A DNA stretch of 64,000 nt from Saccharophagus degradans 2-40 (GTDB taxonomy: Bacteria; Pseudomonadota; Gammaproteobacteria; Pseudomonadales; Cellvibrionaceae). The notes beneath the pieces are model-generated. The model made no database searches. It was not told the DNA's origin and worked only from the letters and a program-made list of their open reading frames with translations. The translations under genes and the position numbers were made by a program. Shown here piece by piece: positions 1-64,000 of the stretch. The stretch spans positions 4,399,684 through 4,463,683 of the forward strand of contig NC_007912.1 of NCBI RefSeq assembly GCF_000013665.1. The letters are read 5' to 3'. How positions within the stretch are numbered: the stretch's first letter is position 1; each line of letters starts with the position of its first letter.

Positions 1-207
1 GCGGCAGCGCCAGCATCGGCAATGGCGTTGACCTCTGCGTGACCTTCGCCGGCGCGCACGTGGTAGCCCTCGCCCACAATGTTATTCGCTGCATCCACCA
101 ACACACAGCCCACCCGTGGATTAGGGGTTGTGGTGTAAGTGCCTTCGCGAGCAAGTTGCATTGCGCGCGTCATAAAGCGTTGGTCAGCAACTGAATAATT
201 AGACATG
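1..207 (-). CDS. ribD: Riboflavin biosynthesis deaminase/reductase RibD, N-terminal part (gene runs off window start)
   Basis: The reverse-strand translation starts MSNYSVADQRFMTRAMQLAREG...GEGYHVRAGEGHAEVNAIADAG. It carries the cytidine/dCMP-deaminase zinc motif (H-A-E). It is the classic nrdR-ribD neighbour. The start codon is assigned to the reverse complement of 205-207. Confidence 0.7.
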
Positions 208-276
208 GGGTATTTCACAATAGGGCTTAACGGTGCGCCCGCACTGCAGGTGCACCGGCAAACAAAAAATTAGGGC

Positions 277-747
277 TTACTTTATTGGGCTTGGCTTCGG
301 TTTTTGCAGGCGGTCTATCTCCTGCTGGAACTCGCTTAAATCTTGGAAACTACGGTACACAGACGCAAAGCGCACATAGGCAACTTGGTCTAGGCTACGC
401 AATTCTTCCATGACTTTCTCGCCAATCATTAATGACTTAACTTCACGCTCACCCAATGCTTGCAGGTAATGCTTAACGTTTTGCACAGACGATTCAATGG
501 CCTCTACGCTTACCGGCCGCTTCTCTAACGCGCGCTGCAAACCTGCGCGCAACTTCTCTTCGTCGAATGGCTCGCGGGTGCCATCTTGCTTAATAACACG
601 CGGCATAACCAGCTCTGCGGTTTCGAACGTGGTAAAGCGGTCGTGACAGGTTAAACACTCACGGCGACGGCGCACTTGGGCTCCGTCGGCCACTAATCGA
701 GAGTCGATTACTTTGGTATCTGTTTCACTGCAAAAGGGACAATGCAT
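277..747 (-). CDS. nrdR: Transcriptional repressor NrdR (zinc ribbon plus ATP-cone)
   Basis: The translation [70 protein letters not shown] shows the CxxC...CxxC zinc ribbon and an ATP-cone. The ORF track extends to 843, but the conserved NrdR start MHCPFC maps to the ATG at 745-747. Confidence 0.9.
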
Positions 748-907
748 AGCGCTTAAGCTCTTGCTTGGGCAAATTGCGCGCATGATACCACAAATAGCGC
801 CAATTCCGCCCCTAAAGACACGGCAATGCATTGCGCTACACACCCCTTAATTTTGCGCTTATCTGATGTAAATCAAGCCTCTGCTTGATTGCCATTTCGC
901 ACCGCAT

Positions 908-957
908 CACACCTATATATAGTGGCAAAACAAGCTTAAACAACCACATATAGTTAG
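908..957. promoter_or_regulatory. Two NrdR-box-like palindromes in the nrdR/nrdB divergent intergenic region
   Basis: The sequence cacacctatatatagtgg (908-925) and aaccacatatagttag (942-957) resemble the 16-bp NrdR box consensus (acaCwAtATaTwGtgt). They lie ~33 bp centre to centre, immediately upstream of nrdB. Confidence 0.55.
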
Positions 958-972
958 CGCGAGGACAAAGCC

Positions 973-2079
973 ATGCTCGACTGGGACACCCTAAACAACG
1001 CCAAACCCGCCCCTACTGGCACCACAACCGAGCAACCCCGCTCTGCCCTAGCAGGCCAAGCTGCCACCCCGAACGCGCAGGCCCCAGTTTGCGCAAGTGA
1101 CAAACGCGTGATTAACGGCCACACAGACATCAACCAATTAGCGCCCTTTAAGTACCCTTGGGCGTGGGACTTTTTTATAAACGCCAATAAAAACCATTGG
1201 ACCCCACTGGATATAAACATGTCGCAGGATGTGTACGACTACAAACACAACCTCACCGAAGCTGAGCGCCACATGTACGAAAATGTGCTGTCATACCTCA
1301 CCACCTCCGACATTTTAGCCATGCGCAACATTGGCCTTGCGGTGATGGAAAAAATGACCGCACCAGAACTACAAATATACCAAGCCCGCCAAGTGTATGA
1401 AGAAGCCCTGCACACATGGACCTACCAACACTGCATAGAAACCCTCGGCCTTGATCAAGGTGAAATATATAACCGCTACCGCGTGGTGCCAGAAATAAAC
1501 GCCAAAATACAAATGGCCAACCGCAGACTAGAAAGTATTTTGCGCAGCGATATAGACCTAACCGACCCAGACCAACTTAACAATTTTATATTGGCCTATA
1601 TCTTTTTTGCCGCAGTGTTTGAAGGCTGTTGGTTTTACAATGGTTTTAGCCCAATATTTGCTCTGCAGCGCCGCGGTTTAATGAAAGGCACAGCAGAACA
1701 ACTGCAATACATAATGCGCGACGAAACCATGCACTGCGCCTTTGGCATTCAAACCGTATCGCAGATTATTATAGAAAACTGCACCAACATAGATGTAGAC
1801 GCAATTAAAACCATGTGGGAAGAAGCCGACGAAGCCGAGGCAAATTACGCGCGCTATATATTACGCGAGCCAATTTTAGGCTACAGCGCCAACGACCATA
1901 TAGAACAGTTTAGATTTATCGCCAACCGCCGCGCGCGCCAGCTGGGCTTAGAAGAACCCTTCCCGCAGGCTAAATGCGCACTGCCTTGGCTAGATGAGCA
2001 AGCCAATATTCGCAAAGAAAAAAACTTTTTTGAAACCCGAGTAATTGAATACCAAGCGGGCGGACTAGAATGGGATTAA
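973..2079 (+). CDS. nrdB: Ribonucleoside-diphosphate reductase class Ia small subunit (R2/NrdB, Pseudomonas-type with long N-terminus)
   Basis: Supporting motifs are FKYPWAWDFF, an iron-ligand context (EGCWFYNGF...ETMHCAFG), and the typical R2 length and C-terminus. No adjacent nrdA is present in the window. Confidence 0.9.
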   Translation: MLDWDTLNNAKPAPTGTTTEQPRSALAGQAATPNAQAPVCASDKRVINGHTDINQLAPFKYPWAWDFFINANKNHWTPLDINMSQDVYDYKHNLTEAERHMYENVLSYLTTSDILAMRNIGLAVMEKMTAPELQIYQARQVYEEALHTWTYQHCIETLGLDQGEIYNRYRVVPEINAKIQMANRRLESILRSDIDLTDPDQLNNFILAYIFFAAVFEGCWFYNGFSPIFALQRRGLMKGTAEQLQYIMRDETMHCAFGIQTVSQIIIENCTNIDVDAIKTMWEEADEAEANYARYILREPILGYSANDHIEQFRFIANRRARQLGLEEPFPQAKCALPWLDEQANIRKEKNFFETRVIEYQAGGLEWD

Positions 2080-2229
2080 ACACGCGCTAACACTTGATGA
2101 AAGCTGGCTGCTATTAGCCGCGCATAACTCGGGGCCTCGGCGGTGCGCTACACCTTACAAAGCAGAGGACTTACACCTATTAATCTATTCGCCAGCTTCG
2201 CTTGGTGCACTGCCTGTCTTTAACTGTGT

Positions 2230-2724
2230 TCAAATTCGTTTTGGTAATAAATTGACTATTATTCGGCCTTTTACTTTCTCACCTTTTTTGAATGATGATT
2301 TTATAATGAGACTAGACAATTCGACGCTGTAAGTGTGATAACCGGCTTTCTGAACTAAAAGATAAACATCACCACCATAAAATCCAGTGCTTTCTTCGCA
2401 CGATTCTAGACCACCGCTAACTGGATCAAAACCATGCAATTGCAGAATTGGTGATAATTTTGTACCTCCGCTCGCATCGGTAATTCCTTCTACAGCGTGC
2501 TCTGGGACAACACTGTTCCATTCTTCCTTGGTAGCATCACCTTTTCGGCCGATTTTAATAAAACGTACATTAGCTCCAGAAACGTAATTGCTCCACGGCT
2601 CATAAACGGTAACTTCTATCTCAACAGGACCCTCTCCATCCCATTGCATGCCGTCGCACATTTCGTTCGATAAAAGCTGAGATGATATTAATAGTGTAAG
2701 TAAAAAAATAGTTATCTTTCGCAT
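2230..2724 (-). CDS. Small secreted hypothetical protein (signal peptide MRKITIFLLTLLISSQLL)
   Basis: The ORF track has a longer ORF (to 2868). An internal ATG at 2722-2724 is followed by a canonical signal peptide. No recognisable domain is present. Confidence 0.4.
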   Translation of the reverse strand: MRKITIFLLTLLISSQLLSNEMCDGMQWDGEGPVEIEVTVYEPWSNYVSGANVRFIKIGRKGDATKEEWNSVVPEHAVEGITDASGGTKLSPILQLHGFDPVSGGLESCEESTGFYGGDVYLLVQKAGYHTYSVELSSLIIKSSFKKGEKVKGRIIVNLLPKRI

Positions 2725-2760
2725 TGTAGAATTTAACGCCCAGCTAAGCCGCCGGAGCGG

Positions 2761-2835
2761 AGTTGATTGTTTTGTGCCAGCGTAGCTGAAAAGCACAAAA
2801 CGAGCAACGCAGTGGAGGTCGGTTTGAGCTGTTTG
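2761..2835. repeat. Hairpin repeat copy 1 (AGTTGATTGTTTTGTG...CACAAAACGAGC...CAGTGGAGG)
   Basis: Nearly identical 5' half to 4911-4950. It shares the GCACAAAA(C/G)(G/A)AGC...CAGTGGAGG motifs with 6221-6262. The internal inverted repeat is ttgttttgtg/cacaaaacga. Confidence 0.6.
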
Positions 2836-2918
2836 ATACTTATGATGACCTCCTCCTCCGGAGACCAATGGAAACCTTCTAAACTTAAATCACCACAACA
2901 AAAGTTAATTAAAGAAGG

Positions 2919-3975
2919 AGATCATCATATGAGATTTTATACCATTTCCCACAAACATTACTGCGGAATAGATTTGCATACCAAAATGATGTACGTCTGC
3001 ATACTTGATTCTGATGCTAACATACTGATTCATAAGAATATACCTACTAATGGTAAGGCGTTTTTAAAGCTCATAGCCCCCTATCGTGAAGACATTGTCG
3101 TAGGCGTTGAGTGCATGTTTTCTTGGTATTGGCTGGCTGATTTGTGCGCCAAAGAAGGCATCGAATTTATCTTAGGCCATGCACTTTACATGAGGTGTAT
3201 TCACGGCGGAAAGGCCAAAAACGATAAAGTTGACTCGGAAAAAATCGCACGCATTATGAGAGGCGGCGATTTCCCTCTCGCCTATGCCTATCCTGCCGAG
3301 CTTCGGCCTGTTCGCGACCTCATGCGTAGACGAAGCCATTTGGTTCGCATTAAGAGTGAGATTCAAAGCCATATTAGTATCACCAACTACCAATATAATC
3401 TTGAGCCGTTCGACAAAAACATCGTTCACAAAGGTAATCGCGAAGGTATAGCAGATCACTTCGATAACGCTTCTGTACGACTTAATGTTGAAACCGATAT
3501 TGCCGTTATGGACAGCCTTCACGATCAGATACGGAACCTCGAAAACTACATTATCAGGCATGCGAAAGACTACGATGGCCGAATGTTGTACCGATTAAAA
3601 ACAGTTCCTGGGATTGGCGATATTTTGGATTTAACAATCATGTATGAAATTCTATCGATCGATCGCTTTCCAACGGTTCAAAATTTTTGTTCATACTCCC
3701 GTTTAGTTAAATGTGCGAATGAGTCGGCTGGCAAAAAAATGGGGACATCAGGCTCAAAAATAGGTAACGCTCATCTAAAATGGGCCTTTTCTGAAGCGGC
3801 TATTTTATTCATACGTGGAAATGATAAAGCTCAGAAATATGTTACTAAATTAAGCAAGAAGTTTGGCAAAGGTAAAGCGCTGTCCATACTATCTCACAAA
3901 TTAGGACGCGCTATTTATTTTATGATGAAAAGGAACGATGTCTTTGATATGAATTACTTTTTTCGAAATAGTTAA
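2919..3975 (+). CDS. IS110-family transposase/recombinase (DEDD RuvC-like N-domain plus C-terminal Tnp domain)
   Basis: A strong RBS (gaaggagatcatcat) precedes the ATG at 2919. The motifs are MRFYTISHKHYCGIDLHTKMMYVCILD (the typical IS110 N-terminus G-I-D-x-H) and a C-terminus ...GIGDILDLTIMYEI...NAHLKWAFSEAAILFIR. Confidence 0.9.
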
Positions 3976-4145
3976 ATGTTTAGGGTAGCGTGTTTGAGCT
4001 AGCAGGTATAACTAGGGTGCCGAGCATAAAGATCCTAAGCTAAGTTATCCGTTTAAGCTCGAGCTTACTCTTAGCCTGATGAAAAAATGCCAACTCTCTC
4101 GCTTTGATTAGACAGAACACGCTACCCGCCCTACGCTTTTTTGAC
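3976..4145 (+). ncRNA. Candidate structured ncRNA (bridge-RNA-like) immediately 3' of the IS110 recombinase gene
   Basis: A long stem is formed by gggtagcgtgtt (3983-3994) and aacacgctaccc (4116-4127), followed by a GC-rich stretch and a T-run (gccctacgcttttttg). A gtttgagct motif is shared with the element's left flank at 2823-2831. This is structure only, with no expression data. Confidence 0.3.
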
Positions 4146-4469
4146 GTGTGACTGCCCCTTGACTGAGTGATCTATAACTGGATACAAAACACCGTAAGCC
4201 CGATTCTTTGAAGCGCCAGATCCAAGGGTAACCGATAAATTTCTAGTAGCGCCTTAGTAAAGCTAAGGCATCCAGATTACTTCAGCGAATGAAAGCGTCG
4301 AACGTTAATTTGGACTGACTCTCAATAGGTGTTTGGTACAGTTACCACTAAGCCTTCCATGAAATTATCGTCAGTAGAAACATTCAAAATTGCTTTTTTA
4401 TTAACTCTAGGCATTAAACCAAGGGTTTTGGTGAGTTATTGTTCTTTGACAGGTCCGGTCATATAGGTG

Positions 4470-4862
4470 TTAGCAATTGATTGCAGTAAAGTCTTCATAA
4501 CAATGATGAACAAACTCCAAGTTTTTCCCACTACTGAATTTGAATTTGGCAGTGACTTTCTCGTCGCCACCAAAATATTCGATTCCATCTAACAGAAACC
4601 CAATTACTCCATTTAATTCACTAAGGTTCAGCAATACCAAACAACTTCCTATATTGTCGTTTACAGGTTCAGACGGAGATTCCCGCCGCCAAAATATAGT
4701 ACTGCCATCAAAGCAGAGCTTTGACCAGTTAGAATCAAACTTGAAATAGATAGTATTGGCAGGATCGGTTATGGAATCACCTTCCTGATGTTGAATCAGG
4801 CAAAGTCCAGAACACTTTTTCCCAATAACTTCAGGCTCATCGCCATTTAAGTGATACTCCAC
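4470..4862 (-). CDS. Hypothetical protein (130 aa) between the IS110 recombinase gene and hairpin repeat copy 2
   Basis: A plain ORF with no recognisable motif. It is a possible passenger gene of the element. Confidence 0.35.
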   Translation of the reverse strand: MEYHLNGDEPEVIGKKCSGLCLIQHQEGDSITDPANTIYFKFDSNWSKLCFDGSTIFWRRESPSEPVNDNIGSCLVLLNLSELNGVIGFLLDGIEYFGGDEKVTAKFKFSSGKNLEFVHHCYEDFTAINC

Positions 4863-4910
4863 AACTGGTTCCTAGTGTACTGCTAACGCCTATGTAAGAG
4901 GCATTTTTGT

Positions 4911-4950
4911 AGTTGATTGTTTTGTGTTATCAAACACAAAACGAGCGGCG
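4911..4950. repeat. Hairpin repeat copy 2 (AGTTGATTGTTTTGTGTTATCAAACACAAAACGAGCGGCG)
   Basis: Direct repeat of 2761-2803. It forms a perfect hairpin: ttgttttgtgtt / aacacaaaacga. Confidence 0.6.
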
Positions 4951-5000
4951 TAAAAAATGTCCTTCTTGACATATTTGTTATATTTTCTGATACACAGAAC

Positions 5001-6101
5001 TTATTCAAAACTGCAACTATCATATGTTAGATAATTTGGTATTGAATTCATATTTGAGAATGAAAATGATTTTTTTAAAACTTCACTGTTTACTACATCA
5101 GAGTCAGAAAACTGAATAGATGTTAACCCAGCTAGGGATTTAATACTTTCATCATTTATGTAAGATTCGTGAATGTTTTTACTGATATATACATCTTCAG
5201 ATAAGCTGAATATTATAAAATTGATGGCAGCTAACCTCTCAGTCTTAGATAACTTTCGAAACTGCTTGTAAAATGACCGATATCTTTTATCATTTTTGTC
5301 AATAAAGAGCATTATTATACTTTGTGACTCTAAAGGAAAAACTGAAACGTGTAATGACTGTAGCTTGTATTTTTTTGATTTATTGTAGACATTATTAATG
5401 ATGTTATCATCAAGATCAAAATGTAAAGACAACTCACCTTGAAATGCCATTGGGACAGTGTAATCTAGCTTTTCGTAGTAGAATAGGTAGTATTCATCTT
5501 TATAGCCTTTATCTATGATTCGTTTAGCTCGCTTAAAACTCCTGATATATTCATTTAAATCAAGTCTATTTATTTCATTTGTTTCAATAATATATTTTTC
5601 CATAAAACTACCGGTAGAAGCTCCATTGAATCCAGGTATTCCATCTTTCATTTTATCGTACAAAGAAACCTCAAATAGCCGCTTATCTATATTCCTCAAG
5701 TGGTTTTTCATTGCTATTTGAGCGATCATTTTATCTGTTGGGTCATTGATGTAATTATCCTTGTTTTCGTATTCTCTAAATATGGCACTGTCACAATTTC
5801 TACAAATAATACGAAATGTTCCAGAATTATTTACTCCTTTCTCAGAATCAATAAATGGCAACTCTATCAATTCGTTGTTCGTATACAATTCACCGTCTAC
5901 TGAAATATTTCTAAGGAAAGAAGCAGGCACTGAATGAGAATTGCAAAACTGAGTAGTGTCTTTTGCGCAATAGAAACATTTCGACGGTTTAGATTCCATC
6001 CTGCTTATTGAAGATATTTTGCTTTTAAGCTTCCTGAATTCTATTAAATCAGAATTCGATGAACTATCAGAATGGTCGCCTAAATTAAGTAGTTTGCTCA
6101 T
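5001..6101 (-). CDS. AT-rich hypothetical protein with an N-terminal Cys-rich Zn-binding/HNH-like motif (CFYCAKDTTQFCNSHSVP...ICRNCD)
   Basis: A 366-aa ORF with no competing frames. Its GC content is much lower than the surrounding DNA. It has paired CxxC clusters with an intervening SHxVP segment reminiscent of HNH (DHIxP) nucleases. The remainder is Lys/Asn/Tyr-rich and unknown. Confidence 0.6.
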   Translation of the reverse strand: MSKLLNLGDHSDSSSNSDLIEFRKLKSKISSISRMESKPSKCFYCAKDTTQFCNSHSVPASFLRNISVDGELYTNNELIELPFIDSEKGVNNSGTFRIICRNCDSAIFREYENKDNYINDPTDKMIAQIAMKNHLRNIDKRLFEVSLYDKMKDGIPGFNGASTGSFMEKYIIETNEINRLDLNEYIRSFKRAKRIIDKGYKDEYYLFYYEKLDYTVPMAFQGELSLHFDLDDNIINNVYNKSKKYKLQSLHVSVFPLESQSIIMLFIDKNDKRYRSFYKQFRKLSKTERLAAINFIIFSLSEDVYISKNIHESYINDESIKSLAGLTSIQFSDSDVVNSEVLKKSFSFSNMNSIPNYLTYDSCSFE

Positions 6102-6176
6102 AATTACCTTTGGGCTATCGGAATCGAATTTTTCTCAGCGCCAAGAAACCGCGGAAATATAACGCAGAGCTAAACG

Positions 6177-6262
6177 GCGCACAAAGTGGAGCTGCTTTTG
6201 TGCGAAAATTTGCGAAGCAAATGCACAAAAGAAGCGGAGCTTTGGGCGTCCAGTGGAGGCCA
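6177..6262. repeat. Hairpin repeat copy 3 (gcgcacaaagtggagctgcttttgtgcg ... atgcacaaaagaagcggagc...cagtggaggcc)
   Basis: It shares the GCACAAAAG/CTTTTGTGC hairpin and the gcacaaaa-gaagcggagc...cagtggagg segment with the repeats at 2780-2822. It lies upstream of the Y1 transposase gene. Confidence 0.5.
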
Positions 6263-6640
6263 CAGGCCGGAACGGTGTTTTAGCGTTTTGTTATGAGAGA
6301 CCACGAACCATACCTACAACACCTTAAATATTTTATTACCAACTAAATTGATTAGTAACCCATACATGCTTTTGATTTTACTTATAGCCGCGTTGCCTTT
6401 ACACCAAAGCAGTAGCACCAACCTTCTGCGCTTTAAGTAGGATTTGCAAAAAAGCGAAGAAAATACTCGCTAAAATTGCGTTTAGCCTAGTACTTTTTCA
6501 GATGGAATGGAAGTGAAAAACCGAGGAAAAAGCCATCCCATAGCGCATACAAATTCACAAACCCCAGACACCCACTTTAACCATTGACACCCCATTAATG
6601 CAACGCTATAAATAACTGTATATTCAGACAGGAGGTCGAC

Positions 6641-7618
6641 ATGCCCAAACCAAGGAAAATGCAGGTTTCTTTAGATGCCACACCATACTATCACTGCACT
6701 TCACGCTGTGTACGCAGGGCCTTTTTATGTGGCTTTGATATGGTAACCAACAAAGATTACGAACACCGTCGACAATGGGTTGAAGATCGCATTCATTTAT
6801 TAGCCGAGGTATTTTGTGTTGATGTATGCGCCTATGCGGTGATGTCTAATCATTTACATCTCGTGCTGCATATCAATCAGCAAAAAGCTTGTGCACTATC
6901 GGACTTGGAAGTGTGCCAACGCTGGCATCGGCTATACAAGGGGACTTTACTTACTCAACAGTTCGAGCAAGGCAAAGCACTCACTCGAGCCGAAGTTGAG
7001 GCTGTAAAAGCTAGAATAGAAGTATGGCGCGCGCAGCTGCACGATATTAGCTGGTTTATGCGGGCACTTAACGAGCCGATTGCGCGCATGGCCAACGCAG
7101 AAGATAACTGCACGGGGAGCTTTTGGGAATCGCGCTTTACTTCGCAGGCGCTATTGGATGAAAAAGCACTGGCAGCGTGTATGGCGTATGTAGATTTAAA
7201 TCCGGTACGAGCCAAGATGGCCGCTACGCCCGAGGATTCGGAGCATACCTCGATCAAGCTGCGCGTAACGCAGGCGAAGAACAAAAAACAACAACCTACC
7301 TGTTTATATCCATTTGTAGGCAACCCACGCCAACCTATGCCCGAAGGCTTACCATTTAAACTGGCCGATTATTTAGAGCTAGTAGATTGGACTGGCCGAG
7401 CAATTCGCGCCGATAAACGCGGCGCCATTAATACAAGCTTACCCCCTATTTTAAGTCGCCTTGCAATACCTACTGCAGAATGGCTAACACTCACTACACA
7501 ATTTGAACAGCGTGTTTCGACGTTTGCCGGTTCCGAGCGTGCCATTCGGTTAGCCGCCGAGGTATTGGGGTATAAAAAACCTCCTGGTGTGGGGCAGGCT
7601 AAGCGATTTTTTGCCTAG
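6641..7618 (+). CDS. Y1 (HUH) transposase, IS200/RAYT-like long form (325 aa)
   Basis: The HUH motif is SNHLHLVLH. The catalytic Tyr motif is YVDLNPVRAKMA (Y1_Tnp hallmark Y-x3-NPVRA). A C-terminal extension is present. The gene is flanked by hairpin repeats upstream and tandem repeats downstream. Confidence 0.8.
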   Translation: MPKPRKMQVSLDATPYYHCTSRCVRRAFLCGFDMVTNKDYEHRRQWVEDRIHLLAEVFCVDVCAYAVMSNHLHLVLHINQQKACALSDLEVCQRWHRLYKGTLLTQQFEQGKALTRAEVEAVKARIEVWRAQLHDISWFMRALNEPIARMANAEDNCTGSFWESRFTSQALLDEKALAACMAYVDLNPVRAKMAATPEDSEHTSIKLRVTQAKNKKQQPTCLYPFVGNPRQPMPEGLPFKLADYLELVDWTGRAIRADKRGAINTSLPPILSRLAIPTAEWLTLTTQFEQRVSTFAGSERAIRLAAEVLGYKKPPGVGQAKRFFA

Positions 7619-7802
7619 CTCTTTTATTTAATTCTTTAAGACTTTCACCTTTAGTGGTTTCGCTCGTCTTGAGTTTGGGGTTTTGGCGGATGGGTCGTTT
7701 TAGCCCTTTGGCCATACCTTAAAATTCCAGATACTAGCAATTAACTAAACTGATCGAACCGGTGCGCTTGCGTTTCTTCAACGAGTGGGTGTCATGTTTT
7801 TT

Positions 7803-7848
7803 GTGTTTTTTGATGTTTTTTGCGATGTTTTTTGCGATGTTTTTTGCG
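7803..7848. repeat. Tandem 12-mer repeat (GATGTTTTTTGC x3-4)
   Basis: The sequence is tgtgttttttgatgttttttgcgatgttttttgcgatgttttttgcggg. Confidence 0.8.
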
Positions 7849-7879
7849 GGAGCCTTCAACTAGCCTATATATGTTTACT

Positions 7880-7990
7880 AGTGCCTGTCTCGATTAGTAT
7901 TTCGATTAGTATTTCCTGTCTCGATTAGTATTTCTAGTGCCTGTCTCGATTAGTATCGATTAGTATTTTGTCTCGATTAGTATTCTTTAT
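7880..7990. repeat. Complex tandem repeat with core TCGATTAGTATT (about 6 copies) and variable CCTGTC / CTAGTGCCTGTC prefixes
   Basis: Read directly from the sequence. It lies in the convergent intergenic region between the Y1 transposase and the GspG-like gene. Confidence 0.8.
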
Positions 7991-8417
7991 CAACAATTCG
8001 ACCGTAAACAAATTCAAACTGAGGATCTCCATAACTCCATACAAAGGGTAATTCGACTCCGTTTACAGATATATATCCATAATTATATTTTCTTCCCCAA
8101 GGGTCTAGTATCTCACGATCAATATACGGTTCTCCGCCTGATTTACCATTTCTGTATAACACAGACAAACCGACAGCCCCCTCAGGGTACGCTCCAAATT
8201 CATTGCGATAAAAAACAAGAGCTGTTTCGATATTTAGCAAGTCGAAGCGCATCTGTCCCTCAGAGCTTAAATTAAGCTTCGCATAAATTTTCGCTACGAG
8301 TATCCCAAGTGCCAGACCAACAAAAAAGATAAAAATCATTAAACTATTCTTAATCATAATACACTCTGCATATTGGACGATATAAGTGGCCTTACCATAT
8401 TGAGGTTTTGATACCAT
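7977..8417 (-). CDS. GspG-fold (type II secretion major pseudopilin-like) protein that lacks a prepilin leader
   Basis: The C-terminal region ...ALVFYRNEFGAYPEGAVGLSVLYRNGKSGGEPYIDREILDPWGRKYNYGY matches the GspG core (YP..L..L......P.DPWG..Y.Y). The N-terminus is an ordinary TM helix (MIKNSLMIFIFFVGLALGILV) with no G|FTLIE site and no Glu at +5. The likely real start is the internal Met (MIKNSL). The locus is AT-rich. Confidence 0.5.
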   Translation of the reverse strand: MVSKPQYGKATYIVQYAECIMIKNSLMIFIFFVGLALGILVAKIYAKLNLSSEGQMRFDLLNIETALVFYRNEFGAYPEGAVGLSVLYRNGKSGGEPYIDREILDPWGRKYNYGYISVNGVELPFVWSYGDPQFEFVYGRIVDKEY

Positions 8418-8644
8418 GAATTTGGTGTCGTAAAATAAGGGACACCAAATTCATTACCTATATCCGCATCATTAATCATCTTAACTGCGGCTTGTACACA
8501 ATTATTGAAATACAAGTTATACGTATTATTTCCAGAATTTACACTATTACTAAAAGATAGAACACTTGAATATATTTTCGCATCCTGCTGGGGTGTCGTA
8601 GAATAAATACGAGTGCCATCCTCCGGTGCTACATGCCGCATCAA
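8354..8644 (-). CDS. Small ORF (96 aa), possibly a gene remnant
   Basis: It overlaps the start of the GspG-like ORF in a different frame. It has no motif and weak support. Confidence 0.15.
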   Translation of the reverse strand: MMRHVAPEDGTRIYSTTPQQDAKIYSSVLSFSNSVNSGNNTYNLYFNNCVQAAVKMINDADIGNEFGVPYFTTPNSWYQNLNMVRPLISSNMQSVL

Positions 8645-8760
8645 CGTAAAACTTGTCCCAGAAGCATTACCTGTAAACAGATTTACATTATATCCGCCAA
8701 AATCAGCTTATCGATAGCCGGACAGTCACCCTTATGCGGTTAGATCCCCCGTATAATTAC

Positions 8761-11019
8761 TCAGATTTGAAACTGAGATAGAATCGTATCATCTTTTATT
8801 TTGCTATCATTGGCCAAAAGAAACGCCTTACTTAGAATTATCGATAGCATATAATCCTCCTGAAACGGAAGAAATAATTTATTAACTTTTCGCATACTCG
8901 CTGAAAAATGAGTAGGGACAATACACAAATATTGATCGTTAGGGCTCATCAATATATTGCCGCTTCCCAAATGTATTTTATATTGTCTCTGGTCTCCATT
9001 AACGATTAGAAAGCGTTCTATCAGTTCACACTTTTTCGATATATTGAGCTTAGGAAGAATATGACGTAGGGCGGTTTTTCTTGTGTCGGCAGTGGAAGTA
9101 AGCTCGCCAAATGCGGTACTGTCCCAAGTACCCAGATAACCCTCTATACCGCTTTCTTTCCACTCTGGGTCCGTTGCTACGCTGCACACCCCAACGAATA
9201 GATCCACGTCTCTCATCAATTCGCTAAACACAATTTCGGGAACATCTTCAATGCAAATTCGATTGCCATCGACACTAAAAAATACTTGATCTGTAGCTAG
9301 ATATTCGTAGTAGCCAGACGCCGTCTGATGCTCTTTGGCTACCTCCTGCACAGAGAAGGTGGCTCTCACTAGCGGTGTAGATTTTTCTGCATTATTGTGC
9401 ATGCGGTATTCGCCACCGTCACCAATCATGTTAAAGCTCCACCCGCGCTGCTTAGCTAAGGCAGCAAATTTTGGCTGAAATATAATATGTGCAGCGAAGC
9501 GATTAGAGTATTCTTTCGTTTGCCTTTCGGCGTCGGTGATAACATACACCTCCCTAAACGCCTGCTTGAATGGCTGAAGCACCTCCGAATCAAAAATGAA
9601 AGTCTGCCACGCCTCACTTTCAGATAGTGTCGCCCGGACAGGATGCCAAAGCTTCATTCGAGCCACTTCATTCTTTACGGCGACGTTAACACCATCGCAT
9701 CCTACCAAACCCTCCCCCCTCCACATGCAGGAGAATTGCTGATTTTCTTGGGAGCACACCCATATCAAATCTCTAGCAATGGCACCCAACAAAGGATTGT
9801 CAATAAAACGCTCCTTCCATTGTTGGAAGCTCCACTCTCGATCTTTAAGAAAATAGGATTCAATCCGCGTACGCCACCCTGACAAGCTGCCCTCAATGGC
9901 CTTCTGTAGTTTTTTAAATGATTTTATTTCATCCACATAACTACGTTTTATTTCCGCAGGTACTGCTTTATGTGTTTTTAAGCCACTATTCCAAACCAAC
10001 GTTACTTGCTTACCATCTTCTATTTTTATAATGCCTTCAATATCGTCGAACCACTCCCTCACTTCGAAGTCGGAATTTAACTCCATAGTCGGAACAGAAA
10101 TTTCATGAATATCATCGTCATCAAAACCCGACGCGGATAGATTATCACGAATCTCTTTTGTTTTTCGCTTAATAAAAGAGCTCGTTTGCGAATACTCGCA
10201 TGCATCGTATATTCGATTTATATACCCTAACGCTGAGTCTAAATTCATTTCGGACAGTATTAGAACAGTAGCGTTAGTGATTTTTTTTGAGCGCGCCCCA
10301 TAGCCAGATATTTTTTTAATACAGGATACACCCACGCTGCTAATAACGGAGGCCATTCGCTCCGACTCAATTAACCCGCCCAACCAAACTAAGCCTTTTA
10401 TAGTATCTATATTTCTCGAGTGGAATATATAACCTGTACGCTTTGCAACATATTCGAATCCCTCATCCCAAGCGTAATACGAGCACGAAGTTCGCTTGGG
10501 GTTCGTCACCAGATTAAGCACAAGCTCTAATTCACGAACCAACATATCATCGTTTTCCACTAAAACCTTAGCTGTCTTCTTCCATGCAGGCGAAGGTTTA
10601 CTGGCCGACACATTGGCCATTTCTAACACATTGTTCCAAATAGCTTTTCGCTCGTCGCTCAGCCCGTTAAACCACTGATATAAATCTGCCGCCCACTGGT
10701 CGTATGCCACGTTAGGGCATACTTCTTTTTTCGCAGTTCGCACACGTACATTGATAAGAAATAATAAAAACTCATACTCTTTAAACACCGCTTTTAACTT
10801 ATTATGTAGAGCATCAACTTTTTCAAGTTCACCCTCTTTAATATCCACACTATCCATAAACCGGCCTAGCGCCATAAAAAAATCGCCGCCACACCCTGAA
10901 GATTCACTCTCACAACCCGCAAAGAAATCATCAGCATGGGCAATTAGCGCCTCCATGGAAATCAGTACACTATTTTTCACTATAACTATCCTTTTTTGTA
11001 TTTTTCTAACCGCCAACAA
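8761..11019 (-). CDS. Large hypothetical protein (752 aa), last gene of the Ubl-containing operon. A possible DUF4132-like C-terminal region (YKIHLGSGNILMSPNDQYLCIVP) is recalled from memory, not verified.
   Basis: A long uninterrupted ORF whose start overlaps the stop of the upstream Ubl gene by 14 nt (translational coupling). No P-loop, ThiF, UBC or JAB motif was recognised by eye. Confidence 0.65.
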   Translation of the reverse strand: MLAVRKIQKRIVIVKNSVLISMEALIAHADDFFAGCESESSGCGGDFFMALGRFMDSVDIKEGELEKVDALHNKLKAVFKEYEFLLFLINVRVRTAKKEVCPNVAYDQWAADLYQWFNGLSDERKAIWNNVLEMANVSASKPSPAWKKTAKVLVENDDMLVRELELVLNLVTNPKRTSCSYYAWDEGFEYVAKRTGYIFHSRNIDTIKGLVWLGGLIESERMASVISSVGVSCIKKISGYGARSKKITNATVLILSEMNLDSALGYINRIYDACEYSQTSSFIKRKTKEIRDNLSASGFDDDDIHEISVPTMELNSDFEVREWFDDIEGIIKIEDGKQVTLVWNSGLKTHKAVPAEIKRSYVDEIKSFKKLQKAIEGSLSGWRTRIESYFLKDREWSFQQWKERFIDNPLLGAIARDLIWVCSQENQQFSCMWRGEGLVGCDGVNVAVKNEVARMKLWHPVRATLSESEAWQTFIFDSEVLQPFKQAFREVYVITDAERQTKEYSNRFAAHIIFQPKFAALAKQRGWSFNMIGDGGEYRMHNNAEKSTPLVRATFSVQEVAKEHQTASGYYEYLATDQVFFSVDGNRICIEDVPEIVFSELMRDVDLFVGVCSVATDPEWKESGIEGYLGTWDSTAFGELTSTADTRKTALRHILPKLNISKKCELIERFLIVNGDQRQYKIHLGSGNILMSPNDQYLCIVPTHFSASMRKVNKLFLPFQEDYMLSIILSKAFLLANDSKIKDDTILSQFQI

Positions 11020-11344
11020 GAGGCACCAATTTTAAAAGCGTAATAACAGTACCATTTGAGAAAACGATTTTCTCATCAAGACTTTCTATTTGAACATCAT
11101 CAACCAGTATTACAAACCCGTTCGCCTCAAATGACTGCTTAAGAGCACGATAGGACTCCGTCAAAGTACTTTCCTGCAAACCTCCTTTTGCATTCCTCCT
11201 CCCATTTTGCTGAAGCAGAGTCTGGTTTATTTTTTCTTTTAGTACGTCCCCGACAGAAACCGGCCCATCGGGCACGGTCAAAAACAACGACATTACCTCT
11301 TTTGAGTACAGCGCTTCTTCTTTGATATTTACACTAACACCCAT
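11006..11344 (-). CDS. Ubiquitin-like beta-grasp protein with a C-terminal di-glycine (…VITLLKLVPLVGG-stop)
   Basis: The C-terminal 35 aa (FVILVDDVQIESLDEKIVFSNGTVITLLKLVPLVGG) resemble the ubiquitin/ThiS/MoaD tail (…TLHLVLRLRGG). The stop codon follows GG immediately. The ORF is 112 aa. Confidence 0.5.
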   Translation of the reverse strand: MGVSVNIKEEALYSKEVMSLFLTVPDGPVSVGDVLKEKINQTLLQQNGRRNAKGGLQESTLTESYRALKQSFEANGFVILVDDVQIESLDEKIVFSNGTVITLLKLVPLVGG

Positions 11345-11423
11345 TCTATTTCTCGCATGATATTGTTACAACAATTAGAACCAAGGCACCAATAGCCATG
11401 AATACCAGTACATAAATTTAGCT

Positions 11424-11735
11424 TTACTGCAAATCGCTTTTAATAACCCCTCTTGCCAAACACAAATAATAGCCAACCTCTAGCAACAAGCCTAACAACA
11501 CAACACTGGCAACCAAAATAGGCATACCCAAGCCCGCAGACTGGACGGCCAAACAGATTGCAATGGAAACCAATACAGCTACACCAGCAGTGGTGAATGC
11601 TGACTTTTTGTTAACGGTTATATTCTTATGGCAACCACCGCATGGAATAGACGCGGGATTAACCGCCCGCAACACATCCCAAAAAGAAAGTTGTTTAGCG
11701 CAGTGGGGGCAATTTTTCATGGGTAGAATTCTCAC
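11424..11735 (-). CDS. Zinc-ribbon membrane protein (CPHC...CGGC followed by two TM helices)
   Basis: The translation is MRILPMKNCPHCAKQLSFWDVLRAVNPASIPCGGCHKNI followed by hydrophobic segments. It lies 5 bp downstream of the SPOUT gene. Confidence 0.5.
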   Translation of the reverse strand: MRILPMKNCPHCAKQLSFWDVLRAVNPASIPCGGCHKNITVNKKSAFTTAGVAVLVSIAICLAVQSAGLGMPILVASVVLLGLLLEVGYYLCLARGVIKSDLQ

Positions 11736-11740
11736 ATAAT

Positions 11741-12226
11741 TTAATGGGTTGGGCGTTTAAACTTAAAGCCCTGAATGGCGTTGCACTCTTCTCTATCTTT
11801 AGTATACACATTAAAGATAATGCCACAGGCGGTATTAACATTAATAGACGCGCCCGTACCGTATTGAGGAATATACACGCAATAATGGCAACGCTTTAGT
11901 ATATTTTCGTGAATGCCATCACCTTCGTTACCCATAATAAAAAGCGTGTCTCGTTCGAAGCGCATTTTATTTATCGATTTAGCCTGCTCGGTAATTTCCA
12001 CCCCCACAAAATCGTAACCGGCTTGGCCATAGTATTCAAAGGCTTCGTCTATTTGAAAAAAGTGTCGGAATTTAGTGGTAGAGGCGGTTTTTTGATTGCC
12101 ATAGGTAGAGAACTTTTTGCGGCCAATAACGCAAATTTCTTCGGCCCCAAAGGCATTAGCGGTACGGATAAGCTGACCAATATTGGTATTGCTTTGTACA
12201 TTAAAGATTAGGAGAACAAATTTCAT
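11741..12226 (-). CDS. SpoU/TrmH-family (SPOUT) RNA 2'-O-methyltransferase
   Basis: The translation NIGQLIRTANAFGAEEICVIG...FIMGNEGDGIHENILKRCHYCVYIPQYGTGASINVNTACGIIF is the SPOUT knot with SAM-binding motifs. The ORF track begins at a GTG (12235). An ATG lies at 12224-12226. Confidence 0.8.
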   Translation of the reverse strand: MKFVLLIFNVQSNTNIGQLIRTANAFGAEEICVIGRKKFSTYGNQKTASTTKFRHFFQIDEAFEYYGQAGYDFVGVEITEQAKSINKMRFERDTLFIMGNEGDGIHENILKRCHYCVYIPQYGTGASINVNTACGIIFNVYTKDREECNAIQGFKFKRPTH

Positions 12227-12339
12227 GGGTTGCACCGTAGCAATTGGTGGCTTAAGACATCTACATTCATTATTGTTTGCTTTTTAAAGCTTTGCCTCGT
12301 CGACAGCTTGGGGGACGATCATACCTACAAATAAAATTA

Positions 12340-12835
12340 GTCACCAATCCAACGCACCATTAATCAGCCATTCGAACCGGCTGAGCATTCAAAATGGCCA
12401 CGCCAAGGATGGCGTGACCAAGCTACACGGATGTATTTACGCGTTTTTGAATGCTTAGCCGGTTTGAGTGGCGAGCTACAGCGAAAAAACAACACACAAT
12501 AAAACTCTCCATACACGTACCCCAACCAGCCAATCGAATCGGCTGAGCATTCAAAATGGCCACGCCAAGGATGGCGTGACCAAGCTACACGGATGTATTT
12601 ACGCGTTTATGAATGCTTAGCCGGTTTGAGTGGCGAGCTACAGCGGAAAAACAACACACAATAAAACTCTCCATACACGTACCCCAACCAGCCAATAGAA
12701 TCGGCTGAGCATTCAAAATGGCCACGCCAAGGATGGCGTGACCAAGCTACACGGAAGTATTTACGCGCTTTTGAATGCTTAGCCGGTTTGAGTGGCGAGC
12801 TACAGCGACCAACACACATGCCCACCTTTATTCAA
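12340..12835. repeat. Three tandem copies of a ~165-170-bp structured repeat unit
   Basis: The unit ...aatcggctgagcattcaaaatggccacgccaaggatggcgtgaccaagctacacggatgtatttacgcgtttttgaatgcttagccggtttgagtggcgagctacagcg... recurs at 12379, 12541 and 12712. Each unit holds a 15-bp inverted repeat (gctgagcattcaaaa / ttttgaatgcttagc) enclosing a second hairpin (ggccacgcc...ggcgtgacc). Copies are >95% identical. Confidence 0.9.
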
Positions 12836-12909
12836 GCCCAAAAAAACCCAGCATAAGCTGGGTCTTGTAGGAGCGTGCGACCAACTTGCGTCGCACTTTC
12901 TACAGCAAC

Positions 12910-15900
12910 TTAGGGCGCGAAGGCATTAAGGATGTCGTCGCGCGCAGTACTGTTGAATAACAGGCCTTTTTCTTTGGCACCGGCTTCGCGCATATAACCA
13001 GAGCGAACCATTGGGCCATCGCCTAACTCATCTTCTGCAAATACAAATGGATGTAGCTCATCGCCATCCATATGTAATAGTTTTGCCAAGCCATCTGAAA
13101 TGCTATAACCAACGGTATCAATACCGCCTTTGGTCATTTTATTTGCTGCCACCTCTGCAAAGAAAGCGCGCTGACCGTTGTCGTTTACACGCTCAAACAT
13201 TACAAAGATATTTGCATCGGCATACACACCATTATCAGATACTAAGTAAGCTTTAACATGGAAACCACCTTGGTGATCGTAACCATCACCAACCCATAAG
13301 CTTACTTCGACGCTGGTACCTAATTGGCCCATAGTGTTAATAACGTCATCCAAGCTTGTGGCTAACACAGGTGTGAATGTACCGTCGCCATTGTCGGTCC
13401 ACTGGGTAGTTACACCATTTGCGCACATTAAGCTTTCTGGTAAGCCATCGCCGCCCCAATCGCAATCAAACATCATGCTGTCTTCTTGCGTGGTAATTTC
13501 GGCAATGTAGGCTTTAGCACCACTGTTAAAGGTATCGGTTTCTAAAAGGCCAACTTCGTAAGCGTCATCAAGCACCGCCCAAATGGGTACGCCGAACATA
13601 TCTAATTCAAACAATTCAACATGTTGCGGGTCGATGGTAGATACATTGCCGGCAAAAGTATTTTCAAGAATGGCTACTTGATCTACATCGACAAAGTTGC
13701 TGATAAGTTTCACTTCATCAACCATATCGATACCGTTGTCGGTGATATACATGGCGCCTTCCATCTCGGCCGAAATATCTACCCAATCGTTTGCGGTATC
13801 AAAATCGTAGCCGAAGATAGTTTCTACAATACCAGTAGCTAAAGCACCGTATTCGAACTCGGCTTGGTCTGGTTGACCATCACCGTTTTCATCCCACATA
13901 TCACCCCAGAACCACGCTACACCGTTATCGATAACAGTTTTTTCTGCAACCTCTGCTGGCAAGGTGCCCATTACATCGGCGGCGCCATTACACACTACGC
14001 TGCCATCATCTGGGCCGTGGTTTTCGGTGAAGCTAAAGCTGAAAGTGCCACTGCCTTCTGAGTAAACACCGGTAGCGCTAAAGTTACTATCGCCAATGAA
14101 GGTTAAGCCACCGCTTGCATCCATAATGGCAAACAAACCGTGATCATCTTCGTCGTCACTTTCAATATGGAAGAACACTTGTGTGCCTACGCTTTCGATT
14201 TCCATAAATAGCAATTCGTCTTCGTTGGCTACACACTGCTGGGTATCCCAGTCGTATTCTTCACTACCCGTTTGATGAGCTACTTCTACCATGTAGAAGC
14301 CGCTCATGTTTGGCACCATTGCGTCACAAGCATCACCAATACCGTTGCTATCAGCATCTGCTTGATCTTGGTTTGGCACTATGCGGCAGTTATCTACCAT
14401 GTCGGAGATGCCATCGGAATCTACATCCATGTCAGACTCTGAGCCACATGCTGAACCGTCTACGTTAAAACAGGCTGGTTCAGTGCTGTCACAAGGACTG
14501 CCATCTGGGTTGGTACAGCCGCCATCACATGGGGTGCCGTCTGGGTTGGTACAGCCGCCATCACATGGGGTGCCGTCTGGGTTGGTACAGCCGCCGTCAC
14601 ATGGGGTGCCGTCTGGGTTGGTACAGCCGCCGTCACATGGGGTGCCGTCTGGGTTGGTACAACCGCTACCACATGGTGTGCCATCTGGGTTCACACAGGC
14701 TTGCGAATTATCTTCAAGCACGCGTACCTGTACATCAAAACCACTATCGAACAGGTCAACCATCCAGCGCACACCATTGGCGTCGGTGTACTCTAGGTAG
14801 TAGCCGCGATTGGCTTCACGGGGGAACTCAAACATTGCGCCGGTTTCAAATTCGCCGGTTGTTTCGTTAAACGTTCCCAACCCCACATCGTTAGTAGTAT
14901 CAGCAGTGCTAACGATTAAACCGCTAGCAGTTACTTCTACATTAAACGCCCCCATGTCTGTCATTTCGGGGGTTAGCTTGCCGCCATCATCCAAAAATAG
15001 TGAGGCAGCGCCACCGTCACCTAAGAAGAACTCCGCCACAACAGCTGGGCAATCGAAACAGTCGCCAGGGCCACCAGGGCCGCCGTGCACTTCCCACCAT
15101 TCCAAGTGGCCTTCGCCGTTGCCGCGCAAGTCAGTGAAGATATTCATTTGCTTATCGCTAAAGGTAAGTGTGAATTCACCCCAGCCCATGCTTTCTTCAA
15201 CCGTACCCGTATAAGTACCATCTTCATTGGCGGTAAGGTCTTGGTGCCCCATGTCGGTCATTTGAGTTACACCTTCTAGTGCATCGCTAAAGGTAAATAC
15301 CCAAAGTCCTTCAAGATACGTAGCGCTTACATCGGTTGTGCCATCACCGTTAATATCGTGATCACCCGCCAAACTCTGACGAGGTGGAGGCAAGTACCAC
15401 GCTAATTTAACAGTGCCATTGCGAATGTAACGCACATCGAAATCGACAGGTTGGCCGCTATTGTGAGCAATAAACATAAAGGCAGGTGAAGAGATATCTA
15501 AAGTTGCCTCGCCTTCGCCGTGGTAGCTATCGCCACCTGCGGTTAGGGTAAAGTCTGCCCATAACTCAACATTGCCTTCGTGATTAACAAAGCTATTGAT
15601 GTTTAGCTCAATGATTTTTGAGCCTTGATCTGGGTCTACCAATACATAGAACCCAGGCATGCTCAAATCAATATTACCTTGGTCGTTAACAGGACCTTCT
15701 ATTACTAGCGCCATTGGGAAGTTTTCTGAAACACCCATGCTGGTGCCATCGCCGCTTCCGGTAAAGAAGTCCGTCATTACTGACGTGTCATCCATATCGC
15801 CGCAGCTTAGTGAAAACTCATCGGTAGAAATTACACCGCAGGTTGGCGGAACAATTTCTGCGTCTGGGTTGGAAAGGTCCACATTAAAGCTTACTACCGA

Positions 15901-18900
15901 GCCACTGGTTAGCTGGCCAGAAGTAAGGTGGTGGCGACCGCCGTCTACAAAGGCTTCGGTCACGCCGGTGCCTAAGTTGAGGGTCGCCGACGGTGCGTCA
16001 TCAGCCGCTACAGATCCAACGGTAAACAGGGTGTTTTCGTCGGTACAACCTTCTGTAGATGGCAATGCTTGTCCACCGTCAGCACTGCTTGCCAAGCACA
16101 CGGTGCTACCCGCCTGCAGAACAATTTCGTTATCGATATAACCGCCGCCGTCGCCGCCGGTTGTTGTTACATCTTCTACTGTGAAGCTACTGATACCGAT
16201 AAAGTCGCCGGCATCGTTTTGTAAACGTGCATTGAGGGTGAAGTCACAGCTGCGACCACCTAACCACGATAGGTGTACGTTAAAGTTAGGACGGACATCA
16301 CGGCCAGTTTCATCGCGTGCAGGTGCATAGAATTGCACGTTTTCTTCTGGACGATAATCTTCACTAGGCAATGAAGCTGGGCAGTAAACAACTAGCTCGT
16401 ATTCGAACGCACCGGGGATGATGGCTCCGCCGAATTTTAATTCGCGGTTTACATCTAGGCTGGTGAGTTCGCTAAAGCTTGTAGGCTCTTCGCTGCCAAT
16501 TTCTATGGTCATATCGGTTAGTACGCTAACTGAACTTGGCACTAACACGCCCATTTTACCGCTTACATCAGGGCGCGCGGGGCAAGCTTCGCTACCGCAC
16601 ATAAAGGCATTGCCGTTTAGATCCACTGGAGCGCGGAACTGCACTGTGTATTCAAAATCTACACGCTGCGGCAATACATCCATTGTTGCGGTTGGTACTT
16701 CCAACTGGAAGCTAACGCGATCGCCAGATCGTTGTTTTAGCGAAACAACCACGTCGCCGGCAACATCGCGACCACTACATTGATAATCGCTGAACTCGCC
16801 AAAGTCATTAATGGTGGCTGGTGTACAGGTAAACGTAAGTTGCTCGCCTGCATCCGCACCAAATATTGCGCTATCAATTAATACCGCTTGAATGTCACCA
16901 GGGTAGAGGTTGAAGGTTTCAACAAGGAACGACATATCCACGCCACCTTCACCATCGGTTTGCGCCAGTGAGGTTACGTGCAAGCCTTCGTTAAAGCCGC
17001 CGCCACCTGCAGAGCCACCAGTAGACGGTGCGGTGCCTGGTACGTTTGGATCATTGTCGTTTGGATCGAACAGTGCAGGTACGCCATCGAAGTCGGCGTC
17101 GAACACATTACCCACAACCGTATCTGGCGCTGCAGCTATAGCAAGGTTCGGCATATCTGCTGGGCAGGTACGGCCTTCATCTAAGAAGCACACCACATTG
17201 CGTGGGTCCAACTCGCCGCTATCGTTAGCGATATCTGCAAATGGCACTACATCTAAACTAATTTCAAAATTAGCATGCGGGTCGTCGGCAGGCAGATGGC
17301 GAACAACACGCGCTAAGAATGCAGGAGAGTCGGGTTCTGCTGCCATGTCATCAAATATGGCGATGATGTTGTTGTGCTTTAAGTTACCCACAAAACTGGT
17401 GGAAAACTCAGGTGCAGGGTCCATCACATATGCCAAGGTTTGTTTGTTAAAGCTTAGTTTTACAAAAGTGATACCAGCGCGACCTGCATTAATGCGCACA
17501 GGAATGCTGCTGAAATCGGGTGGGTTACCAAACACTGTGTCGAAATCTTCAATGGAGCTAATGTTATCGCCAAAGTGGTTACTTGCGTAACGGATGAACA
17601 CACCATCGGTTGCACTTGCTAGTGCGTTATATGGCTCTACGTTGCCGTCAAAGCTAAGCACTTGGTCTGGCAACCAGTCTGGGCCCATGTAGTCGGTTGG
17701 GTTTTGCAATACTACCCAATCGCCATAGTTCATTAAGTAGTGACGCATTCCACCGTCACCAGCACTACCTGCGGGCACATCTTCAAATTTCGCATCAGGA
17801 GCCTCTAAGTTGCGCAAGCTGTTAACCATGGCGAAACCAATATCAATAAACTGCTGTTGGTTGCCATTGGGGTCGTCGAAGCTATCCATAAAGCGCAATT
17901 CAATTACCCAGAATGCGCCACCGGCATCGCGCATTAAATACAAGCGATCGTGCTCGAATGATACGGTAGGGTCGAGTGCAATTTCTGATAAGAGTATAGA
18001 GCTATCAGCTACGGCTTCTGCTACTACGCTACCCACATTCGCCCCAAGTACTGAGTGCAAACCGAACAATGGATTCAAGCCTGAGGAATCACTAAGAGAT
18101 AACTCCAACTCCCCGGCGTTGTAACCACCAAACATTGGTGCAAAGCCAACACCGTTAGCGCCTACAATGCTCACACCGTTTGCAGTGGTTTCGAAGGTGA
18201 AATCAACGGTACCTTGTTCGTCACTTTCTTCCGCTGCGGTCAGGTAGATAGGTGCACCAGGAACGGTAAAGTTAGAAACATCAATCCCTTCGATTGAACT
18301 TGTGCCATCGCCATTAGGACGACTTTGATCGGCCACAATGCCTAGGCCTGGAACATTAGTGAAGGCCTGGTCTGGACCAATAAACATGGGGTACATGGCA
18401 TCGCATAAGTTAAAGTCTGGTGCGTAGCCATCTACATAAAAGAACAATTCAGGAAGTTGCGTTTGATAGCTGGAAATGCCGAAGCGCAATACATAATCGC
18501 GGCCATAGTTTTCGCCATCTTTCGACGCAAGACCTTCGATAGTGTAAGTGCGACGCACAGGGCCACTACCACTTTCTAGCGTACTGGTAATGGTTGCATC
18601 TAGCTTATCGCCTTTGAAAAACTCACCTGTTGCATGATTGTAGCTAACCGCGAACACGCTCAGGTTTAAATTTTGTTGCGCATTGCTAGATAAGGGGTCG
18701 GCACCGTCGAAACGTTCTACCGTACAGCTAATATCCACCGTATCGTTACGCGATCCTAAGTCATCGGCAAAATCTTCTGCATTGTGTTCTTTAAACTCGG
18801 GCAACTCGGGCAAGCCATCGATAGAACCTAACACTTCTGCACGTGCTGCTGCGAAAAATTCACCATTACTTATTGCTGTTACATTTAATAAAGAAGATAC

Positions 18901-21420
18901 AAGTGACGCTACGGTGACAGATTCACCGGCCACCATCACTTTGTAATTGTTAAAGTTAGGCACCATGCGAGAGTGGGCAGTGCCTGCTGCATCAGTAATG
19001 GAAATTTCTCTAAAATAACCGCTACCGCTATCAATGAGGTAATTACTTTTTAGTAACAAATCCATTAAGAACAGTGCTGAGCGAATATTAATAGAGCTTT
19101 CACTGGTAAGCGTGCGACCAAACAACGTTGAAGGTACAGAAGACGTTAACCCTCGCGCTACACGGTCACGTGCACTGATGTAATCAGGCGCGGCTGGTGT
19201 AGTTGCACTGCCTAATACTAAGGTGCGGTAGTCGGTAGCGACTTCTGGGTAAACATCTAATAGAACATTTACTAAATCAAAATTCACACCCTGCTGGAAT
19301 TCAGCACGCTGGATAGCAGACTGCACAGCGTTGGGGGCAAATTGTGCGTAAAAACTTAAACGCTCGGTTAATAGTGCCGCCGTTTCTGTAGCAGAAGTAC
19401 CTAAGGTTAAGCTAAGTGCTCGCACAAGCTCTGAGCTGCTTATTACATCAGCACCACCGGCTAAGGGGGTTAAGCGATCATTAAATATTGGGAACCCTTC
19501 TGGCGTTAAATGCACAGATTCAGTTGCCCAAGTAAAGCTGCTGGCAAGTACAGATGCCAAACGCTTCACTTTAATAGTGCTGTCTTTGTTCGCTACCAAT
19601 TTTGCAACAACCGCTTGCGACACTAAGCTCGAGTCTTCTAAACGGCGCGACAATTGATGGTAAAGGCGCACGCGGTCAACCAAGTTGAAATCCGCTTCGC
19701 TGGGTACTGCATCGGGGTTAGTAATATTAGCAAAGGCACTATCTAAGTTAGCCTGAAACTCTTCTTCACTTAACCCACCCATTAAGCGTGGAATTAAATC
19801 GGTAAAGGCAGGCACATAATAAAGTGGTGGCTGCGGTACACCGTTATCATCCAGTACGCCAAGGGCTGCGTCTGGGTCGGCGGTGTATTTACTGGTTACC
19901 TCTAAATCACCCTCACCTATTTTAAATAAACGGATATTGCGATTACCAAAACCGCGGCTACCGGGTAATAAATTATTGGGGATGTGAGCCGGCGCATTTA
20001 AGTTGATTGCAACCACACCTGCGTCGTTGGCTTCGTTTGTTTCTACAATTACCGCCAAGCCCATACTAATAAAGAAGCGCTGAAGGGTTTGCGTTAACTG
20101 ACGATTACGCTCTGCCTCTGCAGCAGCTAGAGCTGCACTTGCATCGGCACCATCTTCTAAGTCAAACAATTCGTTCAGGCTACCGCTTACTTCGGCTTCG
20201 GTAATTTTAGCTTGCGACTCTTCGGCTATTTGTTCGTTTAGCGTCGCTTCCAAGCCAGAAAGTAAACCTTGCTGCTCACTGTCTAATGAAGAGCTTAAAG
20301 TACTTTCTTCATCTTCGACAACTTCGTCAGCTTTTACTACCGAATTTTGCAGCTCAATAAGTTCCTCGTCGGATACAGTTTCACTAGTTAGTAAAGCATC
20401 TAATGACCTAACTTCGTCAACGGAGGCCTGCACCTGCATTTCGCTTTCCTGCTGGGCAATAACACTAGCAACCGATTGCCCCTCTGGAATTTCGATGACA
20501 CTATCTTCAGCCTCTTCAATAACACGCGCAATTTCTTGCGATACCGTTGAAATTACCGATTCTGTTAGCGTGGCTACCGTTTCTTCAGAAAAGCCCAATT
20601 CATTAAGCGATTGAATTGACGTTTTAATTTGATCAACAATTGTTTTAACTACACGGTGAACAATTGGGTCGACGGTTACAGGCTTAGGAAGATTCGTTTC
20701 CTCGTCAACATCGTTAGGGTCGGCAATCGATTGAATTGCCTGTGCTGTTTGCGATTCACCTTCACCGCGTACGATTAAAGCGCGTACTGCTATGCGCCCC
20801 AAAGCTCTAAACGCAGCAAGCACGTCATCTTCAGAAGTCTCGGCAGTAACAAGCCCGCGCGCAATTAAATAAGGGCGCACATCCGCAACCGTTACTGAGT
20901 ATGCACCGTTCTCATCGGTTCGCACCGTTGCAATCGGGTTGGCAAAATTCACATCGGACAACAAGAAGAGCGAGACCAACGCACTGGCTGCCACCATGTC
21001 ATCGCGCGTTAGAGTGTCGCCTGCTCGGCTTAACTTTTGCGATTTGCTCATTTTGGCGATCGCATCAGAAGGAGCCGAAAGCTTGCGAACCACTTTGGTT
21101 TGCGTAGCGCTTTCTGTTGGGTAAGTAGCAACCGTACCAGATAAAGACACCTTAGATTGTGGTTCTGGTTCCGGTTCCGGTTCAGGCTCTGGTTCCGGCT
21201 CTGGCTCTGGCTCTGGCTCTGGCTCAGGTTCTGGTTCCGGCTCAGGTTCTGGCTGTGGCTGGGGCTCTGGTTGCGGTTCTGGCGTGGTGACACCGCCGCC
21301 ACCTCCGCCACCTCCGCCGCCGCAACTTGAGAGCGATAAAATCGTACCCGAGGCGATGAGCAAGATAAGCATCACCCTCACGACTTTCCTCAGAAAGCTT
21401 CCAACCACATTTTCATTCAT
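12910..21420 (-). CDS. Giant (2836 aa) cell-surface lipoprotein with a poly-Gly/(PE)n linker and thrombospondin type-3 Ca-binding repeats; putative adhesin
   Basis: The lipobox is LSLSSC, followed by G10 and [19 protein letters not shown].... There are 5 tandem [12 protein letters not shown] units plus [33 protein letters not shown] (TSP3 DxDxDGxxDxxDNCPxxxNxxQxDxD signature). It is Asp/Gly/Thr-rich throughout. It is one uninterrupted 8.5-kb ORF. All plus-strand ORFs inside it are antisense artefacts. Confidence 0.85.
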
Positions 21421-21947
21421 AACCGTACCTTTAATAACTTTGCTTTAGAGTTGTGAAAGCCTAAAGAGGTGTCTCGGTCTTCGGGCTTTTACGCTATTGC
21501 AAAATTATAGGCAGCGATTTTAGACAGGCTGACTAACGAGCAATAAGAAGAAATATATGCCAAGCATTCTGTAACATTTTTTTGTCGGTTAAAATCAACA
21601 ACTTAGCGTACATAGGTGTCAACAAACCCACACATCGTCAAAAAAAAGTACATACACGCCGTGTTCCTATGAATAAAACCTAAAAAAAACCCATAGAAAA
21701 CAGTTTTGGGTTATTAAAAGTAAAATTTAAAAGCACAGAAAACAACAAGAATTGAATTTTTAAATCAAAAAAATATAAAAATAATTTACTTTTTAGTGAA
21801 CCAAATTAATTTTTTGCAAAATTCAAAACATTGAGCTAAAAGAGAGAACCAATAGAAAAAGAGGGTGAAATATAACAGGTTAATACAAAAAAAAGACTAA
21901 AAACCAGCTAAAAATTCCGAAATGTATACACCCAGAAAACTCACAAA
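21421..21947. promoter_or_regulatory. Extremely AT-rich ~520-bp upstream region of the giant lipoprotein gene (putative promoter / nucleoid-protein-bound region)
   Basis: Long A/T tracts (aaaaaatataaaaataatttactttttagtgaaccaaattaattttttgc...). No ORF is present. Confidence 0.4.
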
Positions 21948-22988
21948 TCATATTGAACGAAAGAAATGAGCAACAGATTCAAACATTGGTGTACGAAAAG
22001 AATCTAATTCATTTACTAAATGATGCTTAGCTTGATCCACAAGTACAATTTGGGCGCTAGGTGCCAGCTCTTGTAGATATTCTATATTTTTTTGCCAATC
22101 GACTGTTTTATCGCCAGTACCTTGTACTATTAATAAAGGCGTATCAGCCAACTCCGGGGCAGCTTCCCCTTTTTCAAATCGCAGCGCAATTACCCCAACC
22201 CAGCCCGCCATTGCTTTAAGCCATGGTATAGAAAGACTACGTGATTGCAGCGGATCGTGCAGTTTTAAAAAGTCGCAAAAATCTTGATTGTGTGAGTTAA
22301 CCGAAAAACCGCGCGGGAAGGTAGCCAACATAGGCCCCAGTAGCGCGATAGCGCCGCGAATAAGTGCCCACTTATGGGGCCGAATTAATGGGGCCAAATA
22401 CACAGCCTTTGCCAAAGCGCCGCGCTCACCAAAAGCCAGCTGATAGTTCATAACTGCCGCTGCACCTGTACTCTGGCCAAGCGCCATTACTGGCAACGCT
22501 GGGGCAACATGCTTGGCGTGGTTTACTGCGCTTTCCACTACAGCGGCGTAATCGGTAAAAGATTGTATCGCCGCACGCGCGCCTTCACTTAAACCATGGC
22601 CGGGCATATCTAGGGCTATTACATTGAGCCCCTCAGACAGCAAATGCTCTACTAAGGTTAAATAAAGCCCTGTGTGGTCAAACAAACCGTGAAAAAGACA
22701 CACAGTCGCGCGAGCATCGACTTGGCTCCAACTGTGAGCCACCAACTGCAAACCATTGGAAAGCGCCAAAGTACCAATACGGTATTGCGCATGAGGTTTA
22801 GCTGCACTTAGCTCAACAAAGCCGTAATGTGCAAAATAATCGGTAAACGCTGGTGAGGGGCCATCGAGTACATCCATAACGGCAGCACTATTTAGCGGGC
22901 TTAGTTGGCTGCGCAACTCGGCAATGGCGGGTTCTGTTAAGGCCTCACCTGCAACGGCGAACGAAAAGGGTAACGCATTGTTCGCCAT
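21948..22988 (-). CDS. Alpha/beta hydrolase (lysophospholipase/monoglyceride-lipase-like)
   Basis: Motifs: HGLFDHTG (oxyanion), GQSTG (GxSxG nucleophile elbow), C-terminal DxxxH. The RBS aaggaag precedes the ATG at 22986-22988 (MANNALPF). The ORF track start at 23018 is a probable over-extension. Confidence 0.8.
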   Translation of the reverse strand: MANNALPFSFAVAGEALTEPAIAELRSQLSPLNSAAVMDVLDGPSPAFTDYFAHYGFVELSAAKPHAQYRIGTLALSNGLQLVAHSWSQVDARATVCLFHGLFDHTGLYLTLVEHLLSEGLNVIALDMPGHGLSEGARAAIQSFTDYAAVVESAVNHAKHVAPALPVMALGQSTGAAAVMNYQLAFGERGALAKAVYLAPLIRPHKWALIRGAIALLGPMLATFPRGFSVNSHNQDFCDFLKLHDPLQSRSLSIPWLKAMAGWVGVIALRFEKGEAAPELADTPLLIVQGTGDKTVDWQKNIEYLQELAPSAQIVLVDQAKHHLVNELDSFRTPMFESVAHFFRSI

Positions 22989-23181
22989 AAAAGCGGCTTC
23001 CTTTAAAGAGTGATACATTCATACGCACAACAACCAAAATATAAGCTATGCGCTACGCCAATACCACCGCAAAAAATGAAATAGTTGACAGAGGCCACAG
23101 GGGCGCCACAATACGGGGAAGCACTTAGCAGATCAACACCTGCTTGAACACATTATTAACACTAAATACAGGGACTACACG

Positions 23182-24273
23182 ATGGACTGGGAGAAAGCCT
23201 ACGCTTTTATACTTACCCTTACCGCGGTGGATTATGCGGTAATTGTGGTTAACCTGCTATTAATTGCGTTTGCCCGCCCACTGCTTAAGCGCTATACCGC
23301 CGAAAATGTACCCGAAACTACCTTTGCCTTTCGCGTAAACCTGTTGCGCGGCCTAAATTTGGTAATACTACTGGTGTATAGCTACGAAGATTTTTACAAG
23401 CCCGTGGCAGAAAACAGCGGCGGAGTAAAATTTTTAGGCACCATTCTTATATTCTACTTGTGCTACCTTTCCAATTTTCTCTCCCAGCATTACATTCAAA
23501 AGCTTTACGGCAAAGCGCGGGTAATAAACGATAAAACCATTTATATAGAAACTTACCAAACCCGACTGTTAAGTATTTTAGCGGCTATATTCATTACGAT
23601 TATTGGCATTATTTCTATTGTTAAACAGCTGGGTTTCGATTCGCTGTTAGAAGCAGGGGGCGTACTGGGTTTTATTGGTGTAATGCTTGCGCTTACCCAG
23701 GGCGCATGGGCACCAGATATTATTAGTGGATTAATATTTTTAAACAGTACCCAGTTCGAAGAAGGCGATATTGTAGAAATAGACAACGGCATTATTGGGC
23801 GGGTATATAAAACTAAGTTATTTCATACGGAAATTCTAAACCTAACCAACAACCACCGCATTATGATTCGCAACTCAAAGTTGCGAGACAATGTTATACA
23901 CAATCTTTCTAAATTCGCCTCGCCCAAAGGCCTGCGAGAATGCCTAAGTTTTAATATTGGTTACGACGTGGCAATAAAAGACGTTAAACACCTGTTAAGC
24001 ACCGCCTACCAACGCGCCATAGACCAGAAAATCCCCCTAGAAGGCCAACACGACCCAGATATAAAACTACTAGAAACCGGCGACCACGCAGTGACCTGGG
24101 GCATTTTATTTTACGTAAAATCGGTAGATAAAATTGTGCCCATTCGCCGAGATTTTCGCGAAATTATATTAGCCACATCAATTGAAATGGATATTTCGCT
24201 AGCGACGCCTTTGACCCATGTTTTTAAGGGGGAAATTTTTGGAACTAGTGGACAGATAACAGATAACAGATAA
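23182..24273 (+). CDS. Mechanosensitive ion channel, MscS family
   Basis: TM helices are followed by the conserved MscS beta-domain (...GAWAPDIISGLIFLNSTQFEEGDIVEIDNGIIGRVYKTKLFHTEILNLTNNHRIMIRNSKL). The 3' end and stop lie inside a heptanucleotide repeat. Confidence 0.85.
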   Translation: MDWEKAYAFILTLTAVDYAVIVVNLLLIAFARPLLKRYTAENVPETTFAFRVNLLRGLNLVILLVYSYEDFYKPVAENSGGVKFLGTILIFYLCYLSNFLSQHYIQKLYGKARVINDKTIYIETYQTRLLSILAAIFITIIGIISIVKQLGFDSLLEAGGVLGFIGVMLALTQGAWAPDIISGLIFLNSTQFEEGDIVEIDNGIIGRVYKTKLFHTEILNLTNNHRIMIRNSKLRDNVIHNLSKFASPKGLRECLSFNIGYDVAIKDVKHLLSTAYQRAIDQKIPLEGQHDPDIKLLETGDHAVTWGILFYVKSVDKIVPIRRDFREIILATSIEMDISLATPLTHVFKGEIFGTSGQITDNR

Positions 24274-24321
24274 CAGATAACAGATAACAGATAACAGATA
24301 ACAGATAACAGATAACAGATA
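24252..24321. repeat. Microsatellite (ACAGATA)x10, heptanucleotide tandem repeat
   Basis: The sequence gacagataacagataacagataac... was read directly. It overlaps the last 7 codons and the stop of the MscS gene. Confidence 0.95.
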
Positions 24322-24372
24322 GTTTAAATTGTTGGCGAAGCTTAGCCAGCACAAAATCACAGTAATTAGCAA

Positions 24373-24951
24373 CTAGCTTCTGGTGGCTGTTTTTCTATTT
24401 AGGTAAGCGTAGAGAACGCCGGCTAGGGCGCCGAATAAGTGGGCTTCGAAGGATATGTTTGGGCGGCCGGGCAGTACGCCGAAAATCATACCGCCGTACA
24501 ATAAAACTACGCCAACAGCGATTACAATATCTAGCACGCGCCGCTGGAATACCGCCATGGCAATGGCAAGCGACCACAGGCCAAATATCCAACCACTCGC
24601 GCCTATATGCAGGCCGCCACGCGCAAATAGCCACACTAACAAGCCACTCACTACAATAATAAACAGGCTACTGCGGTAAAAAAACGGTACACCGCGTAAT
24701 AAACACAAGCTGCCAAAAATTGCCATGCCAAGCAAATTATTGGCAAGATGGTAAGTACTACCGTGTAAGAACGGCGATGTAAATATATGCAATAACGATT
24801 GCGGGTCGCGCGGCTGTATTCCCCAGCCGGCGAAACACCCACCCGTAACAATGTGCGCTACATGTACAAGTATTAACACCGCCAATACAGCGCCCAAAGT
24901 CCGAAACCCCGTGCGCAGCCGATACTTAAAACGAGAAAAGCTAGCCCTCAC
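24373..24951 (-). CDS. Rhomboid-family intramembrane serine protease
   Basis: Multi-TM protein. The catalytic GxSG is HIGASGWIFGL and the TM6 His is AHLFGALAGVLYAY. It lies 15 bp downstream of the giant AAA+ gene on the same strand. Confidence 0.8.
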   Translation of the reverse strand: MRASFSRFKYRLRTGFRTLGAVLAVLILVHVAHIVTGGCFAGWGIQPRDPQSLLHIFTSPFLHGSTYHLANNLLGMAIFGSLCLLRGVPFFYRSSLFIIVVSGLLVWLFARGGLHIGASGWIFGLWSLAIAMAVFQRRVLDIVIAVGVVLLYGGMIFGVLPGRPNISFEAHLFGALAGVLYAYLNRKTATRS

Positions 24952-24966
24952 TTTTAATAAGCTCGG

Positions 24967-27900
24967 TTACGTCGCGGGCTTATCAAGGCGATTATTTTTA
25001 ACCTGCGCTTCCAATTCGCGCAGGCGGCTAGATACTTCACTCATTTTTTCGTGCGTGCGCAAATCTATGTCTAGCTTTTTATCCATACTGCGCACTAGCG
25101 GAAAAATGCTGTGCTCAATGGTTTCAGCCAATACACTTAATATTTTATCTAAGCCAGGCACAGGCTGGTTCACCACCTCTACTTTAGGCGCCTCTGCAGG
25201 TTTATTTAAACCCGAAGCCAGCGCATTTAAGCCATCACCAAACTTACCAAGCGCTAACCGGAGCAACTTGCTATCGCGCTGTGCTTTTTTAACCGCTGCA
25301 TCATCATTGGCAGCAGCAAGCATTTCTTGCGCGCGCGATTCGGCAGTTGTCGCAATGTGATTGACGCCCTGCACCAAATCCACCAACTGCGCCACCACTT
25401 TTTGGCCAGTGTCGGCATCGTCGCCGCCCATAGCTTTGTTACGTAAAAAGTCTGCTTTAATTTCCTGCCAACGCTGGGTTTGCTCATCGGTCATATTGCC
25501 GCGCAACTCAGCTAACTTAAGTAAGTTTTCTTCTGCTCCACCGGTTAACAATTGCGCTTCGCCAAGGTAGTGATCTTGAATAAGCTGCATAAGCTCTTGG
25601 TTATTCATCACTGCCGATACCTTCTCCCCCATTTTATTCATGTTGCGGTAGCTACCCTGCAACTTAAAAGGCGGTTCGGTGCGATACTTATCCGCTTGGG
25701 CAGCAGAAATAATATATTGCTGGTTAATTTTAAGAATCACATCGCGAATAGCGAACATTTTGCGCAGCACATCGACTATTTCGTTAATTTCTGCACCACT
25801 GTATTGATGCTTTAAGTCGGTGGTTGCAACGTCTTTGCCCTCTGCTAATTTAATTAGCAAATACACATCGGCAATATCGCGTGCAGCCAAAGGTGCCAAC
25901 ACAGGGTTGGAGGTTAAGCTATTTTCGATGTAACTCATGGCAAACTGCTCGTCCATACCACCCAGCACATCACCTAGGTTGTAAATATCGGCGCGGTTAG
26001 CCAACATATCTGGAATTTTAAATACTTCACCAGATTCAGTGTATGGGTTACCAGCCATCACTACGCAGAATTTTTTACCGCGCATATCGTAAGTTTTGGA
26101 CCGGCCTTTCCAAATGCCTTCTATGCGGCGCGTGCCATCACACAGCGAAATAAACTTCTGCAAAAACTCTGGGTGCGTGTGCTGAATATCATCCAAATAC
26201 AACATCACGTTGTTGCCCATTTCTAACGCTAGGTTAAGCTTGTTCAATTCTTGCCTTGCGGTTGCGTTGGGTGCTTGCTCTGGGTCTAACGACAACACAT
26301 CGTGGCCTAATGACGGGCAATTAATTTTCATAAAGATTAAGCCAAGGCGGCTAGCCACGTATTCCATCAGTGTGGTTTTACCGTAACCGGGTGGCGAAAT
26401 CATCATCAACAAGCCCATCAAATCGGTGCGCTTGTTTTCGCCCACCGTGCCCATCTGCTTGGCGAGGTTATCGCCAATTATGGGTAAATAAGCTTCATTA
26501 ATTAGGCGGTTGCGCACAAACGAACTAAGTGGTCGCGGTTTAAATTCCTGCAAGCGCAATGCATTGCGCTCGCGCTCCGCTATAGTTTGGCGCACCGCTA
26601 GGTATTCGCGGTAGCCTTTTACAAAAACGGTGCGATGGTAATCTAAACGCAAGAAGAACTCATCGACAGCTAACGATAAACGTCTATCTACTATACGTTT
26701 GTGGTCGCCCATTAAGCCGTCTATTCGCAACTGTAGATCGGCCTCAGTTGGACGCCGGTCTATACGCTCGTCAGCATTGATCATAGCGGCAGCTTCTGGG
26801 ATATACCGCTCCAATTCGGTTAGCTTGCGCTCTTTAACCATGGCCGCCAACCACGCACACGAAAGGTTCCAGCGCTCTGCAGGCCAGCCCATCATTTTTT
26901 CTAACGCAACTTGGAACCGGCGCCAGCTATCGTCGTCGAGCGCGCGCTTTAATTCTTCAGTTAATAGGCTCGCATATTTACTACCTATAAACTCTGTGCG
27001 CTCTCGGCCCAATTCACACACTAAGTAATCGGCTGCGCGTCGCAGTTCTATGTCTTCTGCAGCTATAGGGTGGTAAGTTAAAAACTCACGCATTGCTGCG
27101 TAGACTTCATCCACTAAGAACTGATGCGCTTCGTTGCTGGCAAAATACTCGCGCATACGCGCAGCCGATTGCGCACGCTCGCCCCAGGTTTCATAGGTGA
27201 GACGTTTATTTTGTAGCTGGTCAGATATACGTTGGATATTCGCCCAAAACACTTGCGCCAAGCCCCTGCTTTTGGGGTCGAACACTAACAAATCTGCGCT
27301 TTCCATTGCCGGCACTATTGCCTGCAAAATTTTTACTGCATCGTGATCGTGAATGCCTTTTTCGTAACCCTCTTTGTAGCGTGGCGTCGCGAATTCGCGC
27401 ACCAAGCTGAGCGCTGCGTTCTCATCCTGTAGCGTGAGGTTGAGCTTCTCTAAACTTAAACCCGCTTCTTGTAATTCAGCTGCACGAATAATAGTGGCAG
27501 CGAGAAACTCCGCCCGGTAAACCGTGTCGCTTTCAGATTCGAGCGATACCTGCCAATAGGGCTTTAATGCTAGTAGCGCTTCGTCTTCGATACTTTCAAA
27601 ATAATCTGTACCTGTTAAGTGGCAGCTCAGCCCTTCGCCACGGGGGATAATGGTGAGATCTAGCTCCTGCGTGTTAACGCTAAATTTATGGCGCGGGCCA
27701 AGCTTAATAACAGAACCGCCGCCTTCATAGATATCGGATTTATCGCGCAATACACGCTGTGATTGCTCTTTAATCGCTTTGAACTTGGCTTCAATGTCAT
27801 CTGCCTTAACCGCTGCGTTTAGCTCGCGCAACTGCTCAACAAATTCGCGAACTTTGTGCACCATAGTATCGGCAGCAAAGTACGCGTTCATTTTATCGGG

Positions 27901-30303
27901 CTCGGTAAATTTATTTGCACGCTTTTCTATACTTTTTAGTACGCGCTCTGCTGCGTCCGCTAACGAGTGTGCTCTGCGCTCGCGCTCGTCGAGCAAACGC
28001 TGCTTGTGGGACTCAAAGGTTTCGTAGATTTCTTCGCGCTTGGCCATAATATCGGCCAAAAACTGATCCAAGTGACTAAACTGCGATTCAAGCTCTTCCA
28101 ACTGCACCAAAAGGCGCGACATTTGTTCTTCGCAGCTTTCTGGGGTGGTAGCCAACCCAAGTGCGTTAGTAATACTTTGCGTAAATAATTTAAATTGGGC
28201 CGAGAACTCCGCCACGGCCTCTGCCGACCCCAAGCCCTTCTGTTTGTGTCGCGCGTCGGCTTTGCTTTGGTTGAGTTTCGAGTACACCTCGGAGATGGCA
28301 TCGATAATACGCGTACGTAAAGTCGCATCATCTACTTTTAATGTAGAAAGCAGTTCTGATAGCAAATCTAAGCCGCTGGCTGTTTTTTCTATCGTTTCTA
28401 AAACGGGCTTTAATTCGGCGATCGTTTGCGCCTCTTCTGCCTCAGCATTTAAGCTTTCTATTTTATCGTAGTAGGGTAATAACGCATTATCGCTAGAAAG
28501 AAACACAACCGTTCTTTCACTTAAGCTAGCCTGCGCCTGCTCGAGCTCTTGCCCCATTTTTTCTATAGCGGCCACATTGATGTAGCGATAGCTTTTTATG
28601 GTTGCTAAATGGCCGGCGTGCTGGCGCAATTGATCGAGGGCGTCGACATATTCCTCGGCGGTTTCCCAAGAGGACGAGCGAATAGCTTCAATTAATTTCT
28701 TGTGCTTAGAAGTGGCAGTAGCAAGTGCTTCGTCTGACTGCTTGCGAATACTTTCTACTTTGGCGAATTCATCAACCGCCAATTCCGCCGTTGCGGCTAT
28801 TTCGCGTAACTCGGTTTGAATATTAGTTAACCCTTGCTGAGTTTTATCTAAAACCCAGTAGTGATCATCGAATACTTTTAGGGCACTGCGGGCTAGTTCT
28901 TCATACACCCGTACCGATACCGATTGATTATTTACAGCACGGCAAATACTAAATAAATCGGAGATACCGCGCACAAGGGCAGCATTGCCTATGCGACCGA
29001 AAAAGGTTTGGCTTGCCGGTGCGTTGCTTGCAAATTCATCACTTACATAGGGGGTTTGCCATATTTGCATGGGGTGCACGCGCGTTGGTTCCCCTTCTGC
29101 AGAAAAGATAACCAAACGACCGTCGTCGGCTAAAGCGTAGCCGTGACCAAATATTGGGTTGAGCAATTTTTTATCAATCATGTTGTACGCCAATAGCGCT
29201 ACAACACCTTCACCCGGCTCATAAAACACATAGAGCACATCTTCGCCATTGGGCGAGCGAATGACACGCTTAAACCGCAAACCATCTGTTTGCTCTTCAA
29301 AGGTTTTGTACTCACCATTTTGTAAATAGTAGCCGCCGGGAAAAACGATACCGTGATCTTCAGGTAGCTGTACGCACGAAGCACCCACTGCATCTATGCG
29401 CTTTACACTACGGATTAGGGTATTAAATACGAAGTAACGCCATACAGTTTCTTTATATGGCAATACCTTAATAAGAATGAGGTCGCCTAGTTTGGCGTAA
29501 TGAAATTCTGCATCGTCGATAGACTGTGTTTTGTCTTCAACCGATTCGGAATAAATACCTTTACCATCTTCGGTATTATTTTCTATTTTTATAGTTAGGT
29601 CGCCGCCAACAGTTTCAACGAATACCTTATCTAAAATATTTACATGGGGATGGCGACCATGCACGGTATCTTCACGGGTGCATTGCGTCCATTCAAAGTC
29701 GTAAGCGGGGGGCAATTGAATATCGCGCTCACCGCGATTATCGATATATTCTACGGTATCGCCGGTGGCCGATACGGCCCAACGAAATACGCGAATATCC
29801 TCTAAGCGCTCACCAATTTGAAAGCCCATTAATAGCTTACCGTCTTTTACGGTTAGCTCGACAAGTTTGGTGGCTTTGTAGTAGCGATATAATTCAGAAA
29901 AATCTTGTTTGAAGCGAGTATCGGCTAGAAATGTACCTTCCTTACTCTGCTCATGCAGCTCTAACGCATCGCCCTCGCCCGTAAGACTAAATAACGCGAA
30001 TACATCTTCTACGAGCGTTTCTTTTTTAAGGCCAATAAAAACGTTATAGCCAAATAAAAGGTATTTACCTACCTGTACTATGTCGCGCGCAATACAGTTA
30101 TTTTCGGTGCGAACACGTACGCGTGCAGCTACGGTCATTTCTGAGCTGCCAAATTCATCCAAGCGTGCCTGGTTTATTTGGCGGGTGGCTTCTTCTAGCT
30201 TGTTTCCCTGCTCGAGCAAGCGTTTGCGAATAACCTCATAGGCTCCACCTTCTGCAACCGCATTATCCACGAGTTGTTCTTGCTCATTTATTTCTGCAGA
30301 CAT
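24967..30303 (-). CDS. Giant (1778 aa) protein with a beta-rich N-terminal region, a long central coiled-coil/alpha region and a C-terminal AAA+ ATPase (AAA_5/MoxR-like)
   Basis: Walker A is MMISPPGYGKTTLMEY. Walker B is NVMLYLDDIQH. Sensor/Arg region: VVMAGNPYTESGEVFKIPDMLANRADIY. A single uninterrupted 5.3-kb ORF. The rest is not recognised. Confidence 0.8.
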   Translation of the reverse strand: MSAEINEQEQLVDNAVAEGGAYEVIRKRLLEQGNKLEEATRQINQARLDEFGSSEMTVAARVRVRTENNCIARDIVQVGKYLLFGYNVFIGLKKETLVEDVFALFSLTGEGDALELHEQSKEGTFLADTRFKQDFSELYRYYKATKLVELTVKDGKLLMGFQIGERLEDIRVFRWAVSATGDTVEYIDNRGERDIQLPPAYDFEWTQCTREDTVHGRHPHVNILDKVFVETVGGDLTIKIENNTEDGKGIYSESVEDKTQSIDDAEFHYAKLGDLILIKVLPYKETVWRYFVFNTLIRSVKRIDAVGASCVQLPEDHGIVFPGGYYLQNGEYKTFEEQTDGLRFKRVIRSPNGEDVLYVFYEPGEGVVALLAYNMIDKKLLNPIFGHGYALADDGRLVIFSAEGEPTRVHPMQIWQTPYVSDEFASNAPASQTFFGRIGNAALVRGISDLFSICRAVNNQSVSVRVYEELARSALKVFDDHYWVLDKTQQGLTNIQTELREIAATAELAVDEFAKVESIRKQSDEALATATSKHKKLIEAIRSSSWETAEEYVDALDQLRQHAGHLATIKSYRYINVAAIEKMGQELEQAQASLSERTVVFLSSDNALLPYYDKIESLNAEAEEAQTIAELKPVLETIEKTASGLDLLSELLSTLKVDDATLRTRIIDAISEVYSKLNQSKADARHKQKGLGSAEAVAEFSAQFKLFTQSITNALGLATTPESCEEQMSRLLVQLEELESQFSHLDQFLADIMAKREEIYETFESHKQRLLDERERRAHSLADAAERVLKSIEKRANKFTEPDKMNAYFAADTMVHKVREFVEQLRELNAAVKADDIEAKFKAIKEQSQRVLRDKSDIYEGGGSVIKLGPRHKFSVNTQELDLTIIPRGEGLSCHLTGTDYFESIEDEALLALKPYWQVSLESESDTVYRAEFLAATIIRAAELQEAGLSLEKLNLTLQDENAALSLVREFATPRYKEGYEKGIHDHDAVKILQAIVPAMESADLLVFDPKSRGLAQVFWANIQRISDQLQNKRLTYETWGERAQSAARMREYFASNEAHQFLVDEVYAAMREFLTYHPIAAEDIELRRAADYLVCELGRERTEFIGSKYASLLTEELKRALDDDSWRRFQVALEKMMGWPAERWNLSCAWLAAMVKERKLTELERYIPEAAAMINADERIDRRPTEADLQLRIDGLMGDHKRIVDRRLSLAVDEFFLRLDYHRTVFVKGYREYLAVRQTIAERERNALRLQEFKPRPLSSFVRNRLINEAYLPIIGDNLAKQMGTVGENKRTDLMGLLMMISPPGYGKTTLMEYVASRLGLIFMKINCPSLGHDVLSLDPEQAPNATARQELNKLNLALEMGNNVMLYLDDIQHTHPEFLQKFISLCDGTRRIEGIWKGRSKTYDMRGKKFCVVMAGNPYTESGEVFKIPDMLANRADIYNLGDVLGGMDEQFAMSYIENSLTSNPVLAPLAARDIADVYLLIKLAEGKDVATTDLKHQYSGAEINEIVDVLRKMFAIRDVILKINQQYIISAAQADKYRTEPPFKLQGSYRNMNKMGEKVSAVMNNQELMQLIQDHYLGEAQLLTGGAEENLLKLAELRGNMTDEQTQRWQEIKADFLRNKAMGGDDADTGQKVVAQLVDLVQGVNHIATTAESRAQEMLAAANDDAAVKKAQRDSKLLRLALGKFGDGLNALASGLNKPAEAPKVEVVNQPVPGLDKILSVLAETIEHSIFPLVRSMDKKLDIDLRTHEKMSEVSSRLRELEAQVKNNRLDKPAT

Positions 30304-30426
30304 ACCTAACGCATCCCTAATTATTTGTATCGCTTACAGCTATTCTTTTGGTTTAGACGGCGGCATATTCAAATTGCCGCTTACATGGGCGAAGCAATAC
30401 TACCTTGCTCGCCCAATTGGCTTGTG

Positions 30427-30675
30427 TTAGCCAGATATGCCTTCGATTTTTTTCGACAAGGCTGCAAGCTTAGCCTTCATTGCATCATCGACTTCGGCAG
30501 GTTTTATTTTGGCGACAATACTGCGTAAAACCCGCACTTCATTCTGATCAATTTCGCCATCCTTTTCTGCAATGGCAATAATTTTACCTAGCTCTTTTGC
30601 ATCTAACTTGCCGTCATTTGCAAAACATTCTATTGAGCGAAAAGACATTTCTAAATAATCGCGTGATTCCGTCAT
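30427..30675 (-). CDS. Small TerB-like protein (two A-x-DG-x-hD-x-x-E-h-x-x-h repeats)
   Basis: The translation FANDGKLDAKELGKIIAIAEKDGEIDQNEVRVLRSIV shows a duplicated ADG...E...L motif typical of the TerB / DjlA-N fold. The RBS aaggaa is present. It lies directly upstream of, and co-oriented with, the giant AAA+ gene. Confidence 0.5.
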   Translation of the reverse strand: MTESRDYLEMSFRSIECFANDGKLDAKELGKIIAIAEKDGEIDQNEVRVLRSIVAKIKPAEVDDAMKAKLAALSKKIEGISG

Positions 30676-30698
30676 AATTTATTCCTTTTTAAAAATAT

Positions 30699-30947
30699 TT
30701 ATTTGCCTTTGGGGATAATTTCGCCTTCAACTGGGGCAGGCTCTGGCTGCACATCGCCGGTAAAAGTTTTGAGTAGGCTTTCACCAAAAATGCCCACTAG
30801 CGCCCCTACACCTGCACCCAGTAAAGCAGTACTGGCAGTTTTATTATTTTGCGCCCCGGCCAATGCACCTAAACCCGCACCAATTGCCGTTGCCACACCT
30901 ACATCTTTATTAATAACTTTTTTGGTTATATCCATATTTATTCTCAC
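30699..30947 (-). CDS. Glycine-zipper membrane peptide (GAGLGALAGA...GAGVGALVGIFG)
   Basis: GxxxG zippers and a C-terminal PEPAPVEGE tail. The true start may be the ATG at 30933-30935 (MDITKK). Confidence 0.5.
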   Translation of the reverse strand: MRINMDITKKVINKDVGVATAIGAGLGALAGAQNNKTASTALLGAGVGALVGIFGESLLKTFTGDVQPEPAPVEGEIIPKGK

Positions 30948-31033
30948 TCGTCGCGCAGCTGGTGGCAGGCTCGTGTTTACCGCTCACGCCCCTGCCACGC
31001 GCATTTCTGGCAACGCCGCTACATTTCCCGCGA

Positions 31034-32968
31034 CTATTGCTGTGTTTCTACCACTGGTGCCTTGGTTGCGGCCTGAGCACCGGCAGACATCGTCATTACT
31101 TTTTCAAGTAACGCTTGTATGGTGCCGCTTTTACCCGCTAAGCCATCTACCGCCTTACCTATAGAAAGTGACTTGGCAAAGTTATCAAAGAAGTGCTCTT
31201 CACCGCCCACAATATCGATGTGTGCTTTTTGCAGTGCAGTTGCCAATACTTCGGCATTTTCTTTCGCGATTTCTTTACCAGCTTCGATAGACGCCAATGC
31301 TTCTTGGAAGGCCGTTTCTAGCGTCATGCGGAACTCTTCGTGCTCGCGCGCGCTTTCGCTCATTTTGCCCATCGCGTCAAATTTCTCGACTAAGCCATCT
31401 GCTTCAGCTTTAAATTGCTCGCGCGTAACGTCTGCTTTGGCCAAACCGGTTTCGCGTACCGCTTTCGCTTCGGCGTCGCCTTTCATTGCAATTACATTCG
31501 CTTCAGATTCACCTTGCGACTGAGTAACTCGCGCTGTGGCCAGTCCTTCTTTCTCCATTGCATCGGCTTTGGCTTCTTGCACCTTCGCTTCTGCTAAGCC
31601 GTGTGCAGCTTCTTCCGCCTGAGTACCCTCTGCCAATTTCTTCTTCGAATCCGCTTCTTTTGCTGCGGCTTCGAGATTAGCTTGCGCTAGAGTAGTTATT
31701 TCAATGGCTTTATGTTTGGCAGCAGCTTCTTGTGCCTCTGCATCTTTGGTTATTTTAACTTTCTCTTCTTCCGCTTTCGCTTCTGCTGCAAGCACTTGTA
31801 CCTGCTTAGTGCGGTCAGCTTCAGATACTTCACGCACTTCTTTGATTTTCTCTTCTTCGATAGCAACAGTTTTATCTACCGCTACTCGCTCGCGCACAAC
31901 ATTAGCAATTTCTTTTTTCTCTACTTCAATTGCTTTTTCGGCTTCAATTCGCTGCAATTCTACTTCGCGTTCGCGCGCTACAACTTCGAGATCTCTTGCT
32001 CGCGTTACTTTTTCTATTTCAATCACTACAGCGCGCTGGCGATTTTGCTCTGCCACTTCAATTTCACGCTTTTGATTTTCCGATTGCACTTGCAGATCTT
32101 GCTCCACCATAATGGTGGCCATTTCTGCCTTTTTGCGCTCTTCTTCTTGCACGCGTTTAGTTTCCGCTTCTTCACGCGCTTTAATGGTTTCCACCTCACG
32201 CTTTTGGCGAGCTTCGGCATCTGCCTGCTGACGCTCAAGCTCTAGCATCGCTTCTACGGTAGATACGTTCTTTTTCTTAATGGCCAGCTCTTCGTCGCGC
32301 GAAAATATGTTGGTTTGAATATTTTGCGTAGCTGTTAGCTCGGTAATCTTGCGAATACCTTCTGCATCAAGAATATTTGCTGGGTCCAGCGCGCTTTTTG
32401 GCGTTTGCTCTAAGTAATCAATTGCAACATCTTCTAGAGCGTAGCCGTTTAGATCGTTGCCAATTACTTCAATAATTTTATCGCGAAATTGCTGGCGATC
32501 TTCAAACAATTTAACGAAATCTATTTGCTTACCTACGGTCTTCAATGCTTCAGAGAATTTAGCATTAAATAATTCGTGAACAGCGTTTTTATCCGATGCA
32601 CGATTAGCACCTAACGACTTAGCCACTTTTAGAACATCTTCTGGCGTTTCGTTTACGCGCAAATAAAACGCAACAGTTATATCTGCTCGCATATTATCGG
32701 CACAAATTAGACCTTCTTTACCGCGCCTATCCACCTCTAGGGTAATAAGCGAAATACGCATCAATTCCTTTTTATGGATAACCGGCAATACCCAGGCACC
32801 GGTAAAGAACACTTTTGGGCGTGCGCTCATGTCATTTTTTATTAACGCTACGCCTTGTTCTACTTTTACGTAGAAGGCTTTGAACAGAGCCATTACACCA
32901 AGCAGCACACCAAATAGAATGCCGACTCCAATCAATATTGCCATAAATAGCGGGGCATGTTCTGCCAT
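31034..32968 (-). CDS. yqiK: Flotillin-family SPFH/band-7 protein (YqiK-like) with a long EA-rich coiled-coil
   Basis: An N-terminal TM anchor, then an SPFH domain (…VALIKNDMSARPKVFFTGAWVLPVIHKKELMRISLITLEVDRRGKEGLICADNMRADITVAFYLRV…), then an extended E/A/K/R coiled-coil (EAEEKVK..., flotillin repeats). Confidence 0.85.
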   Translation of the reverse strand: MAEHAPLFMAILIGVGILFGVLLGVMALFKAFYVKVEQGVALIKNDMSARPKVFFTGAWVLPVIHKKELMRISLITLEVDRRGKEGLICADNMRADITVAFYLRVNETPEDVLKVAKSLGANRASDKNAVHELFNAKFSEALKTVGKQIDFVKLFEDRQQFRDKIIEVIGNDLNGYALEDVAIDYLEQTPKSALDPANILDAEGIRKITELTATQNIQTNIFSRDEELAIKKKNVSTVEAMLELERQQADAEARQKREVETIKAREEAETKRVQEEERKKAEMATIMVEQDLQVQSENQKREIEVAEQNRQRAVVIEIEKVTRARDLEVVAREREVELQRIEAEKAIEVEKKEIANVVRERVAVDKTVAIEEEKIKEVREVSEADRTKQVQVLAAEAKAEEEKVKITKDAEAQEAAAKHKAIEITTLAQANLEAAAKEADSKKKLAEGTQAEEAAHGLAEAKVQEAKADAMEKEGLATARVTQSQGESEANVIAMKGDAEAKAVRETGLAKADVTREQFKAEADGLVEKFDAMGKMSESAREHEEFRMTLETAFQEALASIEAGKEIAKENAEVLATALQKAHIDIVGGEEHFFDNFAKSLSIGKAVDGLAGKSGTIQALLEKVMTMSAGAQAATKAPVVETQQ

Positions 32969-32994
32969 GTTTATCTCCTTATATAAGCCTTTGC

Positions 32995-33675
32995 TTAATT
33001 ATTTAAAAAATCTTTTTCTGATATTACGCGGTAAGTATTACCTACAGCGTCGTATTCCAATAAAATTACTCTATCGCCACGGGCAAAGGTTTCATCCTTA
33101 TAACTCCGCACCTTTACGATTAAACCCGCACCACCATCTTCCACGGTGGCCTCGCCGAATGTTTTATCTACCCGACCAGTACGCACTATGCCCACCTGAC
33201 CCACAATGTGTTTTTCTACATGTTGATCTGCCTCTAAAAAAAGCGGCCTTAGCGGGCGTATTATTTGCGCAGTTACCATTGCCGACATGTAAAGCACACC
33301 AATAAAAATGGGTATACCTACAATAAACTCCAACAATGCCCCTGGCACCCAAGGGAAAACAAAATACACAACCGTAAAACAGGTAAGCCAACCTATTAGC
33401 GTAATAAGGCTTAACACAATAGTGAATGGCACACCGTTAAGACCAAGCTTAAGTAGCAGGCCCGCCATAACATTTAAGTTATCTATACTGTCTGCTGCAC
33501 CGCCGTCGTCTACGCCGAAGTTGAAATCTAACGCATCTATCTCGACCAGCCCTAACACCGCAAATATCCAATAGAACACACAAAATGCGAGCAGCACGGT
33601 AAAGATAACCGTCGGAAACGACGAACAAATCTCGTAAAACGGGTCCATGGTTTCTGTGAGTAGTGCGGCAAACAT
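32995..33675 (-). CDS. yqiJ: YqiJ/NfeD-like membrane protein (partner of flotillin; C-terminal OB-fold)
   Basis: Multi-TM N-terminal half plus a C-terminal beta-rich region (VGQVGIVRTGRVDKTFGEATVEDGGAGLIVKVRSYKDETFARGDRVILLEY). It is in the conserved position upstream of the flotillin gene. Confidence 0.6.
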   Translation of the reverse strand: MFAALLTETMDPFYEICSSFPTVIFTVLLAFCVFYWIFAVLGLVEIDALDFNFGVDDGGAADSIDNLNVMAGLLLKLGLNGVPFTIVLSLITLIGWLTCFTVVYFVFPWVPGALLEFIVGIPIFIGVLYMSAMVTAQIIRPLRPLFLEADQHVEKHIVGQVGIVRTGRVDKTFGEATVEDGGAGLIVKVRSYKDETFARGDRVILLEYDAVGNTYRVISEKDFLNN

Positions 33676-33735
33676 AGGGGCATCCTTCTAAGCAAAGTGA
33701 GCAAAACACTGCCCAGCAATAAAATACATCGATAG

Positions 33736-34425
33736 TTACGACTTTTTGTTTTTAAGTCTATCCAGCACATCCTGCGCTCTAGCACCGCTTGCTGCAATCC
33801 CTGCTTTTTCGAGCTTGTCTTGCAATGAGTCTTCGCGAGAGTCCTCTGCTAATTCGGCCGCGGCCTTAATTTGAGCAGATTTAAGCGCTTGCTTTTCTTT
33901 AATGCGGTCGAGCGAATCCATAGCGGTACGCAATTTAGAATTTGAGCCATTGTGACGCTCAGCAACCGCTACTTGCGCGCGCTGAACATTTTCGGTGGCT
34001 TTCACCGTATCTATTTGCTGCTTAATACGCTTTATATTTTGCTCGGCTGCTAAAATAGCTTTGCGCAAATCGTTAGCACTCGCCGCAAACTGGGCCGCCG
34101 ATTTCTTCTCGGTATCCAGCTGGTTTTCTAGGTCGGCTATTTTTTCGGCCACTTCTAGCGCTAATGCATCGTCGCCTTTTTCCATAGCTTTCACTGCATA
34201 ACCTTCGTATTCCGCAATGCTTTCGCCAATGCTCGACGCTTTTTCTTCCGCCAGCTTTTGGCGTGCCAAAATTGTGGTTAAGCCATCTTTAGAATGCTTT
34301 AACTCAGCCGTTGCGTCGCGAACTTCTTGATCGAGAATACGCAACGCCTGACTGTCAACAATAAGCTCGCCCGCTTCGTTTACACCGCCACGTAACGCAG
34401 TAACCATTTTGGACCAAATATTCAT
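33736..34425 (-). CDS. PspA/IM30 (ESCRT-III superfamily) protein, YjfJ-like
   Basis: The N-terminus MNIWSKMVTALRGGVNEAGE... matches the PspA/Vipp1 start. It is an all-alpha coiled-coil protein of 229 aa, downstream of a YjfI-like gene as in the E. coli yjfIJ arrangement. Confidence 0.8.
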   Translation of the reverse strand: MNIWSKMVTALRGGVNEAGELIVDSQALRILDQEVRDATAELKHSKDGLTTILARQKLAEEKASSIGESIAEYEGYAVKAMEKGDDALALEVAEKIADLENQLDTEKKSAAQFAASANDLRKAILAAEQNIKRIKQQIDTVKATENVQRAQVAVAERHNGSNSKLRTAMDSLDRIKEKQALKSAQIKAAAELAEDSREDSLQDKLEKAGIAASGARAQDVLDRLKNKKS

Positions 34426-34436
34426 GATGCTCTCCT

Positions 34437-34895
34437 CTAGCCTTTGGCTGCAATTGAGGGGGTTAAGTATTCGCCATACGCTTCAGTAGCATTTATTACA
34501 TTCGAAGCGAGGGTTTCTATTTCAAAAATAATGTTTGGCAAAATAGACGCTGCACTTAATGCGCCGAACATATGGTAATAATCTTTGCCGTCACTCAATG
34601 TATCCAAACTAATAGTGGATAGCGGGAAGTACTTATGGGTGCGCAAAATAGTATCGTTAAACTTGGCTATATCGCTCACCTCGTCGGCACCCCACAGTAC
34701 CGCCTCCACGATTATTTGCTCACCCGCCACAGTTAAAAACAAAGGCAGATCGCCGTATTCCAACATAACAATGTGAAGTGCAGGCTCTACACCATCAATA
34801 AGCTCTGCCGTGGCGCTGCCCGAGGTAAATAGCTCTTCATTTAGCAGTGCCTCATGCAGGCTCTGAGTAGTCCAAGTCTTAATCGGTGCTGTCAT
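34437..34895 (-). CDS. YjfI-like (DUF2170-type) protein. The ORF track gives a longer form to 35072 with a basic 59-aa N-terminal extension.
   Basis: An internal ATG at 34893-34895 is preceded by a strong RBS (aaaggagaagggg) and begins MTAPIKTWTTQSLHEALLNEE. It lies upstream of pspA-like as in yjfI-yjfJ. The extension MKAKSSAHYQREYRQRLRDMGLVKKEVWIL is in frame with no stop, so a fused N-terminal domain cannot be excluded. Confidence 0.55.
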   Translation of the reverse strand: MTAPIKTWTTQSLHEALLNEELFTSGSATAELIDGVEPALHIVMLEYGDLPLFLTVAGEQIIVEAVLWGADEVSDIAKFNDTILRTHKYFPLSTISLDTLSDGKDYYHMFGALSAASILPNIIFEIETLASNVINATEAYGEYLTPSIAAKG

Positions 34896-35089
34896 AACCC
34901 CTTCTCCTTTTCCGATAACGTTTACTGGTTGTGGTTGCCGCAACAGCTTCTCGTACACCGTTAGCTGCTTGGCGTTTGCAGGCAGTATCCAAACCTCCTT
35001 TTTAACCAACCCCATATCCCGTAGGCGCTGGCGATACTCACGCTGATAATGTGCAGAAGATTTTGCTTTCATGAATTAACCATATCAGA

Positions 35090-35146
35090 TTACATGTAAT
35101 ACGCAAGAAATTTTACATGTAATTAATTACAAATATTACATGTAAC
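35090..35146. promoter_or_regulatory. Array of three perfect 10-bp palindromes TTACATGTAA spaced 23-24 bp apart (putative operator)
   Basis: Copies at 35090-35099, 35113-35122 and 35137-35146. They lie immediately upstream of the yjfI-like/pspA-like operon and divergent from the MFS gene. Confidence 0.6.
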
Positions 35147-35466
35147 AAAAAATAGAGACCTATCTAATTGTTTATTAAAGATTTTTATATTACACAAGGA
35201 GAAGTTAAAAAAGCAGAATTAACCAAGAAGAGCGGTACATCCGGTGTTATTTTGCTTACAGCATCCCTGTGCGCTAGGGCCAACAATCTACCCACAGGCC
35301 GGCCTTTGTGCAAGGTAAATCAGAGGCTCCCAAGTAGTAATACCTCTAATTAATTCGCAAAACGAGAGATCTTTGCCCGCAAGCAACATTTCACCCTGCG
35401 TGCATCTAGCCCCGCAAACCAGCAACCATTACACTTGCCATCCGCTCCACAGGGATCAACTGAGCC

Positions 35467-36648
35467 ATGCTTTCACTACCGCGCAATGTCTGGGTGCTAG
35501 CCTGCACCATATCGTTAACAATGGCTGGAATTTCGCTGCTAATGCTGGTTGGCGGGCTTATTGGTGCCGAGCTTGCGCCCAGCCCAAGCTTGGCCACGCT
35601 GCCCATTGCCGCTTTTGTGGTTGGCATGGCTGCCAGCACTATTCCCGCCACCATGATTCTGAAGCGCTTTGGCAGAAAGGCCGGCACCTATTTTGGTTTT
35701 TCTGCCACCGTACTCGCTGCGCTGTGCGCAATAACGGCCGTGAACAGTCACAATTTTTGGCTTATGGTGTGCTGCGGCTTACTTATCGGCACGGGCACAG
35801 CGTTTTATCAGCAGTTTCGTTTTGCCGCTATAGAAAGCCTATCCGACCCAAGCAATACCGGCCCCGCACTTTCGGCACTTATGCTTTTTAATATTGTGGG
35901 CGCATTAATAGGGCCAGAATTAGGCACGCTCGGCCGCCACATGCTTAGCGGCTATGCAGAGTACACCGGCTCGTTCTTATTATTAATTGGCCTTATTGTA
36001 TTGGCGATGCTGATATTTAGCCTGTTTAACAACCCCATTGCTTCAGCAACAAACACAACATCTAGCGCCCGTCCGCTCAAAGACATTGTTCGCCAACCCC
36101 TGTTTATTATTGCGTTAATTTCCGCAGGTTTTGGTTATGGCTTAATGAGCTTTTTAATGACCTCTACACCGCTTAGCATGCATACCCATCACGGTTACAG
36201 CTTGGCCGATGCTAAATGGGTAATACAAAGTCATTTAGTGGCCATGTTTTTACCCAGTTTATTTTCCGGCTTTTTACTTAAGAAGCTGGGCGAAGGCAAA
36301 GTTATGCTACTGGGCGGAATACTCTACGGTGTGGTTATTCTTGTTGCGTTTGCGGGGCAGGCGTTGATGCATTATTGGTGGGCACTGGTTTTACTTGGTG
36401 TAGGGTGGAATTTTTTATTTTTAAGCGGCACAAGCTTACTACCCAAAACCTATAAGCACGAAGAACGCTTTAAGGCGCAAGCGGTAAACGACTTTATTGT
36501 GTTTACCGTGCAAGCAACTGCCGCACTAAGTGCCGCCTGGGTGCTGTTTGAGTTTGGCTGGCACACGCAAGTGACAATAGGTATTCCACTTACTGTGGTT
36601 ATAATTATTGGCGCTACGGTATTAATAAGGCAACCAAAGAATACATAG
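35467..36648 (+). CDS. MFS transporter (12 TM)
   Basis: Hydrophobic periodicity. An MFS-type motif GRKAGTYFG follows TM2. Its start may lie upstream. The overlapping ORFs 35373-35891 and 35406-35687 are rejected. Confidence 0.75.
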   Translation: MLSLPRNVWVLACTISLTMAGISLLMLVGGLIGAELAPSPSLATLPIAAFVVGMAASTIPATMILKRFGRKAGTYFGFSATVLAALCAITAVNSHNFWLMVCCGLLIGTGTAFYQQFRFAAIESLSDPSNTGPALSALMLFNIVGALIGPELGTLGRHMLSGYAEYTGSFLLLIGLIVLAMLIFSLFNNPIASATNTTSSARPLKDIVRQPLFIIALISAGFGYGLMSFLMTSTPLSMHTHHGYSLADAKWVIQSHLVAMFLPSLFSGFLLKKLGEGKVMLLGGILYGVVILVAFAGQALMHYWWALVLLGVGWNFLFLSGTSLLPKTYKHEERFKAQAVNDFIVFTVQATAALSAAWVLFEFGWHTQVTIGIPLTVVIIIGATVLIRQPKNT

Positions 36649-36657
36649 CACAAGCAA

Positions 36658-37209
36658 CTAGGTGTTAAGCTCTACAATGCTTGTTGATAAGCCATCTATC
36701 GTTGCCTGGTTTTTTTTCGCCCAATATTTCTTTAGGCCTTCGTCACCTTGCTTCACGGCCCAATCCCTAAGCAATTCGCGCTCGCCCACATATTCGAAAT
36801 AAGGTACAGCCATACCGCAAGATGTTTGCAGCATTTCTACCTGCATATCAAATATTTGTCTGGCTCCGGCAATCGGCTCGAATTTGCTGTATAACTCGCT
36901 CCATTCACTGTCGTTTTTATGAATAACTTTTGCTGTACCATATAAACGCATAATAACGGGCTTGCCCTCAAACGCAGAAAACATAACTGTCATACGCGGG
37001 CAACGCTGCACATGGGCTGCAGTTTCATTTCCGCTACCCGTTACGTTTAGCCAAATTACCCTATTGCCACCCAACACCCGAAAGCTATCCATGCCTTTGG
37101 GCGAGATGTTTACGCGGCTGTCTTCGGTGGCCGTACCTACAAAAAATATTTTTTGCGCTTCAATGAATGTTTTATGCTTTTCTAGAATTTCTTGATATTG
37201 CTGTCCCAT
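36658..37209 (-). CDS. Pyridoxamine 5'-phosphate oxidase-like FMN-binding protein (general stress protein 26 family)
   Basis: The translation …FFVGTATEDSRVNISPKGMDSFRVLGGNRVIWLNVTGSGNETAAHVQRCPRMTVMF… is the PNPOx split-barrel pattern. Confidence 0.7.
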   Translation of the reverse strand: MGQQYQEILEKHKTFIEAQKIFFVGTATEDSRVNISPKGMDSFRVLGGNRVIWLNVTGSGNETAAHVQRCPRMTVMFSAFEGKPVIMRLYGTAKVIHKNDSEWSELYSKFEPIAGARQIFDMQVEMLQTSCGMAVPYFEYVGERELLRDWAVKQGDEGLKKYWAKKNQATIDGLSTSIVELNT

Positions 37210-37334
37210 AAATACACCGTAGCTTTTTAGCCAAAACTTTTATTGCATGAACAATGTTTTATGCCGTAATGAGTATCGGTTGACGCAACCAAAACTTTTG
37301 CGCAAGAGCGGCCACCAAATACTAGAACAGTGGC

Positions 37335-37958
37335 TTAATAAGCAGCCACTGGATCTATACGTACACCATTGCCCACTAACTTTAACATTGGCAGGTCACT
37401 ATCGTCGTCGCCAAACGCCCAGCTAGCCGCCAAGTCTATATTATTGTCTAGCGCATAGCGCAGTATACGTGTGCGCTTGGTTTCGCCAATACAGGGGCTG
37501 CCGACAACCTCCCCCGTGTAAACACCATTAATCGTCTCTGGCGTAGTATGTAGCGCGGCATCGATATTAAAGCGTTTAATTAACGGGCGTAAAAGTGGAG
37601 CAAACGAACCTGTTACCAACACAATTCGGTAGCCTTCCGCTTGTAAGCGCTTAATTTCGGCCACTGTAGAGGCGATATAAAAATCGCCAGACTGCTCCAT
37701 TTCTGCGTACCACTTCTCTGCAGCTTTTTCGACTTCCGCTTGCGATACGCCTTTGAATATTGAGAAATAATGACGATTAAGATCCGCTCGAGCTTCATCG
37801 GTGCTTAATTTAGCATATAAACGTTTTAGAAAAAGTGACAATGCAGTCACTTTAATGGTATCGGAAGTATTTAGCTCGAGGTACCGCGCAAAACTCACCA
37901 TACTTTTTGTAGAAATAATGGTGCCATCCACATCGAAAAAAGCTGCTTTATTACCCAT
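37335..37958 (-). CDS. HAD-superfamily hydrolase, subfamily IB (phosphoserine-phosphatase-like)
   Basis: Motif I is FFDVDGTI. Motif II is VLVTGS. Motif IV is GDDDSDLPML. Confidence 0.8.
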   Translation of the reverse strand: MGNKAAFFDVDGTIISTKSMVSFARYLELNTSDTIKVTALSLFLKRLYAKLSTDEARADLNRHYFSIFKGVSQAEVEKAAEKWYAEMEQSGDFYIASTVAEIKRLQAEGYRIVLVTGSFAPLLRPLIKRFNIDAALHTTPETINGVYTGEVVGSPCIGETKRTRILRYALDNNIDLAASWAFGDDDSDLPMLKLVGNGVRIDPVAAY

Positions 37959-38832
37959 TTACATGCACCTCTTGTGACTCTTGTGATGAGGCAACCGCTG
38001 GCTTCGATACATTAGCGCTAGTAACGTTCGCTATAAATTGACCTACAACCACTTCAAAAGCTGTGGGTAAATCCACCTGTATTGCATGCCCTGCACCGGG
38101 GAAAGTAATAACATCTGCTTTTATTTTGTCGTCATTTAACAAGGTATCGTAGTAAGCGCTGTTAAGAAAACGATCGAATTCGCCTTTTAGCATTAAACAA
38201 GGTAGATCACTTTGTTTTAGCAATGCCACTTCATCCAATACCTTGCCCGCACCTAAGCCAGCACCAAGCTGCTCACGAAACTGAGGGTGGGTTGACTCAA
38301 TTAATGTAACTAGCTCTTGTAGCTTATCGATTGACCCTGTTTGCACAAAGGCTTTGCCAAAGCGAGCGCACTCTTGCTCACTCAATTCACCTTTAAACAG
38401 CAAACCATCGGTTGGGTCTGCTAAAAAGGCATCACCCAAGCGAGACAATGCGATAGGTGGCGAAGACACAAGCACCAATCCAGCCGCATTAGAATGCGCT
38501 GGTAGCGACTCCAATAAAGCATGACCACCAAGACTTTGACCAATAAGCACATACTTATCAAAGCCAAAGCTATTTACTACATCAACGGTAAACTCGCCAA
38601 GCTGCTCAATAGTAACTTCAGTAACATCTTCGCGGTAGTAAGCAGATTCACCGTGCCCAGGAAAACTAACCGCGATAAGCCTGTAGGTATCTCCCACTTC
38701 GGATTGCAACAAATCGACATATGCGCTTGCTCCACTTGAGTTACCGTGAAAAATAAACACAGGTGTACCCACGCCGCGCGATTCAATAATTTCTGTGCGA
38801 ATTCCGTTTATTTCTTTGACATACTTATTCAT
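37951..38832 (-). CDS. Alpha/beta hydrolase
   Basis: FIFHGNSSG, GQSLGG (GxSxG), and a C-terminal GAGHAIQ. Confidence 0.75.
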   Translation of the reverse strand: MNKYVKEINGIRTEIIESRGVGTPVFIFHGNSSGASAYVDLLQSEVGDTYRLIAVSFPGHGESAYYREDVTEVTIEQLGEFTVDVVNSFGFDKYVLIGQSLGGHALLESLPAHSNAAGLVLVSSPPIALSRLGDAFLADPTDGLLFKGELSEQECARFGKAFVQTGSIDKLQELVTLIESTHPQFREQLGAGLGAGKVLDEVALLKQSDLPCLMLKGEFDRFLNSAYYDTLLNDDKIKADVITFPGAGHAIQVDLPTAFEVVVGQFIANVTSANVSKPAVASSQESQEVHVNG

Positions 38833-40498
38833 ACATTGCCACCTGTTTTGTTTGGTTACCTATGTTTTTAATTTTCAAACCGCTTATGACTTGCTCACCT
38901 ATAGCCTTTACATCGCTCAGCTTTCTAACCGCGAGGGTGATTCCATCTGGACGAACCACCTGCACCCATTCAGGGCTGGGTGTCTCTGCCTCTAAAAATG
39001 CAGGCAGGCGTAAAAACCGTTGCGGCATGTTAGTTTGCAATTGCACAACAGCGGATCCAGCTGCCTCTTTTTTGCCCCCACTCACAAACCAAACCTGCGC
39101 ACCACTCATACCGTTTAAGGCACTAAACAGCGCCTGTACTCGCAGGCGTAGCTGTGGGTTACTCAACGCGTACTGATTAACAATAAATACCGGCCCAGCT
39201 AACGGGAACACGTCACCATTAGAGGGGGTTAACTTATTAGTGGCATGCAACACGACTGGATTTAATTTTCCCTCTGCCGCGAATACGTTTTGCTCGCTCA
39301 CATCCACCCCCGTATGGGTCGCATTCACTGCATCTAACGTTAACTGCATAGCTAACCCCGAGTGAGCGCTAGGCAACACCTTCTTAAGAAAGGTGCGATT
39401 TACAAAACGTGGTGCTATTAATTGTATTAATCGACTGGTGTTATCTGGTTTACAAATTAGCTGGGTGGAAGTATCAGAGCTAGCTGCTGCCTCCTGAATT
39501 GCAGGTAACCGCTCCAATTGATAAGTATCGAGTAGCTGCGCATCCGACTGCCCGGTAATAACCGCAGCCAATTTCCAACCAAGATTAAAGGCATCTTGCA
39601 TTCCGGTATTCATACCGGTACCGCCTATAGGGCTGAAAAGGTGCGCGGCATCGCCCGCTAAAAAGCATCTATTTTTATGTATGTTTTGCGCAACCCGGTT
39701 ATAAAATGGTGCGCGCGATATCCAAGCTGGGGCCCCCAGCTTAAATCGCTTGCCAAAATATCTAGCCAGTACGGCATTCATATCTTCTACACTTGGCGGC
39801 TCATCGGGCACAGCACCAGAGAACTTAACCACTACCCGCCAGCGCCCTTTAGCAATTGGCACAAGAATAAAAAAAGTATCGGGGTACACAAAATATTGCA
39901 CTTCGTGTTTACCAAATGGGAAATCAATATCGAAATCCCCTAGGGTAAAATGCATGTCGTAGTCGAAACCATCAAAGGCAATATCTAAATGCTTACGCAC
40001 AACACTGTGTTTGCCATCACACCCCACCACATAATCATAGTGCTGCGTTTGCAATTCACCTGCTGGCGATTCGATTTCAACACTTACACCACTAGCGGTG
40101 TCTGTAATGTTTGCAACTCTGTGGCACCACTTTACGCGCACATCCACGTGTAATAGCGCGCTAATCAATTCAGTTTCGGTAACCGCTTGCGGCTGGGTTA
40201 CAAGGGACTGGATAGCCCCCCGTACATGCGCGAAATTAACCGAGCTATAGCGCGCATTTTGCCAGTGCAAATTTAAACGCGAGATTGACATGCCCCGCTC
40301 GCCAACTGGGGTACGGACGCCAATAAGCTTCAGCCCGTACTGACTACTTACGTTCAGGGCAAGGCCTTTACTATCGGAAGTAGGCCCAGCTTTTCTGTCG
40401 ACAATATCAAACGCTACTCCTCGGCGAGCCAGATCGTTAGCCAACGTTAACCCCGTAGGACCGGCACCAACAATTAACACCTTGCGCTGAACATTCAT
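38825..40498 (-). CDS. Class A FAD-dependent monooxygenase (aromatic-ring hydroxylase-like, with a C-terminal thioredoxin-like/dimerisation domain)
   Basis: The translation MNVQRKVLIVGAGPTGLTLANDLARRGV has the GxGxxG motif. The DG and GD motifs are in GDAAHLFSPIGGTGMNTGMQDAFNLGWKLA. Confidence 0.85.
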   Translation of the reverse strand: MNVQRKVLIVGAGPTGLTLANDLARRGVAFDIVDRKAGPTSDSKGLALNVSSQYGLKLIGVRTPVGERGMSISRLNLHWQNARYSSVNFAHVRGAIQSLVTQPQAVTETELISALLHVDVRVKWCHRVANITDTASGVSVEIESPAGELQTQHYDYVVGCDGKHSVVRKHLDIAFDGFDYDMHFTLGDFDIDFPFGKHEVQYFVYPDTFFILVPIAKGRWRVVVKFSGAVPDEPPSVEDMNAVLARYFGKRFKLGAPAWISRAPFYNRVAQNIHKNRCFLAGDAAHLFSPIGGTGMNTGMQDAFNLGWKLAAVITGQSDAQLLDTYQLERLPAIQEAAASSDTSTQLICKPDNTSRLIQLIAPRFVNRTFLKKVLPSAHSGLAMQLTLDAVNATHTGVDVSEQNVFAAEGKLNPVVLHATNKLTPSNGDVFPLAGPVFIVNQYALSNPQLRLRVQALFSALNGMSGAQVWFVSGGKKEAAGSAVVQLQTNMPQRFLRLPAFLEAETPSPEWVQVVRPDGITLAVRKLSDVKAIGEQVISGLKIKNIGNQTKQVAMYE

Positions 40499-40509
40499 AG
40501 CTACACCAC

Positions 40510-41265
40510 CTAAGCAATATCGAGCCGCTGCTCTAGCGCTTCATCTACTCTGCGACAAAGCTCTTTCACAGCTGTTTGCGATTTTTTACTTTCTATTTTG
40601 TTTAGCAAGCGCGAGTTACACAGGGTTACATCTAAGCTAATGCTGCCAATATCCACTCCGCACTGAATGACGGTAGAAGTTACCACCACAGTGATACTTT
40701 TGGCCGATACCTTTAGCTCTTTAATAACCGTGTTAAGTGAAGCAGGGAGCGGAAACAAGTAGCCGTCGAAGCGTGAATCAAACCGATCTAACACCAAGCC
40801 AAAAGACTCGCTAGAATTGCGACAGTATTCGTATTCTAATACTGCAATTGTTGCCTGACGCGCAGCTTCCATTAGCAACATTGCACCTACATGTTGGCCG
40901 GTTACGTGGTCGGACAATCTATCTATTTTGTCGGTTAAACTTAAATCGAACGCATAATTAAGCTTACCTAAACGTCGCGGTTCGGTAATAAGCACATTTT
41001 CTTCCGCGTGCTTATGGGTATCCGCCAACGTAGCAACCGGAGAGAAAGAATACACTTTATCTACGCTTCTATTTTTCAAGGAAGTTTCAATAAATTCTCT
41101 GTCTGTATAGCCAATACCTTGGCCAAATATAAAACTCGCGTTTTCTCCCGGCCAGGTTTTATCGTCTACCATTTCTTTATACAACTCAGAAACGGTAAAT
41201 ACATTTGGTTGTTGAGAAAACTTAGCGTAATCATCCCCAACAATTACATAGTAGTTCGCATTCAT
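40510..41265 (-). CDS. AfsA-like (A-factor biosynthesis hotdog) protein, a putative butenolide/gamma-butyrolactone-type signal synthase
   Basis: The translation ...DHVTGQHVGAMLLMEAARQATIAVLE matches the AfsA repeat signature H-x-P/G-G-M-x-L-x-E-A-x-R-Q. A second hotdog-like half is present. The call is from motif memory, not a database search. Confidence 0.55.
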   Translation of the reverse strand: MNANYYVIVGDDYAKFSQQPNVFTVSELYKEMVDDKTWPGENASFIFGQGIGYTDREFIETSLKNRSVDKVYSFSPVATLADTHKHAEENVLITEPRRLGKLNYAFDLSLTDKIDRLSDHVTGQHVGAMLLMEAARQATIAVLEYEYCRNSSESFGLVLDRFDSRFDGYLFPLPASLNTVIKELKVSAKSITVVVTSTVIQCGVDIGSISLDVTLCNSRLLNKIESKKSQTAVKELCRRVDEALEQRLDIA

Positions 41266-41319
41266 ATTTGTGTGTTCCTATACCAGATCAATTGGTAAAC
41301 GCGTCAATAAATGCGCCTA

Positions 41320-42414
41320 TTAGTTAATATCAAGAGCAAAGGTTTTGGCCATATGCTCGCAATAGTCCATAGATGTATTCATACGTAACATAGAACCGAA
41401 GAATACTTCCTCGCGCGCTTCTACCGATTGCGCAACTGTCGGGCGTATTGCGTTCGTCAACCAGCCATTACCGTGGCGCGCATCAATAGAAATGTGAGTT
41501 TGGTGATACTCTGACGCTTCATCGGATAAACCTAAACGTTTGAAACCGCGTACTAAGTGAGAAAATCGGAAGGGCGAGATAATTTCTACGGTACCCAATG
41601 CACCCAAGCCAATATTTAAGTTCTTGCGGTGTAGTACGGAATAAAGCAATGTATTACCACAAGCCAACGCCTGCCACGAAGCACGCTCGAGTACATCTGC
41701 AAACGTTTCTCCGTCACGATAAATATCTAGCTCGCTGTACAATCGAGAGAACAATTCTGTGTGTACATCCTCTGGAACGCCGTTACCCATTTCATCCCAA
41801 AAGTTACTTGCCAACTCCATTTTGATACCGGGGGTTTTAATACCCACTTGCATCAATGCGATCAAGTCGTCGAAACGCGGGTCAATCGTTACCTCTTGCG
41901 AAAAGAAGTAAGACATTTCTTCTTTTTTACTTTCGTCGGCAAGGTACTGAAACAGAGGATGATTTGAGGAAGGGTGCTTAAGCACATACTGCTTCAACCA
42001 CTTACTAAAGGCTTTAGGCTCTGTAGGAATATCTTCTTGTGGCATACGTTTTTTCTCAAACGCTAACCATGCCGATTCGAGCTTAGCCATCACTTCCATT
42101 AACGTGGGGTCATACTGCGGCGCTTTTGCAAACGCGTTAATTTGATAATCGTAAATAGTGTTTAGTGACTTGTGCAGCTCGAAAGCCATATCTGGGTTGG
42201 CAGGGCCTTCGAAGCGCTCTACCACTACCTTAAGAAGCTGGTCTAAATGCTCTTTTTCTGCTGGATTATTTTGCAATGAATCAAAAGGGTTAGGTCTATC
42301 TAGCAATTGCATAATGGCATGCGAAAGCGTTTGACTGTCTTCCAAGGTAATATTGATTTCTACACTTGGGTCTAAGCTGTCAACCAACGATGGTGATAAT
42401 TCTTCAATGTTCAT
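41320..42414 (-). CDS. Heme-oxygenase-like diiron oxidase/oxygenase family protein (iron-containing redox enzyme family; CADD/PqqC fold)
   Basis: The translation ...ASNFWDEMGNGVPEDVHTELFSRL... and ...HISIDARHGNGWL... shows E-x-x-H metal-ligand pairs typical of the Haem_oxygenas_2 family. Confidence 0.55.
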   Translation of the reverse strand: MNIEELSPSLVDSLDPSVEINITLEDSQTLSHAIMQLLDRPNPFDSLQNNPAEKEHLDQLLKVVVERFEGPANPDMAFELHKSLNTIYDYQINAFAKAPQYDPTLMEVMAKLESAWLAFEKKRMPQEDIPTEPKAFSKWLKQYVLKHPSSNHPLFQYLADESKKEEMSYFFSQEVTIDPRFDDLIALMQVGIKTPGIKMELASNFWDEMGNGVPEDVHTELFSRLYSELDIYRDGETFADVLERASWQALACGNTLLYSVLHRKNLNIGLGALGTVEIISPFRFSHLVRGFKRLGLSDEASEYHQTHISIDARHGNGWLTNAIRPTVAQSVEAREEVFFGSMLRMNTSMDYCEHMAKTFALDIN

Positions 42415-42489
42415 GATCTCTCCTTAAAGATGAATAATGTAAATTTAATAAATATTTAGGTTTAATCTAACGATACTTTTTAGGCAGTA

Positions 42490-43488
42490 TTAGGCGGATG
42501 ACTTTTCAAGTATTTTTTGCGGGTAGCGCGAGCCGACAACAGCATCTGGCGAGAAAATAGTATTAAGCTCTTCGACTACGTTCGGTTCTAACGAAAGTAA
42601 TCTTGAGTCAAAATTATTTTGTAAGTACTTGGGGGTTTTGGAACCAGGGATAATATGAACGTTAGGTGCTTTAGCTAGAACCCACGCCAGCGCCACTTGC
42701 GATACTGGCGCCTGCAATCGCTCGGCAACGCCTTTTAGCTTTTCCACCAACTGCATATTGGAATCAATATTGTCTTCGCTAAAACGAGGCAAGCGCTTTC
42801 TAAAATCTAGGTCGTCACTTACGCCCGCCATAAAGCTTTTATCTATGCTACCGCTTAAAAAGCCGCGCCCTAAGGGACTAAATGCTACGAATGCCACACC
42901 AAGCTCAACACAAAGAGGCAATACACCTAGCTCGGAATCACGCGACCAAAGCGATAATTCACTTTGCACTGCAGCCACAGGGTGAATTTGATGTGCTTTT
43001 GCAAGTTGATCTTCCGACACTTCACACAGGCCAATATTTTTAATCTTTCCTTCTTTTACAAGCGCTTTAAGCGTGCCAATGCTTTCTTCCAACTCTATTG
43101 CTGGGTCCAAGCGGTGTAGGTAGTAAAGGTCAATATATTCAGTATTCAATCGCTTTAAAGATGCTTCACATGCAGCGCGAATGTATTGTTCGGTGCTGTT
43201 AACCGATACGTTATATTTATCATTCACATCTCTAACAATACCGCCCTTAGTACTGATAAATAGCTCTTCACGGTTAATATTTTCTTGGTTTATAAACTTG
43301 CCAACCAATGTTTCGTTGTGGCCGAACCCGTACATGTCTGCTGTATCGAAATGTCGGTAACCTAGGTTGAAGGCTTCATTCAATGTTTGTAATGAGGTTG
43401 CTTCGTCCGCCGCGCCGTAAAATTCGCTCATACCCATGCAGCCTAAACCCACCGCTGGGACTTCTCTGTTACCCAATAATCTAAACAT
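42490..43488 (-). CDS. Aldo/keto reductase (Tas/YghZ-like)
   Basis: The translation LGCMGMSEFYGAADEATSLQTLNEAFNLGYRHFDTADMYGFGHNE has the catalytic D/Y/K/H tetrad context. Confidence 0.85.
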   Translation of the reverse strand: MFRLLGNREVPAVGLGCMGMSEFYGAADEATSLQTLNEAFNLGYRHFDTADMYGFGHNETLVGKFINQENINREELFISTKGGIVRDVNDKYNVSVNSTEQYIRAACEASLKRLNTEYIDLYYLHRLDPAIELEESIGTLKALVKEGKIKNIGLCEVSEDQLAKAHQIHPVAAVQSELSLWSRDSELGVLPLCVELGVAFVAFSPLGRGFLSGSIDKSFMAGVSDDLDFRKRLPRFSEDNIDSNMQLVEKLKGVAERLQAPVSQVALAWVLAKAPNVHIIPGSKTPKYLQNNFDSRLLSLEPNVVEELNTIFSPDAVVGSRYPQKILEKSSA

Positions 43489-43723
43489 AATGATTGCTCT
43501 ACTCGTTAAGTGACTTTTGAATGTATATATTCAGTAAAGCAAGAATAAGCATTTTTATTAGCGTATATAAGTTGGCATATGTTACAGGGCGTATAATCAA
43601 TTATTTGCAGGCATGAGGTTGTTATTATTTTTGTTTGTGGTAGTTGTTTTTTAATATGGACGTTATTTTTTGGAAAAAAAAGAGCGCTAAAGCGCTCTTT
43701 GAAAAAACATAATACTGCTTATA

Positions 43724-44914
43724 TCAGCGGGTAAATACTTTTACATTCGCAGAGGCTCCTATTCTAAATATTGCGCCCTTGTCTTCTGCAATTGATATTT
43801 TTACCGGCATTCTTTTTACCACCTTGGTGAAATTTCCTGTGGCGTTTTCTGGCGGTAAAACACTAAATGTGGAACCACTACCACTAGATATACTCTCTAA
43901 ATACCCCTCGAATACTATTTCTGGGTAGGTATCTATCGTAAATTCAACCTTTTGCCCTTTTTGCATTTTACCTACCTGCGTTTCTTTAAAGTTTGCCTGT
44001 ATCCAGGGATTATCTTGGCAGGAAACAATACTCGCAATAGGCTGCCCTATCTCAATGTAGTCACCACTAGATATTCGTCGATTAGTAATAAAACCCGACC
44101 TTTTTGCCAGAATATTGGTTCGCTTTAAATTAAGAGCCGCCAAATCGTATTCAGCTTGCGCCACATTCACACGGGCCAAGGCGGTATCTACTTTGGCTTT
44201 TGCACTTTTTAGCTGGCTATCTTTAGTTGTCTCCAACGCTTCTAAATTTTTGTTCGCTAAATATACGTTATTTGTTTCTACGTCACGCAAACTTGTTAAA
44301 CGGTTTATTTTAGATTCTATAGATGAGTGCATGGCCTGCTTGGATTCAAACTGGCGCTTGGCGTTTTTGTAATCTGTCTCAGATACCATTTGCTGCTTAT
44401 ATAGCCGACTTATTTGATTGAAGTTTTCTTCCAAGAAGGTCATATCTTTTTTAGACGCGATTAACTCCTGACGCGCCTCCTCGATGGAGGAATCCATAGA
44501 ATCAACAATAGACTGTGCCGATTGCTTTGAAGATTTAGCCCTTTCTATATTGGTATCCAACTCAACCATTATGGTTTTAAGGTTGTTTTGAGCATCAATG
44601 TAGCTTGCCTGCTCGATAGCTAATGCGGCCTCAGACCGCTTTAGCTCGGAAACAAATAAGCTATCTTCTATTTTTACAGCCAAACCCGTTTTTTCTATCC
44701 ACTGATCATCGGTAAAAGTAATAGTATCTATTACACCGTTTACTTCAGATACCACATCAATAAGATCGCATTGCACCGTTGCATTATCGGTGGACTCAAC
44801 ATTGCGCGTAGCGTAGCTCCACGAACTAATAGTGAGAACCACAACAAAGATAACAAGCCCAACTTGATAACGATGATCGGAAAGTAATGGATTCAAATAT
44901 TTCATAAGTCTCAT
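43724..44914 (-). CDS. HlyD/EmrA-family membrane fusion protein
   Basis: An N-terminal TM, then a long coiled-coil, then a lipoyl/beta-barrel C-terminus (…QANFKETQVGKMQKGQKVEFTIDTYPEIVFEGYLESIS…). It lies downstream of the EmrB-like gene. Confidence 0.8.
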   Translation of the reverse strand: MRLMKYLNPLLSDHRYQVGLVIFVVVLTISSWSYATRNVESTDNATVQCDLIDVVSEVNGVIDTITFTDDQWIEKTGLAVKIEDSLFVSELKRSEAALAIEQASYIDAQNNLKTIMVELDTNIERAKSSKQSAQSIVDSMDSSIEEARQELIASKKDMTFLEENFNQISRLYKQQMVSETDYKNAKRQFESKQAMHSSIESKINRLTSLRDVETNNVYLANKNLEALETTKDSQLKSAKAKVDTALARVNVAQAEYDLAALNLKRTNILAKRSGFITNRRISSGDYIEIGQPIASIVSCQDNPWIQANFKETQVGKMQKGQKVEFTIDTYPEIVFEGYLESISSGSGSTFSVLPPENATGNFTKVVKRMPVKISIAEDKGAIFRIGASANVKVFTR

Positions 44915-44936
44915 ATCCTAGTGACTAACAAATCAA

Positions 44937-46544
44937 TTAAGCAACTTGCTGCTGTTTTTTAAGTGAAATAAAAGCAGAGATAATTAGCATCGCTATAAAT
45001 CCTACTGTTATAAGTTGAAATAAGTTCATATAGGTTATCGAGAGCACTTGCTCGGTTACCCTACCATTTAGTGCGCGGTAAGCTTTTTCCAGCGCGTGCA
45101 ACTGGCTACTTGTTTCAGAGTAATAAAACTCAACAACACCACCAAAGCGCTTATATAAAACAGTGCTAGATAAAGTCACGTTGTGGCGAAGCAGCTCCCA
45201 TGTGCGCAGCTCGTAATGGGTTATCAAGCTGGCAAACACCGCAATACCAAGTGTGCTGCCCAATAAGCGGGTGGTAGATTCCAAAGCAGCAGCAGCTGGC
45301 ATGGTTGCCTTGGGAATACTGATAAGCGCAGCAGTGGTAACCGGCCCCAAAATAAAGGCTGCCCCTAAGCCCTGAATGATTTGCGGCAAAATCATATCGT
45401 GCCAACCGGTTTCGAAAGTAAAGCCGGCCATCATCACCCCACTACCAATCCCTAATACCAACCCAGTTGTAATAAGCAGGCGCATGGGAACACGATTAAA
45501 TAGCCACCCCACAAGGGGAAAAGCCAACATCATTACCAACGCTCGCGGCGCCATGGTGGTGCCCGCTTGTGTTGGCGAAAAACCTAGCAGCTCTTGCATG
45601 TAAATAGGCAAAACGAACAGCGTGCCAGTAATCATGAAAGCAGCGAGAAAGTTCAAGCTGTTCGCCGCAGTAAAGGTTTTATGCTTCAGCACTTTGAGGT
45701 CTAGAAGAGGTTGCTTGATGGTAAGGGAGTGGGCACAAAGCATTGCCCAAGAAGCGAGTGCAACCACAAGTAGTACTACATTTTGAGTATCTTCAAACCA
45801 GTAGGTGCGATCGCCACGCTCAAGCAACCACACGGTACCCACAACGCCAAATAGCAGCCATAAAATACCTGGGGCATCGAATGTGCGCTTAGGGGTGTCT
45901 GCACCGATTGGATCATCGATCAAATAATGCCTAACCATTACAAAGCTGATAATGCCAATAGGAATATTCACGATAAATATAAAGTGCCAGCTGAACTGAT
46001 CGATAAGAATACCGCCCAACATGGGGCCAAATGCTGGGCCACACATAATGGACGTACCGTAAAGCCCCATAACCAGGCCGTGCTGCACCGGCGGGAAGGT
46101 TCTGCGCAAAATCACGCCTTCCACCGGCAGAAGAATACCTGCTCCCAAACCTTGAATAACGCGATATAAAATTAATTGCTCCAGAGACGTCGCCATAGCA
46201 CACAGCGCTGAGCCGATAACAAACAACACCAAACCCGCTTGGTATACCCGCTTACTACCTAGGCGATCTACAAACCAGCCAGATAAAAACATGCACATCA
46301 TAGATGCGATCGCGTAGCTGGTGCTTACCCAGCTAACCTCAGCCACAGTGGCTGAAAATACTCCGCGAAGGTTTGGCGTAGCCACATAAAGGATAAAAGT
46401 GTCGAGCGATGACATAACTCCGCCCATCGAAACCGATAGCGCTACTGCCCACTTGTTATGAGTACTTTCCACTTGAATACAACCTAAATTAGCCTGCGAC
46501 ATTGAAACCAAGCAATCAACCCGCTTGGCAATATATACAGCCAC
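44937..46544 (-). CDS. MFS drug:H+ antiporter, DHA2 family (EmrB-like, 14 TM)
   Basis: The translation …LDTFILYVATPNLRGVF…, 14 hydrophobic segments, and EmrB-like length. The real start is probably an internal Met. Confidence 0.8.
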   Translation of the reverse strand: MAVYIAKRVDCLVSMSQANLGCIQVESTHNKWAVALSVSMGGVMSSLDTFILYVATPNLRGVFSATVAEVSWVSTSYAIASMMCMFLSGWFVDRLGSKRVYQAGLVLFVIGSALCAMATSLEQLILYRVIQGLGAGILLPVEGVILRRTFPPVQHGLVMGLYGTSIMCGPAFGPMLGGILIDQFSWHFIFIVNIPIGIISFVMVRHYLIDDPIGADTPKRTFDAPGILWLLFGVVGTVWLLERGDRTYWFEDTQNVVLLVVALASWAMLCAHSLTIKQPLLDLKVLKHKTFTAANSLNFLAAFMITGTLFVLPIYMQELLGFSPTQAGTTMAPRALVMMLAFPLVGWLFNRVPMRLLITTGLVLGIGSGVMMAGFTFETGWHDMILPQIIQGLGAAFILGPVTTAALISIPKATMPAAAALESTTRLLGSTLGIAVFASLITHYELRTWELLRHNVTLSSTVLYKRFGGVVEFYYSETSSQLHALEKAYRALNGRVTEQVLSITYMNLFQLITVGFIAMLIISAFISLKKQQQVA

Positions 46545-46742
46545 CAGTTGCAGTAAAAATAGCGGCTATACGTTAACGCCACGCATAGTACTCAAGCCAC
46601 CTAGCCTTTCTAACCTGTCACATTTGACACAAGCCAAAAATTTACACGCTATCCACGCTCACGCTAACATGATCGAAAAGTAGGAAATGAAATTATTTTC
46701 TAAATACAAACACCACGTAGACATCTTGTCAGGCAGGAATTT

Positions 46743-48062
46743 ATGTCCGTAAGCAACAAATCAAACACTGTAATTCGAGCCCTTGGTTCGATTGAAACTC
46801 GCATGGCGCTATTTCATGGAAACTTAAATGGCTCAACTCAGGGCACACAAACCATCGATTTCGAAGCCGACATAGATGCGTCTACTTTTTACGAAGCTGT
46901 GAACGCGCTTTACAAAAAGTATGTTCCCCTGCGCTGCACAATAAAGCGTGAAGAAAACGAACTATACTTTTACCGCGATGCCGATTTAAACCGAATAGAC
47001 GTTAACTATATTGAGGTTAATACCATTCAAGAGAAGGACAAGATTGTACGTCTCGCCTTAGATGACAAAATAGAAGCCAGTATTAGCCTGTGGAAAATAA
47101 GTTTGGTTAAGTTAAAGGACCAAGCAAGCTATACGCTTATATTTTCTGCACATCACGCAATAATTGACGCGAATGGCATGCACCACATTGCGCAATCTTT
47201 CTTCGATTTTATTGCCAGTAAAATTACAGGCATCCATTACTTCGACGATACAGAAGTAGATTTACCGCTAGCAGTTGATGCACTACTAAGGGAACAAACC
47301 TTTGCCCCCAAAACAGAACACACCATCGCTAGAGATTTTGATACAGCGTGCCCATTAGAAAGCAGAAGCACCCACTGGCAACAACTAAAGCTAGACACTG
47401 TTTTTATGGGTAAGCTAAATACACAGCTAGCGAAAGACAATATTAAATTCCACTCTATTGTGTCGGCCGCTATGTGTATAGCCATGCAAAAAACACAATT
47501 TATTCAAACACCTTTCCCTTTCGGTACAGCCGTTAGCCTACGGTTTTTGCAAGATTCGCAACCCAGCTATTTCAACCCGCTTGGTTGTTATATGTCTATT
47601 GCATCGAATTTAATTGAAGGTAGTGAACTGGATGTAACGCAGCTTGCCATTAAATACGACCGCGCATTGATGCACAAAATAATGACAACCTGCCTAACCA
47701 AGAGCCCGATAGATATTAACCAAGTAGATGCCGGCACCAAACAAATAGCAACGCTACATTCTTTTGCACAAGGGGTAGGCATTACCAATATGGGCGATAT
47801 AAATATCCGCTCGCCCCACCCAAGTGTATTACTGACGGATTACACAATGCTCGCAAATCGCGTGGCAGGCAACTTCTCTATTGTTGCGCACTGCTACGCA
47901 TTTAATAACGTCCAAACAGTTTCGCTGGTGTACCCACACCCCATACTTGCCGGCGAGCACGTAAAAGAAGTAGTAAACGAAATGCGACTACTACTAGAAG
48001 ACTATTGCGCGCAAGCAAATACCAACAACAGCCTACACAATACACCAACAGTACCAGCCTAG
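46743..48062 (+). CDS. Free-standing condensation-domain protein (NRPS C-domain / CoA-dependent acyltransferase superfamily)
   Basis: The catalytic HHxxxDG motif is FSAHHAIIDANGMHH. The protein is 439 aa, the size of one C domain. Confidence 0.65.
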   Translation: MSVSNKSNTVIRALGSIETRMALFHGNLNGSTQGTQTIDFEADIDASTFYEAVNALYKKYVPLRCTIKREENELYFYRDADLNRIDVNYIEVNTIQEKDKIVRLALDDKIEASISLWKISLVKLKDQASYTLIFSAHHAIIDANGMHHIAQSFFDFIASKITGIHYFDDTEVDLPLAVDALLREQTFAPKTEHTIARDFDTACPLESRSTHWQQLKLDTVFMGKLNTQLAKDNIKFHSIVSAAMCIAMQKTQFIQTPFPFGTAVSLRFLQDSQPSYFNPLGCYMSIASNLIEGSELDVTQLAIKYDRALMHKIMTTCLTKSPIDINQVDAGTKQIATLHSFAQGVGITNMGDINIRSPHPSVLLTDYTMLANRVAGNFSIVAHCYAFNNVQTVSLVYPHPILAGEHVKEVVNEMRLLLEDYCAQANTNNSLHNTPTVPA

Positions 48063-48107
48063 CTGTTAGCCAATTTCACCCCAACATAATCATCACAAGG
48101 AAATACA

Positions 48108-48371
48108 ATGACCAATTTAACCATCACACAAATTGAAGAAAAGCTATGCGCGATTATTGCCGACGTTAAGCGTATTGCAAGTAACGACGTTAGCTTAAAT
48201 GCAAACGACGATTTTATTAATAAATACCACCTTACCAGCATGGATGCCGTTTCACTAAGCGTGCGCATCAGCGAAGATTTTGGGTTTGGGTTTGGCCAAG
48301 AAGCAGAAGATATTGACGGCCTGGCTTCATTTGGATCTTTAACACAACTTATTCAAAAGCGAGTAGCGTAA
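48108..48371 (+). CDS. Acyl/peptidyl carrier protein
   Basis: The phosphopantetheine-attachment site is YHLTSMDAVSLSV (a DSL-like Ser). The protein is 87 aa and acidic. Confidence 0.7.
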   Translation: MTNLTITQIEEKLCAIIADVKRIASNDVSLNANDDFINKYHLTSMDAVSLSVRISEDFGFGFGQEAEDIDGLASFGSLTQLIQKRVA

Positions 48372-48373
48372 CC

Positions 48374-49945
48374 ATGCAAACACTGGCCCAACGCATTATT
48401 CACTGGGCCGCAGTACAGCCAGAAAAACTGGCTGTAGACGACGGCACCCAAGCGATAACCTATAAAGAATTAGCGCATCAAGCAGGCTCTCTCGCGGCAC
48501 GTTTGCAAAGCAACGGCGTGACTAGCGGCGACCGCGTAGTACTTCTTTTACCCAAAAGCACAACTGCAGTATGCGCTATTATAGCTGTGCTCTCGCTGGG
48601 TGCTGCGTATATTCCAGCAGACCCAGATGCGCCCAAGCAGCGCTTGCAAAGCATTGTAGATGACAGCGAACCCAAAGCGATTATTTGCAGCAACCATACC
48701 GCTGATTGGTTTAATACCCTGTGCACTATAAATATTGACGCGAGTATTGATGCTTTTACTGACAACGCACAAGCGCACTTAACCTCGCTTGAAGGTAATG
48801 CAGAGCACGACGCCTATATACTTTATACTTCTGGGTCTACAGGTGTACCTAACGGCGTACGCATTAGCCATCGCGCTATGTTGGCATTTTTCCAAGCAGT
48901 TAACACCTACATGGGGGTTAATCAACAATCGCGCTGCATGAATACATCTGCACTGTATTTTGATGTCTCTATCGCAGATTTACTTTTGCCCCTTTACATG
49001 GGCGCCTCCGTTTGGCTAGGACCTACTGTACCTTTACCGTTTAGATTTATAGGCTTAATAACCAACCAGAAAATAACTCACTTTTGCGCCGTGGGCTCAA
49101 CACTTACCATGCTGGCCGCGCTGCCAAATTTCGACAAAAATAACTGGCCACACTTACAAACCATTATGACCGGTGCCGAGGTATTAAACCCCAACACCAT
49201 TAACGCCTGGCTAAATTGCAGCCCTAACGCTACCGTTTTAAATGGCTACGGCCCCACCGAAACCACCTGTGTTTGCACGCTGTTTCAAATAAATCACGAA
49301 AATATTCACCAGTACTCGAGCTTCCCTATAGGTGTACCACTGCCATTAGTGGATGCCATTATTGAAATAAATAGTGATAAAAATAGTGATGAAAAAAGCG
49401 ATGAACCTGGTATAGGTGAACTGTGCATTGGCGGCCCACAAGTAATGAATGGTTACCTTAATCGAGAGCTTTTAAATGACGCTCGACTTACGCGAATTAA
49501 CCACGCCACATATTACCGCACCGGCGACAAAGTGCGCCGCGACCACAATGGTAATTTAATATTTTTGGGCCGAATAGATGATCAGGTAAAAGTAAATAGT
49601 TATCGCGTGGACCTAGGCGATATAGCTGAACCCTTTCGCAGCCAAAGTATTGTTCAAGATGCCGTTGCGCTGGTAGTTAAGCACACTACTTATGGCGAGT
49701 GCCTTGCTGTGGTTGTTAAAACACGTAACGAAGGCGAAAACCTAGAAAGCTTGCTAAACCAAGCAGCACAGGCCCTACCGCACTATATGCGCCCTGCGCT
49801 TATTGCCAGCATAGACGCAATGCCGTTAAGCCCCAGCGGTAAAGTTAACGCTAAAAAAGTGCGCGCATTGGCTAACCAACACTTTCTAGAATGCAACGAA
49901 CGCTATAGCCATATTTCAGCTCACATAGAGGAGCACGCCCTATGA
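48374..49945 (+). CDS. Adenylate-forming enzyme (NRPS adenylation domain / ANL superfamily), stand-alone
   Basis: Core A3 is YILYTSGSTGVPNGV. A5 is NGYGPTE. A7/A8 is YRTGDKVRRDHNGNLIFLGRIDDQVKVNSYRV. A10 is PSGKVNAKK. It is translationally coupled to the carrier protein gene (3-bp gap). Confidence 0.85.
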   Translation: MQTLAQRIIHWAAVQPEKLAVDDGTQAITYKELAHQAGSLAARLQSNGVTSGDRVVLLLPKSTTAVCAIIAVLSLGAAYIPADPDAPKQRLQSIVDDSEPKAIICSNHTADWFNTLCTINIDASIDAFTDNAQAHLTSLEGNAEHDAYILYTSGSTGVPNGVRISHRAMLAFFQAVNTYMGVNQQSRCMNTSALYFDVSIADLLLPLYMGASVWLGPTVPLPFRFIGLITNQKITHFCAVGSTLTMLAALPNFDKNNWPHLQTIMTGAEVLNPNTINAWLNCSPNATVLNGYGPTETTCVCTLFQINHENIHQYSSFPIGVPLPLVDAIIEINSDKNSDEKSDEPGIGELCIGGPQVMNGYLNRELLNDARLTRINHATYYRTGDKVRRDHNGNLIFLGRIDDQVKVNSYRVDLGDIAEPFRSQSIVQDAVALVVKHTTYGECLAVVVKTRNEGENLESLLNQAAQALPHYMRPALIASIDAMPLSPSGKVNAKKVRALANQHFLECNERYSHISAHIEEHAL

Positions 49946-51162
49946 GCAAAACAGCGGATGTGGCAGCACCCTCACAACAGATGCATGCACAGCAAAAAGA
50001 GGCAAGTAACACGGATTTGCTGAGCGAGTTTCTTAACCTATGCGATCAGAATAAGGCTAACACTTACGATATCGATTTTTTTAAAACGGTATTTAAGCTC
50101 TGCAGGCCCGAAACAACGTCTGAGTTTAGCTATTACGCCGAGCTTGAAGAGCATATCGCCTATATAGAGTCGTTTGCGGCCAGCGAGCTTATTTCCAACC
50201 AGCTAAATTTTGTTGCACCGCTCTTAGAGCTAACGGCAACAATGGGTAACCCACATAGCTCACTTAATCCACACAACTCACATAACCCACATAACCCACA
50301 TAGCAACACGGTAAACTCAAAACTAGCTCAACAGCTACTTAGCAGTATTCGCCAAGGCGATATGCTTTTTAGTCGCGTTTTAACTATTCCTGAGCAAGCA
50401 AAAAACTCTACGCAAGCGCCGTTTGGTGTAAGCGCTAGCGAGAATAAAAATGGCTGGCTGCTGAATGGGGCGTTAAGCGTCGTACTATTTAATAAGGCCG
50501 TTAGCCACCATTTAGTGCTCGCCACACTGCCCAATAACAATACATTAGTTACCTACCTGCCGACTCAAACCGCGGGTATTACAACCGCAGAGCACGCACA
50601 ACTTGGTGCCCCCAAAGCAAACAACTCCCAATTTGAAATAGCTAACCTCAGATTACAAAACGTATTGGTAAACAATGGTGCAATTGGCGAGATAAATACA
50701 CAGTCTATTTTGGACCTTGTTGCGCGCAGCCGAATAATGACTGCCATACGCCACAATCAATACACGCGAATGTGTTTAGACAAGTTAATTTTATTTTTAA
50801 AGTCACGCATTTCTAACGGTGACCCGCTAATTAATCAGCAGGTTATTCAACATAGATTAGCAAAACTTGAGGCTCGATTAAGTAGTAGCTGCGCGCTTAG
50901 TCGCTATAGTTTACAACAGATGGCGGCAGGCAAAGATACCCAAGCGCTTGCCAGTGCATGTAAATTGCTCGCTAGCGAGTTACTTGTGTACGCATCGAAA
51001 CAAGCACTTCATTTAGGTGGTATTACCCACTTCCAAAAAAATAAGCCAATAGCGAATAGTTACACAGAAGCCAATTGGGCTAATTTTTTCCTAGAGCCTA
51101 AGGACTTGTTACTTCGCAACATTCTAGACACAAGCGTTTCTGAGCGCCACCAAAAGGCTTAG
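49942..51162 (+). CDS. Acyl-CoA-dehydrogenase-like protein (divergent; contains a (NPH)n low-complexity insert)
   Basis: The C-terminal helical domain has the ACAD pattern (…QQVIQHRLAKLEARL…) and the middle domain …NGWLLNGALS…. Its start overlaps the adenylation gene stop (ATGA). Confidence 0.5.
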   Translation: MSKTADVAAPSQQMHAQQKEASNTDLLSEFLNLCDQNKANTYDIDFFKTVFKLCRPETTSEFSYYAELEEHIAYIESFAASELISNQLNFVAPLLELTATMGNPHSSLNPHNSHNPHNPHSNTVNSKLAQQLLSSIRQGDMLFSRVLTIPEQAKNSTQAPFGVSASENKNGWLLNGALSVVLFNKAVSHHLVLATLPNNNTLVTYLPTQTAGITTAEHAQLGAPKANNSQFEIANLRLQNVLVNNGAIGEINTQSILDLVARSRIMTAIRHNQYTRMCLDKLILFLKSRISNGDPLINQQVIQHRLAKLEARLSSSCALSRYSLQQMAAGKDTQALASACKLLASELLVYASKQALHLGGITHFQKNKPIANSYTEANWANFFLEPKDLLLRNILDTSVSERHQKA

Positions 51163-51166
51163 CCAT

Positions 51167-52264
51167 ATGAAAATACAAGACCACGCATTCGCAGCCGATT
51201 TACAAAATTGGATTAACGAGCACCTTTCGCCTTACACACCTACAAGTAAAGCCGAAAAACTTGTGTCTATTCACTCGCTGGTACGGGAGCTAGCGCAGAG
51301 CAATTTACTTACCCGCGGCTGGCCGGCCCCCTACGGCGACAACGATATACGCAAACAATTGTACCTACATTTTTCGCTCGCACGCCAAGCTCTCGGCGCT
51401 GTGGGCTTATGCTTGGCCTCACACATAGACATTGGTACGCGCGGCTTGCTAGATAAAGGCTCGCCTGAGCTAATTGATAAATGGTTGCCAAAAGCATTAA
51501 CCGGTGACGCTATTTTTTCTCTCGCGATGACAGAACCAGATGCCGGAAGCGATTTACAGGGCATTCAATTTACCGCCAATAAAAGTGAAGAGGGCTGGAT
51601 ACTAAACGGGGTAAAACGCGGTATTACCAACTTGCCTTTTGCCGACGCAGCCCTTGTACTTGCACGCACCAACCCCAGCCGCAGCCCATTTAGCTATTCT
51701 TTATTTCTAGTGCCCATTGAAACGGCCGGCATTACCCGCGAGCAAGCAGTGCCCACATTGGCCTATCACGGCTGCCTAGGAGGAATAAGCGCAAAAGATG
51801 CCGTTATTCCCCTCGACAACCTCGTTGGGCCATTTGGCGCAGGACTTATGTTATTAATGAAGCACTTAGAAACCGAGCGGCTATTTGTAAGTGCACGCAT
51901 GCTAGGCATAAGCACTTATTTAATTGAAGAATTAATACTGCACACTCGCAATTCCCCACAATGCGCATTGCAAGCCGATAATGTCGCGAGGTTAAAAATG
52001 CAACTAATGGCTTTTGAAGCCTATTTTGAAACTTGTGTTAATGCATTTGAAGAAGGCGAACTTAGCGCAAAGGATTCTGCCGCGCTAAAATATATGGGCA
52101 GCAGCTTGCTAAAATCCGCTAGTAACACCCTAGCAGACTACAGCGGCGCGCAGGGTTATTTACGCGGCACCCCAGCAATTCGCTTTACAACAGAAGCAAT
52201 GGGGCTTGCACTGGCAGGCGGAAGCGAAGAAATAATGCTCTCAATAATTGGCAATACCCTTTAA
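51167..52264 (+). CDS. Acyl-CoA dehydrogenase family protein
   Basis: The translation …SLAMTEPDAGSDLQGIQFTANKSEEGWILNGVKRGITN… has the TEPxAGSD signature and W-x-L-N-G. Confidence 0.75.
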   Translation: MKIQDHAFAADLQNWINEHLSPYTPTSKAEKLVSIHSLVRELAQSNLLTRGWPAPYGDNDIRKQLYLHFSLARQALGAVGLCLASHIDIGTRGLLDKGSPELIDKWLPKALTGDAIFSLAMTEPDAGSDLQGIQFTANKSEEGWILNGVKRGITNLPFADAALVLARTNPSRSPFSYSLFLVPIETAGITREQAVPTLAYHGCLGGISAKDAVIPLDNLVGPFGAGLMLLMKHLETERLFVSARMLGISTYLIEELILHTRNSPQCALQADNVARLKMQLMAFEAYFETCVNAFEEGELSAKDSAALKYMGSSLLKSASNTLADYSGAQGYLRGTPAIRFTTEAMGLALAGGSEEIMLSIIGNTL

Positions 52265-52294
52265 AATACGCGCAAATAATTATCAGGTTTTTTA

Positions 52295-53215
52295 ATGAAA
52301 GCTTTAACAGTATTGCCCAGCGATAAACAACGCTTGCTGGGCATTGCCGCTGCCTGCGCAGTCGTCGCCATTTGGTCTGGCTGGATAGTTTCGTCCCGCT
52401 GGGGGCTCAATAGCAATATTGCAGCAATCGATCTAACCTGGCTGCGCTTTACCACTGCCGCACTCGTCACATTACCACTAGCCATAAAATACAACTGGCG
52501 GCATCTACCGCTTGGCAAGGCCCTAGTTGTAGCTTTTGGGTGTGGGTTTCCCTATGTGCTGTTTGCCTACCTCGGCTTGCAATTTACACCATCGGCAAAT
52601 GCTAGCGTGCTTATTAATGGCTTATTACCGGTGGTTACCAGCTTACTAGGCTATTTTTTTCTTAGTGGAAAAATGACAAAACCATTGCTCGCACTGGTAG
52701 CCATTGCATGTATATCCAATATTATTATTGCCAGTAGCGGTGCACAATTTAGCGTAAAGTACCTAACAGGTATTGGCTTTTTACTTAGTGCTACGCTCGT
52801 TTTAGCTACTTATATGGTGGCCGTAAAAGCATGGAATATTTCTATGCATGAAATAATGGTATGGGTACCTATTATTAACGCATTGTGTGTTACACCTTTT
52901 TGGTTTGTTTTTTCTGATGGGCTTAGCGCACTACACACTATTCCCACTACCGATTTACTATTTCACATAGTCTATCAAGGGGTAATAGTTAGCGTAGCCG
53001 CATTATTTTTATTTTCTTATGCAATAAAATGTATTGGCGCACTATCTGCCAGCTTATTTATGGCATTTGTACCCACCACCACCGCACTGCTAGCTTTTAT
53101 CTCCATTAACGAACAACCTACCAGCGGCCAGTGGATAGCCATTACACTATGTACCCTTGGGCTAGTTGGGTATAACTTTTATTCCCGCAAAGAAGAGAAA
53201 TCAACCAGCAAATAG
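52295..53215 (+). CDS. DMT-superfamily (EamA-like) transporter, paralog of 58915-59838
   Basis: 10 TM, two EamA halves. Long collinear identity with the second copy (…IWSGWIVSSR…TPSANASV(L/I)INGLLPV(V/A)TSL…). Confidence 0.8.
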   Translation: MKALTVLPSDKQRLLGIAAACAVVAIWSGWIVSSRWGLNSNIAAIDLTWLRFTTAALVTLPLAIKYNWRHLPLGKALVVAFGCGFPYVLFAYLGLQFTPSANASVLINGLLPVVTSLLGYFFLSGKMTKPLLALVAIACISNIIIASSGAQFSVKYLTGIGFLLSATLVLATYMVAVKAWNISMHEIMVWVPIINALCVTPFWFVFSDGLSALHTIPTTDLLFHIVYQGVIVSVAALFLFSYAIKCIGALSASLFMAFVPTTTALLAFISINEQPTSGQWIAITLCTLGLVGYNFYSRKEEKSTSK

Positions 53216-53294
53216 CTGATTAATATGAAGACAAAGATGGGCAAAAGATGGGTGAGAAGGCGCAAAGCTATACCGCGCAAGTTTAATACTTCTA

Positions 53295-54245
53295 CTACAT
53301 TGCACCAGTAACCGTGCTGTCGGAAGTATTATTAATTAACACAACGCGACTGCCATTACCTAGCGGCGCACTGGAAACAAGCTTCCAGTTGCTGAAATCT
53401 AGTTCACCACTTTTTAGTGGTTCGCCTATCTCTAGCGACTGCTCACTGGGGCACCCACTTACTACATGATGAACAATCTCATCCACTAGCCCAGCTTGCA
53501 TCAAGCAATTTAATTCTGTCATATCGCAAAAAATACACACACTACAGGCAGACGTTTTTACTAATTGGCTAAACCTGTGCTGTAAATTTTTAATCTCACC
53601 TGCATGTATTTCTACGTCACCCAAAGCTGTTGAGCCCATACTCTCAATAAAAGTGGGTAAGTCCGCTGCGCCTGTACTGCACCACACGGCAGCATTTACT
53701 GTTAGCAATTGTTTTAAATAGCTTTTAAAGCCTATATCGGTTTCTATTTGCGCAAGACCAGCGCGCCCACCATTTAAATTTGCCGCACTTACACAGGTAA
53801 CCCACGGACGATTCAATATGTGCGCCTGTACCGCGCCGCGAGAAATGCGTGCACTTACGGTAGATTGCTCTAGGTATTCAACGCTGCAGGTTTGCTTAGC
53901 TAGCCATGCCGACCACTGGTTACATTGGTGAACAGCACTAAAACCACAGCCTATGACTATTTTTTGCAATTGAATGGAATCTAATACAGCGGTAAGTTTT
54001 TGCACATCTATAAATGACGCAGCGGGCTCTACACTTATAAAAAGCGTCTGAGCCACTGCACCATAACTATCTAGTGCTTTAAGCAGGGTTTCTTTTTGCT
54101 TACCCAAGATGTAACTGTCTTTTACAAGCAAAGTATTATTTTTATCAAATAAAGCCCAGGCTAAAATGGCACGACCTAGCCCGCAACTTTTATCGTTAAT
54201 TACCTGTAAAATTCCATTCTCTAAATTCAATTGCACTCCTAGCAT
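53295..54245 (-). CDS. RibD-C-terminal / DHFR-like reductase-fold protein (316 aa), paralog of 55072-56010; downstream of luxI in the same operon
   Basis: The translation …NRPWVTCVSAANLNGGRAG… resembles the RibG reductase start (RP-[FYW]-V-T-L-K-x-A-x-S-L-D-G-[RK]-IA). The C-terminus …LVDEIVHHVVSG… resembles RibD_C (…VDEL.L.IAP.LLG). Weak; from memory. Confidence 0.4.
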   Translation of the reverse strand: MLGVQLNLENGILQVINDKSCGLGRAILAWALFDKNNTLLVKDSYILGKQKETLLKALDSYGAVAQTLFISVEPAASFIDVQKLTAVLDSIQLQKIVIGCGFSAVHQCNQWSAWLAKQTCSVEYLEQSTVSARISRGAVQAHILNRPWVTCVSAANLNGGRAGLAQIETDIGFKSYLKQLLTVNAAVWCSTGAADLPTFIESMGSTALGDVEIHAGEIKNLQHRFSQLVKTSACSVCIFCDMTELNCLMQAGLVDEIVHHVVSGCPSEQSLEIGEPLKSGELDFSNWKLVSSAPLGNGSRVVLINNTSDSTVTGAM

Positions 54246-54814
54246 TGATACATGCGCTCACTCGCTTCAATATCTATCCATAACGCAACTGTACGCTCAA
54301 CGCCAACCTGCATTACTTTACCCTCTCCCATACGGCGAACTGCCATACCACCGCGCTTAAGAATACGCTCACAGGCGAGGGTTGTAACTGTAACGTATTT
54401 TTTAATACCTTTCATTTTTGCAAACTGAATAAAGGTATCAAATAGATCCATTGTAATATCACTCATGTAAGCGCTACTCGCACCTTGACCTTTACGCACC
54501 GCGAATCGACTTATCTCCCATACATCCTCTTGCTCGGGTACATCTTCACCTTGTAGCAGTTCCTGAAAAACGGATTTAAGCATGTAGTCACCCTTGGTTG
54601 GTAAAGCTCGCCAACAGCCAACTACACCACCATCTTGGGGTTTAACGGCTATATGATAAGGGCCCAAATCGTCAAAGCGATCGCGTTCTTTGCCATCTGT
54701 AGAAGTTATATCCCATCCTAGGCGCTCAATAAAAGTTTCATGCCTAATACGGAAGATATCGTTGACTATTGATTGGTTATTAACGTTTTCTTGCGCAAAC
54801 ACTACTTGTTTCAT
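54239..54814 (-). CDS. Acyl-homoserine-lactone synthase, LuxI family
   Basis: The translation …FRIRHETFIERLGWDITSTDGKERDRFDDLGPYHIAV…WRALPTKGDYMLKSVFQELL…EISRFAV… has conserved LuxI residues (R-x-x-F-x-x-R-LGW, D-x-FD, RLLPT-like, SRFAV). Confidence 0.8.
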   Translation of the reverse strand: MKQVVFAQENVNNQSIVNDIFRIRHETFIERLGWDITSTDGKERDRFDDLGPYHIAVKPQDGGVVGCWRALPTKGDYMLKSVFQELLQGEDVPEQEDVWEISRFAVRKGQGASSAYMSDITMDLFDTFIQFAKMKGIKKYVTVTTLACERILKRGGMAVRRMGEGKVMQVGVERTVALWIDIEASERMYQC

Positions 54815-54939
54815 TTTTTTCGTCCACTTGAGTTAAGTTGACGAAAACTATATTTTTTGGTGTAGCGCAGGGTTAGCTGTCACATAGAACAGATAACTTT
54901 TATTCTTTAATTATCAATAACTTACATGAAAATATCGCG

Positions 54940-54965
54940 CACTGTAAGATATTACAGGTAGTGCG
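54940..54965. promoter_or_regulatory. lux-box-like imperfect palindrome (cACTGTAAGATATTACAGGTAGTGc)
   Basis: A CTGTAA-N4-TTACAG core flanked by GCACT/AGTGC, ~125 bp upstream of the luxI-family start. It resembles the lux box consensus ACCTGTAGGATCGTACAGGT. Confidence 0.45.
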
Positions 54966-55071
54966 TATTAGGCTATTGGCATAACCTTGATTCTCATTGC
55001 CACTCCCTTATTAACAGGCATTCCCACCGAACCACCGGGCTGCCTGCACTTACTGCTGCGTAGAGCTAACC

Positions 55072-56010
55072 ATGACACCTGAAGACTTTAAAACATTAGA
55101 AACCGCTGCCGAAAACCATGGCGCTACCATTTCTAACGACACGGCCATAACGTGGGGGTTAGCGAGTGATGCAGAGATTTTGCACTGCGGTGCGCAAATA
55201 GCAGGCGGTGATACCAGCACATTGCAAGTCGCACTGCAAAAGCATGCGCACAGTGCCACTAAGCTCTACCTTTCTGCCGAGCCACACCCCGCAATTATTG
55301 ATATAAACAGCTTAATATTAAATTTAGATGCTACCGCATTAGACAAATGCATTATTAAGGCATCCCTACCTGCACCATTAAAAAACCAACATTGGCAGCA
55401 GTGGGAAGGAAGAAATGAAGAGAAAGTTATTAGCTTGGCTCGCCCGCAAACCTACTCTCACAGCAGAAACATAGCTCACATATTAAGCAAACCCACCCCC
55501 TGGAACACGTGCATTAGCAGCGCCAGTGTAAGCGGAAACAGTATCGCGCTGGTGGACACGCAGAAAGAATACGGTGTAGTACCCGAAATAATTTGCAGAA
55601 CTTTACAGTATCGAGCAGTGCTTTACTCACAGTCTCAATACGAACTTATAGATTTACTGCCGGCGAAAAATAATTGCGGCGAGTTAATCGAATATATCTG
55701 CATTGATAACTTAGCAAGCTTTTTTAATGTACTGCGCTACTGCAAAATAAATCGCTATTTGCACACGTTAACCATTTGCGACATGGCTGACTTAGCACAC
55801 CTAACAAAACTTAATCTGGCCGACGAGATAGTTCATCACTTGATAACCAATACTCAGGGCGAACCTCAAACAGCCAGCAAGGTTACTCTAAACAATGAAC
55901 TAGATTTGCAACATTGGCAGGTACTTAAAACAGATATCACTGGCCCCTGCTGTCGCATGACACTAGGCAGGCGCCAATCAACCAGCCCCTTACAGAGTGG
56001 GCTTAATTAA
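55072..56010 (+). CDS. RibD-C-terminal / DHFR-like reductase-fold protein (312 aa), paralog of 53295-54245
   Basis: It aligns with its paralog: KPTPWNTCISSASVSGNSIAL vs NRPWVTCVSAANLNGGRAGL, and LADEIVHHLITNTQG vs LVDEIVHHVVSGCPS. Its 3' end overlaps luxR convergently. Confidence 0.4.
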   Translation: MTPEDFKTLETAAENHGATISNDTAITWGLASDAEILHCGAQIAGGDTSTLQVALQKHAHSATKLYLSAEPHPAIIDINSLILNLDATALDKCIIKASLPAPLKNQHWQQWEGRNEEKVISLARPQTYSHSRNIAHILSKPTPWNTCISSASVSGNSIALVDTQKEYGVVPEIICRTLQYRAVLYSQSQYELIDLLPAKNNCGELIEYICIDNLASFFNVLRYCKINRYLHTLTICDMADLAHLTKLNLADEIVHHLITNTQGEPQTASKVTLNNELDLQHWQVLKTDITGPCCRMTLGRRQSTSPLQSGLN

Positions 56011-56733
56011 ACCACTAAGAATTGCCTTAGCAACCGCATGCTGACGATTAACCGCCCCAAGCTTTGACGTAGCACTAGAGAGATGAAAAATAACGGTGCG
56101 CTCACTTACATCAAGTATTTTGGATATCTCCCATGTGGTTTTACCTTCACAGGCCCAAAACAAACTTTCTTTCTCGCGAGCAGTAAGGTGGGTTTGCTTA
56201 TTTTGCGCAAGCTTTAACATTAAAGCAGAGTAACATTCAAACACTTGCGTTCCGAATGATTGTGCAAAAGGTAAACACGCGTTAATGCGTTGATTCAAGC
56301 CCTCTTCGCGATTGCTGGCCAAGCTAAATATAGCTATCTCGCCACTAGGGGCTTTTATGGGAATAGATAACCCGTCACACAAACCGGATTCTGAAGCGCG
56401 AATCATTATTTTTTCGCCTATTGCATCTACATAGTGCTCTAGATCCATTAATTGGCGCCAGCGAATTGCAGATGTATTTTGCATGCAGTAGCGCACTACA
56501 GGATCGTGCCGCTGCATTCCCTCTTCAAAATAGTTTTTAAACCATTCATCTGGATAGTTACTTATTGTAGATATTGTAGGGCTACTAAGCGAAGAGGCAC
56601 TAGAAATAATGCCAAAAATATAGAACTCAAACCCCACCAACTCACAAAACTTAAGGCATAGTTCCTTTAGCGTTTCCTCATCGGTTGCTTCACATAATGC
56701 AGAACACAACTCTGCGTAATCTAATTGCTCCAT
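55990..56733 (-). CDS. LuxR-family transcriptional regulator (autoinducer-binding plus HTH)
   Basis: The N-terminal autoinducer-binding domain is …LVGFEFYIFGI…. The C-terminal GerE/LuxR HTH is LTAREKESLFWACEGKTTWEISKILDVSERTVIFHLSSATSKLGAVNRQHAVAKAI. Confidence 0.85.
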   Translation of the reverse strand: MEQLDYAELCSALCEATDEETLKELCLKFCELVGFEFYIFGIISSASSLSSPTISTISNYPDEWFKNYFEEGMQRHDPVVRYCMQNTSAIRWRQLMDLEHYVDAIGEKIMIRASESGLCDGLSIPIKAPSGEIAIFSLASNREEGLNQRINACLPFAQSFGTQVFECYSALMLKLAQNKQTHLTAREKESLFWACEGKTTWEISKILDVSERTVIFHLSSATSKLGAVNRQHAVAKAILSGLIKPTL

Positions 56734-57276
56734 TTTTCCATTCCATTAGAAGTTCGTTAAATTAAATAAGACGGCAACATTATATTTAGCATTTTTACCA
56801 CCCGCTTTACTGATGGAAAGAATCTAATAATTAAGTACTACTAATAAACTTCAAGTTTAATAATGCACTTTTATTACAAATTCTCTTTAAGCATACTTTT
56901 AATTGTCAAATTAAATATTTGCATCTACCAATTAAAAGCAGGCGCCATTTATACCTACTTGAGATAAATATGTATATGGGAAAGGGTAACTATATATCAC
57001 AAAAACGTGAATAAATTGAAAAACATTACCTCAATTAAACATGGATAACACTATGTATGCACAGGAGATTAAAATTGGTAAAAACAACAGAAGAAAATGA
57101 CGTGGCGAACAACTTAAAGAATACTACGCCATCAACTACTAGGGGATAAATAGTGCGCTTAACAAGCGCACAGAAAAACCAAAATAGAATATTGAAGAGA
57201 GTAATTTGAAAAGAAGAGGAGTAATTACTTAGCTACTTCGTATGTAGATTACAGCATTGCTTGTCGCGGTATACTG

Positions 57277-57675
57277 CTAGTCAACAAAGGCGACAGCTTC
57301 TATTTCCACCTTGCCCTTTGAATCAAACAATTGCTTCACATCAATAATAGTCATGGAGGGAAACCCTTCACCGAAGCGAGCGTGCCACGCAACAGCTATT
57401 TCAGTTTTGCGTCGATGATACTCTGGGAAATCAGTTATAAATACTTTCATTTTTGCAATATTCTTTGCTCCCCCTCCTGCTGCCTCAACAACCTTAAGCA
57501 CATTATCTAGGCAAGATGAAAACTGATTAACAAGATCATCGCTTTCCAATACGCCGTGCACGTTGCCAGACAACTGACCAGATATAAACATCATGCGCTT
57601 TCCTTCTGGCACGATCACGCCGTGGGTATACCCGCTGGGGTTATGGCGAGTTGGCGGGTTTATCATTTCGAACAT
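57277..57675 (-). CDS. RidA/YjgF/TdcF-family protein
   Basis: 132 aa. The chorismate-mutase-like fold pattern is …GKRMMFISGQLS…KMKVFITD…EIEAVAFV. Confidence 0.8.
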   Translation of the reverse strand: MFEMINPPTRHNPSGYTHGVIVPEGKRMMFISGQLSGNVHGVLESDDLVNQFSSCLDNVLKVVEAAGGGAKNIAKMKVFITDFPEYHRRKTEIAVAWHARFGEGFPSMTIIDVKQLFDSKGKVEIEAVAFVD

Positions 57676-57957
57676 TTTTAAATCCTAGGACGACAGTTAC
57701 AAACAAGATGCTTAGAACATCCATGAATGCACAGTGTGCAAACCAAGCTTTCAAGTGAATAGCTGTAATAAGTTATAGGATGGCATATGGACAAAAAAGC
57801 GATAAGGTGTGAGCGTAAATACAACTATTAGCGCTCCCCTTTACAAAAAGAGCAGCTTATTTATTAAACACTTTTACTTTGAACCATTAAGAGCGACAAA
57901 TTGAGCGCTTAATTACACGTTAGATATAAATTAACTCGCAACAAATAGGAAACACCC

Positions 57958-58692
57958 ATGGCATCTTTCGATTTTACTCAATCCACTATTTTGGTTACAG
58001 GCGCATCACGAGGCCTTGGTTTAGGGTTTGTTAAAACCCTAGCCGCTCGCCAAACCAAGCGACTATACGCCGGTTGCCGCACTCAAGCTGGTGTAGATGA
58101 GCTAAACGCACTTAATCTAGCCAATGTTACTCCCGTAGTACTCGATGTAACCAATCAAGAAAACATCACTGCATTTACGAATAGCATTGATGAACTCGAC
58201 GTAGTCATCAATAACGCCGGTATCGCATCTGCTTGTGGTTACACTACAGAAGGTGCACTAGAGACAGCAAAACAAGAAATGGATGTACACTATATTTCTG
58301 TACTCAATTTACTTACCAACTTACTTCCTCTAATTAAAGCGTCCAAACAAGCTGGGGTTATCAATATTTCTTCTATTGCAGCACTCAGTAACTTTAAAGC
58401 TATGGGCACTTACTCTGCATCTAAATCTGCTTTGCGCTTTTTAACTCAAGGCTTGCGCGCAGAGCTTGCTGCAGACGGTGTATTTGTACAGGGTGTCTAC
58501 CCAGGTCCTTTTGATACTCGCTTAGCCGCGGGTTACGATGGCCCTAAGCCCTCGCCGGAAGAAATCGCTAATATTGTGCTTGACTCGTTCGGTGACAGAA
58601 TTGAAGACGTTTACCCCGACGGCTTCTCTAAGGCTATGCAAGAAACCTTCCTCGAAAGCCCCGATAAGCTAGCCGCTATATTTTCTGAGTAA
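57958..58692 (+). CDS. SDR-family oxidoreductase
   Basis: ILVTGASRGLGLG (TGxxxGxG), NNAG, and YSASKSAL (YxxxK). Confidence 0.85.
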   Translation: MASFDFTQSTILVTGASRGLGLGFVKTLAARQTKRLYAGCRTQAGVDELNALNLANVTPVVLDVTNQENITAFTNSIDELDVVINNAGIASACGYTTEGALETAKQEMDVHYISVLNLLTNLLPLIKASKQAGVINISSIAALSNFKAMGTYSASKSALRFLTQGLRAELAADGVFVQGVYPGPFDTRLAAGYDGPKPSPEEIANIVLDSFGDRIEDVYPDGFSKAMQETFLESPDKLAAIFSE

Positions 58693-58914
58693 TATTTACG
58701 TATTTTGCTGTTTATCTCAGTTTATTTCATTACCTATTAACGCTATATCAAAAAGCATGTGCCGCAGTAAGCCTCGGCACATGCCCCACCTCTTTCGTTC
58801 TTCATATTTTCACACCTTGACTCAACTACACTTGACGGTAGAAACTATTTTACCTCTGCACAAAGCTTTATACTGCGCCCCTGCTGTAGCCCTACTTCAC
58901 TTTAAGAGCAACCT

Positions 58915-59838
58915 ATGCGTCAAGCACTACTCCGCCTTTCGGTTAACCACACCAAGCTACTTGGTGTATTAGCTGCGTTCACCATGATGTTAATTTGGTC
59001 TGGCTGGATTGTCTCTTCACGCCAAGGGCTAACCACCACGCTTTCGCCGCTAGACATAACCTGGATGCGCTTTGTTGTTGCGAGCCTTGTTACCCTGCCT
59101 ATTGCACTCAGTTATCACTGGCGAACTTTTCCGGTGCGAAAAGCGTGTTTTATAGCACTTAGCTACGGCGCCCCCTACGCTTGGCCTGCCTACCTAGGCT
59201 TAATAATTACACCAAGCGCCAATGCGAGCGTTATTATTAACGGCGGTTTACCGGTGGCCACTAGCTTAATTGCTGTATTCTTTTTTGGGGCGCGCGTAAC
59301 CAAGGGGGTAATACTGCTAATTGGTTTTATATTTCTCGCCAATATTTTAACGTTTATGGATGCAGAGTTATTTAACCGTCGCTATTTTATTGGCGTAAGC
59401 CTACTGGCTGTAGCCACTGTATCACTCGCCATTTACATGGCCGCGGTTAAAGCGTGGGAAGTATCGGTAAAAGATATTATGGTGTGGGTGCCGCTCATTA
59501 ATACAGCAGTTATGACGCCAATCTGGCTAGTATTTTCCGATGGACTAACAAGCTTCACCAGCTTGCCCGTTAACGAATTACTTTTTCATGTAATTTATCA
59601 AGGTGTGATTGTAAGCGTGGTAGCGCTGTTTTTATTTTCCTTTGCCATACGCGCTATTGGTGCGGTAGCTAGCAGCGTACTAATGGCATTTGTACCCTCG
59701 GTGACTGCCGTATTGGCATTGCTATTTAATAATGAAGTGCCAAATAGCCTACAATGGCTAGGCATTGCCTGCTGCAGTATTGGGCTAATAATTTACAGCA
59801 GCTGGGATGTATTTAGAAAAAAATTACGCGCCCCATAA
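58915..59838 (+). CDS. DMT-superfamily (EamA-like) transporter, paralog of 52295-53215
   Basis: See the first EamA copy. Same length (306-307 aa) and collinear similarity. Confidence 0.8.
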   Translation: MRQALLRLSVNHTKLLGVLAAFTMMLIWSGWIVSSRQGLTTTLSPLDITWMRFVVASLVTLPIALSYHWRTFPVRKACFIALSYGAPYAWPAYLGLIITPSANASVIINGGLPVATSLIAVFFFGARVTKGVILLIGFIFLANILTFMDAELFNRRYFIGVSLLAVATVSLAIYMAAVKAWEVSVKDIMVWVPLINTAVMTPIWLVFSDGLTSFTSLPVNELLFHVIYQGVIVSVVALFLFSFAIRAIGAVASSVLMAFVPSVTAVLALLFNNEVPNSLQWLGIACCSIGLIIYSSWDVFRKKLRAP

Positions 59839-59860
59839 ACAGGTAGGTATCAAAACTGTT

Positions 59861-60172
59861 TTAAGGTGCAATTGGTGGAAAGGCTTGGCACTGCCAACAC
59901 ACCTCGAAAGCGGCATCGTTACTTTCGCTACATGCAGCGCACACCCACTCTTCGCGTGGGGTGTTATCTTGCAAGCGAGCAACAATGATTTTGGCTCGCT
60001 CTTCATCTAGGTTGCTTACCCAAATTTCAGGCCACGAATCAATTGCCGATAATTCGCCCACCGCACCGGAGGCGTATTCGTTTTTCATCTCCACTTTAAT
60101 GCTTGCCTGCTCGAGTAAGGCCTTAACACTACCTACTAAAATGCCGTTTTGATGGGTATACACGAGTTTCAT
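59861..60172 (-). CDS. Small protein with a C-terminal Cys4 zinc ribbon (CAACSESNDAAFEVCWQC); DUF2007-like
   Basis: The ORF has an upstream RBS-like sequence. The family assignment is tentative. Confidence 0.4.
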   Translation of the reverse strand: MKLVYTHQNGILVGSVKALLEQASIKVEMKNEYASGAVGELSAIDSWPEIWVSNLDEERAKIIVARLQDNTPREEWVCAACSESNDAAFEVCWQCQAFPPIAP

Positions 60173-60237
60173 TATTATTGCCCTAGTAGGTTATTGGTTG
60201 TTCTTACAAGTGAAGTTAGTTATTGGCCTGTGCGTTT

Positions 60238-60639
60238 TTAGTCTGACGTACTTTCAAAAAGCGGTTCAAGTTCTGCGCAGGGAATGGGGCGACCTTTATC
60301 ATTTAGCGCAGCGCCAATTACTTTTGCGTTTAAGCATAATGCGTTATCGCTTAGGCGACGGATAGTTTGCTGAAACTCGAATTTTATACGCGACGCTTTC
60401 AATAGCTTAGTTTCTACACTAAACATATCGCCACTTTTTAACGATGCTTTGTAATCTAGCTCCGCTCTTACTACAACAAGGTTAATACCTTGATAGGCTA
60501 ATGCGGCGAAGTCGACACCACGCTCGAGTAAAAACTCATGGCGAGCGTGTTCAATATAATTTTGGTACACACTGTTATTAACAATACCCTGTATATCACA
60601 CTCGTAATCGCGTACTTTTATCTCAATAATGCCCGACAT
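60238..60639 (-). CDS. Hotdog-fold acyl-CoA thioesterase (YbgC / 4HBT family)
   Basis: The translation MSGIIEIKVRDYECDIQGIVNNSVYQNYIEHARHEFL shows the 4HBT catalytic Asp context. Confidence 0.8.
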   Translation of the reverse strand: MSGIIEIKVRDYECDIQGIVNNSVYQNYIEHARHEFLLERGVDFAALAYQGINLVVVRAELDYKASLKSGDMFSVETKLLKASRIKFEFQQTIRRLSDNALCLNAKVIGAALNDKGRPIPCAELEPLFESTSD

Positions 60640-60668
60640 ATAACCCTCCCAACGGCTTAATAATTAAT

Positions 60669-61298
60669 TTACTTACGGCGCAATGCACCCAACGAATTCA
60701 CTTGCGGCAGCAATTCCCACTGGCCCGTCTTTAGCACAGCGTTAAAGGCGTTAAACGGCGCTTGGCCACCATCCTCTGGGTGCTCAAACAAATCGTGTAC
60801 CGCCAATATACCACCAGGCACAATATGTTTTGCCCATTCTGAGCAATCAAATAGCGCGGCAGCCTCGCTGTGGCCGCCGTCTACAAACACCATACCCAGC
60901 GGTATTGCCCACAGGGGGGTAAGCTGTTGCGAACTGGCAACAATTGGAATAACCGTACTTTCCAAGCCCGCCAAGTATACGCTGCGGCGAAACGTGGGCA
61001 GTGAATCCATGCGTTTAATTTGCGCATCGTACAGTTCACTATCGTGATACTCTTCCCCTAGCTGGTGCTCTTCAGAGCCGCGGTGGTGATCGACAGCAAA
61101 CAGACTATTGCCACTATGCTTGCAAGCTTCGCCCAAATAGATGGTCGATTTACCGCAGTAACTGCCTATTTCTAACACAGGACCCAATGCGGCCGACTGC
61201 ACGGCTAAGTCCATTAATCGTTCGGCTTCATCTTGCGCTAAGAAGCCTTTAATTGAATTGTGTGCAATAAACTCTGATAATGCTTTGGCCGATTTCAT
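60669..61298 (-). CDS. Class I SAM-dependent methyltransferase (CmcI / Methyltransf_24-like)
   Basis: Motif I is VLEIGSYCGKSTIYLG. An acidic loop is FAVDHH. Post I is GMVFVDGGH. Confidence 0.7.
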   Translation of the reverse strand: MKSAKALSEFIAHNSIKGFLAQDEAERLMDLAVQSAALGPVLEIGSYCGKSTIYLGEACKHSGNSLFAVDHHRGSEEHQLGEEYHDSELYDAQIKRMDSLPTFRRSVYLAGLESTVIPIVASSQQLTPLWAIPLGMVFVDGGHSEAAALFDCSEWAKHIVPGGILAVHDLFEHPEDGGQAPFNAFNAVLKTGQWELLPQVNSLGALRRK

Positions 61299-61356
61299 TG
61301 AGCGGTTGGTACCTTTTATTCAATATTTATTTTTCAAGTATTCGTAGCTTCGCTTA

Positions 61357-62133
61357 TTGTTAGCGAACATTTTTCCAATAGGGCTGGCAATGCGTAAAGA
61401 ACACAAACCACTTTTTGTATTGCGCTTTTTGGCCCGCTGCAATCAGTTTTATGTAGAGCGCTTTTTACGCCCACAGTTTGATCACTTAGGTGCGAAGCCT
61501 GCGGTTGCCAAACCGCGCACCGTACAGGTTTTTGGCCATAATATACAGGCCGGCAATTTTTTGCATTTAATTAGCAGCAAACAACAACCGGTGCGTTTGA
61601 CAACCTGGTCTGGGCGCAATCAACAGGGGCGCATTAGTATTGGCGATTACTGTTTAATAGCCCCAGGGGTAGTTATTAATTCCGCCGTAGCTATTACGCT
61701 GGGCAATAACTGTATGCTGGCAACCGATGTAATGATTGCCGATAGCGATTGGCATGGTATTTACAACCGCGTACGACCCTATAAATGCGATGGCGAAGTA
61801 GTATTGGGTAATAACGTGTGGGTAGGGTTGCGCAGTATTATTGGCAAAGGCGTACATATTGGCGATAACAGCATAATTGGTGCAGGCTCGGTGGTAACTA
61901 AGTCTATTCCCGCCAATTGTATAGCTGCTGGCAACCCCGCAAAGGTAGTAAAACAACTGGACCCTAGCAAGCGCATGGTTACGCGCGAATATTTATTTAA
62001 CCCCGAGGTACGCTTAGGTAAAAATATTCGCGACTATGATAATAACCAACAACAATTAGATGAGTTTATGTTCGCCCAAAACTCTTTTAGCGGTTGGCTG
62101 CGCGCAACCTTAAAACCAACTAAAAACGATTAG
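61357..62133 (+). CDS. Left-handed beta-helix (hexapeptide-repeat) acyl/acetyltransferase
   Basis: Tandem [LIV]-G-x-x-x-x hexapeptides: IGDYCLIAPGVVINSAVAITLGNNCMLATDVMIADSDWHGIY…VLGNNVWVGLRSIIGKGVHIGDNSIIGAGSVV. The N-terminus may be over-extended. Confidence 0.75.
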   Translation: MLANIFPIGLAMRKEHKPLFVLRFLARCNQFYVERFLRPQFDHLGAKPAVAKPRTVQVFGHNIQAGNFLHLISSKQQPVRLTTWSGRNQQGRISIGDYCLIAPGVVINSAVAITLGNNCMLATDVMIADSDWHGIYNRVRPYKCDGEVVLGNNVWVGLRSIIGKGVHIGDNSIIGAGSVVTKSIPANCIAAGNPAKVVKQLDPSKRMVTREYLFNPEVRLGKNIRDYDNNQQQLDEFMFAQNSFSGWLRATLKPTKND

Positions 62134-62783
62134 CCTTCCACCATATCAAGCTGACCAGCTAGGGCCACAGCAAAACTATTAATAAGTTCGTTTAAGCCTG
62201 CGATGTAGGTTTCCATAGCATCATCGTTTAAATTTACACTTAACCTTACTATACCGCTTTTCGCATCGGTTTTATTTTTTAAATCTAGCTGGTGCCATCT
62301 AGCAACCAACTTAACATTTTCACCGCGTATGCCTCCAAATTGCTCAATAACTATTCGCAACTGGTTATCGGGCCGGGTGCGAGTATCCCACGGAAAAGAT
62401 TGAATTTGATCGGCCTTTAACGCAGCGGATATATCTGCCGCCAAAACTCGAGCAATATTTTCGTTAAGGCTGCCTGCCCACGCGTGATAGCCCGCAACAC
62501 GCAAACCATTGCCTTGCGTAAAGCTTACTACACCCGCGCGCTCTGCGTACTCTGGCAATACTACCGGGCCAATGCCAAGCGATAGCTGTGGTTTATTGGC
62601 GATAGGCGTAACCGATTGAGCGGGAAACAAACTAAAAAATTGGGTTTGCGGGCCGGGCGATACACAGCCGGCAATCAACGCAATGGCACTTGCCCCTACT
62701 AACCCCGCCAACACTTTGCGCGCTTTTGCGGCCTGCATATAAAGCCTATTTACGTTAACAATAGAGTTACTTTTATTCATCAT
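62130..62783 (-). CDS. pqiC: PqiC/YmbA-like lipoprotein (ABC-type transport auxiliary component, DUF330)
   Basis: The lipobox is LIAGC. The family-typical region is …LSLGIGPVVLPEYAERAGVVS…. It is downstream of, and overlapping, pqiB. The start is probably the internal Met. Confidence 0.65.
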   Translation of the reverse strand: MMNKSNSIVNVNRLYMQAAKARKVLAGLVGASAIALIAGCVSPGPQTQFFSLFPAQSVTPIANKPQLSLGIGPVVLPEYAERAGVVSFTQGNGLRVAGYHAWAGSLNENIARVLAADISAALKADQIQSFPWDTRTRPDNQLRIVIEQFGGIRGENVKLVARWHQLDLKNKTDAKSGIVRLSVNLNDDAMETYIAGLNELINSFAVALAGQLDMVEG

Positions 62784-64000
62784 CTTTATCTACACCAGAA
62801 ATTAACGCATTGGGGTTTCGGTTGAGCTCGTTAACAAATAATTCCACCGAGCCCGCCGCTTCGCTCACAGCTTTTAACATTTCGGTTAATTCATATTTTA
62901 GTTCAGAGTCGGGGGCAATAGCATGATCAACACTTTGCAGTACGCTGTCTAACTGACCAAGTGCCTGCTTGGCGTTTTCTAAGGTTTTATCAAGGTTCGC
63001 CACAGCCGCATCCATTTTATCGGCTGTTTGGTTGCGCTCTAAATCGCCCAATATGGTTTTTAAACTCGACATACTGGCAGATAAATCTGAGCCTATTTGC
63101 TCAAAGGGAATGTTATTTATTTTGCCCACTATACCCGCCACTTCACGGGTTAGGTCATCAATTGTGCCATTAGCGGTTGGTATTTCTGAGTAATTCTCTG
63201 CACGCACAAATGCAACATGGCCGTCGTTAGCATCGTTTTCAAACACCAAATCGATATAGCGCGAACCGGTTAGCATGCTGGCGGTTTTCATTTTTGCGCG
63301 CAACCCCTGCGCCACTAACGATTCCATACGCGCATCAACTTCTTCGCGGGTTGGGTTGGTGTTTGGCTCTAAACGCTGAGGCTCCATAGCAATATACACC
63401 AGCAAGCTTTTTTCTATATTGTCTGCAGTATCTAGCGATACATCGACCACTTCACCGATATGAATTCCCCTAAATTCTACCGGCGCACCCACTGTTAACC
63501 CGCGCACTGAATCGCTAAAACGCAACAGGTAGTAGTATTTAATATTAAAGCGCCCTTCTTGTACCGACTCCCGATCTGGGTAGAGAAAAAACCGTCGCCC
63601 TTCATCGGCAAGGGTTGCGTTTTCGAAGCCTGCGGCATTATCGAACGCTATACCGCCACTTATTAACGAGGCTAGCGAAGCCATATGCGCTTTTATGCCG
63701 TCGGCCCCCATAGATAAACCAAAGCCGCTCACATTCCAAAACCGGCTGCGGGTTTGCACCAATTTATTGTAAGGCGCGCGAATAAATACGTTGATATCTA
63801 CATGGTTGTTATCTTCCGCCAACTTATAAGATGTAACTTCGCCCACTCGAATTTGGCGGTAGTAAAGCGGTGAACCAATGTCGATAGACCCTAGCTCTTC
63901 AGCCTGCATGACATACTGCATGCCAGGCTCATCAGATTGGTAAACCGGCGGTTCTTTTAGGCCTTTAAATTTGGTTTCAAATTCACCCGGCTCACCGGGG
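62773..64000 (-). CDS. pqiB: PqiB-like MCE-domain protein (paraquat-inducible protein B family), C-terminal part; the gene continues beyond the window end
   Basis: Repeated MCE domains (…IDIGSPLYYRQIRVGEVTSYKLAEDNNHVDINVFIRAPYNKLV…; …GAPVEFRGIHIGEVVDVSL…). The sequence upstream of 63921 remains open to the window edge. Confidence 0.7.
   Translation of the reverse strand, partial: PGEPGEFETKFKGLKEPPVYQSDEPGMQYVMQAEELGSIDIGSPLYYRQIRVGEVTSYKLAEDNNHVDINVFIRAPYNKLVQTRSRFWNVSGFGLSMGADGIKAHMASLASLISGGIAFDNAAGFENATLADEGRRFFLYPDRESVQEGRFNIKYYYLLRFSDSVRGLTVGAPVEFRGIHIGEVVDVSLDTADNIEKSLLVYIAMEPQRLEPNTNPTREEVDARMESLVAQGLRAKMKTASMLTGSRYIDLVFENDANDGHVAFVRAENYSEIPTANGTIDDLTREVAGIVGKINNIPFEQIGSDLSASMSSLKTILGDLERNQTADKMDAAVANLDKTLENAKQALGQLDSVLQSVDHAIAPDSELKYELTEMLKAVSEAAGSVELFVNELNRNPNALISGVDKDDE

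Follow-up and report, generated by a model that had tools for sequence, protein, structure and literature searches.

The gene for an 82-aa protein directly upstream of a giant AAA+ ATPase gene in Saccharophagus degradans 2-40 has been shown to be an optional accessory of a PspA-centred membrane-stress operon of the type YjfI(DUF2170)-PspA-YqiJ-flotillin, and not the partner of an orphan ATPase. This operon is usually extended by a giant DUF3686-AAA+ ATPase and a rhomboid protease. The operon type is already described in the literature, and the 82-aa gene is an optional, previously unremarked part of it. Our analysis started from a stretch of 64,000 nucleotides, called the window in the following (contig NC_007912.1, positions 4,399,684 to 4,463,683), and included the loci of related genes in other genomes.

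Gene row and promoter region in the window

The following features were assigned in the window:

35090..35145, no strand, triple palindrome TTACATGTAA, three exact copies spaced by 23 bp, shortly before the start of the gene row
34437..35072, minus strand, YjfI-like DUF2170 protein, BacA homologue (Pfam DUF2170, E=4.5e-53)
33736..34425, minus strand, PspA/IM30-family protein of the YjfJ/BacB type (Pfam PspA_IM30, E=1.1e-44)
32995..33675, minus strand, multi-pass membrane protein of the YqiJ/YuaF type whose C-terminal domain is OB-like (hhalign against E. coli YqiJ)
31034..32968, minus strand, YqiK-like membrane protein of the flotillin (SPFH/band-7) family (hhalign against E. coli YqiK)
30699..30947, minus strand, small glycine-zipper membrane protein (Pfam Gly-zipper_YMGG, E=2.3e-5, under the cut-off)
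30427..30675, minus strand, 82-aa protein with ATG start, predicted to have four helices and two DG-x-h-D-x-x-E loops
30304..30426, minus strand, spacer between the 82-aa gene and the AAA+ gene, whose RNA is predicted to fold at -37.2 kcal/mol (z=-2.9) into two stable hairpins and has no U-tract
24967..30303, minus strand, 1778-aa DUF3686 + DUF7902 + AAA+ ATPase (Pfam DUF3686, E=3.4e-211; DUF7902, E=3.7e-29)
24373..24951, minus strand, intramembrane protease of the rhomboid family, which closes the row (Pfam Rhomboid, E=2e-20)

All eight genes of this row point in one direction and follow each other closely, and no site resembling a terminator was found on the same strand between any pair of them. 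At its start, the genes for the DUF2170 and the PspA/IM30 proteins are adjacent and co-directional; according to the literature, YjfI-like DUF2170 proteins have a CesT/Tir-like chaperone fold. The single sequences of the YqiJ-like and the flotillin-like proteins gave no Pfam match, and both were assigned by hhalign, in which 14 YqiJ-like orthologues matched E. coli YqiJ with 84.8% probability (E=6.6e-6, 137 columns) and 15 flotillin-like orthologues matched E. coli YqiK with 99.9% (E=1.3e-33, 419 columns). Moreover, the gene at the same position of the AAA+-less operons L168 and L171, which was taken as the orthologue, carries precomputed YqiJ_N and YqiJ_OB matches. The glycine-zipper gene, whose true start is probably the ATG at 30935, is rare and was found at only one other locus (L081). 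In the 1778-aa ATPase, DUF3686 covers residues 36-482 and the AAA domain residues 1297-1426, Pfam AAA and AAA_5 both score over the cut-off, and the Walker A (GYGKT) and Walker B (LDD) motifs are invariant. This protein is 99% identical to a Saccharophagus degradans protein, has more than 6,600 homologous clusters and bears the database label 'DNA repair ATPase'; its gene adjoins a flotillin gene in 71 of 80 AAA+ loci. Sequence and profile searches of the PDB returned nothing for the AAA+, flotillin-like and YqiJ-like proteins.

The row shows the same families in the same order (DUF2170, PspA, YqiJ-like, flotillin, AAA+ with a large N-terminal region) as two published operons. Ravi et al. 2024 (PMC11237479) described an operon in which CesT/Tir(YjfI) and PspA(YjfJ) are combined with a band-7/flotillin protein, a YqiJ/YuaF protein and a novel AAA+ protein. 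In Pseudomonas aeruginosa, bacABCDEF forms one transcript, and this operon type affects biofilm formation, rhamnolipid secretion and virulence (PMC10948618). The six-gene Bac operon equals the window row minus two small genes; as we infer, the AAA+ protein corresponds to BacE and the rhomboid protein to BacF, their families being unnamed in that paper. The window thus adds the glycine-zipper gene and the 82-aa gene; the main texts of PMC11237479 and PMC10948618 mention neither a TerB-like protein nor a rhomboid. The AAA+ protein in the operon of Ravi et al. has an N-terminal beta-propeller and a coiled coil; Pfam assigns DUF3686, DUF7902 and AAA to the window ATPase. A further difference concerns a phospholipase-D-like (PLD) gene, which was reported for 'some Proteobacteria' (PMC11237479 / PMC10948618) and is found in 49 related loci here but not in the window operon. 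A full-text literature search for DUF3686 returned no paper. In the preliminary description the ATPase had been regarded as an orphan belonging to a 'Ter-associated AAA+' system. Instead, its gene sits in a YjfI-PspA-YqiJ-flotillin-AAA+-rhomboid operon of the known PspA-flotillin type, and a Pfam search of the giant protein for TerB-N and TerB-C found neither domain, only the three domains named above. An identity of the row as a defence system was likewise rejected, because PADLOC gives only weak PspA matches (E of at least 8.6e-5) to coiled-coil-type models; its defence models had no match for the small protein or the AAA+ protein.

The promoter region also differs from that of P. aeruginosa bacA, for which a sigma-54 promoter has been proposed. 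Upstream of position 35072, no match to TGGCAC-N5-TTGCW was found with up to 2 mismatches, and the triple TTACATGTAA palindrome takes that position. Its three exact copies are the only ones in the window. In 12 other loci the same 10-mer recurs in 2-3 copies spaced by 21-26 bp, within about 80 bp ahead of the DUF2170 gene; the remainder of these loci contains none. Judged from this sequence pattern, the triple palindrome is a probable operator of the PspA-flotillin operon.

The 82-aa protein and its resemblance to TerB

The 82-aa ORF is a genuine, strongly conserved protein gene and no chance ORF. Its basic features were recovered as initially described: both quoted motif strings are found in the translation (copy 1, FANDGKLDAKELGKII, residues 18-33; copy 2, AEKDGEIDQNEVRVLRSI, residues 36-53), an AGGA ribosome binding site lies 7 nt before the ATG, and the gene is co-oriented with the downstream AAA+ gene, the gap being 123 nt rather than 120. 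A total of 373 homologues was found at E<=0.01, with 68-96% identity over at least 91% of the length among the 120 matches listed. When 1.84 billion proteins were searched, 201 representatives of 50%-identity clusters matched at E<=0.001, and almost without exception these are stand-alone proteins about 80 aa long. Among 30 sequences from several proteobacterial groups, 31 of the 82 positions are invariant, both DG loops included; these residues span helices H1-H3 and both loops, and H4 is variable. Compared with the window copy, the small genes of 76 loci show 0.30, 0.17 and 0.62 differences per site in the first, second and third codon position, respectively, a pattern indicating purifying selection on the encoded protein. 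Across the compared genomes the small protein is 58-78% identical; the values for Kangiella PspA and Kangiella AAA+ are 31% and 47%. One relative, P0353, appears to carry a Fis-type HTH as fusion partner; its contig of 603 bp offers no gene context, and it was left out.

An AlphaFold2 model based on an alignment of 99 sequences reached a pLDDT of 84.3 and predicts helices at residues 3-21, 26-36, 44-56 and 64-81. This model was used, since the 30-sequence alignment yielded a poor one (pLDDT 70, unstructured N-terminus) with meaningless Foldseek matches. Neither a signal peptide nor a membrane segment was predicted, hence the small protein is probably cytoplasmic.

The initial reading of this protein as TerB-like is only partly borne out. 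The motif pair is real and resembles the second TerB motif, but the profile match is not significant, as Pfam TerB (PF05099) gives E=0.031 and 15.0 bits versus a cut-off of 24.4. Paired A-x-x-DG-x-h-x-x-x-E motifs are present at D21-G22...E28 and D39-G40...E46; no substitution of these residues occurs in 30 close relatives, and in 99 more distant ones conservation remains at 90% or higher for G22, E28, D39 and E46. Of these 99, 19 match PF05099 at E<=0.01 (best E=1.2e-4), and the repeat-containing relative P0366 scores 23.9 bits. In hhalign, the family matched a profile of 20 TerB sequences with 23.5% or 42.4% over 23-24 columns that comprise the second motif only, residues 34-57 being paired with TerB 119-142 (AVAKSDGNFDDDE...). 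The comparison with E. coli DjlA gave 9.5% over 29 columns (residues 29-57 against DjlA 133-161), while negative controls stayed at 0.1-0.3%. No solved TerB structure (e.g. 2JXU) appeared among the fold matches listed for the model.

The likeness to TerB, DjlA-N and YebE(DUF533) is therefore that of a local motif, hAxxDGxhDxxE-xxxL, which occurs twice in the small protein, and the profile-profile likeness to TerB-like domains is restricted to about 24 columns; DUF533 proteins match the family HMM weakly. TerB-like domains comprise about 120-150 aa with motifs about 75 residues apart (Klebsiella TerB has 151 aa, with DG dipeptides at 46-47 and 124-125), whereas the small protein has 82 aa and its DG dipeptides are 18 residues apart with one helix between them. 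Some public sources label family members 'DjlA N-terminal domain-containing' or 'TerB'. The comparison shows that such annotation of the ~80-aa family rests on one short motif, and TerB homology of the small protein is not established by the sequence and fold matches.

Linkage and distribution of the small gene

The small gene and the AAA+ gene are found at most 10 kb apart in 46 of 80 species-level genomes, a count inflated by kinship because one group of Pseudomonas-related genera contributes 27 of the 46 linked loci; a gene placed at random in a genome of 4-5 Mb would show such linkage with a chance of about 0.4%. The rhomboid gene follows the AAA+ gene in 38 of these 46 loci. The proposed co-occurrence of the two genes thus stands, but it is not specific for the AAA+ gene. 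The small gene occupies five different slots: between the flotillin and AAA+ genes (27 genome loci, immediately upstream of AAA+), after a rhomboid-PLD-Zn-ribbon segment (11), upstream of a divergently oriented dyad (5), between the PspA and YqiJ genes (2) and before the DUF2170 gene (1). In Cellvibrionaceae, for example, the rhomboid, PLD and Zn-ribbon genes stand between the AAA+ gene and the small gene. That linkage was kept despite these rearrangements argues for a functional tie of the small gene to the operon.

When AAA+ genes were taken as anchors, the small gene was present in 12 and missing from 68 of 80 loci (85%). Among well-covered loci it occurs in 8 of 24 with the PspA dyad versus none of 17 without it (Fisher p=0.013). 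Distant family members with about 30-35% identity were found 8-13 nt after the flotillin gene in operons of the type X-PspA-YqiJ-flotillin-small (L168/L169 and L171/L172), where no AAA+ gene lies within 10 kb. Another distant member (L163), on a short contig, sits 23 nt downstream of a flotillin-like gene; several further ones lie on contigs of less than 1.3 kb and have little or no gene context. In some 19 genomes whose sequence extends for 8 kb or more on each side, the small gene has no operon gene or other conserved neighbour nearby, and two further distant members (L166, L170) are also unlinked; no conserved neighbour was found in the 34 loci without an AAA+ gene. Hence, the small protein can be encoded apart from the operon or may have another role. 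Collectively, the linkage in 46 of 80 genomes, the five positions, the frequent absence from AAA+ loci and the flotillin operons without AAA+ identify the small gene as an optional accessory of the PspA/flotillin module, and the gene context argues that its product is tied to PspA/flotillin and not to the AAA+ protein.

Possible roles of the small protein

With moderate confidence, we suggest from this gene context that the accessory acts as a cytoplasmic adaptor or sensor at the PspA/flotillin assembly. It would be a small subunit of this membrane-proximal assembly, and its conserved H1-H3 face might be the docking surface for a further product of the operon, with PspA/flotillin as the likeliest side. 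A role as amphitropic membrane-surveillance modules has been proposed for TerB-like domains (bioRxiv 10.1101/2025.09.30.679545), and the small protein may act analogously, an analogy that leans on TerB homology. Its DG and D-x-x-E elements could have a plain helix-capping function.

It is unlikely that the small protein serves as a dedicated cofactor of the giant AAA+ protein, i.e. as a substrate adaptor or activity regulator whose links to PspA and flotillin are indirect. AAA+ machines are typically partnered by small adaptor proteins, and the position immediately upstream of the AAA+ gene is the commonest arrangement of the small gene (31 of 160 loci). However, its absence from most AAA+ loci, its place directly after the flotillin gene in operons lacking AAA+ and the genes intervening in Cellvibrionaceae speak against such a dedicated partnership.

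Quite unlikely is also a function as an EF-hand-like divalent-cation (Ca2+) sensor, in which ion influx through a damaged membrane would load the two acidic loops and switch on PspA, flotillin and AAA+. The calmodulin-like EF-hand pair shares the helix-loop-helix with D-G-x-h-D-x-x-E, and its match strength equals that of TerB. EF-hand models are the top Pfam matches of the small protein, though below threshold (E=0.005; 14.8-17.5 bits, cut-offs 25-30), scoring slightly above or about equal to PF05099, and EF-hand proteins are the first PDB matches of the family profile (E=0.0012). Among the 30 close relatives, neither loop varies at EF-hand loop positions 5, 6, 9 and 12 (D, G, D, E), and the four residues conserved among the 99 distant relatives are loop residues. 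Moreover, many named sources belong to marine genera with high external Ca2+, and PspA is a member of the ESCRT-III superfamily according to the literature. On the other hand, loop positions 1 and 3 carry non-ligand residues (C17/A19 and I35/E37), the loop spacing is 18 residues with a single helix between instead of about 36, and helix 1 runs through most of 'loop 1' in the predicted model. A broader profile weakened the EF-hand matches to E>=0.01, hhalign against calmodulin covered only 15 columns, the listed top fold matches contained no EF-hand protein, and the net charge of the small protein is only about -2. An extended version, for which we see a slim chance, would make the small protein the divalent-cation (Ca2+) switch of an ESCRT-III-like repair machine: loaded by ions that enter at a membrane lesion, it would recruit or activate PspA and flotillin, plus AAA+ where present. 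The resemblance of a PspA polymer, an AAA+ ATPase and a small acidic-loop protein to eukaryotic ESCRT-III/Vps4/ALG-2 repair is an analogy only and does not imply homology between the small protein and ALG-2. If the switch reading is true, prokaryotes would have in the small protein an equivalent of ALG-2, which serves ESCRT-III wound repair in eukaryotes.

Similarly doubtful is that one docking module exists both on its own, as the small protein, and in fused form, at the N-terminal end of the PLD enzyme of the operon. Both proteins would then bind the same site on the machine, where the small protein would serve as a competitor, placeholder or regulator. In hhalign, 48 PLD N-termini matched the small-protein family with 79% (E=1.6e-5) over 41 columns spanning helix 2, loop 2 and helix 3, compared with 0.1-0.3% for five other operon proteins, and the PLD gene follows the rhomboid gene in the 49 loci. 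However, this probability stays below 90%, the PLD module has lost the DG, and PLD is absent from the whole 64 kb although the window operon has the small gene, so that the role of the small protein cannot depend on PLD. A further candidate, the presence of the small domain within the AAA+ protein where an operon has no small gene, was rejected (hhalign 0.2%).

Very improbable is the two-gene 'Ter-associated AAA+' system of a stand-alone TerB and an orphan giant AAA_5 ATPase: the adjacent and co-oriented genes, the TerB-type motifs and the weak TerB matches in the family would fit it, but the AAA+ gene forms part of a PspA-flotillin operon and often lacks the small gene, which also occurs in AAA+-less operons, the TerB score is below threshold, the giant protein has no TerB-N or TerB-C, and no gene of the row has a credible PADLOC match. 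Shango and other TerB anti-phage systems (TerB, ATPase and helicase) likewise combine a TerB-like protein with an ATPase; in the window, however, TerB-N and TerB-C domains are missing, none of the eight genes has a helicase match, and the context is instead that of a housekeeping-type membrane-stress operon.

Regarding the small gene as an accessory of the PspA/flotillin module, a tiny conserved protein re-associates with PspA-YqiJ-flotillin in differing gene orders. The gene context also corrects the label 'DNA repair ATPase' for an enzyme that is encoded in a PspA-flotillin operon, and the probable TTACATGTAA operator offers a handle on the regulation of this operon. The small protein may provide a tractable entry to damage sensing and regulation of PspA/ESCRT-III-like and flotillin systems outside the classical PspBCF circuit.

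A conserved small gene within a PspA-flotillin gene row

The small gene is located on the minus strand within the following row, and no terminator-like sites were found between any two of its genes on that strand.

35072-34437, minus: DUF2170/YjfI protein (E=4.5e-53)
34425-33736, minus: PspA/IM30 protein (E=1.1e-44)
33675-32995, minus: 226-aa YqiJ-like membrane protein (family against E. coli YqiJ, hhalign 84.8%)
32968-31034, minus: 644-aa flotillin-like membrane protein (family against E. coli flotillin YqiK, hhalign 99.9%, E=1.3e-33)
30947-30699, minus: 82-aa Gly-zipper membrane mini-protein, between the flotillin and small genes
30675-30427, minus: 82-aa small protein, ATG-started ORF
30303-24967, minus: 1778-aa DUF3686-DUF7902-AAA protein (DUF3686 E=3.4e-211)
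24951-24373, minus: rhomboid protease (E=2e-20), directly after the giant AAA+ gene

The ATPase had been regarded as an orphan; its place in this DUF2170-PspA-YqiJ-flotillin-(Gly-zipper)-small-AAA+-rhomboid row contradicts that view. It shares 99% identity with a protein from S. degradans, which assigns the window to this species or to a very near relative. Its Walker B motif reads LYLDDIQH (residues 1368-1375) and is invariant in 11 homologues. Where Walker B motifs usually carry Asp-Glu, the giant protein has Asp-Asp, and this may make it a slow or a regulated ATPase. The Gly-zipper mini-protein, probably starting at the ATG at 30935, has a counterpart (54% identity) at one other locus only, that of the closest metagenomic relative, L081. 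Elsewhere in the window, a 2836-aa ORF (12910-21420, minus) matches nothing informative in Pfam, its sole hit being to low-complexity acidic repeats.

The 82-aa ORF is a real gene encoding a highly constrained small protein. As described before, it has a ribosome-binding site, an AGGA 7 nt before the start codon, and both motif strings are present in the translation (residues 18-33 and 36-53); the same-strand position upstream of the 1778-aa gene was also correct, while the gap measures 123 nt rather than 120 bp. A word-indexed search returned 373 homologues. Identities among the 120 listed range from 68 to 96% across almost the entire protein, the top one being from Saccharophagus degradans (96%). 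In the exhaustive profile search, the representatives of 201 clusters (50% identity) matched at E<=0.001, and nearly all of these proteins are stand-alone and about 80 aa long. Across 30 sequences drawn from several groups of proteobacteria, 31 of 82 positions are invariant, and among 76 loci the nucleotide differences per site amount to 0.30, 0.17 and 0.62 at codon positions 1, 2 and 3. The protein is probably cytoplasmic, because neither a signal peptide nor a membrane segment is predicted. The spacer to the AAA+ gene (30304-30426, minus) contains two stable hairpins without a U-tract (-37.2 kcal/mol, z=-2.9); it could act in processing, stability or attenuation and so allow the small and AAA+ genes to be expressed at different levels.

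Operons of this type have been published before. The CesT/Tir(YjfI)-PspA dyad was described by Ravi et al. (mSystems 2024, PMC11237479), and the six genes of P. aeruginosa bacABCDEF, with the DUF2170 and PspA genes first, are co-transcribed and affect biofilm formation, rhamnolipid secretion and virulence (PMC10948618). In the main texts of both papers, terms for a TerB-like protein or a rhomboid have a count of 0, and we found no description there of recurrent, optional membership of the small gene in PspA-flotillin operons or of its mobility within them.

Upstream of the DUF2170 gene (start 35072, minus), the palindrome TTACATGTAA occurs in three exact copies 23 bp apart (35090-35145), with no further exact copy anywhere in the 64 kb. 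At 12 other loci from different genera (L069, L071, L072, L081, L092, L095, L097, L100, L105, L110, L119 and L146), 2-3 copies of this 10-mer, spaced 21-26 bp, lie no more than about 80 bp ahead of the DUF2170 gene, and these loci have none elsewhere. The array is probably the operator of a dimeric regulator. A sigma-54 promoter has been proposed for P. aeruginosa bacA, whereas none was found upstream of the DUF2170 gene in the window.

Linkage of the small gene to the operon

A genome scan with one genome per species gave 126 small-gene loci, and in 46 of the best 80 the small gene lies within 10 kb of the AAA+ gene, which bears out their expected conservation as neighbours. The linked gene occupies five different slots:

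flotillin > small > AAA+ (order of the window): 27 genome loci, all Pseudomonas-related genera
AAA+ > rhomboid > PLD (phospholipase-D-like) > Zn-ribbon > small: 11 genome loci, Cellvibrionaceae
PspA > small > YqiJ: 2 genome loci, Hahella
small > DUF2170: 1 genome locus, Kangiella
small upstream of the divergently oriented PspA dyad (DUF2170 and PspA genes): 5 genome loci, Marinobacter

Even in L081, whose AAA+ protein is 77% identical, the small gene is found at the operon end, unlike in the window. Linkage that is kept despite rearrangement argues for a functional tie of the small gene to the operon. Except for PspA-family matches at L013 and L051, operon genes are missing from the other 34 of the 80 loci; no shared neighbour was found among these 34, 19 of which have at least 8 kb on both sides. 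In two Marinobacter loci (L035, L037) the small gene is present twice, the copies 3-4 kb from each other, and none of the operon genes lies within 10 kb.

The reverse test, with 80 metagenome loci anchored on the AAA+ gene, showed flotillin in 71, YqiJ-like in 61, PspA in 36, DUF2170 in 34, rhomboid in 18 and the small gene in just 12, so the proposed pairing is not specific to the AAA+ gene. Of 41 loci well covered on both sides, 24 have the PspA dyad, and 8 of these also carry the small gene; none of the 17 without the dyad does (Fisher p=0.013, relatedness ignored). At 90% identity the AAA+ family falls into more than 6,600 clusters, compared with 373 hits for the small protein. The rhomboid gene directly follows the AAA+ gene in 38 of the 46 linked genome loci versus 18 of the 80 metagenome loci, a rhomboid-AAA+ ATPase pairing that recalls Derlin or RHBDL4 with p97.

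Furthermore, distant relatives of the small protein (about 30-35% identity) are encoded 8-13 nt after the flotillin gene in operons ordered 169-178-aa uncharacterised protein, PspA, YqiJ, Band_7/Flot, small gene (L168/L169, L171/L172), with no AAA+ gene within 10 kb. At L163, 23 nt separate a third distant member from the flotillin-like gene before it, and the next gene encodes an Ohr/OsmC-like protein, recognised by eye at its N-terminus; two further distant members are unlinked. Since the small gene occurs with flotillin operons lacking the AAA+ gene, its most persistent partner is the PspA-YqiJ-flotillin module and not the ATPase. In flotillin operons that contain PspA, the small gene is an optional part. 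Just before the L171 operon, a LiaSR-like pair (1196-3093), made up of a HisKA_3 kinase with a GerE-type response regulator, suggests two-component control of this variant.

TerB and EF-hand likeness

The small protein had been assigned to the TerB fold. The short motif is there, but the profile match stays below significance (PF05099 E=0.031, 15.0 bits, cut-off 24.4); four EF-hand models score slightly higher and DUF533 matches weakly too. Among 99 diverse relatives, Pfam detected TerB at E<=0.01 in 19 (best 1.2e-4), EF-hand_5 in 11 (best 8e-6) and DUF533 in 6. EF-hand proteins rank first in the PDB search with the family profile (E=0.0012), and with a broader profile all matches have E>=0.01, TerB 2JXU reaching E=0.42. 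Using hhalign, a profile of 20 genuine TerB proteins gave 23.5% or 42.4% probability over 23-24 columns, each time at the second TerB motif, E. coli DjlA 9.5% over 29 columns and calmodulin 41.7% over 15 columns; other operon proteins, as negative controls, gave 0.1-0.3%. The DG dipeptides are 18 residues apart with a single helix between them, compared with about 75 residues in TerB and about 36 in EF-hand pairs, and the EF-hand ligand positions 1 and 3 are taken by C17/A19 and I35/E37. We infer that the D-G-x-h-D-x-x-E pattern could also arise from a helix C-cap running into an N-capping box. The likeness to TerB is limited to a short motif, and the small protein may or may not belong to the TerB superfamily; some databases already label the family TerB or DjlA-N. 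Three Pseudomonas-like metagenome loci encode a YebE/DUF533-like, TerB-clan membrane protein (assigned by eye) 5-8 kb downstream of the operon (L103 23413-24327, L104 20082-20813, L143 22729-23538), which the small-protein HMM matches weakly (E=0.005-0.06) via an AAKADGHVD..ER motif.

Possible roles of the small protein

A Ca2+ or divalent-cation switch, analogous to ALG-2 in ESCRT-III repair, appears quite improbable. Related operons carry two genes after the rhomboid gene, for a PLDc_2 phospholipase-D-like enzyme (E=5.6e-30; 49 loci) and a 177-aa Zn_ribbon_TFIIB protein (27 loci), for example at L081 15884-17165 and L012 8723-9970; both are absent from the whole window, where the small gene is present. 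The small gene of L056, which is otherwise unlinked, has a Zn-ribbon gene about 390 nt downstream. The N-terminal approximately 40 residues of the operon PLD (e.g. L081 15884-16010) align with the small protein from helix 2 through loop 2 to helix 3 (hhalign 79%, E=1.6e-5; the control proteins gave 0.1-0.3%), a lead towards a putative shared docking module, although the window does without a PLD. In the model of the small protein the face of helices H1-H3 is invariant and H4 varies. An amphitropic membrane-surveillance role has been proposed for TerB-like domains (bioRxiv 10.1101/2025.09.30.679545), and it would fit the small protein if this is indeed homologous to TerB. The small protein might well act as an adaptor or sensor subunit that would dock on the PspA/flotillin assembly via its invariant H1-H3 face.

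Follow-up and report, generated by a model that had tools for sequence, protein, structure and literature searches.

A stretch of 64,000 nucleotides from the Saccharophagus degradans 2-40 genome (the window) contains a real, conserved biosynthetic gene cluster for a small molecule. Judged from its proteins, the cluster is a distant relative of the tundrenone (tun) cluster of methane oxidisers, and it is apparently activated through quorum-sensing genes of its own. The whole is best explained as a quorum-sensing-controlled tundrenone-type biosynthetic cluster in a variant using an amino acid, a reading to which we assign a probability of about 60%.

Gene content, conservation and extent of the cluster

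Every domain named in an earlier note on this DNA was found at its open reading frame by Pfam and NCBIfam profile searches. The genes are listed by window position and strand.

35467-36648 (+), MFS (Pfam/NCBIfam)
36658..37209 (-), PNPOx-like FMN-binding protein, 183 aa, at the end of the AKR operon (Pfam PNPOx_N, 9.3e-12)
37335..37958 (-), HAD-IB family hydrolase, 207 aa (TIGR01490, 134.1 bits, cut-off 98.3)
37951..38832 (-), alpha/beta hydrolase, 293 aa, member of the conserved cassette (Pfam Abhydrolase_6)
38825..40498 (-), class A FAD-dependent monooxygenase, 557 aa (Pfam FAD_binding_3, 8.3e-67)
40510..41265 (-), AfsA-like hotdog enzyme, 251 aa (Pfam AfsA, 39 bits, cut-off 24)
41320..42414 (-), heme-oxygenase-like diiron enzyme (HDO), 364 aa (Pfam Haem_oxygenas_2, 1.1e-40)
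42490..43488 (-), aldo/keto reductase (AKR), 332 aa, at the head of the cassette operon (Pfam Aldo_ket_red, 2.5e-71)
43679..43700 (-), terminator-like hairpin, AAAGAGCGCTTTAGCGCTCTTT then TTTTT
43724..44914 (-), EmrA-type periplasmic adaptor, 396 aa (TIGR00998, 7.9e-53)
44937..46544 (-), EmrB/DHA2 MFS exporter, 535 aa (TIGR00711, 353.4 bits, cut-off 230.2)
46743..48062 (+), free-standing C-domain-superfamily enzyme, 439 aa (Pfam Condensation, 4e-10)
48108..48371 (+), carrier protein, 87 aa (Pfam PP-binding, 1.7e-05)
48374..49945 (+), stand-alone NRPS adenylation (A) enzyme, 523 aa (TIGR01733, 339.9 bits, cut-off 317.4)
49942..51162 (+), ACAD-like protein 1 (ACAD1), divergent, 406 aa (C-terminal ACAD domain alone recognised)
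51167..52264 (+), ACAD-like protein 2 (ACAD2), 365 aa (all three ACAD domains recognised)
52295..53215 (+), EamA-family transporter, 306 aa (Pfam EamA, 4.3e-23)
53295..54245 (-), RibD-fold protein, 316 aa (Foldseek on an AF2 model)
54239..54814 (-), LuxI-family acyl-homoserine-lactone synthase, 191 aa (Pfam Autoind_synth, 4.8e-37)
55072..56010 (+), RibD-fold paralogue, 312 aa, between luxI and luxR (27% identity to the 316-aa protein, 9e-21)
55990..56733 (-), LuxR-family autoinducer-binding regulator, 247 aa (Pfam Autoind_bind, 5.6e-36; GerE, 9.5e-16)
57958..58692 (+), SDR oxidoreductase, 244 aa (Pfam adh_short)

Identical gene order at 45-72% protein identity was found in Marinifaba aquimaris, a Cellvibrio MAG, Teredinibacter sp. 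KSP-S5-2 and a JGI metagenome contig, while the genomic surroundings differ among these orthologues. The earlier note had named lack of synteny in relatives as a sign against a cluster; the same architecture recurs in these four other genomes. With order and content kept in this way, the grouping of the genes is judged not to be due to chance.

The cluster forms four transcription units over about 36.6-58.7 kb, with the cassette operon and the loading operon separate and divergently transcribed. The span of 35467-52264 given earlier shifts to about 36658-58692 because the first MFS gene is not conserved and the quorum-sensing genes and the SDR probably belong. This MFS gene (35467-36648), which was not found in the relatives compared, is probably not a member. 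The SDR (57958-58692) has 63% identity to an SDR within the Marinifaba cluster, which carries a lux-type box upstream. The membership of the EamA gene (52295-53215) is uncertain: it lies on the ACAD2 strand and starts 31 bp past ACAD2, and it is missing from the cluster of Marinifaba, the sole relative in which this could be checked.

Relationship to the tundrenone cluster

The gene set had been thought to match no named pathway. This did not hold, as nine proteins are homologous to the tun cluster of Methylobacter tundripaludum (L035) and the lists of gene types are nearly identical; the annotated tun genes are given in a supplementary table of PMC6977074. In tblastn against this locus, the AKR, EmrB, the FAD monooxygenase, EmrA and LuxI (to MbaI) matched with 47, 46, 39, 37 and 35% identity, while HAD-IB, the AfsA-like enzyme, the alpha/beta hydrolase and the C-like enzyme matched with 34, 31, 28 and 23%, respectively. 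The same search gave no match for the A enzyme, the carrier protein, the HDO, the ACADs or the PNPOx-like protein. Because of the low identities (23-47%) and these proteins without a tun match, the chemistry may differ substantially from that of tun. The likeness to tundrenone biosynthesis was judged from gene lists and an abstract. Tundrenone reportedly contains a chorismate-derived unit, whereas the Saccharophagus cluster apparently has an amino acid in its place; the tun ligase lacks Asp235, which is present in the Saccharophagus A enzyme.

A core of eight genes, encoding the AfsA-like enzyme, HAD-IB, AKR, FAD monooxygenase, alpha/beta hydrolase, C-like enzyme, carrier protein and adenylating enzyme, is shared with tun and occurred in at least ten other proteobacterial loci, with varying accessory modules. 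In the Saccharophagus cluster it is accompanied by the EmrAB exporter and luxI/luxR. The Saccharophagus-type branch also includes Teredinibacter, Cellvibrio, Marinifaba and one metagenome contig, and its specific module consists of an HrmI-like diiron oxygenase, the pair of ACAD-like proteins, a small FMN protein and a genuine amino-acid adenylation domain (specificity code DVACMGGCVK).

Loading module and ACAD-like proteins

The proposal of a biosynthetic cluster with an NRPS-type loading module was borne out. The A enzyme passes TIGR01733 and has both Asp235 and Lys517, the attachment serine of the carrier is residue 44 (LTSMDAV) and aligns with carrier serines of related loci, and the C protein carries HHxxxD, with the previously quoted motif HHAIIDANG at residue 137. 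An alignment of the C-like proteins from six related loci, tun included, showed HHxxxD in every one. The role assigned to this enzyme (formation of an ester, an amide or something else) is a guess drawn from a weak, sub-threshold PapA5 match. The best solved structures for the A enzyme were NRPS A domains, and it is not a fatty acyl-AMP ligase, the assignment that the earlier note had named as a sign against a cluster.

The genes for the stand-alone A enzyme, the carrier and the ACAD-like proteins lie side by side with translational coupling, as expected if a PltF/PltL/PltE-type trio made a carrier-bound pyrrole or other dehydro-amino acid from proline and the C domain transferred the product to an acceptor. 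PltF-type and AnaB/PigA-type structures were indeed among the PDB matches, and the PigA and RedW models were among the NCBIfam matches of ACAD2. However, the proline specificity code is DVQLIAHVVK, and the code of this A domain, read manually from motif anchors, is DVACMGGCVK, with 4/10 positions in common. It is identical in four orthologues despite 58-59% overall identity, and we know of no specificity code to which it corresponds. Against the PigA and RedW models, which require 500 and 650 bits, ACAD2 reached 91.6 and 84.2, and its best structure was isovaleryl-CoA dehydrogenase (8.9e-33) rather than AnaB/PigA (about 1e-23). Known pyrrole trios have one ACAD, whereas two are present here, of which ACAD1 had weak PDB matches and is without the FAD-binding and catalytic motifs, TEPxAGSD and the ERL glutamate both being absent. 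The trio also leaves unexplained the HrmI-like oxygenase that always accompanies the module. The proline-to-pyrrole analogy drawn earlier was therefore abandoned as very unlikely. The tundrenone-type reading keeps its generic form, with an ACAD dehydrogenating an aminoacyl group on the carrier; ACAD2, which retains TEPDAGSD and ETERL, is the predicted catalytic subunit and ACAD1 probably its non-catalytic partner.

AfsA cassette, diiron oxygenase and exporter

The AfsA-type enzyme anticipated in the earlier note was recovered above the Pfam cut-off, and the motif quoted for it (HVGAMLLMEAARQ) exists in the protein, whose sequence is 100% identical to an S. degradans protein. It is predicted to be a phosphorylated-butenolide synthase, and the HAD-IB enzyme, whose gene lies beside AfsA in nearly all related loci, a phosphatase acting on the phosphorylated butenolide. 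The logic of the AfsA, phosphatase and reductase steps follows PMC7756379 and PMC7154651. No ketosynthase was found within the cluster, and the source of the beta-ketoacyl donor is therefore an assumption. The alpha/beta hydrolase weakly resembled MenH, BioH and the PcaD enol-lactonase, in each case below the threshold. Among the best 120 of 5.8 billion proteins for the FAD monooxygenase, the named or context-checked matches were all from AfsA-cassette loci, M. tundripaludum included. The PNPOx-like protein is a probable redox partner; L008 and L014 have orthologues with 67-70% identity at the equivalent position, L036 also carries the gene, and in Marinifaba a flavodoxin stands there instead.

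The best solved structure for the HDO by a wide margin was HrmI (3.2e-48, 34% identity over 279 residues, compared with 8e-06 for BesC). Six ligand-type residues are conserved (E174, E208, H218, H307, D311 and H314), and among the related loci the gene is limited to the Saccharophagus-type branch. The enzyme is HrmI-like and predicted to be of the amine N-oxygenase type and not the C-C cleaving type, a choice that the earlier note had left open. The function of HrmI is described in PMC13108848, and a review of HDOs stresses that similar HDOs carry out different chemistry; 34% identity to HrmI fixes neither the reaction nor the substrate.

The dedicated EmrAB exporter was confirmed by its TIGR00998 and TIGR00711 matches. 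The hairpin at 43679-43700 sits past the EmrA gene and parts the exporter operon from the cassette operon.

ACADs, AKR, hydrolase, flavin monooxygenase and transporters are frequent in catabolic or primary-metabolism islands (e.g., for amino-acid or fatty-acid degradation with efflux), and ACAD2 resembles isovaleryl-CoA dehydrogenase. That the locus is such an island is nonetheless extremely improbable, given the carrier, the A domain passing TIGR01733, the C-superfamily enzyme and AfsA as biosynthetic hallmarks, the patchy distribution in differing genomic contexts, and the lux-type boxes described below. The closest characterised relative, tun, also makes a secreted secondary metabolite (PMC6977074 and PMC12810054).

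Quorum-sensing genes and lux-type boxes

The 316-aa protein had no match in Pfam or NCBIfam; its AF2 model (pLDDT 77) had RibD structures as top Foldseek matches (1.6e-14, TM 0.65). Its gene is probably co-transcribed with luxI, as it overlaps the luxI stop. The 312-aa paralogue had 54 representatives in 1.84 billion proteins, and in L039 and Marinifaba its homologues again adjoin LuxI and LuxR or lie between the two. The gene between luxI and luxR of S. degradans is listed with function unknown in PMC3386692.

A lux-box matrix built solely from the boxes of other genomes was applied to about 64,000 window positions and 100 shuffles, giving the following sites.

43570..43589, weak lux-box-like site 82 bp upstream of the AKR start, AGTTGGCATATGTTACAGGG, score 12.6, within shuffle range
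46613..46632, lux-type box in the divergent promoter, ACCTGTCACATTTGACACAA, score 19.7
54875..54894, lux-type box 61 bp upstream of luxI, AGCTGTCACATAGAACAGAT, score 16.1
54940..54959, lux-type box between luxI and the RibD-fold gene, CACTGTAAGATATTACAGGT, score 22.2, above all 100 shuffles
57761-57780, weak lux-like box near the SDR, score 13.3, within shuffle range

The sites at 54940, 46613 and 54875 were the top three of the window, in this order. In the shuffles, the best site had a mean of 13.3 and a maximum of 18.7, while the third-best was never above 13.7. The box at 46613-46632 lies 69 bp from the emrB start and 111 bp from the C-gene start, and L008, L014 and L036 have orthologous boxes in the corresponding intergenic region. 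The weak site upstream of the AKR has a strong box as its Marinifaba counterpart (L007 7718, score 20.0). Overall, equivalent promoters of L008, L014, L036 and L007 carry the same box type, which in L035 also precedes mbaI and the tun operon. In Methylobacter, acyl-homoserine lactone induces the tun genes, according to PMC6977074. The quorum control suggested earlier from the adjoining LuxI/LuxR pair is supported by the lux-type boxes in the biosynthetic promoters.

These promoters also bear on whether two independent neighbouring systems make two molecules, one from an AfsA/HAD/AKR signalling cassette of the butenolide or gamma-butyrolactone type and one from a small NRPS-like pathway. Minimal AfsA-HAD(-AKR) pairs do stand alone in Endobugula, Ruegeria, Shimia and others, lone AfsA pathways make signals in Streptomyces and Pseudomonas (PMC7154651 and PMC7756379), and the cassette and loading genes are in separate, divergent operons. 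However, the two operons have an intergenic region in common, which contains just one strong lux box. The larger cassette (AfsA, FAD monooxygenase, hydrolase, HAD and AKR) always occurs with the C-like enzyme, carrier and adenylating enzyme, across phylogenetically distant hosts with otherwise different accessory genes, and the combined tun set is reported as a single cluster tied to a single product in PMC12810054 and PMC6977074. Two systems are accordingly regarded as unlikely.

Proposed pathway

Under the preferred reading of one tundrenone-type cluster, LuxR with acyl-homoserine lactone would bind the boxes at 46613 and 54875/54940 at high cell density (with 43570 and 57761 as weaker candidates), activating luxI as well as the operons for the exporter, the cassette and the loading module. 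The AfsA-like enzyme would take a beta-ketoacyl group supplied by fatty-acid synthesis and transfer it to a hydroxy-ketone phosphate of three carbons, and the product would cyclise to a phosphorylated acyl-butenolide, from which the HAD enzyme would remove the phosphate before tailoring by the reductase, monooxygenase and hydrolase. The diiron enzyme may N-oxygenate a primary amine, in the simplest case that of the free L-lysine side chain. This would give a neutral amino acid, which the uncharged, roomy A-domain pocket would select for loading onto the carrier protein, where a heteromeric ACAD (ACAD2 catalytic, ACAD1 as scaffold) could dehydrogenate the tethered aminoacyl group with the FMN protein as putative redox partner. 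The C-like enzyme would then couple this carrier-bound unit to the fragment derived from the butenolide, at a hydroxyl or an amine, and the final product would be exported by EmrAB.

Gene content and extent of the cluster

The domains that the earlier note had assigned to a hybrid biosynthetic cluster at 35467-52264 were all recovered where it had placed them, and the motifs it quoted were located in the window proteins.

Features of the cluster region (window coordinates, strand, product). Assignments are from open reading frame (ORF) listing and profile searches unless otherwise indicated.
36658-37209, -, PNPOx-like protein
37335-37958, -, HAD-IB hydrolase
37951-38832, -, alpha/beta hydrolase
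38825-40498, -, class A FAD monooxygenase
40510-41265, -, AfsA-like protein (Pfam AfsA)
41320-42414, -, heme-oxygenase-like diiron protein, HDO (Pfam, 1.1e-40)
42490-43488, -, aldo/keto reductase, AKR
43724-44914, -, EmrA-type adaptor
44937-46544, -, EmrB/DHA2 MFS transporter
46743-48062, +, C-domain protein
48108-48371, +, carrier protein
48374-49945, +, adenylation (A) enzyme (ORF and TIGR01733)
49942-51162, +, ACAD-like protein ACAD1
51167-52264, +, ACAD-like protein ACAD2
52295-53215, +, EamA transporter
53295-54245, -, unannotated 316-aa protein, flanking luxI
54239-54814, -, LuxI
55072-56010, +, unannotated 312-aa protein, flanking luxI/luxR
55990-56733, -, LuxR
57958-58692, +, SDR (63% identical to the SDR of the Marinifaba cluster)

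The exact AfsA protein occurred in 21 assembled contigs with unchanged neighbours. The same architecture was found at 45-72% protein identity in Marinifaba aquimaris SM1970 (loci L007/L010), a Cellvibrio MAG (L014), Teredinibacter sp. KSP-S5-2 (L036), and a JGI metagenome contig (L008). The flanks of these loci vary, with glmS, glmU, and the atp operon in the metagenome contig, a sulfate transporter and a two-component system in Teredinibacter, and PspA, DUF2170, and DUF3686 genes in the window. Such varied surroundings indicate that the unit is a self-contained cassette, and the gene grouping can be taken as more than coincidence.

The cluster was predicted to extend from about 36658 to 58692, based on the lack of conservation of the two outer transporter genes, the gene content of Marinifaba, and the identity of the SDR. 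The first MFS gene (35467-36648) showed no conservation in the same-architecture relatives, and the EamA gene had no counterpart in Marinifaba, the sole relative with a locus reaching beyond ACAD2. The Marinifaba cluster encloses luxI and luxR together with an SDR, a phosphopantetheinyl transferase, and a flavodoxin. Two giant ORFs further upstream were considered as NRPS/PKS genes and rejected, since 12910-21420 gave a low-complexity match only and 24967-30303 encodes a DUF3686-AAA ATPase; the cluster thus has no leftward extension. A terminator-like hairpin at 43700-43679, 3' of emrA, points to four transcription units, namely emrB-emrA; AKR, HDO, AfsA, monooxygenase, hydrolase, HAD, and PNPOx-like protein; C, carrier protein, A, ACAD1, and ACAD2, possibly with EamA; and luxI with the 316-aa gene.

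Directly upstream of the cluster, the minus-strand run at 24967-35072 comprises the 1778-aa DUF3686/DUF7902/AAA ATPase, two ORFs of about 82 aa, PspA/IM30, DUF2170, and unannotated proteins of 644 and 226 aa. This run resembles a membrane-stress or defence-like module and seems to have no connection with the cluster. The sole match of the 2836-aa ORF at 12910-21420 (-) was a low-complexity acidic repeat (Trypan_PARP, below cut-off), and its product may be a giant repetitive surface protein. An IS110-family transposase at 2767-3975 (+) lies within a low-GC stretch (about 35-41% GC at 2-6 kb).

Relationship to the tundrenone cluster

The earlier description of the gene set as matching no named pathway is not supported, since nine window proteins have homologues in the tundrenone (tun) cluster of Methylobacter tundripaludum, locus L035. 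This locus was reached by a search with the FAD monooxygenase, whose best 120 matches among 5.8 billion proteins included a cluster of M. tundripaludum proteins. The named or context-checked members among these top matches all came from loci with an AfsA cassette, M. tundripaludum included. In tblastn of window proteins against L035, the AKR, EmrB, FAD monooxygenase, EmrA, and LuxI were 47, 46, 39, 37, and 35% identical to their tun counterparts, followed by the HAD, AfsA, alpha/beta hydrolase, and C proteins with 34, 31, 28, and 23%, respectively. No tblastn match in L035 was obtained for the A enzyme, the HDO, the PNPOx-like protein, the carrier protein, or either ACAD.

The tun genes of strain 21/22 (supplementary expression table, PMC6977074) encode a LuxI-like protein, HAD-IB, an ALAD-like enzyme, an AfsA-domain protein, a UbiH-like FAD hydroxylase, a predicted oxidoreductase, a DHA2 MFS transporter, a membrane-fusion protein, an ACP, a condensation-domain protein, a long-chain acyl-CoA synthetase, an alpha/beta hydrolase, an outer-membrane protein, a quinone reductase, anthranilate synthase I and II, a GST, DUF4902, and LuxR. 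Common to both clusters are the AfsA-like enzyme, class A FAD monooxygenase, AKR, HAD-IB, and alpha/beta hydrolase, as well as a C-like enzyme with HHxxxD, a small carrier protein, an adenylating enzyme, an EmrAB-type exporter, and adjacent LuxI/LuxR. However, the shared proteins are just 23-47% identical, gene order differs, and the hosts are a marine polysaccharide degrader and a methanotroph. The ALAD-like enzyme, anthranilate synthase I/II, GST, outer-membrane factor, and quinone reductase belong to tun but not to the window, whereas the HrmI-like HDO, the ACAD pair, and the PNPOx-like protein belong to the window but not to tun. The adenylating enzymes also differ, as that of tun lacks Asp235 and is therefore not of the amino-acid type, whereas the window enzyme passes TIGR01733.

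The chorismate-derived fragment of tundrenone is reportedly supplied by the anthranilate synthase I/II homologues, the ALAD-like enzyme, and the GST. Homologues of all of these were absent among the window ORFs scanned, so tundrenone itself is not expected as the product. The window does hold the other features by which the tun type would be recognised, i.e., the five-enzyme cassette of AfsA, monooxygenase, hydrolase, HAD, and AKR, the C-like/carrier/adenylating trio, and LuxI/LuxR with predicted upstream lux-type boxes. The cluster is real and conserved, not categorically new, and a variant of the tundrenone kind, distinguished by a predicted HrmI-like N-oxygenase, NRPS loading module, and ACAD pair. 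The favoured reading, with a probability of about 0.8, is a tun-type cluster under quorum control that carries an amino-acid partner module. A catabolic island would be an unlikely reading of a region holding a carrier protein, A and C enzymes, and an AfsA enzyme, and the tun precedent also argues against it.

The AfsA cassette and butenolide precedents

The AfsA hotdog domain scored 39 bits against a Pfam gathering cut-off of 24. From a 3-ketoacyl thioester and either DHAP or GAP, AfsA-family enzymes form a phosphorylated acyl-butenolide, on which a phosphatase and a ketoreductase then act (PMC7756379; PMC7154651). The AfsA, HAD-IB, and AKR trio fits this scheme. The AfsA-type systems compared were A-factor, the methylenomycin furans, the SAB/SRB butenolides, the gladiostatin PBS domain, and Pseudomonas styrolide/acaterin (StoB/AcaA). 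The SabA/SabP/SabD pathway resembles the window in its AfsA-family enzyme with phosphatase and ketoreductase. Actinobacterial AfsA systems are regulated by an ArpA/TetR-type receptor, unlike the window with its LuxI/LuxR pair; no TetR-family match was obtained among the ORFs scanned at 31-64 kb, where LuxR was the sole regulator found. The window cassette further differs from AfsA pathways in an extra class A monooxygenase and hydrolase, and it invariably comes with a C enzyme, a carrier protein, and an adenylating enzyme. The sto/aca clusters instead have an SDR and an NADH:flavin oxidoreductase (PMC7154651). The alpha/beta hydrolase showed weak matches to the PcaD enol-lactonase. For the C-like enzyme, the sole named relative was the O-acyltransferase PapA5, below threshold, and no sequence match to solved structures was obtained.

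The amino-acid partner module

With 339.9 bits, the A enzyme exceeded the cut-off of 317.4 for TIGR01733 amino-acid adenylation. Its best solved relatives were NRPS A domains, and equivalents of Asp235 and Lys517 are present, which characterises it as a predicted amino-acid-type adenylation domain of an NRPS loading module. The specificity code was read by hand from motif anchors and the printed LgrA alignment. The ten positions, DVACMGGCVK, were identical in the enzymes of S. degradans, Teredinibacter, Cellvibrio, and the metagenome contig, while overall identity was only 58-59%. The corresponding code of the tun ligase is IVEVLGGMIK, without Asp235, and that of the enzyme from Gammaproteobacteria bacterium 42_54_T18 is DAFFIGATFK, an Ile/Val-like code. 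The pocket has Asp235 to hold the alpha-amino group and otherwise small residues, none of them acidic enough to pair with a basic side chain, and so would suit a large neutral amino acid.

The best solved structure for the HDO was HrmI (3.2e-48, 34% identity over 279 residues), a match that fixes neither substrate nor reaction; PqqC-like proteins and BesC followed at about 1e-06, with BesC, the nearest other characterised HDO, at 8e-06. Residues E174, E208, H218, H307, D311, and H314 are kept with HrmI and form a 3-His/3-carboxylate ligand-type set. By fold, ligand set, and nearest structure, the HDO is thus of the HrmI/BelK type and a predicted N-oxygenase. HrmI and BelK convert the side-chain amine of free L-lysine to the hydroxylamine of N6-hydroxylysine and on to the nitro group (PMC13108848). 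The product of this six-electron N6-oxygenation is 6-nitronorleucine. Their pathways, hormaomycin and belactosin, are found in Streptomyces and include an HrmJ/BelL-type Fe/2OG cyclopropanase, whereas the HDO belongs to a gammaproteobacterium and has no such enzyme nearby in the window.

All three ACAD domains are recognised in ACAD2, which also keeps the TEPDAGSD motif and the ETERL glutamate, the latter presumably at the catalytic-base position of isovaleryl-CoA and long-chain acyl-CoA dehydrogenases. ACAD1 lacks both TEPDAGSD-type and ETERL motifs and is probably non-catalytic. In heteromeric alpha2beta2 acyl-CoA dehydrogenases, such as the Mycobacterium ChsE/FadE pairs, one subunit is catalytic. 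The window pair resembles these in the ACAD fold and in its adjacent ACAD genes with FAD-binding and catalytic-base motifs in just one. ACAD1 of S. degradans also carries a His/Asn/Pro-rich low-complexity insert at residues of about 100-122 (NPHSSLNPHNSHNPHNPHSN), which is missing from the Marinifaba and metagenome-contig orthologues.

The stand-alone A enzyme, carrier protein, and ACAD resemble the PltF-PltL-PltE, PigI-PigG-PigA, and AnaC-AnaD-AnaB trios in architecture, and the earlier note had drawn an analogy with the conversion of proline to pyrrole. This model fails, as the specificity code differs from that of proline, a second ACAD-like protein is present, and ACAD2 scored far under the equivalog cut-offs, with 91.6 bits against 500 for PigA and 84.2 against 650 for RedW. 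ACAD2 was also closer to isovaleryl-CoA dehydrogenase (8.9e-33) than to AnaB/PigA (about 1e-23), and a role as an acyl- or aminoacyl-carrier dehydrogenase is plausible. That the ACADs act like nitroalkane oxidases, releasing nitrite from a nitro amino acid, is speculation. In Marinifaba, a flavodoxin takes the equivalent position of the PNPOx-like protein, which suggests an electron-transfer role for this FMN protein, and a RidA-family gene adjoins the ACADs, which would fit an imine or enamine intermediate.

Lux-type boxes and quorum control

A box, ACCTGTCACATTTGACACAA, was found in the divergent promoter at 46613-46632, and two more, AGCTGTCACATAGAACAGAT at 54875 and CACTGTAAGATATTACAGGT at 54940, lie upstream of luxI. 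Closely similar boxes occur in the same divergent promoter of the metagenome contig, Cellvibrio, and Teredinibacter loci, 5' of the AKR operon, luxI, and SDR in Marinifaba, and, in L035, 5' of both mbaI and the tun operon. The tun cluster and the window are alike in having ACCTGTCA-N4-TGACAGGT-type boxes 5' of luxI and of a biosynthetic operon. A position matrix trained on eight boxes, all from other genomes, ranked 54940 (22.2), 46613 (19.7), and 54875 (16.1) as the top three sites in the window. In 100 shuffles, the best site averaged 13.3 with a maximum of 18.7, and the third-best never exceeded 13.7. Weaker sites at 57761 (13.3), 5' of the SDR, and 43570 (12.6), 5' of the AKR, are suggestive only as lux-type sites. 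A generic inverted-repeat search of the window missed the lux boxes, and a simple degenerate box pattern showed no enrichment over the whole window, with 7 matches where 4.9 were expected. A clean test came only from the matrix trained on other genomes.

With the predicted boxes as the top three matrix sites, the quorum control proposed earlier is supported, and the cluster is probably quorum-regulated. In Methylobacter, expression of the tun genes is induced by the acyl-homoserine lactone, transcription of genes other than tun is altered in a tun mutant, and the metabolite itself affects gene expression (PMC6977074). The shared promoter region also bears on whether two independent systems merely adjoin each other here. 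This alternative is weakened by it and by the finding that, in distant hosts, the larger cassette is strictly accompanied by the C-like enzyme, the carrier protein, and the adenylating enzyme. In L035, near-perfect palindromes AACTGTCAACATTGACAGGT and ACCTGTCATTGTTGACAGTT lie at 774-793 and 6625-6644, 5' of mbaI and the first tun gene, respectively. They are candidate boxes for MbaR, the LuxR of this locus, of a type shared with the Saccharophagus boxes.

RibD-fold proteins beside luxI and luxR

The 316-aa and 312-aa proteins are paralogues (27% identity, 9e-21) with zero Pfam or NCBIfam matches. An AlphaFold model of the 316-aa protein (pLDDT 77, pTM 0.77) resembled, over its full length, the two-domain riboflavin enzyme RibD (deaminase and reductase; 1.6e-14, TM 0.65). 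The zinc-binding deaminase motif appears to be lost in these RibD-fold proteins. The family is rare, with 54 representatives among 1.84 billion proteins. A homologue lies between luxI and luxR in L039, beside an unrelated YcaO-type cluster, and another adjoins luxR in Marinifaba. This recurrence of a rare family beside or between LuxI/LuxR genes in two differently composed loci suggests a new class of LuxI/LuxR-associated gene. S. degradans 2-40 was listed in a 2012 survey with a luxI-luxR intervening gene of unknown function (PMC3386692).

Proposed biosynthetic scheme

In the proposed scheme, AfsA, HAD-IB, and AKR would form, dephosphorylate, and reduce a phosphorylated acyl-butenolide, and ring tailoring would fall to the class A monooxygenase and the hydrolase. 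Alongside this, a primary amine, that of lysine being the simplest case, would be N-oxygenated by the HDO. The neutral amino acid so formed would be loaded by the A enzyme and dehydrogenated on the carrier protein by the ACAD pair. The C-like enzyme would then join both halves, and EmrAB would export the product. This sequence of steps is tentative, with the odds somewhat against it. The combined statement of cluster type and scheme, a blend of both estimates, is placed on the favourable side of even.

Distribution of the tun-like family

An alignment-based AfsA scan of species-representative genomes yielded 25 loci, which include neither S. degradans nor Methylobacter; a genome-contig scan with the AfsA protein alone yielded zero loci. 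From the alignment-based scan and gene-context look-ups, a recurrent core emerged that comprises AfsA, FAD monooxygenase, alpha/beta hydrolase, HAD, AKR, a C-like protein of about 430-440 aa, a carrier protein, and an adenylating enzyme. It was confirmed in full, carrier protein and adenylating enzyme included, in three loci with a different accessory module in each. These modules were CarA-, CarB-, and CarC-like genes, ArgJ, and TauD in an Oxalobacteraceae genome; PhyH, glyoxalase, ATP-grasp, and alanine racemase in Gammaproteobacteria bacterium 42_54_T18; and a TPP enzyme, arginase, Asn synthase, and ArgJ in Rivihabitans pingtungensis. In Burkholderiales, Ramlibacter, and Pseudomonadota MAGs, the cassette and C-like gene were found by tblastn alone, with the Ramlibacter locus ending after the monooxygenase. 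The HHxxxD of the C-like proteins and the carrier-protein serine were kept across the aligned related loci, tun included. Minimal AfsA-HAD(-AKR) sets stand alone in Endobugula, Ruegeria, Shimia, and others.

Tundrenone has been described as so far unique to Methylobacter (PMC6977074), and of 97 Methylobacter genomes and MAGs analysed, only three, all M. tundripaludum strains, had a complete tun cluster confirmed (PMC12810054). Neither the wider tun-like family nor this Saccharophagus cluster had a prior description in the literature searched. The orphan cluster in this model marine polysaccharide degrader is hereby tied to tundrenone, its only characterised relative, and S. degradans offers a genetically tractable host for probing the roles of tun-like metabolites. 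The family is broad and modular, and its eight-gene signature is usable for natural-product mining, although rule-based cluster-detection tools may miss it. For the AfsA-type pathway of styrolide, antiSMASH 5.0 gave no likely cluster according to its authors (PMC7154651). The Saccharophagus branch would bring together, under quorum control, an unusual set of chemistries, in which a predicted aliphatic N-oxygenase feeds a loading module of the NRPS type and an AfsA-derived unit is joined to it.

An unrecognised, widespread tundrenone platform, an N-oxygenated lysine-derived partner in the Saccharophagus branch, and RibD-fold LuxI/LuxR modulators are together an unlikely combination. If it held, tundrenone would be the sole characterised product of a widespread proteobacterial platform, made up of an AfsA butenolide cassette with a C-like enzyme, a carrier protein, and an adenylating enzyme. 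Its partner modules would be interchangeable, chorismate-derived, carbapenem-like CarABC, and branched-chain amino acid modules among them. The partner in Saccharophagus, Teredinibacter, Cellvibrio, and Marinifaba would be a nitro or hydroxylamino lysine-derived amino acid. Conjugated to a lipid derived from an acyl-butenolide, it would give marine polysaccharide degraders a second signal or antibiotic gated by quorum sensing.

In Oxalobacteraceae bacterium BJB404 (L009/L011, about 650-9500), a tun-like AfsA cassette adjoins a CarA-like (beta-lactam synthetase) gene. Two crotonase (CarB-like), TauD/CarC-like, and ArgJ genes, a carrier protein, and a ligase are further neighbours, and together these could form a carbapenem-like partner module on the same platform.
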